A DNA stretch of 49,200 nucleotides from Candidatus Dojkabacteria bacterium (GTDB taxonomy: Bacteria; Patescibacteriota; Dojkabacteria; J137). Positions 1 through 49,200 of the stretch are shown here, in pieces. The number at the start of each line of letters is the position of its first letter. The first letter of the stretch is position 1. The DNA lies in assembly GCA_025061805.1 (NCBI GenBank), contig JANWZV010000003.1, positions 1 to 49,200 of the forward strand, given 5' to 3'. The position numbers and the translations under genes are program-made. The notes under the pieces were generated by a model. The model searched no databases. It was not told the origin of the DNA and saw only the letters and a program-made list of their open reading frames with translations.

Positions 1-2970
1 TGGTGGGGGAGGTGGTGGAGGAGGGGGTGGTGGAAAAATAATATCTTCTTCAGGTGGAGTATACTCAATACCTTCACAAGTATTTTCCACTATTATTTTT
101 ACTTCACCAATAAATAAATAATTTTTTTCATTATTTGGAACACATTTTTTAACTATAATTTCAAAAAATCCATCATATTCATTTTCACTATTAAAAACTT
201 TGTCCATTAAACCAAATTGTAATTTTATTGAATTTTCTGAATCAAACCCTGTAATAGATGATTTATTTGCAAAATAAAATTTAGAATCATTACTTAATGA
301 ATATATTTGTTTATTTCCACTAGAATCTTGCGTTTTAATTGCTAATGATATATTATTTCTCACTAAATTCTCTAAATTATTTACACTAAAAGAATTATCT
401 TCTAATATTAATTCTCCTTCAATGCATGTTAAATCAAAATCATTTATATTTGGCTCAATTCTCATATTATGAATAGCATCATATTCTTCAACTGGTGTTA
501 CAACAATATGATTATCTAAAGATTTTTTATTTTGAACATATGAAATATAATGAAGTTGTATTCCTTCTTTTTGAGATTCTTGAATTTTTTGATAAACATT
601 ATATGTTAAGATCCAATTACCTTTTTCATCTTGTTCCTGACTTTCAAAAGAAAAATAAGCTGTTGTATTAGAAATATTATTATTATTATATATGTTATTT
701 GGAAAATAAATAGTAATATTTTCAACATTTTCTAAAAATTTACTTTTAATTTCTAAAGTAAATTGAAGATTCTCTTCTACATATTTTTTAACATTTTCAG
801 TAAATAAAAATGAATTTAATAATGATAAATTAGTTGATAAAATGTTATACTCAACAGGTTTATAAATATCTTCTCCACTGTTATAAAAACCTACTGGTGG
901 AGAAGATAAAACAACTGAAGCTGGTTTTTTACTTACAGGATGTAATACATCATGAAATGAAGAACATGATGTTCCATAAACACACTTTACTTCACTTAAA
1001 TTATTCAAATACAATCTTATATTTTGACTTTTTTTGGCAAATATTGTTAATGGACTTGAACTTGATATAGTAATTTTATTTGTTATACATTGTGAATATG
1101 GTGGAGTGAAACTTCCAAATGATGATACAGGGAAAGAAATACTTTCTTCAATTGCTGAAGTAAAGAAATTAAATGTCCTAACATCTAATGCATGACAATC
1201 ATATGATTTTCCCTTTGCTGTATAAACTATAAATAAACTGTCTTTTTCAGCAAATAATTTATACAATTTGTCTTGATTATTAACTTCTATCTCTTCAATT
1301 CTTAATGGTCCTATGATCATTGTTGAATGATCATCATAATCATAATCCGAATGAGAACCATTTTGTTGATCACAAAAATCTCTATCTTCCCAATTCACAT
1401 AATGTTTTTTATATTTACTAACAAAATAAATATTTTTAACTTTTAATTGATTACAATATGTATATTTTCTAAAATAACAATAATAACAACCATTATCACT
1501 AAAAACTAAATTTTGTGATTTTGGTCTTAAAGTAATATTAAAACAATTATCTGGAACAATTTTTTTCAAATAATTTTTAATTGTAGCTTTACCAAATGGT
1601 TTATAATGCCAGTTATATGTGGTATTTAAATAAATTCCTATATCTCTAAAAAGTTCATGATCTTTTTTACCATAAAAATTATAATATGTAGCATTTGCTT
1701 CTGGTAAATATGTTAGAAAACCAGAATTAAATAAACTTGCTGAAATATTTCCATCGTCATCAATGGTATATTCAACCCAATTAGTATTGGAAATTGTTTC
1801 TATTTCTGATGATAAATTTGTTGTAGATGGATTCCAAAAATCTCCTAAAAATGGAGAAGCGGTAATATAAGAAATATTTTGTGGAATATGAACATCGTTT
1901 TTATTAATTCCAAAAAGAATTTGAGTATTTTCCCAAGAAATTTTATTATTTCTATTATAAACATCTTTTTCAGCAAGAATATTATCAATATAAAACACCC
2001 ACGCTCGTAATTTTATTTCATCCGGTTTTGAATAATCTGCTTTAATTTCTTTTCCTTTACGAACTGATTCTGGAATCCTATTATTTTTAGTGTCATGTAT
2101 TTCTCCAGATTGAACTTCATTATTTTTAGTACATATCTTTGTATTTCCCAAAATATCTTTATTAATTTCTGAAGAAATATTTAATGTAAAATAAATTGAT
2201 CCAAATTCCCAATTATATCTATCACCTAAATTATATCTATTATCACCAGAAGACTTTTTATCATTTAAATAACCAATTCCTATATTTTGTGCTAAAGTTT
2301 TTTTAGAAAAATTTCCATTATACCATGTATCAATTTCAAATATTTTATCACTTACTACTGGAACTCCATCAACTTTTTCTGTATTTAAAAATAATAAATC
2401 AAATCCAGAAACTATAATTTTATCATTTTTTAGACTATTTTGTTCAATAAAAACAGTTTGTTTGTTAAATTCATAATAAAATTTTGGAGGATCTATATTT
2501 TGGGAAAATGGAACTAAATAATCTTCATTTTTAATGATATTTAAAATTCCATGATCTTTTCTATAACAAATAAGATTTGCAAACAAAAAATATTTAGCAC
2601 ATTTTTCTTGTAACCAATTAAAAAATACTAATGGAGAAAAAATTTGAGTTTGCTGATTAGTATCATCAACATTTTTTATAACAACATGTTTTGCAAATTC
2701 TGGATCTGGATCTTGTGTCTTTCCTAAATAAATATGTGCAATTTTTCCACTAGCATAAGTATTGAATCCACAAATTGTTTTTGTATTATTATCAGATATA
2801 TTATTTAATTTATTAAGTAAATTATTGTATTTCCCCTTATCAAATATTTTAACATTTTTAAATGTTACACCAAGAGATGGATTAGAATAATAATTTTCAG
2901 CAGAATTTCCTACAACTTTAACTACATAATTTTCAGAAAATTTAATATTTGTATTTTTTTTAAATGACAT
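1..2970 (-). CDS. Large hypothetical protein, probably virion-associated (>=990 aa, truncated by the left window edge)
   Basis: ATG at 2968-2970 (MSFKKNTNIKFSENYVVKVVG...). The frame reads open to position 1 and ends ...TPPEEDIIFPPPPPPPPPPP. It is absent from the ORF track because no stop lies in the window. A TATAAATA late promoter is just upstream. Confidence 0.8.
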   Translation of the reverse strand, partial: MSFKKNTNIKFSENYVVKVVGNSAENYYSNPSLGVTFKNVKIFDKGKYNNLLNKLNNISDNNTKTICGFNTYASGKIAHIYLGKTQDPDPEFAKHVVIKNVDDTNQQTQIFSPLVFFNWLQEKCAKYFLFANLICYRKDHGILNIIKNEDYLVPFSQNIDPPKFYYEFNKQTVFIEQNSLKNDKIIVSGFDLLFLNTEKVDGVPVVSDKIFEIDTWYNGNFSKKTLAQNIGIGYLNDKKSSGDNRYNLGDRYNWEFGSIYFTLNISSEINKDILGNTKICTKNNEVQSGEIHDTKNNRIPESVRKGKEIKADYSKPDEIKLRAWVFYIDNILAEKDVYNRNNKISWENTQILFGINKNDVHIPQNISYITASPFLGDFWNPSTTNLSSEIETISNTNWVEYTIDDDGNISASLFNSGFLTYLPEANATYYNFYGKKDHELFRDIGIYLNTTYNWHYKPFGKATIKNYLKKIVPDNCFNITLRPKSQNLVFSDNGCYYCYFRKYTYCNQLKVKNIYFVSKYKKHYVNWEDRDFCDQQNGSHSDYDYDDHSTMIIGPLRIEEIEVNNQDKLYKLFAEKDSLFIVYTAKGKSYDCHALDVRTFNFFTSAIEESISFPVSSFGSFTPPYSQCITNKITISSSSPLTIFAKKSQNIRLYLNNLSEVKCVYGTSCSSFHDVLHPVSKKPASVVLSSPPVGFYNSGEDIYKPVEYNILSTNLSLLNSFLFTENVKKYVEENLQFTLEIKSKFLENVENITIYFPNNIYNNNNISNTTAYFSFESQEQDEKGNWILTYNVYQKIQESQKEGIQLHYISYVQNKKSLDNHIVVTPVEEYDAIHNMRIEPNINDFDLTCIEGELILEDNSFSVNNLENLVRNNISLAIKTQDSSGNKQIYSLSNDSKFYFANKSSITGFDSENSIKLQFGLMDKVFNSENEYDGFFEIIVKKCVPNNEKNYLFIGEVKIIVENTCEGIEYTPPEEDIIFPPPPPPPPPPP

Positions 2971-2982
2971 ATTCTTTATTTT

Positions 2983-2990
2983 TATTTATA
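2983..2990 (-). promoter_or_regulatory. T4-type late promoter TATAAATA
   Basis: Exact gp55 consensus in an intergenic gap just upstream of the ATG at 2970. Confidence 0.65.
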
Positions 2991-3032
2991 ATAAAAAGCA
3001 AATTTCACAATTTAATTAAAAAAAAAACAATT

Positions 3033-3488
3033 TTAAGAATTATTATTTTCTTTTACTTCATCATTTTGACTTTCTTCTTTTTTATTTTCCTGAGATACTA
3101 CACTTGTTACTGGAACTTCTTTTGGATTAATAACATGATCCTTTATTTTATCTTTTGCAATATCTAATCTAAAGAAAAAGTCAATATCATTTAATTTTGT
3201 TAAATCCAATCCAACATCAACAAACAAAATTTCATCTGGACCAAGTTTTGATTTCACTAATTCAGTTACCTTTGTTCTAATGCCATGTAAAGAATCAGCA
3301 GTAAAAAGTTTTTGTTTGCTTATATATTCATTTAACACTGTATTAATTGAATTTTCAACTATTTTCTTTGTTACAGGATTTAATTCTCCTTCAACAATTG
3401 AAGGTGTATTATTAGTATTAACTTGCTCAGAAATATTTTGATCTGTTGAAATTTCTGAGTTTTGATCTTTTGTTTCAAGTTCTGACAT
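3033..3488 (-). CDS. Hypothetical protein (151 aa)
   Basis: ORF with an AAGGAG Shine-Dalgarno upstream, acidic/low-complexity termini and no recognised motif. Confidence 0.75.
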   Translation of the reverse strand: MSELETKDQNSEISTDQNISEQVNTNNTPSIVEGELNPVTKKIVENSINTVLNEYISKQKLFTADSLHGIRTKVTELVKSKLGPDEILFVDVGLDLTKLNDIDFFFRLDIAKDKIKDHVINPKEVPVTSVVSQENKKEESQNDEVKENNNS

Positions 3489-3533
3489 TGTTATCTCCTT
3501 TCCAAATATTATAATAAAATTTATTTTTATTTA

Positions 3534-4727
3534 TTAAAGTGGTGGTGTTGGTAAATCACCGCCTGTTTCTCCACCTGCTTCTCCGCCCATTTCCCCTCCA
3601 ATTCCAGCGCCTTCGCCGCCACCCATTTCCATTCCCCCACCTTCTTCGCCACCACCACCTTCTCCACTTTCTCCGCTTTCTTCAGCGCCCCCTTCACCAC
3701 TTTCTGTCTCTTCTCCACTTTCCATTGAAATAACAGAGTATATTGACATTTTAGAAGATTTTTCATTTTCTAAGAAATCATTAATAAACATTGTAAATAA
3801 TGTACTTCTCTTAAATTCAGAATTTTCCATATTTTTTTCTATAAATTTCTTAACTGATGGTGGAAAATCAATATACATTTTATTAAATAAAGAAAATTTC
3901 TTTTGATTTGCTAAGTTTAAATAAGAAGTTGGTATTAAATTTGGTTGAATTTTTTTATCACTTGTAAAATCTATTTTTATTTTCTTTAAAAATTGTATTG
4001 CAGTTTTGTCATCAACCCAATCTTCTCCAAAAGCTCTTATCATAAATTTGTTAACTTTTTCAATTGCATTTGCCAAATCTCTTTTATGTTTTATTTGAAT
4101 TGTTTGACCTTTTTTATTTGTATAATAAAAAGGAATGTTTGAATTGTATATAACAATTTTTTGCTCTCTTTCTCCAATCAAAGGAAACTCTCTTCTTAAT
4201 TCTTTTGATTTTTCTAAATATATTTCATATTGTTCTGGAGTTAATCTTGATAAAATTTCATCTACACGAAGACCCATCTTTTTTTCTTGATCTGAAAATA
4301 ATTTATTAATATCAATTCCAGCATATTTAAATTTAAATTTTGCTAATCTTTTATTATTTTCGGAATTAATAGAATAATCTTTGTGTGGATTTCCTGTATC
4401 TGTAAACAATTTTTTAACTTTTTCTTCATCTTTATTTTTGTAAGGAGAATTCTTTTTATTTTCTTTTTTATTTTCAGTATCTTCTTCACCTTCTCCACTT
4501 TCCTCACTTTTCCCCTCTCCCTCATCTGTTTTTTCAGAATCTTCTTCACTTTTTGGAATGTTTTGTTCTTCTACTTCATCAATATTTTCTTTAACATTAC
4601 TTAAAGTTTGATCATCAAAAATTCCAGCTAAATCTTCACCTTCATTTTCTCCAGTATTTTCGCCACCACCTTCTGTTTTATTTTCTTCTTCTGCTTCTAA
4701 AAGTAAAAAATATTTATATTTTTTCAT
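3534..4727 (-). CDS. Hypothetical protein with acidic N-terminus and Gly/Glu-rich C-terminal tail; possible internal head protein
   Basis: 397-aa ORF with a late promoter upstream. The N-terminal LLLE/A resembles a gp21 L-x-E cleavage site. The C-terminus is GGGEEGGGMEMGGGEG...GGDLPTPPL. Confidence 0.7.
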   Translation of the reverse strand: MKKYKYFLLLEAEEENKTEGGGENTGENEGEDLAGIFDDQTLSNVKENIDEVEEQNIPKSEEDSEKTDEGEGKSEESGEGEEDTENKKENKKNSPYKNKDEEKVKKLFTDTGNPHKDYSINSENNKRLAKFKFKYAGIDINKLFSDQEKKMGLRVDEILSRLTPEQYEIYLEKSKELRREFPLIGEREQKIVIYNSNIPFYYTNKKGQTIQIKHKRDLANAIEKVNKFMIRAFGEDWVDDKTAIQFLKKIKIDFTSDKKIQPNLIPTSYLNLANQKKFSLFNKMYIDFPPSVKKFIEKNMENSEFKRSTLFTMFINDFLENEKSSKMSIYSVISMESGEETESGEGGAEESGESGEGGGGEEGGGMEMGGGEGAGIGGEMGGEAGGETGGDLPTPPL

Positions 4728-4742
4728 ATTAAACCTCTATTT

Positions 4743-4750
4743 TATTTATA
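4743..4750 (-). promoter_or_regulatory. T4-type late promoter TATAAATA
   Basis: Exact consensus in the gap upstream of the ATG at 4727. Confidence 0.65.
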
Positions 4751-4753
4751 AAA

Positions 4754-5398
4754 TTACATCATTTTAATTATTTTATAGTCATCTGAAGGAGTAATAGTTG
4801 AATAAACCCAAGTAACTGGAATAACTATTTTATTTGCTTCTCGATAATTTAAATCTACTTGTCCCAAATTTTGAGGGTGTAAATCTCTAAATTCTAATTC
4901 CAAAACTTTTTCTTTATGATTATTTAATAATAATAATTTTGCTGAAATGTAAAAATTCTCATAAAATTTATAAAGCGATAATTTATTAAATTCTTCTGGA
5001 TTATATGCACAATAAAACCAATACAAAATCATTCTATAAATAAACCAGTTTTCATCTCCTAAAATGTTTGTTGTTAATGTACCAAATTCTATTTTTCCAG
5101 TAACAGCTTTAAGATCTGTAAATTTTGTTTCAATAACAGCTGTTTGAAGATTAATATCCGGTAAAGTAACTGACTGTAAAAATAAAGCAAAATTCTGAGT
5201 ATCTTGATTTGCTTCACGAATATATTCCATTCCGCTTTTAGTTATAGATTGAATTGTTCCATCCAAATTAAAGGATTTATTATTTGAAAATTTTGATAAT
5301 AAAAATGATGATGGAATTCTTTCTAAAACAAATATAAAATTATTTGAATGTGCTTCATTTAAAAAAATTTCATTATTCCTTACAACATAACAAGACAT
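4754..5398 (-). CDS. gp3: Tail tube terminator / tail completion protein, T4 gp3-like (tube-protein fold)
   Basis: Motif pattern NNFIFVL...QSVTLPDINL...GKIEFGTLTTNILGDENWFIYRMILYW...LEFRDLHPQNLG matches the gp3/gp19 superfamily. Confidence 0.65.
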   Translation of the reverse strand: MSCYVVRNNEIFLNEAHSNNFIFVLERIPSSFLLSKFSNNKSFNLDGTIQSITKSGMEYIREANQDTQNFALFLQSVTLPDINLQTAVIETKFTDLKAVTGKIEFGTLTTNILGDENWFIYRMILYWFYCAYNPEEFNKLSLYKFYENFYISAKLLLLNNHKEKVLELEFRDLHPQNLGQVDLNYREANKIVIPVTWVYSTITPSDDYKIIKMM

Positions 5399-5413
5399 AT
5401 TTTTCCTTTTATT

Positions 5414-5869
5414 TTATTCTATTTTACTTACTCTAAAATAATGGACTGAAACATCTTCACATAAAAACATATTTTCAGGAAATCCTGAAATCCCAGATGT
5501 TCCAGATGTCCCTGAAGTTCCAGAAGTACCAGAAGTACCAGAAGTGCCAGAAGTTTCTTGAGACCAACATGGGTTTGAAACATAATTACCCATTGTTATT
5601 TCAACTCGATAAATTCCATAATACCCACATTCACATTTTGTTTTATACCTATAAATATACCATCCAGTTTTTCCTGGTATTCTACACATTTCATCATTTA
5701 CAACTAAATTATTTAATTCATTATAAATTTTTATGTGAGCATATTCTGCCCATTGATAATCATTTAATAATGAATTTACAGAAAAATCAACATATGGCTT
5801 ATTAGATGCTATAATTGTAACTGTATCCCCACAATAGTAATTTTCCATAGAAACAGTTGATGATGGCAT
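5414..5869 (-). CDS. Hypothetical Cys-rich beta-type protein with (TSG)7 insertion, probably structural
   Basis: 151-aa ORF in the tail/baseplate region with GWYIYRY/GIYRVEI strand-like segments, six Cys and a TSG tandem repeat. Confidence 0.7.
   Translation of the reverse strand: MPSSTVSMENYYCGDTVTIIASNKPYVDFSVNSLLNDYQWAEYAHIKIYNELNNLVVNDEMCRIPGKTGWYIYRYKTKCECGYYGIYRVEITMGNYVSNPCWSQETSGTSGTSGTSGTSGTSGTSGISGFPENMFLCEDVSVHYFRVSKIE
5483..5554 (-). repeat. 9-nt coding tandem repeat, (TSG)7-ISG
   Basis: Units of the type ACT TCT GGT/GGA/GGC/GGG with synonymous variation, read directly from the sequence. Confidence 0.95.
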
Positions 5870-5873
5870 AAAA

Positions 5874-6104
5874 CTACCCTTTTGAGAAAAATACTTCTAC
5901 AAGAGAACATTTATAAAACAAAACATCTGAAATCTTTGGACAAAGTGGTGTGATTTCTTCTTCTGGTTCTTCTGTTTCTGGTGGGTTTCCACTAATAGCA
6001 ACACATTCACCTCGATCATATTTATTCAACCAAAAATCAATTCTTTGATATGTATCTGCATTCCATGCAGACCAATCAATATATTTTTGAACATTATTTG
6101 GCAT
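5874..6104 (-). CDS. Small hypothetical protein (76 aa, three Cys)
   Basis: Fills the gap between genes and has its own TATAAATA upstream. Confidence 0.6.
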   Translation of the reverse strand: MPNNVQKYIDWSAWNADTYQRIDFWLNKYDRGECVAISGNPPETEEPEEEITPLCPKISDVLFYKCSLVEVFFSKG

Positions 6105-6109
6105 ACTTT

Positions 6110-6117
6110 TATTTATA
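6110..6117 (-). promoter_or_regulatory. T4-type late promoter TATAAATA
   Basis: Exact consensus only 5 nt from the ATG at 6104, which would imply an almost leaderless transcript. Confidence 0.5.
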
Positions 6118-6121
6118 TAAA

Positions 6122-7525
6122 TTATGAATTATTTGGTGGTTGTAAATGCTCCATTTTCACAAAACCTTTATCTGAACTCATTCTTTCAAATCCATCTTTT
6201 AGGCAATATACTATTGAAGATGCATCACCAAATGTTACAGACAAAATATCAATTTGACCCCAAATAAGCCATTTTCCAGAAAATAATAAATCTATATTAA
6301 TATCTTTCATTGGATTTTTTATTAAAATATCTGCTAATTGCCCAATTCTTCTATTTTCATTTACAGGCATAAATAACATGCAAGATATTGCAGAATGCAA
6401 AGTTTGGTGTGCATATTCATTTATTTTCATTGAAACCAATTGTTTTGGTTCAGTAAATGAATGTGGTCTAAATTTTGACCATTGATTTCCGTAAACCATA
6501 GAATGAATAAAATGCTGACCAAGGCCCCGATATTTTTTCCTAAAATCATTAAAATCATAAGCAATGTATTTATTTTCATGAATATAATCAAATGTAAAAA
6601 ATGTTTCCCCAGACATTTTAGAAAAAAGAGTTTTTGTTCTATTAAAATAAAAAAAGTATCTTTTATTATAGACATTTGTCATATCAAAATCACTTTTTTC
6701 TTCTTCCAAATTATCAAGTGGATTTTGAGCGCTATTAGGCGGTCTATATGTTTGATTAGCATATTGATTTGCAAATAAATGAACTCCTTTCTTTTTCATC
6801 AATGAATAAATTGATTTTAAAATAATTTTTGGTTTTTTTCCGATTTTTTCTGGTGGTTCAACATAACATACAAAATATGGAAAGTTTTCTTTATTGATGG
6901 CAAATTTTCTTAAATAATTAAGTGTTTTATATGGAGTCCAATTTGGAATATAAAAATTAATTTTCAAATCTTCTAATGTTTCTTCAATATCAAAATCATA
7001 CCATTTTGTAATATGTGGTATTAAACTAAATGTATCAATCATAATATCATAAATTGTTTTTTCTTTTTCAGGTGCTTTTTCTTTTGATCCACCATCCCAC
7101 TTATAAGTTTTATAAATTGAATTAGTTGTTAAAAAATAATAAATTGGTGCTTCAACTAATGATAATTTTAAAATTGTTGAACCACGATCTCTTTCTGTTG
7201 TATTTTGTTCTTCTTGAATATTAACAATAAAAAAGTGATAAATTTTTTCTGGTACAGATGGATCATGTGAAGAATTTCTATATCTAATTGATATAATTTC
7301 ATTTCCTGTCAATGGCATATACTCTCTTAAACAATATCTATCAGTTAAATACATTTCTGCAACACGAAAATAAGATTCAATATTATCATAAATTTTAATT
7401 AAAATTGTTTCACTTTCTAATCTATTTGAAAAAAAATCAATTTCGGAATAATCTTTTGATAAATCTTCTAATCTTATAATCCCAACGCCATATACTACTT
7501 TATTAACAACATCATAACTTTTCAT
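6122..7525 (-). CDS. Baseplate hub protein (gp27 / VgrG-hub-like)
   Basis: N-terminal IKIYDNIESYFRVAEMYLTDRYCLREYMPLTGNEIISIRY and FYIPNWTPYKTLNYL, with C-terminal IGQLADILI...LFSGKWLI, typical of hub proteins. Adjacent to the gp53-like gene. Confidence 0.6.
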   Translation of the reverse strand: MKSYDVVNKVVYGVGIIRLEDLSKDYSEIDFFSNRLESETILIKIYDNIESYFRVAEMYLTDRYCLREYMPLTGNEIISIRYRNSSHDPSVPEKIYHFFIVNIQEEQNTTERDRGSTILKLSLVEAPIYYFLTTNSIYKTYKWDGGSKEKAPEKEKTIYDIMIDTFSLIPHITKWYDFDIEETLEDLKINFYIPNWTPYKTLNYLRKFAINKENFPYFVCYVEPPEKIGKKPKIILKSIYSLMKKKGVHLFANQYANQTYRPPNSAQNPLDNLEEEKSDFDMTNVYNKRYFFYFNRTKTLFSKMSGETFFTFDYIHENKYIAYDFNDFRKKYRGLGQHFIHSMVYGNQWSKFRPHSFTEPKQLVSMKINEYAHQTLHSAISCMLFMPVNENRRIGQLADILIKNPMKDINIDLLFSGKWLIWGQIDILSVTFGDASSIVYCLKDGFERMSSDKGFVKMEHLQPPNNS

Positions 7526-7964
7526 TACTATTTTCCTCTAAAAGTTTTTTGTTTTTCTCTTCATTAATTGATTTTATAAAAATCATATCTCTTTTTAATT
7601 TACTTAAATAAACATCACGAAGAATTTTTATCACTTTATTTTTTCTATTATCTACTTTTTTCTCATCATCTCTCACCAAATCTAAAAATGAAAAAGGATC
7701 GAGAATATCATTCGCTATTAAAATAACCCACCAAAGTTCTGGAGTGCCATAAAATTTTGTAGAAATTGAATAAATATTATCTTCTGGTTGAACAACATAA
7801 TAAATATACACATCTTTATCATAAATATTTGGAAAAACATGTAATCTGTAATTATACCAAATATCAAGAATTGGTTGAGACAAAATTGATTTATCATAAT
7901 ATGTTTTAGGAAACAAATTAGAAAAACTATTTATAGATATTAAATCTCTATTTGATACTAACAT
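7512..7964 (-). CDS. gp53: Baseplate wedge protein gp53-like (LysM-type)
   Basis: YYVVQPEDNIYSISTKFYGTPELWWVILIANDILDPF is the classic gp53/LysM signature. Confidence 0.85.
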   Translation of the reverse strand: MLVSNRDLISINSFSNLFPKTYYDKSILSQPILDIWYNYRLHVFPNIYDKDVYIYYVVQPEDNIYSISTKFYGTPELWWVILIANDILDPFSFLDLVRDDEKKVDNRKNKVIKILRDVYLSKLKRDMIFIKSINEEKNKKLLEENSNEKL

Positions 7965-8005
7965 AAGATATTCTCCTAATATTTATCTTTTTATTTTATA
8001 TTGTA

Positions 8006-9202
8006 TCAATCATTCATTTTATCTCCTTCATACTTATACCTATTTTTAGTTATATTTAAAATTTCATTTCCAGTTTCTCCAGCTAGTCTAAGAATTGGTG
8101 AATTTTCAAACATTGAAATCCAATCATCAGCATACAATTTTTCAATAACTTTAATACTTATTGAACCTTCTACAACTAATGGTAAACTTAAATCTAATAA
8201 TTCTCTTTCAACACCATACATTGAATTTGAATCTTTAAACATTGTTGATGCTTTAACCCAAGGTCCACAGAATTTATAAGATACTTTGTTTATAACACAT
8301 ATATCAAATTGAAAAAAACCAGAAGTGTGTTTTATGCTTACATAGCTTGGTGGTTCGGAAATAGCTACACGAACACCAGGATATGATGATAAAAATCTTA
8401 AAATACTTTCTTGTAGATTATCTTCATCTTTTGCTTTTTCTCTAAATTCTGCACTTTCAGTAAGCTGTTGAACTGATCCTGGATTACTAGTATCAATATT
8501 TTTTTTGTCTTTTGTTTCTATAATTCCTGTAAATCTTTTAGGGAAAGTCCATGTTGTTAATAAAATTAATGGTTTATAAATATCATGCACCCATCTTTTT
8601 ACAAAATTATCATTTTCATTTAATGGCTTTCCAATTGTAAATAAAATAAATGGAATTTCAAAAGAAATTTTTTCTGATTCTTGGAATTGGTCTTGTTTAT
8701 CCAATGTAACTTTTTTAAGAGCTGATGGTTTGTCATAATTAGTAACATTTCTTGCAGCATTTAAAACACCTGAAAATGAATCAACAACATCTGCTATTTT
8801 CTCTAAAACTTGTCCTACTATGCCATTACCTTCTTCCCATCTATGGCTAAATGCAAAATTAAGCCAATCTCTTTGCTTTGGTATAACTTTAATTGTAAAA
8901 ATAGGATCATTCAATCTTTTTAATGTTAATAAATCATATTCCATTCTAATAATATTATCTTCTCCTGTTACAGGTTTTAAAACAGTTGGATTATTTCCTA
9001 TAAAATTAATAACAACTTCATCCATGCATAATGGTTTATCTTCTTTTTCTGGTTTATTAAAATTTTCAAATTGTGGACCATTTAAAAAAGATAATTTTCT
9101 TTGTGGATTAAGTTTTGGTGCTCCTATTCTTTCAATACCACACTGATAACATGCCTCTAAACTAGGTATATATAATACATTTGATGATTCTCCTTGTGGC
9201 AT
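8006..9202 (-). CDS. Probable baseplate-tail tube junction protein (gp48-like)
   Basis: Lies between the tape measure and gp53 genes. Tube-like motifs ISFEIPFILF and PPSYVSI...CVINKVSYKF...LPLVVEGSISIKVIE. Assignment is mainly by synteny. Confidence 0.45.
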   Translation of the reverse strand: MPQGESSNVLYIPSLEACYQCGIERIGAPKLNPQRKLSFLNGPQFENFNKPEKEDKPLCMDEVVINFIGNNPTVLKPVTGEDNIIRMEYDLLTLKRLNDPIFTIKVIPKQRDWLNFAFSHRWEEGNGIVGQVLEKIADVVDSFSGVLNAARNVTNYDKPSALKKVTLDKQDQFQESEKISFEIPFILFTIGKPLNENDNFVKRWVHDIYKPLILLTTWTFPKRFTGIIETKDKKNIDTSNPGSVQQLTESAEFREKAKDEDNLQESILRFLSSYPGVRVAISEPPSYVSIKHTSGFFQFDICVINKVSYKFCGPWVKASTMFKDSNSMYGVERELLDLSLPLVVEGSISIKVIEKLYADDWISMFENSPILRLAGETGNEILNITKNRYKYEGDKMND

Positions 9203-9217
9203 TTTTCCTCCTTAAAT

Positions 9218-12200
9218 TTAAATTCTTCCTCTATGTGGATTTAAACTAGCAGCTAATAGTAACATATCAATATTATTATCTTTTGGTGCAGATTGCGCTG
9301 TATAATTATTTGAGTCAATTGATGATTCATTTAATTTTTCAAGAATTTGCTTTTGTGCTTGAGATATTAAATTTGAAAGCTTGTCAATTTCTTGTTTTAT
9401 CGATTTTTCTTGAGCTGTTAATAATGGTCTAGAAATTTCAGAGATAGTTTCATGTGATACATTAACTTTTGGTGTTAAAATTTCAACATTAATTTTTTGA
9501 GATTCTTGTGGTTTTACAATATTAGGTGGTGAAGTATTTATTGTTGAAACATTATTTTTTTCTTCTGTTATTGATTGTATATTTATTTCTGTAGATGTTT
9601 TTGTAATCTTAGTACTATCATAAATAGATAACATTGTTTTTAAATTTTCACTAACAACATTTACTTTTTCAAGAATAATATTTATTTTTTCTGTAATTTC
9701 ATTTTTAGAAGCTTCTTTACTTTCTTCTTCATCTGAAGAAAACCATGAAAATGGATTTAAAAATGATAAAGATTTAGAAACAAAAGAAAGTATTTTATCA
9801 AAAATAGATTTCATAAAATCAAAAACCTTAGAAATAGATGAAATAATTTTATCAACTACATTTTTTAATATACTAATTACAACAGATATTGATTCAATTA
9901 TTTTTTCACCAATAGAATAAATTGTATCAGAAATTGAATTAAATATTTTTTCAATAAATAAAATAACTTTGTTTATAACTAATGCAATATTTTCACCTAT
10001 CTTCTTTATAATATTTGTGATTGTTTCAAACATATTACTAAAGAAAACAGAAATTTTATCAATAATTGATTTTATATAATCAGAAATTGATGAAATAATG
10101 TTTTTAATAGTTTCATAAATTGAAGATATAATCCAAATAACAAAATTTACTATTCTTGATGCTATTTGATAAATTCCTAATAATGTTTGTCTAATGACAT
10201 CAAATATACCACCAAAGAAATCAATTATTTTATTAATAGCAAGTATGAAACTTTGACCAATATTATTAATAATATTTTTAATTGTATCAAATATACCACC
10301 AAAGAAATCAATTACTTTACTAATAATTGTTTTTATATAATTAATGATAGAAACAATTGTGTTTACAATAGTTTCATAAATTGTATTATATAACCAAACA
10401 ATAAAATCTATTATTTTTGTAGCTGTTTGTAAAATATTAGATAAAAATTGTTTAATTGTATCAAATATACCACTAAAAAATTTAATTATTTTATTAATAA
10501 CAGATATAATACTTTCACTAATATAGCTTATAACATTTTTAATTGTATTAAATATATCGCTGAAGAAAGAAACTACTTTATCAATAATAAATTTTATATA
10601 ATCAATAATAGAAAAAACAATATTTTTAATAAATTCATAAATTGAAGAAAAAATATTACTAAAAAATTCTATTATATTTTTTATGGCTTCTGATAATATG
10701 TTTTTTATTGATTCAAAAACACTTAAAATTGGTGTAAGTATTTTTTGAACTAAACTTCTTTGTTCTTCTTTTTTTTCTCCTTTATTTTCTATTGATTCTT
10801 CTTTCTCACCACCAAATATCCAAGAAAAAGGCCAAACAGAACCAATCTTATCAAATATATTACTTATAAAATCCCATATAGATGATATTGTATCTTTAAT
10901 AAATGAAATTACTGGTTCAATAGAAGATGTTATTGTATTCCAAATATTTTTTATTGAATTTCCAATAAAATTAATAAAAGATGCAACATAAGTTTCAATA
11001 TATTCCCAAACATTTTTTAGAGTTTCCCAAATGTTTTTTATAATATTTGAAATAAAATTAATAACAGCCATAACATAAACTTTAATATAATTCCAAACTT
11101 TTAAGAAAAATTCCTTAATTTGTTTCCAATATATAACAACTAAAGTTAAAATGGTACCAACTGCTATAATAATCCAACCAATTATAGGAATAGATGTTAT
11201 TAATCCTGCAACAAATTTAATAATAAAAGTAAAAATTAATTTTAAAAATGGCAATATATATGCAACAAATGCTTTAAATACAGAAACAATGAAAGGCCAT
11301 ATCATTTTTCCAATACTAATAAAGAATGATTTTAAAAATCCACCTTTTCCAAGAAAACTAAATAAAAATGATACAGAATCCCAAATTCCTTTTAACATTG
11401 CAAATGTTTTCTTCACTACAATATAAGTAAAAATACCAGTAATCATTAATAAAATAGTTCCAATAATTGGATGTTCAAAAATTAAAGTTACTAAATTTAC
11501 AAGAAACTTCCAAATATTAGTTAACAAATTTGAAAATAAGTTTTTAAAATGTTTCCAAGCATTTGGCCAATCAAAAGTAAAAATAGACATTATTAAACCA
11601 GCGGCATCTAATATAACATCAAAGAAAACTTTAAAAAATCTGTATATAACCGGAATTAAATCATATAAAGCACTAAATACATTTTTAATAATTTCCCATG
11701 ATAATTTTAACAAAGTTTTTCCAAACCATTTCCATAAAATATAAACTAATATAAAAACAATAACACCAATTACAAAAATCATCAAAAGAGTTGGAATAAT
11801 TGATGTAATTAACATCATAAACATTTTTCCAATTAATGGAATAATAGTTTTTATTCCATGAAAAATAAATTTCACAAAATTAAATAAACCTTTAAAAAAT
11901 GAAGAAAAAAAACCAAAAATTTTTTGAAAAAATGGAAAAATAGATTGTATATGTTCACCTAAACTCAAAAAACCACTTTTTATTTTACTTCCTAAACCAC
12001 TAAAATGTTTAGAAAAATTAGTTTGTAATTTTTGAAAGAAACCTTTTGATGTATCGACAATATTATTTTTTATATCAACCAAAAATTTTCCAAGCGGTGA
12101 TTGAGTGATTTTATTTTGTGGAGCTTCCAAAACTGATGTTGCTTGTGTCTTAATTATATTTTCTTGTATTTTATTTGTTTTACTAATAGTTAAACCACTT

Positions 12201-13081
12201 TTTGGAGTAAAAATATCAACAAATTTTTGTTTAACTACGGAAAACTTATCTTGTAAATACTTTAAAAATTCTGGTTGTTTATCTTGTTTCTTTTCTTTTT
12301 CTTTTGTATCAATAGTTCTAGTTAATAAGCTTGGTTTTTGTTTGCTTTCTTCTGTTGCCTTTTTTATAAATTCACTAATTTTTACATATAATTTATGAAA
12401 TAATGTAAGAAGTGTTGTAAATGTTTTTAAAAATACTAATTTAATAAAATCAAAACCAGATGCAGTAGATAAATTTTGTGATGTTTTTCCTTGTAATTGT
12501 TGAACATAAGATGGTATTTTTTCTATTTTTTCTTTTATGTAGTTAAAAATTTTAAAAGGATTAAATTTTTCTTCTACCTTTTTTTCTTTTTCAACTACTT
12601 TAAAAGCTGGTTGTAAATTTAAAAATTGTTGATTTGGAATATTTTTATTTGTTTCTATTTTTTGAGATTGTAAACTTATATTTTCTTCTAATGCAATAAA
12701 ATTATCTTTAATTTCTTTTTTGTTTTCTTTTATTTCTTGCAAATCTTCATGAAGAGTTTTTTGAGTTTCTATATTTTGTTTTAATAATTCTAAAGTTTGT
12801 TCTTTTTCTTTAGTTATTTGTACTTCTTTCTTATTTTCTGTTGTACCTGATTCAATTTTTGTTTCTTTATTTATTTCTTTACTCTTTAAATCACTACTTG
12901 TTTTTTCAAAAACCTGTTGAGATCTTTCTTCTTTTTTAGAAAAGTATTCTTCTAATGATTCTTTTATAATTTTCTTTAATTGATTAAAATTAAATTCTTT
13001 TGAATCTTCAGTTTTTTCTGGTGGTGAAGCTGGAGGTGGTGGTGATTGTAAAAGCTTATTTGCTATTTCTGGATTTATCAT
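9218..13081 (-). CDS. Tape measure protein (1287 aa)
   Basis: Long amphipathic helical protein with periodic W/F, hydrophobic segments and internal 29-aa repeats. It lies directly downstream of the tube and chaperone-like genes. Confidence 0.85.
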   Translation of the reverse strand: MINPEIANKLLQSPPPPASPPEKTEDSKEFNFNQLKKIIKESLEEYFSKKEERSQQVFEKTSSDLKSKEINKETKIESGTTENKKEVQITKEKEQTLELLKQNIETQKTLHEDLQEIKENKKEIKDNFIALEENISLQSQKIETNKNIPNQQFLNLQPAFKVVEKEKKVEEKFNPFKIFNYIKEKIEKIPSYVQQLQGKTSQNLSTASGFDFIKLVFLKTFTTLLTLFHKLYVKISEFIKKATEESKQKPSLLTRTIDTKEKEKKQDKQPEFLKYLQDKFSVVKQKFVDIFTPKSGLTISKTNKIQENIIKTQATSVLEAPQNKITQSPLGKFLVDIKNNIVDTSKGFFQKLQTNFSKHFSGLGSKIKSGFLSLGEHIQSIFPFFQKIFGFFSSFFKGLFNFVKFIFHGIKTIIPLIGKMFMMLITSIIPTLLMIFVIGVIVFILVYILWKWFGKTLLKLSWEIIKNVFSALYDLIPVIYRFFKVFFDVILDAAGLIMSIFTFDWPNAWKHFKNLFSNLLTNIWKFLVNLVTLIFEHPIIGTILLMITGIFTYIVVKKTFAMLKGIWDSVSFLFSFLGKGGFLKSFFISIGKMIWPFIVSVFKAFVAYILPFLKLIFTFIIKFVAGLITSIPIIGWIIIAVGTILTLVVIYWKQIKEFFLKVWNYIKVYVMAVINFISNIIKNIWETLKNVWEYIETYVASFINFIGNSIKNIWNTITSSIEPVISFIKDTISSIWDFISNIFDKIGSVWPFSWIFGGEKEESIENKGEKKEEQRSLVQKILTPILSVFESIKNILSEAIKNIIEFFSNIFSSIYEFIKNIVFSIIDYIKFIIDKVVSFFSDIFNTIKNVISYISESIISVINKIIKFFSGIFDTIKQFLSNILQTATKIIDFIVWLYNTIYETIVNTIVSIINYIKTIISKVIDFFGGIFDTIKNIINNIGQSFILAINKIIDFFGGIFDVIRQTLLGIYQIASRIVNFVIWIISSIYETIKNIISSISDYIKSIIDKISVFFSNMFETITNIIKKIGENIALVINKVILFIEKIFNSISDTIYSIGEKIIESISVVISILKNVVDKIISSISKVFDFMKSIFDKILSFVSKSLSFLNPFSWFSSDEEESKEASKNEITEKINIILEKVNVVSENLKTMLSIYDSTKITKTSTEINIQSITEEKNNVSTINTSPPNIVKPQESQKINVEILTPKVNVSHETISEISRPLLTAQEKSIKQEIDKLSNLISQAQKQILEKLNESSIDSNNYTAQSAPKDNNIDMLLLAASLNPHRGRI
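9939..10720 (-). repeat. Degenerate 87-nt (29-aa) tandem repeats with 261-nt higher-order period in the tape measure gene
   Basis: Aligned unit positions on the + strand at 9939, 10026, 10113, 10200, 10287, 10374, 10461, 10548 and 10635. For example tcaaatataccaccaaagaaatcaatta occurs at 10200 and 10287, and tcataaattg at 10113, 10374 and 10635. Confidence 0.85.
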
Positions 13082-13103
13082 AACAATTTATAGCCTTTTA
13101 ATT

Positions 13104-13111
13104 TATTTATA
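13104..13111 (-). promoter_or_regulatory. T4-type late promoter TATAAATA
   Basis: Exact consensus in the gap upstream of the tape measure ATG. Confidence 0.65.
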
Positions 13112-13117
13112 AATTAT

Positions 13118-13414
13118 TCACTTTTTGTATTTAAAATCATGTAAACTATTTCTTGACGCATCATCTCCACCCCAAACAGATGCGATGGTCTTGCAGATAA
13201 CTTCTACACATCTCCTGGCGAATTCAAATGTATTTTGAATAAACTCATTTTTATTTTCATTTTCTTTTTCAAATTTTTCTTTAAAAATTTTATAATAATA
13301 TTCAAATTCAACACATGTTAAATTTTCTATATCAGAAATTGTTAAACTAGAACCAGAAAACACAAACAATTCAATAATTTCATTTAATATTTGTTGGTAT
13401 GAACCACTATACAT
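13118..13414 (-). CDS. gp51: Baseplate hub assembly catalyst gp51-like (candidate 'T' part of a tail assembly chaperone)
   Basis: SLTISDIENLTCVEFEYYYKIFKEKFEKENE resembles the gp51-family motif. It overlaps the gp26-like stop as TAATG. Confidence 0.6.
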   Translation of the reverse strand: MYSGSYQQILNEIIELFVFSGSSLTISDIENLTCVEFEYYYKIFKEKFEKENENKNEFIQNTFEFARRCVEVICKTIASVWGGDDASRNSLHDFKYKK

Positions 13415-14196
13415 TAACTGATAAAAAAAACTGCAACATTCGCTTCTTCTTGTGTGTTTTCATAACTACACTTTTCACACTTAAAATGAAATGGAAGTTT
13501 TACACCATAATCCGATTTCTTAATATAATCAATAATTTTATCAAGTTCAGATGATGACAAGTTTTCAAAAAATTCAATTTTTTCTTCTGTTTTTAATTTA
13601 ACTTCACCATAAATATCATCTTTTTTAATAAAAACATTTTGAATAAATCCAGCCATAAGTAAAAATTGGCGTTCAGATGTTGATTGAATCTTTTTATCAA
13701 AAATAATTTTTTCAATTTTCTTTTCTTCTTCTCTTCTCAAAGGACCTAATACAATTTCAACATTTCCATTGAATAAAGAAATTTTATTTTCTATATTAAA
13801 ATCATATGGTTTAATTATTATATTCTTTAAATCAAATATCAAGTCTTTATTTAAATGTTCACAGTTTGGACATTGGTGTACAATTTTTATAGTGTCTCCA
13901 GATGCAGCTCTTCTAATTTCTGCAAGAATTTGGTACCTTTCTTGAACTGTAAGATCGTCTAAAGGTCTATTATCTTCCAATTCTACATATTTTAAGATAA
14001 TTTCATCTAAAACTTTTTGAACCAATTTTTCATCTTTTGATTCAATTGCTTTTAAAAGCTCTTTTTTATCTTTAATTTTTAGTGGTCTTACAAAAGCTTT
14101 TCTCCCAGAATAACACAAATCAACAGAAAATTCAAAATGATGATCACTTTGAACTTTTTTAAGATCTTTAATATCAAAAAATGGTTTGTCGTTCAT
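13414..14196 (-). CDS. gp26: Baseplate hub assembly chaperone gp26-like, with two CxxC motifs
   Basis: FVRPLKIKDKKELL...LTVQERYQILAEIRRAASGDTIKIVHQCPNC...FKCEKC...VFF is the pattern of the gp26 family. Confidence 0.8.
   Translation of the reverse strand: MNDKPFFDIKDLKKVQSDHHFEFSVDLCYSGRKAFVRPLKIKDKKELLKAIESKDEKLVQKVLDEIILKYVELEDNRPLDDLTVQERYQILAEIRRAASGDTIKIVHQCPNCEHLNKDLIFDLKNIIIKPYDFNIENKISLFNGNVEIVLGPLRREEEKKIEKIIFDKKIQSTSERQFLLMAGFIQNVFIKKDDIYGEVKLKTEEKIEFFENLSSSELDKIIDYIKKSDYGVKLPFHFKCEKCSYENTQEEANVAVFFIS
13423..13430 (-). other. Candidate -1 frameshift slippery site (GTT TTT TTT ATC)
   Basis: A run of eight T on the coding strand, phased as T TTT TTT, two codons before the gp26-like stop. 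The -1 frame is open into the gp51-like ORF. Confidence 0.5.
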
Positions 14197-14253
14197 ATCA
14201 TATTCTCCATTTAATGTATTATAATAAAAATAAATATTTATTTTTATTTTTAA

Positions 14254-14898
14254 TTATACAACAGTGGTATTATTAATTGGAACATAAGAATATTTATCAT
14301 TTGATATATTAGACAATGCTTCAAACACTTTCTTATCAACATATAAATTCTTTGTATCAAATGTTGAATTAATAATATAATAATCATAATCAAATGTTAC
14401 TGAAAATTCATTAATATTTTTTTGGTGGTTTAATTGAATTTCTCCAACTTTTTTAGGAAACATTCCGAAAAATTCATATCCAGTTACTGGTTCACCATTT
14501 TTAGACAATAAAGTGACTTTTACACCATTTTTCTTATAAGAATGTGGAGAGTAAAGAACATCTCTACGAGGATCATAAATTAGTGATTGCCAAGTCAAAA
14601 ATTTATGTCTTAATTTATGATATTCATCACACAAAAAACTTACAGTCCACTCATCAAATGATGCATTATCAGCAAATTTTATTTTTCTTCCATGAAAATC
14701 TATACTAGCATCACCTATATTATAAGAAGGTAAAGATGTTGTTTTAGCCAAAGCAGAAATAGTTAAACTTTCATTTACAGATGTTTCAATAAATGGTATT
14801 GAAATTTGAAATAAACATGAAAAAGAAAGATCTCCAATTAAGTATCTTAAGGTGTGTAAATTAACATTAACAATTTGATTATTTTTTATGTATGGCAC
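14254..14898 (-). CDS. Second tail tube-like protein (gp19/gp54 paralogue)
   Basis: AKTTSLPSY...FHGRKIKFADNASFDEWTVSFLCDEYHKLRHKFLTW...FFGMFPKKVGEIQL...FSVTFDYDYY. Clearly paralogous to the upstream tube gene. Confidence 0.8.
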   Translation of the reverse strand: MPYIKNNQIVNVNLHTLRYLIGDLSFSCLFQISIPFIETSVNESLTISALAKTTSLPSYNIGDASIDFHGRKIKFADNASFDEWTVSFLCDEYHKLRHKFLTWQSLIYDPRRDVLYSPHSYKKNGVKVTLLSKNGEPVTGYEFFGMFPKKVGEIQLNHQKNINEFSVTFDYDYYIINSTFDTKNLYVDKKVFEALSNISNDKYSYVPINNTTVV

Positions 14899-14916
14899 TT
14901 ATCACCCTTTTATTAC

Positions 14917-15567
14917 TTAGGGTTTAGTATAGCTCCCGCTATTAATAGGATTATTTTTGCCAAAGTAAGTTTCAGTTGGTGGTGGTGTTGCACTATCAAT
15001 AAATGACTTAGAAACACCAGTAGCATCATCAACTTTATCAACTCCTACTGAGAAGTAATCATATTGAAAATCAACTGTCATTTTAGCTGGAGAAGCATCT
15101 CCATGACTTAAAGAAACTTCACCACAACCAGTTGGAAAAACACCAACAAACTTATAAGTAACAACTGGTTTTCCAACTCTACTTAATTGTTGAATAGTCA
15201 TATCATCAACTTTATATCTTAACAATGAACCAAAAGTATTTTTTTGAACATCATAGATATCTGATAACCAATTCAATATTCTTCTTCTTAAAACATGTCC
15301 CTCATCAAGAAGAAATTCCAATGAAATTGATCCACCCATTTCCGCCACTGTTCCAACCTTCATTTTCACACCCTGAAATTCTATATCTGCAGTTGAAATT
15401 TTATAATCAGGTAATTTGGCAGTTCTAGCAAAACATGATAAATCTCTTGCACCTTCACTTCCGCTAGCTATAGCTGGAATATTGACAAAGAACAAACATG
15501 GGCGAGAAAAATCACCCAAAATTTTTCTAAACCCATAAAGATTTACATTATTAGTTGGGAATGGCAT
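14917..15567 (-). CDS. gp19: Tail tube protein gp19
   Basis: FSRPCLFFV, RTAKLPDY, FQGVKMKV, QQLSRVGKPVVTYKFVGVFPT, TVDFQYDYF. Immediately downstream of the sheath gene. Confidence 0.88.
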   Translation of the reverse strand: MPFPTNNVNLYGFRKILGDFSRPCLFFVNIPAIASGSEGARDLSCFARTAKLPDYKISTADIEFQGVKMKVGTVAEMGGSISLEFLLDEGHVLRRRILNWLSDIYDVQKNTFGSLLRYKVDDMTIQQLSRVGKPVVTYKFVGVFPTGCGEVSLSHGDASPAKMTVDFQYDYFSVGVDKVDDATGVSKSFIDSATPPPTETYFGKNNPINSGSYTKP

Positions 15568-15598
15568 ATATGTTCTCCCTTCTTCTTATTTATTTATT

Positions 15599-17785
15599 TT
15601 ATACACTAGCATTCTTGCCAACAACTTCAGAGAAGTCCACACCAGTACCTACAGCTGTAAATATAAGTTTAATAAATTCTATGACTCTATTTGGCTTAAC
15701 CAAAATTTCTGCAATAAATTCATTTCTGTCAATAACATCTGGTGTGTTATTTGATTCATCAGCAACAACAAGATAATCTGTCACTCCTCTTCTAGTCTTT
15801 ATACCCTCAAGGAAATTATTAACTAATCCAGCAAAACGAGATCTTGTAATTTCATCATTAAATTCAAAGAGGAAATATCTAGCCATCTTTTCAATGCTTC
15901 TTTCCATATGTAAGAACAATCTACGAACATTAATTCTATCAAATGCTGATGGTTTGGCTTGTAATGTCTTTTGACCCCAAATAACAGTTCCTTGTCCAAC
16001 AAAATTGGGAATTGGATTAATTCTATTATAATAAAGTATATCTCTTTGAGCTTTATTTGGATTTATTGCTACTCTATTTATTCCTGAAATAATACCCCTA
16101 TTCAAACCAGCAGCTGCAAACCAAGGATCATAGTTAAAATCAACTCTGGCAAAAACCGCACCAACATAGCCAGTTACTGGAACCCAACGGAATTTTTCAT
16201 TATAGAAATCAAAAATTTCAAAATATTGTCCGTAAATTGCAGAATAAGAAGAATTAATATTCAATTCTGTATTAACATAATCTGCCATTTTTGTATAAAC
16301 CATTGGTATTGGTTTCGCAGTAGAAACATTCATTATTTTGTTAACTGGAATATTTAATATAGCCATGCAATCTTTTCTAACATTTTTGCAAATATCATCA
16401 AGTGATCTCTTCAAAATTGTTGGATAATCTGGGTCAAGTAAAATATCTATTTCTAATTCTTCTTTATTTACAAAGAATGTTCTCCAACCAAACTCAATTT
16501 CTCCAACTAAATCAAATAGATTTTCTGTCAATGAATCTGCTCCACCCAATTTAACAAATGATGTAGTATAAATGGGTATTCCAGCTGCAGCAATTTCGCT
16601 TTTACCAATTAGGAAGTAAATATAATTACTATTTCCATTTACTAATTCAGGACCAAACATTTTATTACCCATTGTGTCTCTTTTATCTTTTAATTTAGAG
16701 CAAAGATACTTTTCTTGCAACTTACCTTTATAATAAACAAATAAGCAAAATTCATCATCACTTTCTGGTCCATATTCAAATGATGTTAATTCTTCTAAAA
16801 GACCAGAATTAAAATAAAATTCAGTAGCAGAAAGTGAATCTGTTGAAGTATTGAAATAAGCAATTGGCTCAATAAGATCATTTCTTAATGGACATCCCTT
16901 TAAATTATTATTATTTGGATCTTCATAAATAAAATGGGTGCTTGGTGGCGGTGTAAAATTTCCCCAAAAAGCATTATTAAATCCAGAAGTAGCATTAGAT
17001 GGTGCTGCATGAGCATTATAAAATTTATATAATACTGCTTGTTTTTCTCTTTCATTAACAACTTGTGCTACTTCTTGTTTTAGTCTTAATAGTTTTTTAT
17101 AATCTGTTGAACTTACAATACACACACTAACATCTTCATAATATTTTCCAGCGCCAATAGCAGTAAATGAATAATATTCATCAAACTGTTTATATGCATT
17201 CATTGTATCATATGAATAAGGTAAATCTATAGTTTTTACTCCTGGTGTATAATAACCAATTTTGCCTGATCCGCCTGATCCACCTGAACCACCAGATCCG
17301 CCTGAACCACCGGATCCGCCTGAACCACCAGATCCACCAGATCCACCTGAACCACCTGATCCGCCTGATCCGCCTGATCCACCTGAACCACCAGATCCGC
17401 CAGATCCTCCTGATGTATCTTCATAATCTACTACCATTGATAAACCATTTAAATTTAATGAATCATTGGAATCATTAATACCACTTAATCCATAAACAGC
17501 ACTTGCAACCTTTTTTTCTTCATCTTCAACACGTACAACATATAATTGATTAGATCCTTCCAAAAATGCTTTTGCTGTGAAAAAGTGTCTATAATTAACT
17601 TCATCTGGTGGTCCAAAAATATCAACATAATCTTTTTCAGAATTAACAAGAACTCGAACATTAACTGGACCCTTTGTAGCAGCTACAACTATTGCTCCTA
17701 CTGAAGATGTAACTGATGGAATTCTTAAAGATGCATCTCTCTCAATAATATCAACTGTTGGAGAAAGATTTGCTGAACCTGGCAT
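15599..17785 (-). CDS. gp18: Tail sheath protein gp18 with (GGS)16 insertion
   Basis: LSPTVDIIERD, KGPVN, PWFAAAGLNRG, WGQKTLQAKPSAFDRINVRRLF, FEFNDEITR, DESNNTPDVIDRNEF. Confidence 0.97.
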   Translation of the reverse strand: MPGSANLSPTVDIIERDASLRIPSVTSSVGAIVVAATKGPVNVRVLVNSEKDYVDIFGPPDEVNYRHFFTAKAFLEGSNQLYVVRVEDEEKKVASAVYGLSGINDSNDSLNLNGLSMVVDYEDTSGGSGGSGGSGGSGGSGGSGGSGGSGGSGGSGGSGGSGGSGGSGGSGGSGKIGYYTPGVKTIDLPYSYDTMNAYKQFDEYYSFTAIGAGKYYEDVSVCIVSSTDYKKLLRLKQEVAQVVNEREKQAVLYKFYNAHAAPSNATSGFNNAFWGNFTPPPSTHFIYEDPNNNNLKGCPLRNDLIEPIAYFNTSTDSLSATEFYFNSGLLEELTSFEYGPESDDEFCLFVYYKGKLQEKYLCSKLKDKRDTMGNKMFGPELVNGNSNYIYFLIGKSEIAAAGIPIYTTSFVKLGGADSLTENLFDLVGEIEFGWRTFFVNKEELEIDILLDPDYPTILKRSLDDICKNVRKDCMAILNIPVNKIMNVSTAKPIPMVYTKMADYVNTELNINSSYSAIYGQYFEIFDFYNEKFRWVPVTGYVGAVFARVDFNYDPWFAAAGLNRGIISGINRVAINPNKAQRDILYYNRINPIPNFVGQGTVIWGQKTLQAKPSAFDRINVRRLFLHMERSIEKMARYFLFEFNDEITRSRFAGLVNNFLEGIKTRRGVTDYLVVADESNNTPDVIDRNEFIAEILVKPNRVIEFIKLIFTAVGTGVDFSEVVGKNASV
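17264..17413 (-). repeat. Coding repeat S-(GGS)16-G within the sheath gene
   Basis: 144 nt (17267-17410) of 9-nt units GGN GGN TCN with mixed synonymous codons. Confidence 0.97.
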
Positions 17786-17806
17786 ATGAATCTCCTTTAT
17801 ATAATA

Positions 17807-17814
17807 TATTTATA
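17807..17814 (-). promoter_or_regulatory. T4-type late promoter TATAAATA (second copy at 17850-17857)
   Basis: Two exact consensus copies in the gap upstream of the sheath gene, with an AAGGAG SD. Confidence 0.7.
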
Positions 17815-17857
17815 ATACTATTTTAGTATAATATATTTTTCACATATAATATTTATA

Positions 17858-19441
17858 TTAACCAATTTCTAATTCATTTTTAAATTTTTGCATTTCTTTA
17901 TCAAAATTATCATCAAAATTATCTATAAAAGAATTCAATATTTTTTCATCTTCAATATTATTTTCATTAAAAGAATTTTCTTTTTGCAAAATATAATACA
18001 CATAATCTTCAAAACATCGAGAGCGTAAACAAAAAGCTGCCCAATATCCAGTAGCGACAATATCATCATGAAAATTTTTTCCAACTCGAGCTTGAAATAT
18101 TCCAGTTTTTACTTCCTCAAAATAACTTAGCTCATTAATCATATCAGATGAATTAATAATTAATCTTTGTTTTTCTACATCATCTTTAAAATAAGTTAAA
18201 GCTAATGGTTTTGTTTTTATATTTGAATTAATTCCATACTCTTGACGATCATAATCATACCAAATATTTTCATAACCATCATCATAAAACAAATTATTTA
18301 CAATTGTGTGGCCCAAATTATTATTTTCAATGATAACCAATGCATTGTTATATCTTTTACAAATTTCCAAAATTTTATTTTTAAATTCAAAAATAGAAAT
18401 ATCATTTCTTCTAAAAATTGCAACTTGTTCATATTTTTGTTTATTTGACCAAAATGTAACATCAAAAACATTAGCTACATGAAAATCAGTATTTGATCCT
18501 TTAGCAACATCCACAGAGACAATATAAACATGCTTTTCTTCTGGTGGATTCCAAATATAAAAACCTTCTTCTGGAAAAAATCTTGGTTTTTTAGGATTCA
18601 ATGTTTCCAAAATATCACCATCAATAAGTGTATTTGATGATCCAGTAAATGAACATTCATGCTCTTGAGCAAATTTAACTTTTCCCATTGCAGCTAATTG
18701 TTCTTCTTTCCATTTTTGGTCTCTCTCAGGATGTTTATTCCAAGGAATTTTAGTAGCTTTCCAAAAATTATTTTCACCTCTAATAGCCATTTTCCAAAGT
18801 TCATAAAACTTTCCAGCAGCTCCATTTGGAGTTGAAACAATAATAATATTTCCACCAGTAGAAAGAGTTGGATAATTAGCAACCCAAAAATCTTCTGCTA
18901 TGTTCTCTGGGACGAAAGCAAATTCATCTAAAAATAATAAAGAAACTGATTCACCGCGAATTGCATCTGGATTTGTAGCTCTAGCAAAAATACGGCTTTC
19001 ATTTTCAAATTTAATTTCCAACTGATCATATTTTTTTACACCTAATTTTAACCAAGCTGGTAACCCTTCATATCCCTTTTTTATATCATCAATAATTGAA
19101 ATAGCTGTTGATTGTTTGTTAGCAAGAATTGCAATGTTTTTTGACTGATTAAATAAAGAAAACCAAAGAATATAAATTGCCGCACATGTTGTTTTTCCCA
19201 ACTGCCTTCCAGATAAAACAATATTATGTCTATAATGTGTAAAATTATATAATAATTCTTTTTGATAATCATATAATGAAATAATTTCTTCACCTCTAAT
19301 AGGATGAATAATTTTATAATATTTTTCAGCAAAATAAAAAATATTCTGTGAACATTTCGCCACTTCTTGAAGCATATGTGGAGTAAATTCAAATTTTCTT
19401 CCAGGTTTCAAAATATATTGATCATCATATTTAATTGGCAT
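17858..19441 (-). CDS. gp17: Terminase large subunit gp17
   Basis: LYDYQ adenine-binding motif, Walker A SGRQLGKTT, Walker B LLFLDEFAFV, STPNG coupling motif, nuclease SVDVAKG and HDDIV. Confidence 0.97.
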   Translation of the reverse strand: MPIKYDDQYILKPGRKFEFTPHMLQEVAKCSQNIFYFAEKYYKIIHPIRGEEIISLYDYQKELLYNFTHYRHNIVLSGRQLGKTTCAAIYILWFSLFNQSKNIAILANKQSTAISIIDDIKKGYEGLPAWLKLGVKKYDQLEIKFENESRIFARATNPDAIRGESVSLLFLDEFAFVPENIAEDFWVANYPTLSTGGNIIIVSTPNGAAGKFYELWKMAIRGENNFWKATKIPWNKHPERDQKWKEEQLAAMGKVKFAQEHECSFTGSSNTLIDGDILETLNPKKPRFFPEEGFYIWNPPEEKHVYIVSVDVAKGSNTDFHVANVFDVTFWSNKQKYEQVAIFRRNDISIFEFKNKILEICKRYNNALVIIENNNLGHTIVNNLFYDDGYENIWYDYDRQEYGINSNIKTKPLALTYFKDDVEKQRLIINSSDMINELSYFEEVKTGIFQARVGKNFHDDIVATGYWAAFCLRSRCFEDYVYYILQKENSFNENNIEDEKILNSFIDNFDDNFDKEMQKFKNELEIG

Positions 19442-19442
19442 T

Positions 19443-20096
19443 TCAGCTATCCTTATAATTTTGAACTTTAGTTGATTGATTTTCTAACTCATTTACATTT
19501 ATAGAATTTTGTTGCTGTATATTTTTAATTTCTTCTTGTTCTTGTTTTTTAGCTTCATTTTTTAAAACATTTAAGGCATCTGCCAATGATCCAATAACAA
19601 CTACATTGTTTGTTGTATTTGGATTTGAAATTTTTGCTAAATTTTGTTTTTTAATATCTAATTTTTCCTTTTCAATATCAATTTTCTTTTTTTCATTTTC
19701 AATTTCATTTAATTCTTTTAATGCATTAACAACCGAATTTAATAAAGCAGCCATACATTCACCCATTCTTCCACTTGGATCTAATAATAATTCTTCTTGC
19801 ATTTGTCTTAAAGAAACCATTCCTATAGAGGATAATTCTTTTAAAGATTCTTTAATAAATTCTTCATCACCTTTTTTATTTTTTATTTCATTTAATAATA
19901 AAGAAAATTTTTCAGCCTCTTTTTTTCTTTCTAAATATTTTTCTTTTTCCTCTTGTTCTTTTTTATCTATTGATTCCGATGGAATCGTTTTTGCTACATC
20001 AGAAAAAGATAATGGTTTTTCATCTTTTAGTTTCTCTTGTTGATTATCATCTATATCAAGAATTTTTTGAACTTTCTTTTTTGAAAATTTTGGCAT
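19443..20096 (-). CDS. gp16: Terminase small subunit gp16-like
   Basis: PSGRMGECMAALLNSVVNALKEL coiled coil and TTNNVVVIGSLADAL motif. Immediately upstream of gp17. Confidence 0.75.
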   Translation of the reverse strand: MPKFSKKKVQKILDIDDNQQEKLKDEKPLSFSDVAKTIPSESIDKKEQEEKEKYLERKKEAEKFSLLLNEIKNKKGDEEFIKESLKELSSIGMVSLRQMQEELLLDPSGRMGECMAALLNSVVNALKELNEIENEKKKIDIEKEKLDIKKQNLAKISNPNTTNNVVVIGSLADALNVLKNEAKKQEQEEIKNIQQQNSINVNELENQSTKVQNYKDS

Positions 20097-20098
20097 TT

Positions 20099-21100
20099 TT
20101 ATACCCCACTACTTCCATTATTTCCATTATTCTGATTATTTTCATTGTTATTATAAACATTTGGTGGAATATCATACAAATAATTAGTTTCTTCATGATG
20201 TGGAACTGGAATGTTTTTATTTCTTTGATCAATAAATCTTTTAGGATGAATATTATAAACTTTTGTAAAGTAGTCAATTTCTTCATCATCAAACTGCTTT
20301 TTATAATGTAAGATTTCTTTATCAAAATCCAAATAATTAAACTCACCATCATTATTTGTATCTTGACCAGTAATATTTGGAGGAATGAAAGTATTTACAA
20401 CATCTCCATCATATGTAAATTGATTATTTACACCAGCATTTTCATTTGCCACCAAAACAGTAACTCTTTTGATTGGTTTAGATGGTCTTTCATTTTGCGG
20501 TTTATAAAAATTACACTCCATTTTGAAACTCATATTTACTTGAATAATTCTTCTTTCTGTTTCAGAAATATCAGAAGCTATATTTGTACTCACAGATTCT
20601 AAAGTAACTTTAACTTGCCTTTCAGTACCTATTCCCCTTTCATACAATGATACTGGAGCTTCAGGATTAAAAAATGGTAATATATTTTCAAGAAGTTGAG
20701 CTGCATCATCCATATATTTTGTCCAAATTACAACTTCAAAATCTAAATCATATGGAACTGTTTGCATATCACTAATAATGCGTGGGTTATTAGGATCTTC
20801 ATAATCAATTAATAATTTTCTTTTTTCTCTTAAACCTCTTTGTCTTTCTGCATTTCGTGATATTCCTTTCCATTGAATGGAAATTAATGGTAAATAATTT
20901 GGAGCATCAACATCTGGTGTTTTAGGATCTTTAAGCAACATTGAAACAACTTTTTCTCTTGTTGCTAACAAAACAGGAACTGGCTTCCAACCTATTGCTT
21001 TTCCATCTTTATCATAAACAATAACACTCATTTCATTAAATATATCAGCAAAAGCTGCGACATGTGTCCATAAAACTTTGTTGTAAAAATAATTATACAT
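20099..21100 (-). CDS. gp15: Tail sheath stabilizer / tail terminator gp15
   Basis: YFYNK...AFADIFN, VPVLLATREK, LPLISI, VPYDLDFEVVIWTKYMDDAAQLLENILPFFNP. Confidence 0.92.
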   Translation of the reverse strand: MYNYFYNKVLWTHVAAFADIFNEMSVIVYDKDGKAIGWKPVPVLLATREKVVSMLLKDPKTPDVDAPNYLPLISIQWKGISRNAERQRGLREKRKLLIDYEDPNNPRIISDMQTVPYDLDFEVVIWTKYMDDAAQLLENILPFFNPEAPVSLYERGIGTERQVKVTLESVSTNIASDISETERRIIQVNMSFKMECNFYKPQNERPSKPIKRVTVLVANENAGVNNQFTYDGDVVNTFIPPNITGQDTNNDGEFNYLDFDKEILHYKKQFDDEEIDYFTKVYNIHPKRFIDQRNKNIPVPHHEETNYLYDIPPNVYNNNENNQNNGNNGSSGV

Positions 21101-21125
21101 AATACCTCTCTATTATATCATATAT

Positions 21126-22304
21126 TTAAACTCTTTCATAATACACAGTAATATAATGTGTTTCATCACAAAAATTAAATTTATAAACATAACTATTTTT
21201 TGTTGTACCATGTAAAGAAACTGGTATTGATGAAGGACATGATATTCCATTTGTAGTAACTTGAATAGTAAATATTAATTTATTTGTAACTTTTCCATCT
21301 GTAATATTTTTACTTAAAAATTCATTAAAAGAATCTTTCTGAAATAATAAATCAAAATATACATTTTGATCGGAATTATTTTTATAATAAAATCTTACAT
21401 TTAAATCACAATTACAATTTTTCTTTGTTATATTTACATCAACTTTTTTTAATTTATAATTTACTTGTGTTTCTTCTAATAATTCTTCTAAAGTTTTTTC
21501 CCCTTCTTCACCAAAACATAGATCTTTAAATTTATAAGAACTTAAACACTCTCTCAATAATGAAACTTGTAAAACTCCTTCTGGAAGTAAATCATTCATG
21601 TTTTCAAAAACTAATCCATCTCTCCAATTAATCCATTTATCTCTTTGAAAAACCGCAATACTTTTATCAACTTCAATATCACGAAGTTCATATAATTTTC
21701 CATATTTACTATATTCTGGAAATTGATAATCTTGACCACTTTTCTTTATTACAGACTTAGAATTTGCTTCTGATTGAATATTATCATGTACTTCACTTAA
21801 ATTGTAAACTATTTTCAAAAAATCATCTCTTAATACATTTTTTATTTCACCGTTATCCTTTTGATTTGTTCCCCACCAATATGACATAAAATTTGAATAG
21901 ATAACTAATGAACCATCTGATGTTAACTTTTTTACATTATAATCTAAATTAATTGGTTTATTTTCATTATTTTTTCTTTCTTGAATAATATTTCTTTTTT
22001 CATAAGATATGTTTTCTAAATTTATTTCATTTAATGGTTTATTTCTAATAGAATAAAATGTTCCTATATCTCTCACATCAAAAAATTTTTGATCAATAAA
22101 AATATATGGATCATCAACTGTCCACATATCCATTCTAATATTTTTCCCAGGAACTATAGAAGCAAAAAACAAATTTGTAAAACAAGCTAAATCATATTCT
22201 TGTTTTTTAGAATATGAAACATTTCCTTCATTATCAATATTTCCTATAAAAAAATAGGATTTAACAGCTCCTAAATTAGTTGGAAAATAAAAAATATTAC
22301 TCAT
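21126..22304 (-). CDS. Hypothetical protein (392 aa) inserted between the neck genes gp14 and gp15
   Basis: Long ORF tightly coupled to gp14. No recognised motif. Confidence 0.75.
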   Translation of the reverse strand: MSNIFYFPTNLGAVKSYFFIGNIDNEGNVSYSKKQEYDLACFTNLFFASIVPGKNIRMDMWTVDDPYIFIDQKFFDVRDIGTFYSIRNKPLNEINLENISYEKRNIIQERKNNENKPINLDYNVKKLTSDGSLVIYSNFMSYWWGTNQKDNGEIKNVLRDDFLKIVYNLSEVHDNIQSEANSKSVIKKSGQDYQFPEYSKYGKLYELRDIEVDKSIAVFQRDKWINWRDGLVFENMNDLLPEGVLQVSLLRECLSSYKFKDLCFGEEGEKTLEELLEETQVNYKLKKVDVNITKKNCNCDLNVRFYYKNNSDQNVYFDLLFQKDSFNEFLSKNITDGKVTNKLIFTIQVTTNGISCPSSIPVSLHGTTKNSYVYKFNFCDETHYITVYYERV

Positions 22305-22306
22305 GA

Positions 22307-23089
22307 CTACCAGTTACCCCAATCAGGTTTTAATTTTCCACTTCTACTAATAATTCCTCTTCCACCAGGTAATTTAACAACACCATTTTCATCAACACCA
22401 TCTGCAACTTCTTGAATTTCTTTATTATCACTTGCATAAGAATATTTTCTTTTCTTCTTTGTAAGACCTGGAATTTTATATTTTTCTCTAATTTCACCCC
22501 CAGGAGTAAGCAAATCTGGTGGAGAATTTGGTAAAACATTTCCTTCGCTATCAACATGACCATATCTTTCACCATCACCAATTTCAGGAGCAGAAATTTC
22601 TCTTTCACGACAATTAACAGTATAAACTGTTCTATGCCCAAAATAATTTCCTTTTACACCAAGAGAAGATTCTGTTACATGAGTTGCTTCAAAAACATGC
22701 TGGGACAAATTATTCATAAAAGAAAATTGATCACCAATAATTGGTTTTCTACCAACAGTTTCAACAAATGTTTTTATATGTAAATGAATAGTAAATTCAA
22801 TTTTATGTAACATTCCAAAATTATTAAAAATAACATTTTCTTGAACACTATCACCTTCAATAAGAGCAGTTACTAAATACTTTTTTATAAATTTTTTTGT
22901 TGGATCTTCTCCAAAAATTCTTTTTTGTGGATCCTCAACATCAATTTCAACTGGATACCACTCACAAGGAATTCCATAAATACCAAAAATTTCTGATGTA
23001 ATATCCTCATAAAATTCTATTTCAGATGCATTATAGATAGCACCCTTATATTGATCCCAAAATTGCTTTTGTTGAAATGGATCTGGCAT
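22307..23089 (-). CDS. gp14: Neck protein gp14 (head closure)
   Basis: EIFGIYGIPCEWYP, IFGEDPTKKF, FNNFGM, KPIIGD, DNKEIQEVAD. Confidence 0.88.
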   Translation of the reverse strand: MPDPFQQKQFWDQYKGAIYNASEIEFYEDITSEIFGIYGIPCEWYPVEIDVEDPQKRIFGEDPTKKFIKKYLVTALIEGDSVQENVIFNNFGMLHKIEFTIHLHIKTFVETVGRKPIIGDQFSFMNNLSQHVFEATHVTESSLGVKGNYFGHRTVYTVNCREREISAPEIGDGERYGHVDSEGNVLPNSPPDLLTPGGEIREKYKIPGLTKKKRKYSYASDNKEIQEVADGVDENGVVKLPGGRGIISRSGKLKPDWGNW

Positions 23090-23100
23090 ATATTATTCTC

Positions 23101-24057
23101 TTATGCGAAATAGAATCTTGGTGGATAATTATATGCATTATTCTTTAATTCTTCTTCAAGTTTTTCTTTTTCTTCTTTTCCTTCTCTAATATAAAATTCA
23201 CCATTTACAGTTGCACCACCAACAAATGTTATTCCTGTATACTTAGAAACATTGTAACCACATTGAATTTTGCATAATGCCGCAATATAACGACGAATCC
23301 AAATATTTCCATATAAATGCTCATCAGCAGTTCTTACCCATACTGGTAATAATACAAATCCCTGTGCTTTTGGAGCTGGAGAAAGGCGAATTTTTTTACT
23401 TTCTTCTAAAAATTGAACATCCATTTTAATAGTATATCTTTGACGAATTAATTCAAGATATTGAAGACCTAATTCATAACCAATCAAATCAGCACCACCA
23501 CCAGCACCCCTTGTTCCTTCACCACCTCGAGAACCAAATGAATTAAATAGTCCAAAACTTCCAGGAGTCCAAAGAGATGTTCCAGTAACACCATAACCAG
23601 CACCTTGAAGTCCAGCAATTCCAGTTGCTGTAAGCCCCAAGCTTGTTAAATTAAATGCTCTTTCTAAAATAGGTTCAGTGACATAACCAATTCCAGAACG
23701 AAATACTGACATAATATCACCAACAGCAACAACATTTTTAGGTAATTGGTATTCTTGTTTATAAACTAAAAATGGTACTGTTTGTTCATCTTTACACAAA
23801 TGTGAAGTATCTTCATATTCTTTTGTTTGAAATACTAATTTATTATCTTCTGTAATTTGTGTATATTCAACTGGTTTAGTTTCAATTAGAACATAATCTT
23901 CTTCATGTCCAGTACCACCAGCATGTAATGTGTAATAATCAATAGCATCATCAATAATATTATTAATTTGTTCCTCAGTAATTGGTGGTCGAACAGCTGG
24001 GGAACCTAAAGCCTTATAAATCCAATCAATTAATGCAGCTCTTGTTTGTATTTTCAT
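23101..24057 (-). CDS. gp13: Neck protein gp13 (head-tail adaptor)
   Basis: LIDWIYKALGSP...ITEEQINNIIDDAIDYY and WIRRYIAALCKIQCGYNVSKYTGITFVGGATVNG. Confidence 0.92.
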   Translation of the reverse strand: MKIQTRAALIDWIYKALGSPAVRPPITEEQINNIIDDAIDYYTLHAGGTGHEEDYVLIETKPVEYTQITEDNKLVFQTKEYEDTSHLCKDEQTVPFLVYKQEYQLPKNVVAVGDIMSVFRSGIGYVTEPILERAFNLTSLGLTATGIAGLQGAGYGVTGTSLWTPGSFGLFNSFGSRGGEGTRGAGGGADLIGYELGLQYLELIRQRYTIKMDVQFLEESKKIRLSPAPKAQGFVLLPVWVRTADEHLYGNIWIRRYIAALCKIQCGYNVSKYTGITFVGGATVNGEFYIREGKEEKEKLEEELKNNAYNYPPRFYFA

Positions 24058-24064
24058 TTACAAT

Positions 24065-24072
24065 TATTTATA
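24065..24072 (-). promoter_or_regulatory. T4-type late promoter TATAAATA
   Basis: Exact consensus 7 nt upstream of the gp13 ATG. Confidence 0.6.
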
Positions 24073-24101
24073 TTTTTAAATATAAAAATAAAAAATTTAA
24101 A

Positions 24102-24770
24102 TTAATTTATTTTTTCTAATAATGATAGTAAAAGTTTATACATTTCTGTTTTATTATTCTTTATATTTGAAATGTCAATTTGACATTTTTCAAATATATT
24201 TATTAATTCTTTTTTATTTAAAGAGTATATTTCCTTTTTTGACTTTGTTTTTAACTCAGATAAATATTTTATCACTTCTTCAGATAAAAAATATTCTTTT
24301 GAAAAATTATTATTCTCTAAATTAGTATTTTCAGTACATGTAATTTCTATTTGTATATTTTTTGATATAACATTTTTTTCTTCATCCATTATAAATGAAT
24401 TATTTTGTGTATTTTTATCTTTTTCATTATTTTGATTAATTATTTGATTTTCTTCAACTTTTTCAGATTTTTCTAATTTTTCTGTTTCTTTTGTATTTTC
24501 TACTTGTTTTATTTGTTCTGCTTGTTGTATTTGTTCTGTTTGTTGTATTTGTTTTTCTTCACCTTGAAAAATATTATTTTTAGTTTCTGTGTCATTTATT
24601 AAAATATTTTTTTCATTTTCTAAAAATCTTATAAATTTAATTCCTGGAAGACCATTTACAATTTCATAGTAATGAATAAACATTTGTCCTTGTTTTATTT
24701 TTGTTGGAACTTCATCAATTTTTAATGTTATAATACCGGGGGAAATTTTTTCAAATAAAGCTTTTCTCAT
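24102..24770 (-). CDS. Hypothetical protein with Q/E/N-rich linker and a possible C-terminal HeH/Rho-N-like helical domain
   Basis: 222 aa with an AGGAG SD, a short QIQQTE/QIQQAE repeat and C-terminal LNKKELINIFEKCQIDISNIKNNKTEMYKLL. Confidence 0.7.
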   Translation of the reverse strand: MRKALFEKISPGIITLKIDEVPTKIKQGQMFIHYYEIVNGLPGIKFIRFLENEKNILINDTETKNNIFQGEEKQIQQTEQIQQAEQIKQVENTKETEKLEKSEKVEENQIINQNNEKDKNTQNNSFIMDEEKNVISKNIQIEITCTENTNLENNNFSKEYFLSEEVIKYLSELKTKSKKEIYSLNKKELINIFEKCQIDISNIKNNKTEMYKLLLSLLEKIN

Positions 24771-24840
24771 ATATTACTCCTAGAAACATTTTAAAAAAAA
24801 TAATTTTTTTTTAAAATGAATAATAAACAAGAAAGAAATT

Positions 24841-25635
24841 ATGAACAAAAAAATTCTTATTATAATTCCATTCAAATTTAAAGAATTAAGTAGAAAAAGA
24901 AATTTGTGGTATGTTTTACAAAATTTAACTCATTTTTTTAAAAATGAAAACACAATTAAAATTTCTCTTATAGAACAAGATACTCAAGCAAAAATAGAAC
25001 AAGAGTTAAAAAAAGATTTTCCAGAAATTTATTATGATTTTATATATAATCCATTGCCATTTAATAGATCATGGGCTTTTAATGTAAGTATTAATAAATA
25101 TAAAAAAGATTTTAATTATTTTGTTTTTTCTGATGCTGATGTTCTTATGCCAAAAGAAAATTATTATAAATTTTTAAATTTAATTGAAGAAAACAAAGTT
25201 ATTTTTAAACCTGTACCAGCATTAGATATTAATCAAAAAACAACAGAATTTATAATACAAAATTTTCCAATTTTTGAAAGTGAAAAGATAAAAAAATTAA
25301 ATATTCCCCAAAGTCAAAGATCCTTTTATAAAAGTGCTGGTATAATTTGTGCTACAAGTTTAAATATCCTAGAAAAAATTGGTGGTTGGGATGAAAGAAT
25401 GATTGGATGGGGTAGAGAAGATGATGCATTTTTCCAAGATATTTTAAACTTCAAAATCCCATATATTTTTCCAGAAATGAATTCATATCACTTATATCAT
25501 GAACCAAGCAGTGAAGTAAATAGTAGATTATTAGAAAGAAATACAATGTTTTTAAAAGAACATATTCACCCAAGAACATATAATCTTCTTAATTTAAGTA
25601 AAAAAGGAGATCCTGAAAAATATAAAAATTATTAA
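24841..25635 (+). CDS. Glycosyltransferase, GT-A fold (GT2/GT7 galactosyltransferase-like)
   Basis: IIIPFK, EQD, PFNRSWAFN, DxD motif FSDADV, IGGWDERMIGWGREDD, YHLYH. Confidence 0.9.
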   Translation: MNKKILIIIPFKFKELSRKRNLWYVLQNLTHFFKNENTIKISLIEQDTQAKIEQELKKDFPEIYYDFIYNPLPFNRSWAFNVSINKYKKDFNYFVFSDADVLMPKENYYKFLNLIEENKVIFKPVPALDINQKTTEFIIQNFPIFESEKIKKLNIPQSQRSFYKSAGIICATSLNILEKIGGWDERMIGWGREDDAFFQDILNFKIPYIFPEMNSYHLYHEPSSEVNSRLLERNTMFLKEHIHPRTYNLLNLSKKGDPEKYKNY

Positions 25636-25952
25636 ACTATTGGAAATTTATTTTTTAATTCCATACATTCATGTAAATGTTTTTTAGCTTTTTCAATGGC
25701 AAATTCTTTCTTTTGTTCTGGAATAACTCCAGATTCTAATAATGAAATTTCTTCTTTTACTTTTTCATATTCTTCTTCAAGTTCATCTCTTCTTTTTCTC
25801 ATAGCTGCTAATGACTGAATATCACTATGAATTCCAATCATAGATTCCATTCGAAGAGTTAAAAGAACAATTCCTTTTTCTAATTCTTCTAATTCTTTTT
25901 TTCTATTTTCTAACATATATTTAATAAGTTTTTCTTTTTCAGATCTATCCAT
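25632..25952 (-). CDS. Small coiled-coil hypothetical protein
   Basis: 106 aa, E/K-rich heptads, AAGGAG SD. Confidence 0.7.
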   Translation of the reverse strand: MDRSEKEKLIKYMLENRKKELEELEKGIVLLTLRMESMIGIHSDIQSLAAMRKRRDELEEEYEKVKEEISLLESGVIPEQKKEFAIEKAKKHLHECMELKNKFPIV

Positions 25953-26003
25953 ATTAAATACTCCTTTGTATATTACATTATATTAATTTTTTATAAATTT
26001 AAT

Positions 26004-26035
26004 AAAAAAAAACAGGACCCATTTCTGGGTCCTGT
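26004..26035 (-). terminator. Rho-independent terminator after the major capsid gene
   Basis: Minus strand ACAGGACCCA-GAAA-TGGGTCCTGT followed by a T run: a perfect 10-bp stem with a GAAA tetraloop. Confidence 0.92.
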
Positions 26036-26073
26036 AGTATAAACTTTAAACAATTTGGAAAAAATGTTTATTA

Positions 26074-27465
26074 TTATACTGATCCGGCTAATGATGAGCT
26101 GGAAAGACCGCGAACATCAATGTATCTATAATAGTTTTCAGCACCAAACAAATTATTGCAGAGACCATAACGAGTCATAACGCCGATTCTTGGATTGAAT
26201 GAATCCTGACCGACGGCCTCAAGGAATTGAATTGGAACATATGGGAGATAAATGATACCAGCATCAGCATCATCTCTACCCTTATATCCAACAACAGCAT
26301 AATCATTAGTAGCAAACATATCACGATAGACAGTGAAACGACCGATTGTTCCAACCTTAGCAACACCAGAAACTTCAGTGGCCAAGTTAGTAGCAACTGA
26401 AGAGAGAGCAAATTGCTCAAGAGCTTCAATAGCAGCAACAACACCTGGAGAAGCAAGAATAAAGTTACCAGCTCCTCTACGGGTTGCTACAGCAATTTCA
26501 TTAGAAGCCTTGAGGAAAACAGTATACAAAGTTCTGAACTTCTCTTGCTCCCAACGACCATCGGCACCACCAAAGTTAGAAGAATTATAGTCCCAAACAA
26601 GAACACCACCTACTTGAGCAAGTGCAATAATGTTGGCTTTTACTTCAGCATCAATTTCAGCGGCAATCTCATATGCAAGAAGATCGCTTAATTGTGCTGC
26701 AAGATCAACATTATGCATGTTCTTGAGGTCTTGCTGAGCTTCATGTGACCAGCGGGCTGCGAGTTTTCTAGTCTTGGCTTCAACTGTTTGGCGCTCAACT
26801 GAAAGGCCCATATAACGAATTCTATCCATTTCAGCAACGCCATTCCAGTGGAGTTCACCAAGACCCTCAGCATCACCTGTGCGATAGCCTCCACGAGGAA
26901 CAAGTCCACCTGGAACGCCACAGTCATTATAAGTACCATCGCCACCCTTTACTCTACCATTATCAACAACATTTGGCCAAGTAGCAATAAAATCAGCTGA
27001 TGTTGGTGTTGAAGTAGCAGTAACTGGATACCCACCTGAATAAAGAGCTTCTACTGTATTATATCCAGCTTCTTTGCCGGGGAATCCAGGTTTACCATTG
27101 AACTCACTCTGATAACGATAACGCAAAGCATAAGCAAGACCAACTGGTGTAAACATTGGCTGTACACCAACAAGATCATTTGTAACTAACTCAGGGAAAA
27201 CACGAGCGACAAGTGGCATTGCAATAGCCTGGAATCTTGCAATACCAGATGTCTGCCCAACATTGGAGGCGTTGGGGTGAGCTACTGCTGAATAAGTAGC
27301 ACCACCAGCAGAAGATGGGGCTTCTGTCAATAGGCCTTTGAAATATCTATTTTCCTGCTCAAGAAGCTGAGCTGTAATCTCTGCTTTGCGATCATCGCGA
27401 ATATGCTCTACAAGTGGTCTCCACTTTCTTACTAGAGCTTCTCTGATTGAATCCTGAAGTGCCAT
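26074..27465 (-). CDS. gp23: Major capsid protein gp23
   Basis: KWRPL, VGVQPMFTPVGLAYALRYRY, VEAKTRKLAARWSHEAQQDLKNMH, EIAAEID, TRRGAGNF, YLPYVP, SFNPRIGVMTRYG. Higher GC and codon bias of a highly expressed gene. Confidence 0.98.
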   Translation of the reverse strand: MALQDSIREALVRKWRPLVEHIRDDRKAEITAQLLEQENRYFKGLLTEAPSSAGGATYSAVAHPNASNVGQTSGIARFQAIAMPLVARVFPELVTNDLVGVQPMFTPVGLAYALRYRYQSEFNGKPGFPGKEAGYNTVEALYSGGYPVTATSTPTSADFIATWPNVVDNGRVKGGDGTYNDCGVPGGLVPRGGYRTGDAEGLGELHWNGVAEMDRIRYMGLSVERQTVEAKTRKLAARWSHEAQQDLKNMHNVDLAAQLSDLLAYEIAAEIDAEVKANIIALAQVGGVLVWDYNSSNFGGADGRWEQEKFRTLYTVFLKASNEIAVATRRGAGNFILASPGVVAAIEALEQFALSSVATNLATEVSGVAKVGTIGRFTVYRDMFATNDYAVVGYKGRDDADAGIIYLPYVPIQFLEAVGQDSFNPRIGVMTRYGLCNNLFGAENYYRYIDVRGLSSSSLAGSV

Positions 27466-27518
27466 AGCTGTTTCCTTTCTGATTGGTTAAGAGGTTAATG
27501 AATTTTTATTACATAATA

Positions 27519-27526
27519 TATTTATA
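27519..27526 (-). promoter_or_regulatory. T4-type late promoter TATAAATA
   Basis: Exact consensus overlapping the gp22 stop, upstream of gp23. Confidence 0.65.
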
Positions 27527-28673
27527 TGCGTTTATTTAAACGATCCAATGTTTTTTTCCATTGAATCATGGGATCATATGATTCATTCATCGCTGAATTT
27601 AAATTAGCTTGAGATTCAATAATTTCAAGTTGTTTATTAACATATTCATTATTACTCAAAGAAGAAACTGGTTTATTACCTTGTTGAGGAATTTTATTTG
27701 AAGGAGTAGTAGAATGTGATTCAACTATTTTTTCTTTTGATAAATTTTTGTTCTCAAAAGAACTTTCTTGAATCACTAAATCTACAATTTCCTTCAACTT
27801 ATTCTCAACATCATTAATATTTACATTCTCAAGTAATTTATACACTTTTTCCCTTTGTTTTCTTGTTAAACCCTCTGTTATTTCAGCGATTTTTACTTTT
27901 TTTTCCAATTCTCTAACCTTTGCAGTCAAGGAAACTGCTTCTCTCACTTTAGCATTATATTGCTCAGAAATTTGTTCTATTTTTTTCTGAGCTTCTTTTA
28001 GTGTCTCATAACCGGTTGAATCTACTTTAATGTAGTTTCTGGAAAATGTTTCCAGAATTCCGTTTACGAGACCCTCATATGCCTTTGATTTGGCAGCTGC
28101 TTCAAAAATACCTTGGGGAATATGCTTTGGAAGTTCAGCTTCCAAATATTGGTCAATCTTTTCAAGCAAATCCTTACGGTATTTACTAACATCTCTAGCA
28201 AGAGCAGCTTCTTGCTCTATTCTAAAATTCTTTGCTTCTTCAAGAGCAATCTCTTGAACTTTTTCTTTATATTCTTGTGCTACTTCTTCAACAACTCTTT
28301 CAACTTGCTCACGATATTCTAACGCAGATTCTTCAATAGCCTTTAATGCTTCATTCTTAAAGTTTTCAACTTCTTCTAGCATAATTTGCTCTTTGATAGC
28401 AAAAGCTTCTGCTAAATCTTGTGCAAATTCTTCTGCTTCCTTTTTAAATGTTTCTTCTTCACATTGAATTTTTTCTTTTAATTTTTCAATTTCTTCATCT
28501 TTCTTTTTAATAATTTCTTCATATCTTTTAATTTTTTCTTTTAAAGATTCAATTTGGTTTTCAGCTTTTTTAGCAGCTATTTCATCAATATGATCTGAAA
28601 TTTCTGAAGCAACTTCATCATTCATTGCTTCGCCCAAAACATTTTTTAAAGATTCAAGAATTTTCTCTTTCAT
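27522..28673 (-). CDS. gp22: Prohead core scaffold protein gp22
   Basis: Acidic coiled coil with KIDQYLE and EGLTRKQREKVYKLLE. Lies between gp21 and gp23. Confidence 0.88.
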   Translation of the reverse strand: MKEKILESLKNVLGEAMNDEVASEISDHIDEIAAKKAENQIESLKEKIKRYEEIIKKKDEEIEKLKEKIQCEEETFKKEAEEFAQDLAEAFAIKEQIMLEEVENFKNEALKAIEESALEYREQVERVVEEVAQEYKEKVQEIALEEAKNFRIEQEAALARDVSKYRKDLLEKIDQYLEAELPKHIPQGIFEAAAKSKAYEGLVNGILETFSRNYIKVDSTGYETLKEAQKKIEQISEQYNAKVREAVSLTAKVRELEKKVKIAEITEGLTRKQREKVYKLLENVNINDVENKLKEIVDLVIQESSFENKNLSKEKIVESHSTTPSNKIPQQGNKPVSSLSNNEYVNKQLEIIESQANLNSAMNESYDPMIQWKKTLDRLNKRI

Positions 28674-28699
28674 TTGAAAATCCTTTCTTGTATATGATA

Positions 28700-28707
28700 T
28701 ATTTATA
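28700..28707 (-). promoter_or_regulatory. T4-type late promoter TATAAATA
   Basis: Exact consensus in the gap upstream of gp22. Confidence 0.65.
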
Positions 28708-28712
28708 AGAAG

Positions 28713-29405
28713 TTATGCTAAATCGTCTAAAAATTTTTTAATCACTTCAATAAGATATTGATTTCTTTCTTTTTTTGGTAAAGAAATTAAAGATTCTTTA
28801 AGATTTTTATAAGCTTTTTCGCTTTTCATTAATGATTTTGGAGTGTACTTTCCACCAACACGAATATATTCAACATTTTCTAAAATTCCATTCACAAACC
28901 CATCTGGAGCTGATGGATCTGCAACAATATCAACAGTTATTAATTCATATTCAGTAACTAAAACATTATCAGAAGATAAAGATTCTTCAACATTTCCAAG
29001 ACCTCGTGAAGAAACACCTAATTGACCATCAGCCTTGAGAAGTGATTCTGCTATCCTACCATATTCTGTATCTAAAATTTTTGCTTTTCCAATAACATCA
29101 TTTCCACTCCATCTTAATTCTGTAATCATGTGAGAAACTCTATGTAAATTAATTTCAACTCCTTCAGGATGTCCTAATTCACCAAATGTTCTCCATTTTT
29201 TTGTTTTTTCATTTGGAAATCTATCTTTAATATAATTTTCAATGCATTTTTCCATCAATGATTTTGGATAAATTCTTCCATTTCTATTTTTCTTTTCTGT
29301 TTGAATAAAAATTCCCTCAATATATGGATGCTTTTTTCCACCTTCTTCACTTTCATAAGCAAATTTTCCAATTGATTCAAAATTTGCTTCAGTAATTAAT
29401 TTCAT
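28713..29405 (-). CDS. gp21: Prohead protease gp21
   Basis: YIEGIFIQ, KNRNGRIYP, GELGHP, GVSSRGLG, DIVADPSAPDGFV. Confidence 0.97.
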   Translation of the reverse strand: MKLITEANFESIGKFAYESEEGGKKHPYIEGIFIQTEKKNRNGRIYPKSLMEKCIENYIKDRFPNEKTKKWRTFGELGHPEGVEINLHRVSHMITELRWSGNDVIGKAKILDTEYGRIAESLLKADGQLGVSSRGLGNVEESLSSDNVLVTEYELITVDIVADPSAPDGFVNGILENVEYIRVGGKYTPKSLMKSEKAYKNLKESLISLPKKERNQYLIEVIKKFLDDLA

Positions 29406-29408
29406 GAA

Positions 29409-29966
29409 TTACTCCTTAGATTTATTTAATGATTTCAGAAACATATTTCTTTTCTTATTCAATAAAAGTTCAACTTTTGACTTAATAACTTCAGGAAAAT
29501 ATTTTTGTGCTTCTACATAATTATTTGTTTGTAAACAATCAAACCATCTTGATAAACTTTCTTTATATTTAAGTTTTGTATCCATAATAAGTTTTGCCTC
29601 CTCTACATTGATTTCATCTAATTTCTTTTTGAGCTCTTGAATAACACCATTCCAATATTCTTGCCGAGATTTATCAATTTTTTTATTTTCGCTTTTTAAT
29701 TTATTTTCATATTGATATTTAGCTTCATCCCATAATTTTTCCATTTTTTGTATTGGAATTTTATACTTTTTTGATAAAGAAAACAATAATTCACTAGATT
29801 CATTAATTACATCATCTAAATCTTTTGATTCATCATAATTTGCATATAATGCACGAAGTTGCCGTATTGCCTTTTTTCTGGTAGAATGTGTCCCATAAAC
29901 TCTACTAGGTCTATCTTTATTATAGACCTCCCATTTATCTCCAGATTTTCTAATAGCAAACGGCAT
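29409..29966 (-). CDS. Hypothetical protein in the prohead-core position (gp67/gp68 slot)
   Basis: Lies between the portal and protease genes. N-terminal small domain MPFAIRKSGDKWEVYNK...YGTHSTRKKAIRQLRAL. Confidence 0.7.
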   Translation of the reverse strand: MPFAIRKSGDKWEVYNKDRPSRVYGTHSTRKKAIRQLRALYANYDESKDLDDVINESSELLFSLSKKYKIPIQKMEKLWDEAKYQYENKLKSENKKIDKSRQEYWNGVIQELKKKLDEINVEEAKLIMDTKLKYKESLSRWFDCLQTNNYVEAQKYFPEVIKSKVELLLNKKRNMFLKSLNKSKE

Positions 29967-29990
29967 AAAAATCCTTCTAATAAAATTTAA

Positions 29991-30365
29991 TCAATGTAGC
30001 TTACCATCATTTCCTTTATTTAAATCACTATCAAGTGATAATCCTAAAGCAGAACGAATTTTTTTTCTAAATTCAGCAAATTCTTTTTCTGCTCCTTTAG
30101 CTACAATAAACTTATCACCCTTTCTTTCTTGATCTGTGTTTTTATTTACAGAATCTTTTGAACCTTCAAACTTATTTGGAGCTTCGCTAGCTCCCGGTTT
30201 TCTTTTATTTTCTGCTTTTGTTTCAATTTCATTTTCAACATCATACTTTTTGGGAGCATTTTGTGCGCCAGGTTCACGAATTGTCTTTACTGGTTTTGAA
30301 TGTGTGTCTTTTGACATAAAACCAACTGGCTTTCCTTGTTTGAAATCGCTTGTATCATTTGGCAT
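29991..30365 (-). CDS. Hypothetical hydrophilic protein in the prohead-core position
   Basis: 124 aa with an internal duplicated motif (REPGAQNAPKKYD / RKPGASEAPNKFE), an AAGGAG SD and a late promoter. Confidence 0.7.
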   Translation of the reverse strand: MPNDTSDFKQGKPVGFMSKDTHSKPVKTIREPGAQNAPKKYDVENEIETKAENKRKPGASEAPNKFEGSKDSVNKNTDQERKGDKFIVAKGAEKEFAEFRKKIRSALGLSLDSDLNKGNDGKLH

Positions 30366-30389
30366 ATTTGTCTCCTTTTCTATGTTATT

Positions 30390-30397
30390 TATTTATA
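30390..30397 (-). promoter_or_regulatory. T4-type late promoter TATAAATA
   Basis: Exact consensus upstream of the ATG at 30365. Confidence 0.65.
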
Positions 30398-30470
30398 TTA
30401 TATTTTTATCTTTTAAAATTTATGCTGGTGGTGGAAGATTTTCTCCACCACCAACCCCACCCGACCCAAC

Positions 30471-32045
30471 TTAATACCCGTAACCCGAAACATAATTTTC
30501 TTGGGCAAGTAATTCTTGATTTAAATTCCATTCTTCATCTGTAATTTCTAACAATTTTTGAACAACCCATTTTCTTGAAAATATTGGTTTTTCAGTATTT
30601 ATTAAATCTTTAAACTTTTCAAAATTACCAAACCTTAATTCATATATTTTTGCTGCTAAGAATTTTTCAAACAGGTTATTAGCACATAATTTAATCTTAA
30701 AATCTTGTTCACTAATACCATATTCTTCTGCAATTCCTCTTAACTTCAAATGTGTTAAGAAAATATCTTTAAACAAGTATGAAAATCTATCAGAATATCT
30801 TTTTACTTCTTTCATAAACTTTACTTCTTCACGTGTTATATCTGATGTATCTCCAATAGAAAATTTATTATCTTCACCAAATCTACTTTTTGGTATTTTC
30901 AAACCTCTATAAAGTTTATTTAAGAAATACTCAACATCAGCAACTTCACCTAATCCCTGACCACCTTGTAACGTTGTCACATCTGATCCTCTTCCACCTT
31001 GAAAAACCGGAAACCAAAAATCCTCAGTCATAGCCATAGAATCTAAACCTTCAGCAATATCTCCAGTAACTGGATCAAAAAATTTCCTTTGTCTATATTT
31101 TCTAATCATTTCTTGCATAAATTGTTCAGCTCTTCCTTTTGGAAGAGAACCAACATCAATTTTAAATACTCTTCTTTCCGGAGCGCGAACAATACGATAA
31201 ATCACAAGAGCATCTTCTAATAATTTCAATCTTTTATAAGTTACTTTAGATTCTTCTAAAAATGAAAGAACAACTTTCATATCATTGTCACGACTCCAAT
31301 CATATTTTCCACTATTTGCGTAAGCAACCAAATTTTTATTTACATTAATAGCATTTGTTCCATCTCCTTGATAAGCAAAAAATAAAATTTCATCAGATTC
31401 TGGGTTTTTCCAAATTGGATATATTTTTTCTGTTGGTAATCTTTCAATTTTTATAATTCCTTTGTTTTCTTGATTTATATCAAAAACTTTTTCAAAAAAT
31501 ATTTCACCATCAATCATATATTCTCTAAACCATTGATAAATAAACTTATCAATTTTAATAACTTCATTCATTAAATAATCAAATTCATATAAAATTGTTT
31601 TTCTTTGATTATCATTTTCTCTAAATAATTTATTTGTAATATGTAATTCTATGTACTCTCCTTTTTCATTTTCATTAATTGCTTCATCTACATATTCATC
31701 TACAGCAAATGCAATTTCTGGATATTTAGCCATTTCTCTATACAAAGCAATTCGTGTTCTTTTATCTCTTTCTAATGAATAAATGTATTTTGAATAAATA
31801 TTAACTGTTTGTTGAAAATCTGCTCCCAATGAAGATTGTAATGTATTACTATCGCTAACTACTGCATCAAATACAGATTGAGATGTTTTTTCTTCAGTTG
31901 GATTTTTTGGAGATTCAGTATCTAAAGTATTTGAAATTGTGTTTCTTGCTTTGTAAAGAACCTTCTTTTCTTCTGGAGTTAAAACATCATTATTAATTCT
32001 ATTTGCTCTATTTCCAAACCTAAAGAATGAAAATATATTTGCCAT
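30471..32045 (-). CDS. gp20: Portal protein gp20 (C-terminus may really extend to 30420)
   Basis: YREMAKYPEI, LLEDALVIYRIVRAPERRVFKIDVGSLPKGRAEQF, MTEDFWFP, ITREEVKF. Confidence 0.98.
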   Translation of the reverse strand: MANIFSFFRFGNRANRINNDVLTPEEKKVLYKARNTISNTLDTESPKNPTEEKTSQSVFDAVVSDSNTLQSSLGADFQQTVNIYSKYIYSLERDKRTRIALYREMAKYPEIAFAVDEYVDEAINENEKGEYIELHITNKLFRENDNQRKTILYEFDYLMNEVIKIDKFIYQWFREYMIDGEIFFEKVFDINQENKGIIKIERLPTEKIYPIWKNPESDEILFFAYQGDGTNAINVNKNLVAYANSGKYDWSRDNDMKVVLSFLEESKVTYKRLKLLEDALVIYRIVRAPERRVFKIDVGSLPKGRAEQFMQEMIRKYRQRKFFDPVTGDIAEGLDSMAMTEDFWFPVFQGGRGSDVTTLQGGQGLGEVADVEYFLNKLYRGLKIPKSRFGEDNKFSIGDTSDITREEVKFMKEVKRYSDRFSYLFKDIFLTHLKLRGIAEEYGISEQDFKIKLCANNLFEKFLAAKIYELRFGNFEKFKDLINTEKPIFSRKWVVQKLLEITDEEWNLNQELLAQENYVSGYGY

Positions 32046-32063
32046 TTTATTTCCCCTCTAATA

Positions 32064-32696
32064 TTAATCAAGAGTCCCAGGAGCTAATTCAACTGTTTGA
32101 TTATAAAAAAATCTTGCTTTATTAATATCTAATAATATACATTTTTGCATTTTTAATATATTGTATAATCTAAAATATTTTCTTAAAACATCATAAATTG
32201 GTGAATATAATCCATAATTAAAATTTTTATACAAAAAAGCTATATTTAAATTAAAAAAACTTAATGATATATTTTTTTTAGTTAAAATTTTATTTCCTTT
32301 ATCATCAAATTCCGAAAAATAGTAATATTTTTCTAAAGCATAAAATAATTTTTCTGCTTCCGAATCTTTTTGACTTATTTTGAACTTTCTCAAGTCAACA
32401 CCAGAAATTAATTTTTTACTTGGATAATAACCAGAAACTACAATTAATGGATTTAAAACTACTTTTTCATCTTTTCTTAAAGAATTAGCTTCACTTATAC
32501 TTGGAATTTCTCTGCTAACATAATCAAAAGATAAAAAATCTCCAGCAATAACACTATTTCTTATAACAGAAATTCCTTCTTCATTTTCTTTTTTTCCAAC
32601 TTGATTTGGCTTGTAAATAATACTTGTTTCAAAAGTCAAAATTCCACCAGGTATTAAAGATTTAGAAAAAAATGGTAGACTATCATTTATTTTCAT
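32064..32696 (-). CDS. Hypothetical protein, possibly DNA end protector gp2-like
   Basis: NPLIVVSG...ISGVDLR and LRKYFRLY loosely resemble gp2-family motifs. Late promoter upstream; adjacent to the portal gene. Confidence 0.45.
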   Translation of the reverse strand: MKINDSLPFFSKSLIPGGILTFETSIIYKPNQVGKKENEEGISVIRNSVIAGDFLSFDYVSREIPSISEANSLRKDEKVVLNPLIVVSGYYPSKKLISGVDLRKFKISQKDSEAEKLFYALEKYYYFSEFDDKGNKILTKKNISLSFFNLNIAFLYKNFNYGLYSPIYDVLRKYFRLYNILKMQKCILLDINKARFFYNQTVELAPGTLD

Positions 32697-32702
32697 ATAA
32701 AT

Positions 32703-34055
32703 TTATTTATAATTTTTTAACTTTATTTTTTCAATATATTCCTTTATATAATTTTCTTGATTTTCTAAATGAACAATAGTAGCATTTTTATCAGTTTCAA
32801 AATCTGTATGCCAAGGAATAAATTTACTTTCTGTTATTTTTATAGTATGATAATCAAAATAATTATGTAGGATTTCTTCTATTGTATATTTAGGAGAAAC
32901 TAGATTATAAAAAACTGGTTTTTCTTCATTGTAAATAAACTTATTATTCAAAATATTTTCAAAAACCCACTTAGCAATAACTTGAACATGTGTCGGTCTT
33001 ATATGATGTTTTGGATCAAACTCTATTGTTTTTAATAGTTTAATTTGGTTAAAAAGTTTATAAAAAACATTACAAAAATCTTGAACATCATCTGTAAATA
33101 AATTAGAAACCCTTAAAACAAAAATATTTTTTAATTTGACATTATTTTGTATTTGTTCAAGAATATAATTCTCATATTCTTTTTTACTTTGTGTATATTT
33201 ATCCAATTTTTCTTTTGGATATTTTTCTAAATTAACATTTTTATAAACATAATCAGTACTAAAATGAATAAATTTAATATTTAATTTATTTAATTTTTCT
33301 CCAAGAAAATATGGAAAAATAGCATTTACTCTTTTTACTTCATTAAAATCCAAAATATTTTCTATATCTTGAACATTAGTTTTTCCACAACAATTAATAA
33401 CATAAACATTTTCTGACTTAAAATAATTTTTAACATCATTTATTTTATTTGCGAAATCAAATATAAAATTATTATCAAAAATAGGAAATTTATCAAAAAA
33501 AGGAATAACTTGATAATTATCTAATGATAAATTTTTCATAAAAATATCATAAATTGTTCTTCCTAATCTTCCCTGAGAACCAAGAATAAAAATAATAGGT
33601 TTTCCAAAAATATTATCTTCATATCTTATTTCATCAACTTTGTACTTCTTTCCTTTTCCTTTGTAAAGACTTGTTGGAAAATTTCCAGTTATTGAATTTT
33701 TAAAATCTAAATTTCTATATGCATGAATAATTGGTGGTTCAACTTTAATTCTAAAAATATTTTGATTATCTGTAACAAAATATTCAAATTTCTTATTCTC
33801 ATCAAAAAAATAATAAACCATCTTATTTTTCCATGAAATAAAATAATCTATCTGTTTTCTATGTTGATGTGGACCTCTCATAAAAAATGGTTTTGTTTCA
33901 GACCAATAAGATTGTTTAACATTTTTTGTTTGATCATCATCAGAACGCCAAACTTCACATAAATTTCCTCTAGCATCTTTATAATCTTCAATAATATCAA
34001 TTGTAACTTTTCCATTAAAAAATGATGCAACTCTTTTATATGCTACTGTACTCAT
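32703..34055 (-). CDS. rmlC-rmlD: Fusion of an RmlC-like cupin epimerase (N-terminal) and an RmlD-like dTDP-4-dehydrorhamnose reductase (C-terminal)
   Basis: Cupin part DARGNLCEVWR, RGPHQH, IHAYRN, DEIR. SDR part ILGSQGRLG, INCCGKTNV, HFSTDYVY and the YxxxK motif YTQSK. Confidence 0.85.
   Translation of the reverse strand: MSTVAYKRVASFFNGKVTIDIIEDYKDARGNLCEVWRSDDDQTKNVKQSYWSETKPFFMRGPHQHRKQIDYFISWKNKMVYYFFDENKKFEYFVTDNQNIFRIKVEPPIIHAYRNLDFKNSITGNFPTSLYKGKGKKYKVDEIRYEDNIFGKPIIFILGSQGRLGRTIYDIFMKNLSLDNYQVIPFFDKFPIFDNNFIFDFANKINDVKNYFKSENVYVINCCGKTNVQDIENILDFNEVKRVNAIFPYFLGEKLNKLNIKFIHFSTDYVYKNVNLEKYPKEKLDKYTQSKKEYENYILEQIQNNVKLKNIFVLRVSNLFTDDVQDFCNVFYKLFNQIKLLKTIEFDPKHHIRPTHVQVIAKWVFENILNNKFIYNEEKPVFYNLVSPKYTIEEILHNYFDYHTIKITESKFIPWHTDFETDKNATIVHLENQENYIKEYIEKIKLKNYK
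32704..32711 (-). promoter_or_regulatory. T4-type late promoter TATAAATA
   Basis: Exact consensus overlapping the rmlCD stop; it would start the head operon. Confidence 0.55.
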
Positions 34056-34058
34056 AAT

Positions 34059-35123
34059 TTATTCTCCCAAGAAAAATGACCTATTTTCAACATACCAATC
34101 AATTGTTTCTGATAATCTTCTTTTTAAAGAAACTAAAGATGTCCAAGGAAGAGTGTCTTTAAGCATATATGCTTGATCATGTCCTAATCTATCTTTTATA
34201 AAAATAAATTCACCAGAAATATTATATTTCAATTTTAATTCTGATAAAATAAATTCAACAATTTGAACATTATTAAACAATTCTTGTGGTTTATAGGGGT
34301 AACCAATATGAATTATTGTATTATAATTTAAAGGATTTTGAAAAATATCACAAATTAAAGATACTGAATCTTTAACTGGAGTCCACTGTCTAATATTTTT
34401 ACCATTTCCATAAATTTCAATTGGCTTATTTCTCAAAACTTTAAATATAGCATTTGGAATAAATTTTTCTAAATGTTGATATGGACCAAATTGATTTGCT
34501 AATCGAATAATTTTAACAGGAAAATTAAAAGTATGTTTCAAACTTAATAGAAATAAATCTTGTGCTGCTTTTGAAGCAGAATATGGATTTTGTGGATTTA
34601 ATGGTGATTTTGTAGAAAAGTAATAATTTTCATCAAAAATATTTTCTAATTTTATATCACCATAAACTTCATCTGTACTTATATGAAAAAAATAATTAAT
34701 ATTTTTTATTTGAGTTAAATTTGAGACAATAGAAACATTATTTAATAAAAATTTTTGGGGCGTTTTAATACTGTTATCAACATGACTACAACTAGCAAAA
34801 TTGATAATATCAACAATTGTATTTCTTTTTTGAATTTCTTCACATATTTTTGAAAATTTTGAAGAAGATAAATCATATTTTTTTAAGTAAATTGGTACAT
34901 TAAGTTTTTTAAATTTTTCAATAACACTATTAAAAAAATACATATTATAACAGTTTGCATAATAATCTTCAAATAAATCAATTATATAAATTTCTGATAA
35001 ATCATTTAAAAAATATTTAAAATTATTCTCATTATTTTTATATCTTTCAAAGAAATATTCTAAAAAATTTAATCCTATAAATCCACAAACACCAGTTAAA
35101 ACTAATGTTTTTTGATCATTCAT
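34059..35123 (-). CDS. rmlB: dTDP-glucose 4,6-dehydratase
   Basis: LTGVCGFIG, SHVDNSI, HISTDEVYG, PQNPYSASK, GPYQHLEKFIP, YGNGKNIRQW, DRLGHDQAY. Confidence 0.95.
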   Translation of the reverse strand: MNDQKTLVLTGVCGFIGLNFLEYFFERYKNNENNFKYFLNDLSEIYIIDLFEDYYANCYNMYFFNSVIEKFKKLNVPIYLKKYDLSSSKFSKICEEIQKRNTIVDIINFASCSHVDNSIKTPQKFLLNNVSIVSNLTQIKNINYFFHISTDEVYGDIKLENIFDENYYFSTKSPLNPQNPYSASKAAQDLFLLSLKHTFNFPVKIIRLANQFGPYQHLEKFIPNAIFKVLRNKPIEIYGNGKNIRQWTPVKDSVSLICDIFQNPLNYNTIIHIGYPYKPQELFNNVQIVEFILSELKLKYNISGEFIFIKDRLGHDQAYMLKDTLPWTSLVSLKRRLSETIDWYVENRSFFLGE

Positions 35124-35138
35124 TAAAAATCTCCTTAA

Positions 35139-35178
35139 AATAGTAGTTGTTCAACAAAATGGTTGATCAACCACTATT
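35139..35178 (-). terminator. Long hairpin between gp32 and rmlB (terminator/attenuator or processing site)
   Basis: Minus strand AATAGTGGTTGATCAAC-CATTTT-GTTGAACAACTACTATT: 17-nt arms with one A-A mismatch and one G-U pair, ending next to the rmlB AAGGAG SD. Confidence 0.55.
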
Positions 35179-36088
35179 AAAATGGTGGTTGATCATCATC
35201 AAATTTAATTTTATCAATATCAATATCATCATTTTCAACATTTTCACTCTTATGAATTGCACTATGCACTTTTTCTCTTACAACAACATTTTCCTGTGAT
35301 TCTTTCTTTGTGTTTTTATTTTCCAAATTGTGTTTATTATTTTCATTTGTTGTAGAAGAAAAATTACCAAGCAATGACTTTAATTCATCATATGTCTTTA
35401 CTCTATTATTTAATATAACTTCATTCAAATCCTTTATATTTTTAATAATCTTCTCTTCTTCATCTGGATTACAAATAGCACTTGGTTTTCTTGAAAAATC
35501 AGAAGAATCATAATTTTGATAGTTTGAAACTTGCTTTACTATCAAATTAAAATCATATCCTTCTGTTTGGTGCCAGAAAAAAAGATTATGAGTTAGTATA
35601 GCCTCAATAAATTTATCATAAATTTTAGAACCAAATTCCCAAACAAGAACTTTTCCGGCCTGGTTTTCTTCTCCTTTTCTTGGATCTTCTTTCACTAAAA
35701 CATTCACAAAATATCTTCTCTTTATCCAATATTGACGAGCTAAATCAGTTGAATTTTTATCACCCTTACCAAACAAAAACTTAGAAAATTCACAAATTGG
35801 ACACTTATTTTGGAATGTTGTTGGACAAATTTCATAAACCATCTTTCCTTCTGCAGTATTAAAAATATGAACATTTGCTTGAATCCAAGGTGGATTTGGA
35901 CCATTATCTATCTTGCCATTTTTAATATTTGGAAGCACTCTAACTTTATATGTTGTTTTTGTTTCACCTTTAATTAACTTTGGTGTAAACCTCCAATCTC
36001 CACTTGACTTTTGTTGTATATTCTTCTTTTCAAGAAGAGACTTCTTGAGGGTTTCGAAGGAATTTATATCGAGATCAAACTTAGTCAT
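35177..36088 (-). CDS. gp32: Single-stranded DNA-binding protein gp32
   Basis: VRVLP, Zn ligands H...CPTT...CPIC, RYFVNVLVKEDP, GKVLVWEFGSKIYDK, GYDFNL, NYDSSDF and an acidic tail. Confidence 0.95.
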   Translation of the reverse strand: MTKFDLDINSFETLKKSLLEKKNIQQKSSGDWRFTPKLIKGETKTTYKVRVLPNIKNGKIDNGPNPPWIQANVHIFNTAEGKMVYEICPTTFQNKCPICEFSKFLFGKGDKNSTDLARQYWIKRRYFVNVLVKEDPRKGEENQAGKVLVWEFGSKIYDKFIEAILTHNLFFWHQTEGYDFNLIVKQVSNYQNYDSSDFSRKPSAICNPDEEEKIIKNIKDLNEVILNNRVKTYDELKSLLGNFSSTTNENNKHNLENKNTKKESQENVVVREKVHSAIHKSENVENDDIDIDKIKFDDDQPPF

Positions 36089-36120
36089 GTTATTCTCCTT
36101 TCATATCTAATGATGTTTTA

Positions 36121-36148
36121 ATTATATCTTTTATATTTTTTTTGTCAA
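36121..36148 (-). promoter_or_regulatory. Host sigma70-type promoter TTGACA-N16-TATAAT upstream of gp32
   Basis: Perfect -35 (36143-36148) and -10 (36121-36126) hexamers with a 16-nt spacer. Confidence 0.8.
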
Positions 36149-36717
36149 ACAGTTCCTGAAGACCCAAATCCATTTTTGTTTCTTTGTGATGCTATTGAAG
36201 TTGCAAGATGAAATTCTTCTGATGATAGATAATTTTCTGTTTTTGTAATATTATCATTCTTATGATTATCAATCCATTCTTGAGAATGATAAATAACTTC
36301 AGTTTGTAATAAAGGAATTTTATGAATCACTAATTGAGCTATTTTTGATTCCATAAAAATGTTAACTGGATGATATTTATCAGAATTAAATAAAATAACT
36401 TTTATATTTCCGGTATACAATTCATCAATTGTACCAGGAGTATTCAGAACTGTTAATCCACTTTTGATAGCATTTCCACTTCTAGGCCTTACATCAGCTA
36501 CATATAAACAATTTTTTTCATTATTAAAAATTCTTGACTTATTTAAAAGTACAACTACACCAGTATCAATAATTGCTCTTCCTAAAGGTGGTATAATTGT
36601 TTCTTCTGCTGCAAATAAATCAAATCCAGCATCATTTTCATATACTCTTTCTGGGCAACGAGCGTTTTTATGTGTTAAAGCAAAAAATATTTTATTCATA
36701 GTTAATTTCTCCTTCAT
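36145..36717 (-). CDS. dut: Trimeric dUTPase
   Basis: All five motifs present: AGFDL, RPRSG, PGTIDELYTG, IAQL, RNKNGFGSSG. Confidence 0.96.
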   Translation of the reverse strand: MKEKLTMNKIFFALTHKNARCPERVYENDAGFDLFAAEETIIPPLGRAIIDTGVVVLLNKSRIFNNEKNCLYVADVRPRSGNAIKSGLTVLNTPGTIDELYTGNIKVILFNSDKYHPVNIFMESKIAQLVIHKIPLLQTEVIYHSQEWIDNHKNDNITKTENYLSSEEFHLATSIASQRNKNGFGSSGTV

Positions 36718-37051
36718 TTGGTATGTTTTCTGGATTAAAATTCTTTTTTAATTTTAACATATGTAAATTTTTTTCTAAGACTTCTTCTTTTATTCTTTTT
36801 TTATTTTTTTTATTTAAATTATTAAATGCTTCTTTTTCAGATATGTCAAAAAATTTAGATAAAAATAAAACAATTTCAAACATACTTATGTTATGTTTTT
36901 CATAAAATTCATCAACAATTTTATTAAATGCTTTCACAATAATTCCATGTATTTTACTAGGAGTTGTGTTATATAAACTTGCTATTTCCTCATATGTTTT
37001 TTTATCATTATTCTTAAAATGATATTTTTTTATAGTACTAATTGAATTCAT
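36692..37051 (-). CDS. Small protein with a sigma70 region-4-like HTH
   Basis: KTYEEIASLYNTTPSKIHGIIVKAFNKI matches the sigma r4 pattern T.EEIA......V..I..KAL.KL. Confidence 0.6.
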   Translation of the reverse strand: MNSISTIKKYHFKNNDKKTYEEIASLYNTTPSKIHGIIVKAFNKIVDEFYEKHNISMFEIVLFLSKFFDISEKEAFNNLNKKNKKRIKEEVLEKNLHMLKLKKNFNPENIPNEGEINYE

Positions 37052-37063
37052 ATTTTTCTCCTT

Positions 37064-38446
37064 TCATTCAATAGACTCATCTAATTTCTTTTTAAACTCT
37101 TCAATAAAATCTGACACTAATTGTTGTGATTCTTGTTTAATTTCTTCTTCTGTGACAATTCTCATATGATTATAATCAACGGAAACTTCAATAATTTTAT
37201 CATTTTTACTCCATCGAGATTTTGCTATCTTCCAATACATTTTGTTTCTTTCATCTTCATCACTAGATTTTGAAACCATAATAATTAAATCAGCTCCATG
37301 TGCTACACCCATTGAATCAGCAATTTTTTCCAAACCTATATCTGTTGAATTATAACCTTCTCTGTTTACTTGAACAGCAGAAAAGATTGGAATATTGTAC
37401 ATCATAGCAACTTGTCGAACTTCTTCTGTAACTGTTTTTAATTTTCCATAAGTAGATTCTGAGAAAGCTTTTCCATTTGGTATCATCAACCCCAAATAAT
37501 CAATACAAATAAAATCTGGCTTAAAACTTTTTTTCAATTGCAAACTTTTTAGCAAAGAAATTAATGAATTTGCATTAAAAACATTAGGAAAAGATTCTTT
37601 AATAATTAATGTTCCAAAGGGCTTAATAGAAGAATCTATCTTTGCCTTTTCTTGTCTTTCTTTTACTTTTTCTTCTATAATTTTTTGAACCTCATCCAAT
37701 TTAAAAATATACTCACTAGTAGAAATATTGGACAAATTTACATCAATACGACTTGCTAAAATGTTCTGATTTATTTCAAGAGTAATGTATAAACCATTTA
37801 AACCTTGTTCAATTAATTTGTATGAAACATGTCCTAAAATAAGTGTCTTTCCACCATTTGTTGGTGCAGCAAAAACTATTAAAGATTTTGGTCTCCAACC
37901 ACCACCAATTGCTTCATCAATAATTTTATGTCCAGATGGAATAATATAATCTGATTTTTTCATATCTTCTATACGTTTATGTAAATCGCCAAAATAATCA
38001 ATTCCTAAATCATCATCAAAAGAAACTTCACTAGCTTTCATAACAATTGAAGCCGCTGAATCCGCATCTCCTTTTTCCAAATACTCAACACTTTTTAATA
38101 ATGCCTTTTTTATTTTTCTAATTTTTATAAAATTTTTTACTTCATCTTCAATAAATTGCAAATCTTCTTCAGTATATTCTAAACTTAAACATTCATTAAA
38201 ATAATCTTCACATTTTTCTATTTTTTCTGAATCATTTTTAAGGAGTTTAGGTAATAATGTTTTTATAACAACATTCCTTGATGGAATTTTAAAATACATT
38301 CCATAATATTTTTTAATACACTTAAAAATACTTGATCCTTCATCATTAAAAAAATCATGCTCTAATTTATCAATGTATTTTGAACAAAATATTATATTAG
38401 AAAACAATTCTTTTATAATAAACATTTCAATATTAATAGAAGACAT
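37064..38446 (-). CDS. gp41: Replicative DnaB-like helicase gp41
   Basis: LGIDYF, Walker A AAPTNGGKT, YITLE, ICIDYLGLM, SAVQVNREGY, IADSMG, KSR. Confidence 0.95.
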   Translation of the reverse strand: MSSINIEMFIIKELFSNIIFCSKYIDKLEHDFFNDEGSSIFKCIKKYYGMYFKIPSRNVVIKTLLPKLLKNDSEKIEKCEDYFNECLSLEYTEEDLQFIEDEVKNFIKIRKIKKALLKSVEYLEKGDADSAASIVMKASEVSFDDDLGIDYFGDLHKRIEDMKKSDYIIPSGHKIIDEAIGGGWRPKSLIVFAAPTNGGKTLILGHVSYKLIEQGLNGLYITLEINQNILASRIDVNLSNISTSEYIFKLDEVQKIIEEKVKERQEKAKIDSSIKPFGTLIIKESFPNVFNANSLISLLKSLQLKKSFKPDFICIDYLGLMIPNGKAFSESTYGKLKTVTEEVRQVAMMYNIPIFSAVQVNREGYNSTDIGLEKIADSMGVAHGADLIIMVSKSSDEDERNKMYWKIAKSRWSKNDKIIEVSVDYNHMRIVTEEEIKQESQQLVSDFIEEFKKKLDESIE

Positions 38447-38480
38447 AAACTTTCTCTCCTTTTATTTTTTAAGAAAATTT

Positions 38481-39614
38481 TCAATCGTTAATTGTACTAT
38501 TTTTTGTTTTTTCATCAAGATTATTTTCAAATTCTTCTGTTAAATTCAAATAACTATAAGAAGAATATTTTACATCATTTGAAACTTTTGCATCTAAATC
38601 TTTTAATATTGGTACCCAAACATCATCATTATATAAATCTTTTGTCCAAATAGTCTTATTAAGATGTTTTACATTCCATCTATTTCCTGTTTTTTCAATA
38701 AACCCATATTTAATCGCATCTTCTAATAATCCATGATAAGGTTGTAATCCTTTTTCAAAATCAATATAAGCATCAGCAACTAAACCCTCAGGAACAAATC
38801 TATTTTTGAAAGTTGTAAATACAATTCTGTTTCCAACTTTCTTTTTTTCACTTGAATTATCAACTAAATTTTTAATATCCTCTTTTACTGCATATTTCTT
38901 AATACCAACAAGAGAAGACACCATATAGATAAATGCATTTCCACCTTTTGGAACCTCTGTTGGTGGAACATTTGGATTTGGAGCTGGTTTTTCATATGTG
39001 TGATTTGTAATTACCATTGCTGCATTATATTGAGATATAGCTTTTTGTATAATTCTAGAAGCAGATGAAAATTGTTTTGCTCTTAGACCCATATCTTGAG
39101 ATGTTCCACCTTCTTCTGATTCATCTATTTCTTTTTCTGTAACTAAATTTGCAATTGAATCTGTCACTACTAACCATTTTTGATCTGGATCTTTTTCATG
39201 GAAAAACTTCAGTAAATTAACAATACTTGTTCTCCACTGTGATATTGTAATAATATCATCTGGAAGAATAATATTTGAAGTATCTATTCCAAATCTCTTT
39301 AAATCTTGATTTTCATAAGCATTTTCTGTGTCATAAACAATAATTCCATATCCAAGTTTTTGTGCTTCGCGAATTATATTTTTACAAACATAAGACTTTC
39401 CAACACCTGGAAGTCCTACAAATGCTGTTATTCTTCCATGTGCTATTCCTCTAAAATAAGATCCAGACAAAATTTTATTTAAAGAATAACATCCGGTTGA
39501 GATAAATGTAGAAATATTTGTATATAATGATTCATCACAAGTACTAACTTTTATATTTTTTTCTCTTTCCAGCTCTTTTATAAGTTCTCGAATGTTTAGA
39601 TTTTCCTTTTTCAT
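38481..39614 (-). CDS. uvsX: RecA-like recombinase UvsX
   Basis: ISTGCYSLNKILSG, Walker A GLPGVGKS, YDTE, DSIANL, DMGLRAK, TNHTY, GG, KNRF. Confidence 0.95.
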   Translation of the reverse strand: MKKENLNIRELIKELEREKNIKVSTCDESLYTNISTFISTGCYSLNKILSGSYFRGIAHGRITAFVGLPGVGKSYVCKNIIREAQKLGYGIIVYDTENAYENQDLKRFGIDTSNIILPDDIITISQWRTSIVNLLKFFHEKDPDQKWLVVTDSIANLVTEKEIDESEEGGTSQDMGLRAKQFSSASRIIQKAISQYNAAMVITNHTYEKPAPNPNVPPTEVPKGGNAFIYMVSSLVGIKKYAVKEDIKNLVDNSSEKKKVGNRIVFTTFKNRFVPEGLVADAYIDFEKGLQPYHGLLEDAIKYGFIEKTGNRWNVKHLNKTIWTKDLYNDDVWVPILKDLDAKVSNDVKYSSYSYLNLTEEFENNLDEKTKNSTIND

Positions 39615-39641
39615 AGTTCACTCCTAATTCAGATCTCACTT

Positions 39642-39669
39642 ATTATAATATAAAAAATAAAAATGTAAA
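39642..39669 (-). promoter_or_regulatory. Sigma70-type (early) promoter TTTACA-N16-TATAAT upstream of uvsX
   Basis: -35 at 39664-39669 and -10 at 39642-39647, the same spacing as the gp32 promoter. Confidence 0.6.
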
Positions 39670-39677
39670 AATAAAAA

Positions 39678-41435
39678 TTATTCCATTTTCGGATGTCTAA
39701 TTTTATCAATTTCAAAACGAATGGGAGATTTATTTGGTTCTACTAGGGAAGCATTATAAGAAACTTTATAATTTATTTGATCTTTATTAAATAAAACATA
39801 TTTAACTTTTATAAATTCATTATTACAATCAACAAAAGAATAATAATAAATTCCAACATTTTCTTCTTGTTCTTCATTTTGTTTATTTTTAATAAGATCA
39901 TTTAACATATTTTTAAAAGTTTCATTTTTATTTAAAAATTTAATTATGAATGAAACTAAAAAGAAATTCAAATAACCATGATTTGTTGATTTTACACCAC
40001 TATGTGGGTCAAACAAATTTATCATTACTCTTTTTGTATCATTTTTAATATTTGATATTCCTAATACTCTTTCATATATTTCTAATAATTTTTCAACAAT
40101 AAATTCTGGTTTATATTTCTTAGAACTTATTATCTTAGAATGCCACTGATCTAAATCTTCTATTCTAATATCTTTTAATTCATAACCAATTTTATTAAAA
40201 GTTATATTTATTTGATTTAAAAGTTCTTGTAAAACATGGGGAAAATATTTCTTAATAATTTCTTGAGAAACAGAAACTAAATTTTCAGCTCTTGTCTTAC
40301 TAGAAAACCTTTTAATAATATCTAAACATAACTTTGTTTCTGGATTATTTTTAATTTCTCTTTCATATTTACTTTCTAATTTATTAATATTGCTTTCTGT
40401 TAAAAATGGTTGTAAAGCAGATCCTCTTGCTCCTTCTGTTTTTACAGAAAAGAAATAAAAAATATTTCTACTTCCAATACCAGAAAAATCATATAATGTA
40501 TTAGAAGCTTCCGGATACTCTATTTTTTCTACAAAGTTTAAATTTTTTAATGCTAATAAAGCTGAGAAAACTTCTCCAAAATTTTTAGAAATAATTTTTA
40601 AATCCTGTTCGGTAAGATTATATTTTTTATCCGCACCAAAACGATGGACTTTTATTATTTCTGAGCCATTATCTTTCATTTCAATTTCTTGACTGTTTTC
40701 AATAGAAAATGTAATACAATCATTTAGATATTCATATATTTGTTGAGCAATATTATTTTTGAGAGAATCTTTTTTTTCTAATTTATCTTTAAATTTTTCA
40801 TAAATTTTATTTCTTAATACTTTTTCCAAAGTTTTGTAACTAGAAAAACTTTTATTTTCTAAACCTAAATCAGATGGAGATAATTCCATTGTACTTGAAG
40901 AAATAAAATAATTTTTTGAAACATCTAATCCACCAAGAATTCTCTTTAATTCTTGTTTTGGTTTTGACAAAAAACTTAATGGAATAAAAATTTCTTCATT
41001 TTGATAATTTACTTTCGCTAATGATATAACTTTCTTTGTTTTCTTAGAAATTTCATCAAAAACAGTATGGGAGAATATTGTATCATCTAAAATTTTTACT
41101 TCCGAATTTCGGGGAATAAATTTTTCTCTTTCTTTAAAGGGGGAACTTTCACTAGAAGAAACAGAAGAAACTGGTTTTACTAAATCATAAACAACATTTA
41201 TATCACTATTTGTAACAGTTTTTACTTCTAATGGTAATAATTCTTTACCTAATTGATCTCCTTTTTCTAAGTCTTTATTCATTTCTCTTATTTTATTAAA
41301 TAAATCTACAACATATTTTTTCCATGATGGAACCCCACCAGAACTTTTTCCTGCTAAAGATGCTTTTTCTTCATAAAGAATTTTGTTATAATTTCTTCTA
41401 ATATACCATGCTTTATAAGTAAAATATTTATTCAT
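39678..41435 (-). CDS. Hypothetical protein (585 aa) with a possible PD-(D/E)xK-like nuclease core
   Basis: KNFGEVFSAL...IEYPEASNTLYDF...FFSVKTEG resembles the E...D...xxK layout of restriction-type nucleases. AAGGAG SD. The CDS is certain; the function is tentative. Confidence 0.55.
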   Translation of the reverse strand: MNKYFTYKAWYIRRNYNKILYEEKASLAGKSSGGVPSWKKYVVDLFNKIREMNKDLEKGDQLGKELLPLEVKTVTNSDINVVYDLVKPVSSVSSSESSPFKEREKFIPRNSEVKILDDTIFSHTVFDEISKKTKKVISLAKVNYQNEEIFIPLSFLSKPKQELKRILGGLDVSKNYFISSSTMELSPSDLGLENKSFSSYKTLEKVLRNKIYEKFKDKLEKKDSLKNNIAQQIYEYLNDCITFSIENSQEIEMKDNGSEIIKVHRFGADKKYNLTEQDLKIISKNFGEVFSALLALKNLNFVEKIEYPEASNTLYDFSGIGSRNIFYFFSVKTEGARGSALQPFLTESNINKLESKYEREIKNNPETKLCLDIIKRFSSKTRAENLVSVSQEIIKKYFPHVLQELLNQINITFNKIGYELKDIRIEDLDQWHSKIISSKKYKPEFIVEKLLEIYERVLGISNIKNDTKRVMINLFDPHSGVKSTNHGYLNFFLVSFIIKFLNKNETFKNMLNDLIKNKQNEEQEENVGIYYYSFVDCNNEFIKVKYVLFNKDQINYKVSYNASLVEPNKSPIRFEIDKIRHPKME

Positions 41436-41468
41436 AGAAAAAAACTCCTTTTTATATTATTTATTAAA

Positions 41469-44207
41469 CTAAGAAAAAAGATCTCCTTCTGAAATGGAAT
41501 TATATTTTAAATCTGGTAATTTCCAATTTAAAACATTAAAAATACTTTTAATTGGACTTAGTACAGCCCTATTAAACTGTTCTTCTTTATTGACATATTT
41601 TTCAAGATTTAATTCTTTGGGAAATTTATCTTTAAATCCAATAACATTCTCTGGCCATTGTGGATTTTCAATAATATACACATATTTCATTTTATCTCCA
41701 CTTTTTATTGGTTCATATTTTTTTGTAAGTAATTTATTTTTTGAAATTGCATTATTATATAAAATAGCCGCTCTAATGTGCATTGGAGTTGATTTAAAAC
41801 CACCATGATTTTTATATTTTTCTAAATATTCATCCAAATTATTCACAGATGAAGGAAAAGCAATATCTACTATATCAGCATTTTTAAATTTCTCATAAAG
41901 ATTATACAACTCTTGTATAGTAAATTGATAATTTGTTTTTAATAAGATGTTTTTAATAATGGTTTTCAAATTTTCTCTGGCAAATGGTGGAGTAGACGAT
42001 CTAACAACATCGATCCCAACAAGTTTTAATCTTTTTCCTTCTTCTAACTCTACACCCTCACTGTTTATAACCCACATAGCATAATGCTTTTTAGCATTTA
42101 AAAACAATGCTCTAGATGCAATAGCTTCTCTCTTAAAAAATATAGTATTTTTTTGTAAATTACAATATTGTGTTGTCAGAATCTGCATATTTTTCTGAAT
42201 AATGGAACTTACTAAATTAATTAATGAAGATGCTTGTTCTTCTTGTTTTTCTTTTTCTTCTTTTGACCATAAATCAAAAAATTCTGAATTTTCCTTTTCA
42301 ATATTAAATAACAAAAAATTTTTAATTTTTTCATCAGACTTTGATAAATCAAAACCCATTGATTTTAAAATTTTTTCAAATGAAACATACAAAGAATCAG
42401 TATCACCATAAATTACAACATCTGAAACTATTTGATTTTTATTATTTCCAAATTGTTTATTGTTTTCCCATTTAGAACTACTAAAATAACTATTAATTGC
42501 ATATATGCTTGATGTTGTAATAAGTCTTCCAGTCATAGTTACAGCAACAGCATTATCATAATCATACAATCGAGAATGTGGTGTTCCCAAATAACCATAA
42601 ACACTATTAATCAAAATTTTATAATTATATTGTAATCCATCATATTCTTCTTCTTTCTCTTTGTTATGTTGTTCTTTTGCTTTTAACATCAATTTTTTAT
42701 ATTCTTTTCTTTTATCAAACCACTCTTTAACAAATTTCCCAACCACTCCCTGAACATCAGTTTTATATATTGCACCATTAGCAGCTAAACAATATTTATT
42801 TTTTTTCATAAAATCAGCAAATTTTCTAATTGAAATTTCTTTTCCTGAAATTTGCATAACTGTATCATCTTGATGTTGATCATCCGCCAAACATTTCATA
42901 AGAGGTTTAACATATTGCTTTGGAATAACAGTAATTTTTGTTTCTGGGCTTATATTCCAACCCATCATAATTGATGGATACAATGATGTAGCATCAAATG
43001 AAACAATCCACTGATGAATTCCCGGTTCTGGATCTTTTACATAACCACCAATATATTTTTCATCTTCTTTTTCATTTACATCTGAAAAATTCCTAACATC
43101 TGGAAGGACAATTTTATCTTGTGCTAATCTTGAAAGAAAAGCACCATCCAAAACTTTTGTTGTTTTCACAAAGTGTTCAAAAGGAACTCTACACCCATAA
43201 CAAAAAGTAAACAACAAATTAAAAAACTTCTTTTTTTCATCTAATTTCTTCAAAAGTCTAACATCTTGAATATTATATTCTACATATTGTTGCCAATTTT
43301 TATACAAATCAGCAATAGTTCCATCATATGGAATTTTTGATTCACCAATTTCTTTTTTAGCTATATAATCTAGTTTCCAAGATTCTTGTTCAGAAAAGGT
43401 ATAATTTTGAAAAACTTCCATATAATCAAGCAAATTTATTCCTGGAATTTCAAATCTTTCTTCAAATTTATATTCTGAAATTGGAAGTCTTCTACTATAA
43501 ACATAATCTATAGGTGAAATTTTTGAAGCTCCATCTTTGATAATTCTTCCCTTTTCATTTTGTTCATAGCCAAATAATTTTCTACAACGATTAATAATAT
43601 ATGGTATATCATATCCATTACTATTCCACCCAGAAATAACATCTGGATGTGTTTTTTGAATAAAATTCATAAATTCATTTAAAAGTTCTTTTTCATCCTC
43701 ATGAATATATTTTTCAAAATTTTCATTATTTTTTCTTAAAAACTTATCATCAAAATCTTTTTCACAAAATATAAAAAATTTCTTTTGTTTTGTTGACCAA
43801 ATAGTAATAATTTTGATTGGATAATTTGCGTCTTTCGCTTCTGGAAAACCGGCATCTGAGTAAACCTCAATGTCCAAAAAATAAATATCAAAAATAGGAA
43901 GTTTTAAATCAATTCCTAAATAATGCTGAATAATAAATTTTGTTTCTATTGGAACATCAGATTCATAAGTTTCAATGTTTTTTGACTTATAATATTGAAT
44001 CTTATCTTTGTAAGTATACCAATCTTTACATTCTATTTTTTTGACTAAATTTCCAAAAATTGTTTTATATTCAGAATTTCTATCTTGAGAAGAAATAAAA
44101 AAATACAATGGTGGGTCATAAACATTAAGTTTTTTTATTCCATTTTCATATTCCCAACAAAGAATTTTATTTGTTTGGAATTTATCATAATAAACATATG
44201 AATACAT
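41469..44207 (-). CDS. gp43: Family B DNA polymerase gp43
   Basis: Exonuclease DIEV, GWNSNGYDIPY, YNIQDV. Polymerase SFDATSLYPSI, KILINSVYG, YGDTDS, KKHY. No intein-sized insertion. Confidence 0.98.
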   Translation of the reverse strand: MYSYVYYDKFQTNKILCWEYENGIKKLNVYDPPLYFFISSQDRNSEYKTIFGNLVKKIECKDWYTYKDKIQYYKSKNIETYESDVPIETKFIIQHYLGIDLKLPIFDIYFLDIEVYSDAGFPEAKDANYPIKIITIWSTKQKKFFIFCEKDFDDKFLRKNNENFEKYIHEDEKELLNEFMNFIQKTHPDVISGWNSNGYDIPYIINRCRKLFGYEQNEKGRIIKDGASKISPIDYVYSRRLPISEYKFEERFEIPGINLLDYMEVFQNYTFSEQESWKLDYIAKKEIGESKIPYDGTIADLYKNWQQYVEYNIQDVRLLKKLDEKKKFFNLLFTFCYGCRVPFEHFVKTTKVLDGAFLSRLAQDKIVLPDVRNFSDVNEKEDEKYIGGYVKDPEPGIHQWIVSFDATSLYPSIMMGWNISPETKITVIPKQYVKPLMKCLADDQHQDDTVMQISGKEISIRKFADFMKKNKYCLAANGAIYKTDVQGVVGKFVKEWFDKRKEYKKLMLKAKEQHNKEKEEEYDGLQYNYKILINSVYGYLGTPHSRLYDYDNAVAVTMTGRLITTSSIYAINSYFSSSKWENNKQFGNNKNQIVSDVVIYGDTDSLYVSFEKILKSMGFDLSKSDEKIKNFLLFNIEKENSEFFDLWSKEEKEKQEEQASSLINLVSSIIQKNMQILTTQYCNLQKNTIFFKREAIASRALFLNAKKHYAMWVINSEGVELEEGKRLKLVGIDVVRSSTPPFARENLKTIIKNILLKTNYQFTIQELYNLYEKFKNADIVDIAFPSSVNNLDEYLEKYKNHGGFKSTPMHIRAAILYNNAISKNKLLTKKYEPIKSGDKMKYVYIIENPQWPENVIGFKDKFPKELNLEKYVNKEEQFNRAVLSPIKSIFNVLNWKLPDLKYNSISEGDLFS

Positions 44208-44251
44208 ATTTTAACCCCTCACAATATAATTTTACATTTGAATAAATAAAA

Positions 44252-45316
44252 TCAAGAAAAATTTGATTTATAAAGTTCTTTATATATTCCAATGTTTTCT
44301 GAACTTTCAAGCCATCTTTTTGCTAATTCTGCTTTTCCAGCTTGTAAATATTTTTGATAAGACTCTTCATTATTCCATAGCTCCTTAATAGCAGAATACC
44401 ACAAATCAATTTTATTTTCCAAAGTTAATAAACCAGGAACTAAATCATATGGTCCTTTTTTATTTCCAATTGAAGAACAAATAACAGGAAATCCCAATGC
44501 AGAATATTCTAAAATTTTTAAATCAGATTTTGCTAAATTAAATAAGCTATCAGCTATAGGAGCTATTGCTATATCAGCATCTATTTCATCCAATGCATTA
44601 GGATATTCAATAACATTCCTCCATTTATGTTTTTCTACTTTTCCTTCTAATTCTGGTGGTGCAGTTCCAAAAAATATCCAATGAAATTCATTTAAAGTTT
44701 TCTCTATAAGAGGAATTAAAAATTCTAGATCACCACCTTTTCCAATATGAGATGAAGAACCAGCCCATAAAATTCTTGGTCTGTTTTCTTTTTTTCTTTT
44801 ATCTCTTTTCCCAAGATTTTTCCATACATAATGGGGTAAAAAATTTGGTACTACATATGAATTTTTAATATTGAATTTCTCTTCATAATAGTCTTTCAAA
44901 AATTTAGTAGAAAAAGTAACAAAATCACATATTCTAAAAATTTCTATTAAATTATTTTTTCTTGTTTGTGTATAAAATTTATAAGCCATAGTATTATGTG
45001 GCATTATTTCATGAACTAAATCATCCAAATCATAAGATAATTTTGTTGGAAATCCAAATTTTTTTATATTTTCTTTATAAAAACTAATTATTTTTGTTTG
45101 AGAAATTGTAACTTGTCTTTGAAATCTTATATGATCTGATATTTTTATAAAATTAATATCAAAATTAAAAGCAAATAATTCAGAAACTTCATAATTTTCA
45201 TCACAAACTGCTAAATATCTAAATGGATAAAAAGTTCTATAAAATCCACACCCATGTTTATCTGCTGGATATAAAATAATTTTGGATGGTTTATTTTTAT
45301 TCTTTTGCATATTCAT
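44252..45316 (-). CDS. Glycosyltransferase, GT-B fold (GT4-like)
   Basis: GCGFYR, YDLDD, VTFST, VVPNFLP, ILWAGSSSH, DIAIAPIADSLFNLAKSDLKILEYSALGFPVICS. Confidence 0.88.
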   Translation of the reverse strand: MNMQKNKNKPSKIILYPADKHGCGFYRTFYPFRYLAVCDENYEVSELFAFNFDINFIKISDHIRFQRQVTISQTKIISFYKENIKKFGFPTKLSYDLDDLVHEIMPHNTMAYKFYTQTRKNNLIEIFRICDFVTFSTKFLKDYYEEKFNIKNSYVVPNFLPHYVWKNLGKRDKRKKENRPRILWAGSSSHIGKGGDLEFLIPLIEKTLNEFHWIFFGTAPPELEGKVEKHKWRNVIEYPNALDEIDADIAIAPIADSLFNLAKSDLKILEYSALGFPVICSSIGNKKGPYDLVPGLLTLENKIDLWYSAIKELWNNEESYQKYLQAGKAELAKRWLESSENIGIYKELYKSNFS

Positions 45317-45361
45317 TTTTATTTCCTCTGAAAACTATATTATATATTTTTTTTTAAAAAA

Positions 45362-45369
45362 TATAAATA
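45362..45369 (+). promoter_or_regulatory. T4-type late promoter TATAAATA upstream of gp55
   Basis: Exact consensus on the + strand 38 nt before the gp55 ATG, in a very AT-rich context. Confidence 0.45.
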
Positions 45370-45407
45370 ATAAATAATTTATATAAAATTAAGTATATGG
45401 AGATCAT

Positions 45408-45860
45408 ATGCAAAAGAAAAAAACAATTAGAAAAAAGAAACCAATAGCTTCTAAAGAAGATTATTATATTGACAATGATGAATATGTTAAAGAAATCTTA
45501 AATTATAAAAAAACTGGTATAGCTTCAGAAAGATTAGGAGAGTTATTTACTCTTCATACAGAGAGATATGCTTCCGCACTTTCTTTTAAAAATTATACAT
45601 TCTTAGAAGAAATGAAATCCCAGGCAAAATTATTTTTACTTAAATATGCCAAATCATTTGATCCAAACTATGATTCAAAAACTGGAAAAAAATTAAATGC
45701 TTTTGCTTATTGTACAGCTATAATATATAATGCTTTTATACAAGTAATTAATAGAGAAAAAAAGCATTCAAAATTAAAAGATAAAATTATAAAAGTATAT
45801 AAAGATATTAATTTTTATTCAGATAAAATAAGATCTCTTAAAAATGTTGATTTAGAGTAA
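45408..45860 (+). CDS. gp55: Late-transcription sigma factor gp55
   Basis: YYIDNDEY, FKNYTFLEEMKSQA, SFDPN, NAFAYCTAIIYNAFIQVINREKK. Confidence 0.92.
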   Translation: MQKKKTIRKKKPIASKEDYYIDNDEYVKEILNYKKTGIASERLGELFTLHTERYASALSFKNYTFLEEMKSQAKLFLLKYAKSFDPNYDSKTGKKLNAFAYCTAIIYNAFIQVINREKKHSKLKDKIIKVYKDINFYSDKIRSLKNVDLE

Positions 45861-47162
45861 TTTATCCAACTTAACCTCAGAATCAAATAAATTTTTATTA
45901 TGTAAAGAATTTATTATATCAATTATAGTAAAATGTATTTTCTCTTTTTCAAAAATACAAACTGTTGTTGCAAATTTTGGAAATAGTGAAATCCATTTTT
46001 TATGAACTTTTATAGCACATTCTTTAAATTTTTCATAATGATTGTTATGAAGAAAATTAGATGTTCCATCTGATAAGTGAATACATTCTGCATTTATTGC
46101 AAAATTTTTCATTTTTCTTCTTTTTGCTTCTAAACAAATATCAACTCCATAAAAATGAAAATGATCAATAATATTTTCATCAAAATACAATATATTATTA
46201 TTTTTAATAATTAAACACAATTCATCTAAAGTATCAACCTCATAAAAATCATAGTATTTTTGACTTTTTGAATTTAAATTTTTTTGATCATGTAGATAAA
46301 TAATTGGTTTTAAAAAATTATTTTCATTTAAAATTCCAGCTATTCCTAAAACTCCCCAATTAATTCTTTTTAATTTACAAACAATAAAATATTTTATTTT
46401 TTCTAACCACATAAAATTAGGAAATAATAAATCTTGATGACAAATTAAAATATATTTTCCAGAAGATAAATTTATTCCGTAATTTAATGGTTGAGAGCAA
46501 TTTGTAAAATGATTATCAAAATTTAATAATGATATTATTTCAATATTTTCAGAAAATAGTTGATTTTGTAAACTTTTTAATTCATTTAAATATATTTCTT
46601 TGTTATTAACTAGAATGACTAAAGTAAAAAAAACATTTTTTTTATCATTATATTTTTTTAAAGAAATAAATTTATTTTTTATATAATTTTCAGTAGTATC
46701 TTCTAAATCTAAAATTTTCAAATTCTTAAAACAATTAACAAAAAAATATTTTTTCACAATTTTTACAAAATTTGAAAAAATTTTATTAAAATCAATAAGT
46801 ATTAAGAAAAAATTTTCTTTATTTATTAAATTTTCAATTTTATCATTTTTAAATACTATATCATTAAAAGTATATTGATCTTCTAAATTTTTATTGTAAA
46901 AATAAAAAAAATCAACATCATTCAAAATATTAAATTTTCTTATTACATCTGATGCAGTTTTCAAATTTTCTATTTTATCTATATTTTTTAAAAATATTAC
47001 AAATTTATAGTTAGTAAAAGAAAATGAAGAAATAAAATTAATTTCATTTTGAATATATTTGTTTATGTTTTCATTTTTAATATATTTTTGATTAGCTTTT
47101 AAATAATCAGTAAACAAAATATTATTTGAAACTTCTTCTTTAAAATAATTTTTAATATCCAT
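45852..47162 (-). CDS. Glycosyltransferase, GT-A fold (GT2-like) with an N-terminal domain of unknown function
   Basis: C-terminal half PLNYGI, YILICHQD, WGVLGIAG, VDTLDELCLII, FHFYGVDICL, CIHLS. Confidence 0.82.
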   Translation of the reverse strand: MDIKNYFKEEVSNNILFTDYLKANQKYIKNENINKYIQNEINFISSFSFTNYKFVIFLKNIDKIENLKTASDVIRKFNILNDVDFFYFYNKNLEDQYTFNDIVFKNDKIENLINKENFFLILIDFNKIFSNFVKIVKKYFFVNCFKNLKILDLEDTTENYIKNKFISLKKYNDKKNVFFTLVILVNNKEIYLNELKSLQNQLFSENIEIISLLNFDNHFTNCSQPLNYGINLSSGKYILICHQDLLFPNFMWLEKIKYFIVCKLKRINWGVLGIAGILNENNFLKPIIYLHDQKNLNSKSQKYYDFYEVDTLDELCLIIKNNNILYFDENIIDHFHFYGVDICLEAKRRKMKNFAINAECIHLSDGTSNFLHNNHYEKFKECAIKVHKKWISLFPKFATTVCIFEKEKIHFTIIDIINSLHNKNLFDSEVKLDKLL

Positions 47163-48651
47163 AAATTTCCTCCTTTAAATAAATATCTTTTATTTTTATA
47201 TTAAAATTATTATCCTTATAATACTTCAATCTTTTTCTGAAATGCTCTTCACTAAATTTTAAATTTTCAACTATATCATAAAGTTGTAAAATATTTTTTG
47301 AAGAATGCAATCTCAATCCCCTACCAACAGATTGTAAAGTTTGTATTTTACTTTTTCCAGCAGCTGCAAAAATAATAACATGCAATCTTTTTATAGAAAT
47401 GCCTACTGAAAAAACACCAACTGTGGCGATAATAATATTTCCACCTGAATTTTCTAAATTATGTCTTATAAAAGTTCTTTGTTGAATATCAATGTTTCCA
47501 TTAATAAGATGTACTTTTTCAAAATTATTTTTAAATAAATTAAATAAATTCTCTGAATGTTCTATTTTTTTTACTAAAATTAAAACATTTTTATCCCTTT
47601 TTATATATTCACTTGCTATTTTTAAAATTGCTTTACTTCGAAATTCATCATTTTCCAAAAATATTTTTTCTTCTTGATAATCACAATTATTCAATTTTTC
47701 TAAAATTTTATTTGGGTAATAAATTTTCAAAATATTAATGTTAATATCAGAAATTTGTTTAGCTTCTTGAAGTTCTTGATAGCCAACTTTATCTAACACA
47801 TGACCTAAAACACCTTCTACTAAGAAAAAGTCTGCTTTATGCTCTGGTAATGTTCCAGTAAAACCAAGACGATATTCTGCATTAAGCATTTTTTCAGTTG
47901 TTGAACGAACTACATCTGCTTTTAATGAATGACATTCATCTACAATTAATGCTTTAAATTTTAACAATAATTCTTTTTTTCTACAAATTGATTGCCAAGT
48001 AGAAATAATAATTGGTTCATCCTCATCTTTTTTATACCCACAATATTTTCCAATATATTTTTTGTCTAAACCAAAAGAAACCATATTTTCATATAACTGT
48101 TCTACTAAATCTAATTTTGGGACTAAAACTAATATTTTCATTTCTTCATATTTTTTTAACAAATAATTTACAACTAAAGTAATTGTCAAAGATTTTCCAG
48201 AAGATGTAACATGTTCACAAATTCCTCTTTTGTAATATAAAGACTTTAAAGCACCTCTCAATTGATGTTTGTATGGCATCACAGAATCTTTTAGTAAATC
48301 ATCAGTATATTTTAAAAATTCTTCTGTTAAATTTGATAATTGATTTTCATTTTCTTCTAAAAAATTTTTAATTTTTTCATGAACAATAATTTCATAATTA
48401 CAATCCTTGATATAATCATAAATTCTTTTAAAATTCCCCAAATAAAAAATACCATTCGGTTTAACAAATTTAATTTTCCCATCCCAAAATCCCTTTTTAT
48501 AAGAAGGCATAAAATAATAATTTTGTACATAAACAGAAAATTTATTAACAATATCTCTTAAAAGGTTTGCATCTAAAGTAACAATTCTTCCATAAACATT
48601 ATTAATCCAATCAAATTTTACTTGAATTTTATTATTAGAACTTATCTCCAT
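47152..48651 (-). CDS. uvsW: SF2 RNA-DNA/DNA helicase UvsW
   Basis: WDGKIK, TSSGKS, STWQS, VDECH, GFTGTL, FSVGISIKRLH, QSVGRGLR, HFRKRLKYY. Confidence 0.96.
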   Translation of the reverse strand: MEISSNNKIQVKFDWINNVYGRIVTLDANLLRDIVNKFSVYVQNYYFMPSYKKGFWDGKIKFVKPNGIFYLGNFKRIYDYIKDCNYEIIVHEKIKNFLEENENQLSNLTEEFLKYTDDLLKDSVMPYKHQLRGALKSLYYKRGICEHVTSSGKSLTITLVVNYLLKKYEEMKILVLVPKLDLVEQLYENMVSFGLDKKYIGKYCGYKKDEDEPIIISTWQSICRKKELLLKFKALIVDECHSLKADVVRSTTEKMLNAEYRLGFTGTLPEHKADFFLVEGVLGHVLDKVGYQELQEAKQISDININILKIYYPNKILEKLNNCDYQEEKIFLENDEFRSKAILKIASEYIKRDKNVLILVKKIEHSENLFNLFKNNFEKVHLINGNIDIQQRTFIRHNLENSGGNIIIATVGVFSVGISIKRLHVIIFAAAGKSKIQTLQSVGRGLRLHSSKNILQLYDIVENLKFSEEHFRKRLKYYKDNNFNIKIKDIYLKEEIYGY

Positions 48652-48678
48652 AAAAATTATTTTATATGTTTAATAAAT

Positions 48679-48686
48679 TATTTATA
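48679..48686 (-). promoter_or_regulatory. T4-type late promoter TATAAATA upstream of uvsW
   Basis: Exact consensus. uvsW is a late gene in T4. Confidence 0.55.
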
Positions 48687-48689
48687 ATT

Positions 48690-49166
48690 TTAATATTTAT
48701 CTGTTTTTCTTATTTCTAATATATTTTTTATATCAAATTTCTTACTTTTCAAAATATCAAATATATATTCTACATATTCTACAAATGAAGTTTGCATATC
48801 AAGAATTGATTTCATTTTTGTAATTCTAGAAGATCTAATTACAAATCTATCAAATTCATTTAAAGTTTTAAATAAAAATGGATTTTGTTTTGCTCTTTCA
48901 TATTCTTCTGATTTAATTCTTTCATATTTTAGTTTTAATTTATTTAAAGTTATTTTTTCTTTTATTAAAATATCTTTAATTCTTACAATTGCAGAATGTG
49001 TTTCTATTATTTGAAGTTCTAAATCTTTATCACTTGATAATAACAAATTATCTTTAATAAATTTATCTAATTCATTTTTCTTTTTATCAAAATTTTCTTC
49101 TAGTTTTGTATAATATTCCTCAAATTCTTTTTCTGACATAAATTCAAATGTTTGTGTCTCATTCAT
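48690..49166 (-). CDS. uvsY: Recombination mediator UvsY-like
   Basis: Helical protein ending VEYVEYIFDILKSKKFDIKNILEIRK, a UvsY-type C-terminus. Adjacent to uvsW as in T4. Confidence 0.75.
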   Translation of the reverse strand: MNETQTFEFMSEKEFEEYYTKLEENFDKKKNELDKFIKDNLLLSSDKDLELQIIETHSAIVRIKDILIKEKITLNKLKLKYERIKSEEYERAKQNPFLFKTLNEFDRFVIRSSRITKMKSILDMQTSFVEYVEYIFDILKSKKFDIKNILEIRKTDKY

Positions 49167-49200
49167 AATAGTTCCCCTTCATCATTGAAAATATTATAAT

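Follow-up and report, generated by a model that had tools for sequence, protein, structure and literature searches.

Gene content of the window and the gp26-like gene

The window analysed here, a stretch of 49,200 nucleotides (49.2 kb) that makes up one whole contig of a 1.63-Mb bin of 192 contigs, carries the structural module of a T4-like myovirus. Its GC content is 23-31% across its length and about 25% overall, all of its genes lie on the minus strand, and its sequence is present in DNA sequencing runs, with no RNA run among those listed, labelled as hot-springs metagenome. A portal protein, a scaffold and a gp23-like major head protein are encoded in the window, together with the following features:

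17858..19441, minus strand: T4-type large terminase gene
15599..17785, minus strand: sheath gene
14917..15567, minus strand: gp19-like tail tube gene 1 (phrog_45)
14254..14898, minus strand: gp19-like tail tube gene 2 (phrog_45)
13414..14196, minus strand: gp26-like gene, 260 aa, probable short chaperone gene (PF12322, phrog_150)
13423..13429, minus strand: slippery heptamer T TTT TTT in the X XXY YYZ phase, inside a T8 run at 13423..13430
13118..13423, minus strand: -1 frame extension of 101 codons plus stop, C-terminal part of a predicted 359-aa long form (TAC-NC)
13118..13414, minus strand: 98-aa ORF with no Pfam or PHROG match
13384..13417, minus strand: possible hairpin 5 nt past the heptamer (minimum free energy structure, suggestive only)
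9218..13081, minus strand: tape measure protein gene, 1287 aa (several PHROG tape-measure families)

The annotated gene order (sheath, tube, tube, gp26-like gene, 98-aa ORF and 1287-aa tape measure protein) bears out the initial annotation, which had placed the pair formed by the gp26-like gene and the 98-aa ORF between the tail tube and tape measure genes. The best PHROG match of the tape measure gene is phrog_1272 (E 6.6e-39), and its product is presumed to be the client of the chaperone. The two tail tube genes (14254..15567, minus strand) are adjacent gp19-like paralogues; their products (214 and 216 aa) both match phrog_45, at E-values of 1e-36 and 2e-35, and the PF06841 scores of both are under the cutoff of that family. 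The KVP40 record also shows a duplicated gp19 beside its gene 26.

The 260-aa product of the gp26-like gene matches PF12322 (T4_baseplate) with an E-value of 2.4e-24 and 86.7 bits (cutoff 24.5), residues 28-258 aligning onto profile positions 10-218 of 219, and phrog_150 'baseplate hub' with an E-value of 9e-23. Its AlphaFold model has a pLDDT of 87.9 and a pTM of 0.80. When the model was compared with 48,161 PDB representatives using VIA-align, the top match of residues about 3-110 was the HK97 tail assembly chaperone 2ob9_B (Z 6.4, rmsd 6.8, 90 residues aligned), where a Z below 8 may mean a common arrangement only; it was followed by YqbN 3klu (Z 6.2) and 3fgx (Z 5.9), and the next match had a Z of 4.5. 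A Foldseek search of the PDB with this model returned no match at E <= 0.001. The modest structural ranking of the N-terminal part of the model fits the chaperone reading, and we consider it likely that the gp26-like gene encodes the short form of a tail assembly chaperone (TAC-N).

In an alignment of 29 homologues, two CxxC pairs (residues 109-112 and 240-243) never vary, and T4 gp26 and gp51 have them too; the second pair is borne by the second half of the protein. This suggests a putative Cys4 zinc site in the PF12322 chaperone family.

On the minus strand, the 3' end of the gp26-like gene reads GCA GTT TTT TTT ATC AGT TAA TG, with the T TTT TTT heptamer two codons ahead of the TAA stop. 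A phase check confirms that this is a correctly phased X XXY YYZ heptamer, as had been noted from the sequence initially. The ATG of the 98-aa ORF (13414..13412, minus strand) has one A in common with the TAA stop, which places the ORF in the -1 frame. It had further been claimed that a -1 slip reads TAT CAG TTA ATG without a stop and in frame with this ORF, and indeed the -1 frame is open for 101 codons. The computed lengths agree with the products originally predicted, 260 aa for the short form and 359 aa (258+101 = 359) for the long form. The 98-aa ORF was also correctly described as having no AGGAG-type Shine-Dalgarno sequence: an AAGGAGG-type 4-mer is found at -20..-4 in 35 of the 41 minus-strand genes, and this ORF is one of the six genes (6/41) without it.

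Poly-T signals of this kind are common at 25% GC. The coding strand of the window contains 31 runs of T7 or longer, in-phase T TTT TTT occurs 15 times in the 14,463 codons of the 41 window genes, and 15 of the 66 Phe-Phe pairs in these genes are written in this way. Only in the gp26-like gene, among all 41, is an in-phase T TTT TTT found five codons or fewer from the stop. Taken alone, the window is thus only slightly above chance, and the weight falls on comparative data.

Conservation of the slip site and of the -1 frame

The DNA of relatives was obtained from 27 viral contigs; the end of the ORF is present in 25 of them, and the other two run off the contig. T TTT TTT is in phase in all 26 sequences that include the ORF end (25 loci and the window). 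Alignment of gp26-like 3' ends, which the initial annotation had proposed as a check on the conservation of the T run and the -1 phase, therefore found both to be kept.

Removal of duplicates left 16 unique sequences of the window's family, with a locus GC content of 25-43%. Among the 30 invariant degenerate amino-acid columns that these sequences share, the two Phe columns of the slip site are alone in being confined to one codon: they are written TTT TTT in 16 of 16 sequences, whereas the two other invariant Phe columns are TTC in 9 and TTT in 7. The codon ahead of the heptamer always ends in T, though the amino acid it encodes varies (V, S, D or N); among the 16 unique sequences it is GTT in all 15 that have Val at this position and GAT in the sixteenth. 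The Ile codon after the slip site is ATC in 15 of 16 sequences, a codon that accounts for 16% of Ile codons in these genes; read in the -1 frame, the C of this ATC opens the Gln codon. A change from AGT to AAC, which replaces Ser with Asn in frame 0, leaves the YQLM of the -1 frame intact. These codon-level patterns indicate that the slip-site nucleotides and the -1 frame upstream of the ATG are under selection.

In all 15 close relatives the T run is exactly T8, and an ATG overlapping the stop (as TAATG or TGATG) is likewise kept in 15 of 15; the run is T7 in the more distant L003/L004 and L026. A protein search covering lengths of 143-455 aa identified 44 homologues of the short form, with 41-77% identity and lengths of 213-278 aa. 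All 44 terminate in FF followed by two residues, and an in-frame fused form of about 359 aa was absent from them within the range searched (up to 455 aa). The FF pair is conserved at the protein level in 45 of 45 homologues and also in T4, where it is encoded by TTC TTT. Since FF is a conserved protein motif, the phase of the heptamer is partly forced.

Several more distant relatives have no ATG at the junction. In L026 (35% identity) the gene ends with GAT TTT TTT ATA AAA TAA, and an 83-aa protein homologous to the 98-aa one is encoded in the -1 frame, with its first ATG at codon 65. L003/L004 (26% identity) end with AGT TTT TTT ACC TAG; here the -1 frame is open for 66 codons, and its first ATG is codon 18. 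Phage C48C1 (Kyanoviridae), which alone was matched in a tblastn search of 50,697 phage records with the 260-aa protein, ends with GAT TTT TTT TAA and has a -1 frame open for 60 codons, only the last 34 of which are annotated, as 'baseplate hub assembly catalyst'. Amino-acid conservation in the extensions of L003/L004 and C48C1 begins at the slip site. In L026, L003/L004 and C48C1 the C-terminal part thus appears to be without a usable start near the junction, which would leave no other route to it.

Eight further named phages were sampled from 692 tblastn matches, which together with C48C1 makes nine. An in-phase T TTT TTY is present in eight of the nine. In six it is T TTT TTC, a T6 run, located one codon before the stop (S-CAM3, P-RSM6, S-T4, ACP17, the Aeromonas phage Asswx_1 and KVP40), and phiM7 has an in-phase T TTT TTT. 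Where these further phages carry the site, the -1 extension measures 55-67 aa.

In Vibrio phage YC (L039, Ackermannviridae), the corresponding gene end at about 1390..1410 reads GCT TTC ATG TAA TG and contains no X XXY YYZ heptamer, and a downstream 68-aa ORF begins at the TAATG overlap. This lineage may use coupling or another route.

The 50-nt segment downstream of the heptamer folds better than 94.5% of local segments of the window, and the fold of this region in the window is ordinary against shuffles (z -0.36). RNAalifold found no consensus structure in 15 aligned junctions. Per-sequence folds have hairpins 5-20 nt downstream of the heptamer, and 11 of the 15 close relatives are in the lowest 6% of local segments. 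Hairpin registers differ among relatives, and we therefore do not claim a stimulator.

The C-terminal extension and related chaperone systems

The 98-aa protein matched no Pfam or PHROG family, phrog_634 included. Its initial label, 'gp51-like', draws on its position and on a weak profile likeness. When the profile of its family was compared by hhalign with a 10-sequence alignment of gp51 C-terminal regions, it gave a weak match (E 0.0029, probability 10.6%, 31 collinear columns), and the comparison of the window's extension family with T4 gp51 alone gave no match (probability 0.14%). Two members of alignment A2, which holds 17 extensions, matched the phrog_634 family (baseplate hub assembly catalyst); because L004 and L029, of the cyanophage type, resemble T4 gp51, we infer that they are these two. 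The extension of the hot-spring clade seems to have passed beyond recognition as gp51. Its 98-aa part is predicted to be mostly helical (pLDDT 79), and homologous -1 extensions are present in 14 relatives. Longer, in-frame fused homologues of the 98-aa ORF were not recovered in a dedicated search, which is weak evidence.

The initial annotation had stated that T4 itself is not known to use frameshifting, and the T4 sequence agrees: gene 26 ends with GAG TTC TTT GAG TTA CTA TAA, which is not slippery, and a TGA is present in the -1 frame. Gene 25 comes next, overlapping gene 26 as TAATG, and gene 51 is transcribed divergently. Residues 1-201 of T4 gp51 match PF12322 (E 3.9e-52), the same family as gp26. 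The phrog_150 profile reaches the end of gp51, but in gp26 and in the window's protein it halts where the protein itself ends, and the last 48 or so residues of gp51 are collinear with cyanophage-type -1 extensions. Since gp51 therefore consists of a PF12322 domain and an extension-like tail, the long form exists as an ordinary protein in T4, and the paralogy of gp26 and gp51 suggests that T4 uses two paralogous genes where other phages use one gene and a slip site. The T4 proteins (gp26, 208 aa; gp51, 249 aa) share with the window's protein the PF12322 domain, both CxxC pairs and the C-terminal FF, and the T4 pairing of gp26 and gp51 corresponds to the short and long forms; T4 differs from the window in having two separate, divergent genes rather than one gene with a frameshift site. 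Table 2 of Leiman et al. 2010 (PMC3004832) lists gp26 and gp51 as hub assembly chaperones, and the same paper gives gp51 as absent from the particle.

A search of the window's own genome identified a single further PF12322 gene, located on a different contig, but no long paralogue of the T4 type; because the bin is 86% complete, the missing paralogue proves little. The further gene (L031, 1268..2619, minus strand) encodes a gp26-like protein of 376 aa that matches phrog_150 (E 4.6e-22) and has an Asn/Lys-rich N-terminal extension of about 105 aa. Its 3' end reads ACT TCT TTT TTT TTA AAG CGT TAA TG, a T9 run in which three in-phase heptamers are nested, the classic T TTA AAG among them, and a 73-aa ORF follows in the -1 frame. 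Next to this pair is an Rz-like spanin pair and not a tape measure gene.

The gpG/gpGT system of lambda resembles the window in having two overlapping ORFs between the tail tube and tape measure genes, a slip site near the end of the first ORF, and a second ORF in the -1 frame without an evident ribosome binding site of its own. The slip heptamer of lambda is G GGA AAG, whereas that of the window is U UUU UUU. There is no detectable sequence similarity between the window's protein and gpG, and the 260-aa short form is about twice the length of gpG, with a second half that bears the putative Cys4 site. Conservation of the -1 frameshift in tail assembly chaperone genes was described by Levin (1993) and by Xu, Hendrix and Duda (2004), as reviewed in PMC5009743.

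Closer parallels are found among T4-like phages. A chaperone frameshift in such phages was reported by Vladimirov, Gautam and Davidson (2022, Virology 566:9-15), as cited in PMC10885494 and PMC12846349, and according to the PRFect paper (PMC10885494) certain T4-like phages do without frameshifting and have a short chaperone gene alongside a longer, fused one. The system shares with the window the PF12322 family, a poly-T slip signal in the 3'-terminal part of the short gene, which our analysis identified in C48C1 and seven of the further named phages, and a location adjoining tube and tape-measure-like genes. The clade of the window has its own peculiarities: the extension is longer (101 aa versus 55-67 aa), the ATG at the junction is invariant and overlaps the stop throughout, and the run is a T8 in place of T TTT TTC. 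A further difference is that the window is a 25% GC contig from hot-spring metagenomes. A similar locus layout is described for the Vandenendeviridae and Andersonviridae in the paper on Pseudomonas phage Adele (PMC12846349, section 3.8.3), where the 3' end of the short gene carries a conserved G-T-run (GTTTTT invariant) and the -1 frame continues without interruption through DNA that the annotation treats as intergenic or gives to a small gene of its own. Both are phage families other than that of the window, and the likeness noted is one of locus layout.

The slip site of the window is real and conserved, and it very probably belongs to a type of programmed -1 frameshift already described for other T4-like phages in the papers cited above. 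Since the poly-T signal and the connection of gp26/gp51 with tail assembly chaperones are also published, no new question is opened; rather, a divergent, very AT-rich hot-spring clade is added to the T4-like phages with a U-run slip site. Phage annotation is corrected as well: the 98-aa ORF, a 'hypothetical' one, most likely encodes the C-terminal portion of a long chaperone form of 359 aa.

Possible routes to the predicted long form

From the comparative evidence, a programmed -1 ribosomal frameshift probably joins the gp26-like gene to the 98-aa ORF and gives rise to short and long chaperone forms. The lambda G/GT-style frameshift proposed in the initial annotation is supported by the slip-site codons, the start-less relatives, the paralogy with gp51 and the modest match to a chaperone fold. 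Most ribosomes would terminate at TAA and release the 260-aa protein, and a minority would slip back by one base, with two tRNA-Phe on U UUU UUU, and go on to read TAT CAG TTA ATG and the codons that follow, producing the 359-aa form, in which the -1 frame supplies the last 101 residues. If the pair behaves like lambda gpG/gpGT and T4 gp26/gp51, the 1287-aa tape measure protein would be held by both forms, tube or hub subunits would be brought in by the extension, and the virion would retain neither form. We infer that the slip is ribosomal and of low efficiency, as we do the protein contacts of both forms. In E. coli, U UUU UUU promotes shifting far less than A AAA AAG does (Atkins et al. 2016, PMC5009743), and the lambda chaperone pair is needed at roughly 30:1 (PMC5009743); the weak shiftiness of U UUU UUU would fit a chaperone pair required at such a ratio. 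Coupled initiation at the conserved ATG may take place in addition to the slip.

The same 359-aa form could be made by standard translation if RNA polymerase added one U on the T8 run. Such transcriptional slippage would account for a run of constant length in the 15 close relatives and for the T9 run in the second gp26-like gene of the assembly, and polymerases are known to slip on homopolymer runs (Atkins et al. 2016, PMC5009743). An 'other mechanism' is also named in the title of Vladimirov et al. 2022, but according to a citing paper (PMC10885494) this refers to separate short and long genes and not to slippage. Because either kind of slippage yields an identical protein, comparative data cannot separate the two mechanisms within the clade. 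The wider family, however, keeps the phased heptamer and not the length of the run, which is T6 in six of the nine named phages and T7 in L003/L004 and L026; the retention of T TTT TTC with six T's is a pattern that favours the ribosome over the polymerase. Moreover, the enriched local RNA structure sits downstream of the run, as expected for ribosomal stimulators. We therefore regard transcriptional slippage as unlikely.

It is rather improbable that no recoding takes place, with the 98-aa ORF a separate gene translated by reinitiation at TAATG and the T run a product of AT-rich coding of Val-Phe-Phe. Translational coupling would be expected to keep an ATG at the overlap, as seen in 15 of 15 close relatives; the same TAATG overlap joins T4 genes 26 and 25 without frameshifting, and Vibrio phage YC has TAATG and no heptamer. 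The conservation of FF in all homologues and the abundance of the heptamer in the window would also be in keeping with such a reading. However, the exclusive use of TTT TTT at the slip site (16/16, versus 7/16 at the other invariant Phe columns) extends to relatives with 33-43% GC, the preceding base is T regardless of the amino acid, and Ile is ATC in 15 of 16. In addition, a usable start is lacking for the L026 homologue of the 98-aa part and for the gp51-type part of L003/L004 and C48C1, and in T4 gp51 the two parts work as one chain. Coupled initiation alone fails since it leaves the codon-level conservation and the start-less relatives unaccounted for. A combined arrangement, which we consider doubtful, would have three products: the short form, the fusion, and a free 98-aa C-module made by termination-reinitiation at UAAUG/UGAUG. 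The C-module might then be a swapped-in one, unrelated to the gp51 C-terminus and perhaps matched to the duplicated tube proteins. That the frame break is an assembly or homopolymer error in a single continuous 359-aa ORF is extremely improbable. Homopolymer runs are error-prone in some sequencing chemistries, but T8 and the frame relation recur in 15 unique contigs from different metagenomes, and the continuous form is absent from the 44 homologues and from the search for longer proteins. In two sequencing runs from two studies, contigs span the T8 run with zero indels, and the T8 run is thus not an assembly slip; one of these sequencing runs may be the window's own source.

Our literature search returned nothing that joins the name 'baseplate hub assembly catalyst' to a frameshift. 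In three of the named phages, the annotated genes that bear this name (34-53 aa) are fragments from the 3' side of a -1 extension that belongs to the gp26-like gene before them and is conserved from the slip site on; they are located as follows:

L029 6786..6890: 'baseplate hub assembly catalyst' piece in C48C1
L032 1465..1599: 'baseplate hub assembly catalyst' piece in S-CAM3
L035 1414..1575: 'baseplate hub assembly catalyst' piece in phiM7

Follow-up and report, generated by a model that had tools for sequence, protein, structure and literature searches.

Known systems of virus-encoded glycosylation

Giant viruses of eukaryotic hosts (Mimivirus R141/L780 and the chloroviruses) encode rhamnose synthesis and glycosylate their virions with chemically shown glycans, using a single SDR epimerase/reductase. 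In bacteria dTDP-rhamnose typically serves as a precursor of walls or O-antigens, and the Cap5F protein of S. aureus joins an SDR and a cupin, presumably with the SDR preceding the cupin. The cell-wall modification genes of T4-like cyanophages are island genes, and we take the alpha-gt and beta-gt genes of T4 to adjoin genes 47/55 and uvsX/42. Virion O-glycosylation is said to have been described in mycobacteriophage Che8 and its relatives by Freeman et al. in 2023. Two reports (PMC12619734, PMC11256854) place mycobacteriophage glycans at the C-terminal ends of capsid and tube proteins. The T4-like phages RB69 and DLP3 combine an NDP-sugar route of their own with two or three DNA arabinosyltransferases of the GT-B type, according to PMC13326640, and aquatic T4-like cyanophages carry cell-wall synthesis/modification genes, many glycosyltransferases (GTs), NDP-sugar epimerases and an RmlC, according to PMC12801897.

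The window (the whole stretch of 49,200 nucleotides analysed here) comes from an uncultured T4-like phage with its own predicted rhamnose-type sugar genes and several predicted GTs, a set common to its relatives. It is like the Che8 group in having phage GTs outside the structural operon and capsid and tube C-terminal extensions as possible glycan carriers; unlike that group, it is a T4-like myovirus with a whole predicted sugar-nucleotide route, and its GTs are lineage-conserved and syntenic with replication genes. With the T-even-like DNA glycosylation clusters (T4 alpha/beta-GT; the arabinosyl-5hoC systems of RB69 and DLP3; RL38J1; PMC13326640), it shares a T4-like genome, a phage-made NDP-sugar, a GT-B enzyme with identical best fold matches and a location among replication and nucleotide genes. 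It differs from them in carrying no ThyA-type hydroxylase/hydroxymethylase, TET or C5-methylase, in a sugar route that is dTDP-6-deoxyhexose-like and not one to UDP-arabinose or UDP-galactofuranose, and in that three of its four GTs are GT-A. As in giant viruses, a 4,6-dehydratase, an epimerase/reductase and several soluble GTs are virus-encoded and independent of host glycosylation, whereas the single SDR enzyme of those viruses is here replaced by a cupin-RmlD fusion. The four activities and their order are identical to bacterial RmlABCD, except that RmlC and RmlD are fused, as SDR and cupin are in Cap5F, but with the cupin first. Many GTs, NDP-sugar genes and an RmlC are also reported for T4-like cyanophages (PMC12801897), but the sugar genes here are syntenic and core-like, not island genes.

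Sugar-nucleotide genes

34059..35123, minus strand: RmlB-like NDP-glucose 4,6-dehydratase, 354 aa (Pfam, NCBIfam and PDB matches)
32703..34055, minus strand: fusion of an RmlC-like cupin (residues ~1-150) and an RmlD-like 4-reductase (residues ~155-450) (Pfam, AF2, Foldseek, homologues)

The original prediction had placed RmlB and an RmlC-RmlD fusion here, and both stand at the stated coordinates, with their types borne out by Pfam, NCBIfam, PDB and Foldseek. The dehydratase matches GDP_Man_Dehyd (1.4e-34) and Epimerase (6.9e-30). All ten of its PDB matches with E<=1e-20 are dTDP-glucose 4,6-dehydratases, its PDB matches include 6vlo (Mimivirus R141), and its top NCBIfam model is dTDP-glucose 4,6-dehydratase with 205.7 bits, below the 365-bit equivalog cut-off. 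Relatives of 38-44% identity are encoded in G001, G002, G007, G008 and G009, and strong ones in five of the six large related records. The fusion protein matches RmlD_sub_bind (1.9e-16) and, weakly, the cupin families PF14667 (1.1e-4) and FdtA (2.3e-3). In Foldseek searches with its AF2 model (pLDDT 93.4) the reductase part finds RmlD structures and residues ~1-150 find the RmlC homologue 1wlt (E 1.3e-9), while a profile search ranks RmlD structures (3.2e-21) before Cap5F (6.5e-12). PF14667 is listed in 29 of its 35 near-full-length homologues.

RmlA had been expected outside the window, and an RmlA-like gene indeed sits on C103, a sister contig from the same bin (NTP_transferase 1.7e-50; top NCBIfam model rmlA, 204.9 bits, under the equivalog cut-off); it shares 53% identity with a gene of G001 that belongs to a syntenic block. 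The predicted RmlA/B/C-D set is thus complete across the window and C103 and is conserved in relatives. No further copies of these genes were detected in the 1.63-Mb bin by tblastn (E<=1e-3), and therefore the whole sugar route is phage-brought. The claim that the phage makes its own 6-deoxysugar donor is supported for an NDP-6-deoxyhexose; since the Rml scores fall under the NCBIfam equivalog cut-offs, the product may differ in stereochemistry and nucleotide, and the sugar may be other than rhamnose.

Glycosyltransferases

24841..25635, plus strand: GT1, GT-A glycosyltransferase, on the opposite strand within the structural module (Pfam)
44252..45316, minus strand: GT2, GT-B (GT4-like) glycosyltransferase between gp43 and gp55 (phrog, fold matches, synteny)
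45852..47162, minus strand: GT3, GT-A (Glyco_tranf_2_5) domain in residues 181-380 (Pfam)

All three GTs proposed for the window stand, with the family assignments GT-A, GT-B and GT-A, and a fourth, GT-A as well, lies directly after a tail-fibre gene on C103. GT1 matches Glyco_transf_7C (2.5e-7) and Glyco_tranf_2_2 (1.5e-6); its closest homologues are 29-33% identical, and it was found neither in the 18 capsid loci searched nor in G001 or G002. GT2 reaches 25 bits against Glyco_trans_1_4, under the cut-off of 27, yet matches phrog_7162 with 2.5e-36. Its best fold matches are BshA and MshA, with small-molecule acceptors. GT3 (Glyco_tranf_2_5, 2.7e-10) has 180 N-terminal residues outside the assigned domain, and its gene overlaps the end of the UvsW gene by 11 nt; relatives occur in G001 and G002. 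By sequence comparison GT1 and the fourth GT are specific to this phage, and GT2 and GT3 are lineage-conserved. The top 19-residue hydropathy of the GTs is at most 1.52, versus 3.16 in the tape-measure-like protein; they have no predicted TM segments and are predicted to be soluble. Wzy_C was found in none of the seven records examined.

Gene order and late promoters

35177..36088, minus strand: gp32 ssDNA-binding protein, directly upstream of RmlB (Pfam; adjacency also in G001 and G002)
41469..44207, minus strand: gp43 DNA polymerase, directly downstream of GT2 (synteny)
45408..45860, plus strand: gp55 late sigma factor, divergent from GT2 (profile match)
47152..48651, minus strand: UvsW helicase, directly upstream of GT3 (synteny)

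The sugar genes had been described as interleaved with core T4-like genes. They are, but RmlB, RmlC-D, GT2 and GT3, which are syntenic in relatives, all lie in the replication module and outside the structural genes. The conserved orders are gp32-RmlB-RmlCD-(gp45/44/62/regA in G001 and G002), gp55-(gp47-gp46)-GT2-gp43-UvsX and UvsW-GT3. The G001 and G002 versions of GT2 share 59% and 57% identity with it, versus 51% and 43% for gp43. GT2 relatives are encoded in at least 411 of 600 pattern-matched IMG/VR stretches among the matches listed, and gp43 is also present at 72 of the best 80 such loci. The sequence of GT2 and its place beside gp43 are kept across phages whose gp43 is just 27-60% identical. 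GT2 and the rml set, judged by this conservation, serve a function intrinsic to the phage. Among 50,697 cultured-phage records no T4-like phage and no cyanophage has a GT2 relative; the sole cultured one belongs to a Streptomyces phage.

Structural genes are marked by the late-promoter motif TATAAATA, which precedes the sheath gene in 6/6 relatives, the scaffold gene in 9/9, the protease gene in 11/16 and the portal gene in 10/16. Upstream of GT2 it occurs in only 1 of 77, akin to gp43 (0 of 66).

Ser/Thr/Gly tracts

17267..17410, minus strand: (GGS)16, inserted at residues 126-173 of the tail sheath (gene 15599-17785) (translation, repeat analysis)
5492..5554, minus strand: (TSG)7, Gly-X-Y-type tract, residues 106-126 of the small ORF 5414-5869 (translation; homologues)
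26077..26103, minus strand: capsid C-terminal tail SSSSLAGSV (gene 26074-27465) (alignment of relatives)
14917..15567, minus strand: tail tube protein; its C-terminal ~30 aa form an extension rich in S/T/P/G (translation; homologues)

The tracts quoted in the original prediction are all present, but only two of them are unusual. Runs of at least 15 G/S/T residues number two in this 49 kb and one in ~2,470 kb of related and other viral loci (some stretches counted twice), and (GGS)16 and (TSG)7 are the only tracts beyond chance. The maximum Ser+Thr count per 12-residue window is 6 in the capsid and 5 in the tube, compared with 6 in UvsX, gp43 and UvsW and 7 in ORF 39678-41435, and the dUTPase end GFGSSGTV resembles the GSSGV of gp15. 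The Ser/Thr content of the capsid, tube and gp15 tracts does not exceed that of stretches in non-structural proteins.

The (GGS)16 repeat is perfect in the protein, whereas its DNA matches at only 80%, which suggests that the repeat is maintained at the protein level. It was not found in the sheaths of 12 relatives out of 12, including both full-length ones (G001 and G002). The (TSG)n tract occurs at the matching place in both homologues (G001 and G002). Both kinds of repeat are Gly-X-Y triplets, and there are weak Atlas leads to viral clusters with Collagen repeats in ~35% of members. The capsid tail motif is kept in all 17 relatives whose C-terminus is present, and also in G008 and G009; G006 has a 13-aa tail containing T/S, and the capsid of one cyanophage stops before the Ser-rich tail. 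The tube extension is present in three genomes of three, with a sequence not conserved in G001 and G002. The expected co-occurrence of tracts and GTs is thus seen in part: G001 and G002 keep GT2, GT3, RmlB and RmlC-D without the sheath repeat, yet they keep (TSG)n. For GT1-like genes it fails, with a long G/S/T tract at none of 67 viral loci.

Possible acceptors of the sugar

Genes, folds, conservation and positions are read directly from the sequence, and from them we infer the identity of the sugar, its acceptor and any benefit. Decoration of a modified base of the phage DNA with the phage-made sugar nucleotide, which has parallels in T-even phages, RB69 and DLP3, would agree with RmlB, RmlC-D, GT2 and GT3 lying in the replication module and with GT2 having no late-promoter motif. 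However, we know of no case of a dTDP-deoxyhexose on DNA, and none of the enzymes known to equip DNA with an acceptor hydroxyl turned up. Tet_JBP and C5-methylase are absent from G001 and G002, TGT from every phage record, and a ThyA homologue from G002 (90% complete), G006 and G007. The sole ThyA homologue of the phage is encoded on C103 together with DHFR and dCMP deaminase and carries Leu143, Asp169 and Asn177, the canonical residues that are diagnostic of genuine thymidylate synthases according to PMC13326640. The best fold matches given there for the RB69/DLP3 arabinosyltransferases (3mbo, 6kih, 2gej, 7qsg) also top the GT2 list, but DNA alpha-GTs rank only 14th and 16th against GT2 in BFVD (TM 0.60-0.61), and we regard a DNA target as improbable. 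Transfer of the deoxyhexose during infection to a host glycoconjugate (a lipid-linked O-unit, a cell-wall polysaccharide, a glycolipid, an S-layer or surface protein) is the customary interpretation of such genes in aquatic T4-like phages; the typical use of dTDP-rhamnose in walls and O-antigens favours it, and early action on the envelope would be consistent with the lack of a late-promoter motif at GT2. Host glycans, however, are not expected to be as constant as GT2 and its adjacency to gp43, the GTs have no TM segments, Wzy_C is in no record, and the bin (86% complete, and possibly not the host) shows no rml genes of its own. We consider an envelope target rather unlikely.

Similarly doubtful is an acceptor that is a small molecule, a membrane lipid or a non-virion phage protein such as the flagellin homologue of C103, with the Ser/Gly/Thr tracts being ordinary linker or collagen-like repeats without a tie to the GTs. 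Enzymes of the GT4 family include BshA/MshA-type and glycolipid synthases, the best GT2 fold matches act on small molecules, and the (TSG)n and (GGS)n triplets with their collagen leads fit such repeats. Flagellins are classic O-glycosylated proteins, and this homologue (Flagellin_N 2.9e-31, Flagellin_C 1.5e-13; recurring in a second viral contig at 65% identity) lies 3.4 kb from the RmlA-like gene and 5.2 kb from the fourth GT. It is missing, however, in G001 and G002, both of which retain the conserved GTs; a full deoxyhexose pathway with up to four GTs suggests a glycan over one small-molecule product, and no particular alternative acceptor has positive support. Ser/Thr residues of virion proteins, the acceptor originally proposed, are in our view the most likely candidate, if a tentative one. 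The lineage-wide capsid tail that the cyanophage capsid misses, the retained (TSG)n and the tube extension are compatible with it, and it is favoured by GT1 within the structural module, the fourth GT directly after a tail-fibre gene, the apparent maintenance of (GGS)16 at the protein level, the solubility of the GTs, the absence of Wzy_C from the seven records and the precedent of the mycobacteriophage glycans. Against it, the capsid, tube and gp15 tracts show no enrichment, the conserved capsid tail could equally be a structural contact, the (GGS)n and (TSG)n repeats fit ordinary Gly-X-Y or linker repeats, and the sheath repeat is missing in relatives that retain GT2, GT3 and rml. The empty GT1-like loci, the position of all conserved genes among replication genes, the missing late-promoter motif of GT2 and the capsid of the Streptomyces phage, which has no Ser/Thr-rich tail, point the same way.

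Implications

If virion proteins are the target, an RmlA, RmlB and RmlC-RmlD-type route would convert glucose-1-phosphate to a nucleotide-activated 6-deoxyhexose, probably of the L-rhamnose type, and four soluble GTs would act in the cytoplasm on a phage-supplied acceptor. The particle would then bear a short O-glycan containing deoxyhexose, with the C-terminal tail of the capsid, which is specific to the lineage, the C-terminal extension of the tube and the Gly-Ser/Thr repeats as candidate sites. Modification of the host envelope, if true, would mask receptors or alter the cell surface, and glycosylation of the DNA, if true, would allow escape from restriction.

The phage and its contigs

The window is identical with contig C126 (49,200 bp, 25.6% GC) of a bin of 1.63 Mb, with 192 contigs and 28% GC. 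PHROGs profiles identify its sheath (1.4e-103) and major head protein (2e-91), and its capsid shares only ~35% identity with those of cultured phages, with cyanophages as the top matches; judging from these matches, the window is that of a distant T4-like myovirus. Almost every gene lies on the minus strand, in two blocks:

1 to ~32,700: tail, baseplate and head genes
~35,000 to window end: replication genes gp32, dUTPase, gp41, UvsX, gp43, gp55 and UvsW

Genes of the same phage were also found on contigs C159, C103, C133, C146 and C110 of the bin. The presence of phage contigs in the bin may be due to binning by composition, and a link between the phage and the cellular part of the bin is putative. 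Compared with 185,579 species representatives, the RpoB segment of the bin (G000 contig C11 22994-24163, L137) shows no identity above 60%, the top matches being unclassified and Patescibacteria-type MAGs, and hence the cellular part of the bin would be deep-branching. Another contig, C104 (116,990 bp), represents a second and much more distant T4-like phage, whose portal, terL, gp43 and gp55 relatives are only ~26-38% identical to their counterparts in the long related genomes G001 and G002; relatives of the rml or glycosyltransferase (GT) genes are absent from it at E<=1e-3.

A predicted phage-borne deoxyhexose pathway and the glycosyltransferases

The genes considered here are as follows.

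24841-25635 (+): GT1, a GT-A enzyme
32703-34055 (-): RmlC-D fusion
34059-35123 (-): RmlB-like protein
44252-45316 (-): GT2, GT-B fold (model pLDDT 94.5)
45852-47162 (-): GT3, with a Glyco_tranf_2_5 GT-A domain
C103 4417-5208: RmlA-like nucleotidyltransferase (NTP_transferase 1.7e-50)
C103, immediately following a tail-fibre gene that has a Peptidase_S74 domain: GT4 (Glyco_tranf_2_4)

For the RmlB-like protein, homologues point to an RmlB-type NDP-hexose 4,6-dehydratase: all ten PDB matches at E<=1e-20 are RmlB-type, and TIGR01181 gives 205.7 bits, under its cut-off of 365.1. The structural model of the fusion (pLDDT 93.4) indicates a two-domain protein with an N-terminal cupin and a C-terminal RmlD-type reductase. 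Its C-terminal part fits RmlD reductases, which are among the best Foldseek matches, and membership in RmlD is borne out by PF04321 (60.4 bits, over the cut-off of 27), while the equivalog model TIGR01214 gives only 50.7 against a cut-off of 224. A profile of 36 homologues of the fusion matches RmlD structures best (3.2e-21) and the SDR-plus-cupin protein Cap5F at 6.5e-12. The cupin aligns with the RmlC homologue 1wlt over 155 columns (Foldseek E 1.3e-9); it has no Pfam dTDP_sugar_isom match, and PF14667 and FdtA match only weakly. Seven cupin residues (D27, R29, G30, E34, R60, G61 and H63) are invariant in the 36 sequences and resemble RmlC motifs.

The original prediction had RmlA missing from the window, and this is correct; an RmlA-like gene sits on the sister contig C103 instead, with rmlA as its best NCBIfam model (204.9 bits, under the cut-off of 360.65). 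C103 (27.6 kb, 25.8% GC) also carries DHFR, a canonical thymidylate synthase, dCMP deaminase and ribonucleotide reductases. We infer that it belongs to the same phage from the identity of its genes to G001 (32-70%) and their partial synteny. By tblastn, none of the Rml-like or GT genes of the set has a second copy in the bin. Since the Rml-type scores are all under the NCBIfam equivalog cut-offs, by "rhamnose" we mean a 6-deoxyhexose from a pathway of that kind. Counting the RmlA-like gene of C103, which would be of the same phage, we regard the predicted deoxyhexose pathway as complete and phage-borne.

The glycosyltransferases are likewise, on homology, encoded by the phage, GT1 to GT3 in the window and GT4 on C103; GT1 and GT4 are probably recent additions. 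GT2 matched no PDB chain by sequence, and no transmembrane-like segment was found in GT1-4.

Two other features of these genes were observed. Between gp32 and RmlB (35124-35176) there is a perfect hairpin, TGATCAACCAC...GTGGTTGATCA, which might terminate or regulate the gp32 transcript. The GT3 counterparts in three relatives (G002:C1:160976-162469, G008:C1:109860-110921 and G009:C1:106706-107743) sit in a frame of 616-636 aa with an extra N-terminal Glycos_transf_2 domain, which suggests a two-GT fusion; at that place GT3 of the window has a 180-aa N-terminus with no assigned domain.

Conservation next to the DNA polymerase

Two long relatives, G001 (177.5 kb, 76% complete) and G002 (214 kb, 90% complete), were compared whole. 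Common to both are gp32-RmlB-RmlCD, gp43-GT2-gp55 and a GT3 adjoining UvsW, and next after the rml pair come homologues of genes identified through C159 as clamp, clamp loader, gp62 and RegA. GT2 is better kept than the polymerase, with 59% and 57% identity in G001 and G002 versus 51% and 43% for gp43. In IMG/VR a profile scan gave at least 600 matching stretches, at least 411 of them encoding GT2 relatives. Among the best 80 loci, 72 contain gp43, which nearly always follows immediately in the same orientation, 40 contain gp55 and 37 UvsW; a distant locus has the order UvsY-UvsW-gp55-gp47-gp46-GT2-gp43-UvsX-QueC. RmlB relatives are strong in five of six large related records, and three of the six have RmlA-like genes. 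Neither GT1 nor the rml genes occur within 10 kb of the capsid gene in any of the 18 IMG/VR loci whose capsids are 59-85% identical to that of the window. The conserved synteny and the spread of these genes indicate that the set is old and a core-like part of the replication module in a large uncultured lineage, and we consider it settled, as far as sequence comparison goes, that its conserved part is lineage-wide.

Among cultured phages (50,697 records), a GT2 relative was found only in two Streptomyces phages (4 records, 27% identity), where it lies upstream of terL with a sugar epimerase and a methylase as its neighbours. One of these, KimJongPhill, was considered as support for a virion target and dismissed: its GT2 relative is near terL, but its capsid has no Ser/Thr tail.

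Late-promoter motif

The T4 late-promoter core TATAAATA occurs 20 times in the window versus 16 expected, and 11 of the 14 minus-strand copies precede a start codon by at most 80 nt, in most cases that of a structural gene. Its distribution in the relatives is given below.

Loci of relatives with TATAAATA in the 120 nt before the gene
Sheath: 6/6
Scaffold: 9/9
Protease: 11/16
Portal: 10/16
Capsid: 4/17
GT2: 1/77
gp43: 0/66
UvsX: 0/35
UvsW: 0/13

Because the motif is nearly absent before GT2, GT2 looks like an early or middle gene. In the window a late promoter lies before UvsW/GT3, but in view of the UvsW count we do not take it as evidence of late expression. The GTs that glycosylate mycobacteriophage virions lie away from the structural genes, near the genome 3' end, according to the available text of one study (PMC11256854), and an early- or middle-like GT2 is thus still compatible with a virion target.

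Candidate acceptor tracts

The original prediction took hydroxyl-rich tracts on structural proteins as acceptors. All the tracts are present as quoted, but the Ser/Thr density of those in the capsid, tube and gp15 is at the level of the replication proteins, and most of them fail to hold up as a case for virion glycosylation. Both the enzymes and two of the repeats are genuine. The (GGS)16 insertion of the tail sheath was found in none of 12 relatives' sheaths; (TSG)7 of ORF 5414-5869 has counterparts at the equivalent site in G001 and G002. Both are perfect repeats in protein with a DNA match of only 80-85%, so they did not arise by recent slippage. Elsewhere, long uninterrupted G/S/T runs are rare (1 in ~2,470 kb). 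Both also consist of Gly-X-Y triplets, a motif common in phage fibres, which is a weak lead. As an analogy for GT1, GT7-like enzymes are known to pair with Ser-Gly acceptors. Such a pairing of GT1 gained no support, as a long G/S/T tract occurs in none of 67 GT1-like viral loci.

Ser/Thr-bearing C-terminal extensions, which may be of the type glycosylated on virions, do exist on the capsid and tube. The capsid's is a short conserved motif of unremarkable Ser/Thr density. A capsid loop (PTTAT-STPTSADF type) and the C-terminal motif L-x-x-S-[SA]-L-[SA]-[GP]-S are kept in all 17 relatives with the C-terminus present, and also in G008 and G009, and some members have a longer tail of ~25 residues rich in S, T and P. 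In the one cyanophage compared, the capsid stops one residue past the match to window residue 454, so the tail would be specific to the GT2-bearing lineage. The tube extension is variable and present in three of three genomes.

Side observations were made on several other proteins of the window. ORF 39678-41435 (-), inserted between UvsX and gp43, encodes 585 aa with the densest Ser stretch among the window's non-repeat proteins, SSVSSSESSPFK; no Pfam family matches it, and G001 and G002 lack a homologue. ORF 1-2970 (-), which runs off the left end of the contig, terminates in 11 prolines, and the product of ORF 3534-4727 (-) begins and ends with a long acidic tail rich in Gly/Glu (GGGEEGGGMEMGGGEGAGIGGEMGG...). 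The tape-measure-like ORF 9218-13081 (-; 1,287 aa) has hydrophobic segments and a 261-bp tandem repeat of 2.5 copies at 10008-10648 with nested 87-bp repeats.

Which molecule is glycosylated?

Three roles of phage glycosyltransferases are proven: they protect DNA, convert the host serotype and, as known since 2023, shield the virions of actinobacteriophages. We tentatively favour virion proteins as the acceptor, a possible reading given the phage-intrinsic look of the function, the soluble enzymes, the lineage's own capsid tail and the precedents in actinobacteriophages and giant viruses. We found no description of virion glycosylation in a T4-like phage in the literature searched, mostly the main text of papers outside subscription. 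Modification of the host envelope is the customary reading of such genes, but it fits the fixed synteny poorly and seems rather unlikely. As to O-antigen modification by lysogenic conversion (Gtr- or Wzy-dependent), Wzy_C was found in none of seven records, and searches for it and for transmembrane segments in GT1-4 turned up no membrane-embedded transferase, flippase or ligase. The top fold matches of GT2 are GT4-family enzymes with varied acceptors (BshA, PglA, MshA, PimA, GtfC/Gtf3, SdgB and TarM), and an acceptor of some other kind is a similarly doubtful prospect.

Glycosylation of the phage DNA would fit the gene context in the replication module. According to the available text of one study (PMC13326640), the T4-like phages RB69 and DLP3 synthesize their own UDP-arabinose, and their GT-B enzymes glycosylate 5-hydroxycytosine, the product of a ThyA homologue marked by D169N; as far as that text goes, GT2 is similar to the DNA arabinosyltransferases in its GT-B fold and has the same generic best fold matches. 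DNA alpha-GTs rank only 14th and 16th among the GT2 matches in BFVD. The only ThyA homologue of this phage, on C103, is canonical (Leu143, Asp169, Asn177); none was found in G002, G006 or G007, and no Tet_JBP or C5-methylase in G001 or G002. An enzyme for hydroxylated pyrimidines, either an altered ThyA or a methylase plus TET, was thus not found in these records, which are 49-92% complete. With no acceptor-making enzyme in sight, the chemistry lacks a visible starting point, and we judge DNA glycosylation improbable. The specific proposal that the lineage puts its own 6-deoxyhexose on its DNA with neither a ThyA-type hydroxylase nor TET, GT2 by gp43 being a new kind of DNA glycosyltransferase, appears quite improbable.

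Other routes to a modified base were considered and dropped. The 332-kb relative G008 encodes a second, divergent ThyA homologue (G008:C1:168324-169220, L221 1243-2139; 298 aa, Pfam 3e-11) 1.1 kb after its ordinary thymidylate synthase, with B. subtilis ThyA as the best PDB match (3.8e-5) and a weak match in G009. Its candidacy as a base-modifying enzyme is limited to that sub-lineage; as no homologue was found in the window's bin, G001 or G002, it does not explain the conserved GTs. QueC, for preQ0 synthesis, lies beside UvsX in the distant GT2 locus (L075 11389-12111) and likewise in G006 and G007; a 7-deazaguanine link was rejected because, of the related genomes, only G006 and G007 have QueC and a TGT is absent from every phage record; L075, G006 and G007 likewise gave no TGT/DpdA. 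A ThyX-like ORF (C103 6640-7455) was also set aside (Thy1 E 1e-4, below cut-off; no RHR motif; no G002 homologue).

C103 also carries a flagellin homologue (L048, 8627-9478, +; 283 aa; Flagellin_N 2.9e-31, Flagellin_C 1.5e-13), about as long as a flagellin lacking the large variable domain. It lies between DHFR and a GMP-reductase-like gene and has a GC of 34% versus 22-29% in its neighbours; the bin has no other flagellin-like gene. A second copy with 65% identity (L218 1-552) lies at the end of another viral contig, adjoining DHFR and ThyX-like homologues; G001 and G002 have none.

Implications

A full deoxyhexose pathway and a GT beside the DNA polymerase are retained in a T4-like lineage that is abundant in the environment, and no known DNA-acceptor enzyme was found there. 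The fixed pairing of GT and polymerase and the full phage-borne pathway remain a good puzzle, and the gene set is small enough to be tested by co-expression and mass spectrometry. A DNA target, if true, would mean new base chemistry. A host surface target would make host remodelling a conserved core-like function and not that of an island gene. If the virion is the target, virion glycosylation would reach beyond its present range, to aquatic bacterial myoviruses and to phages with a donor sugar of their own making.
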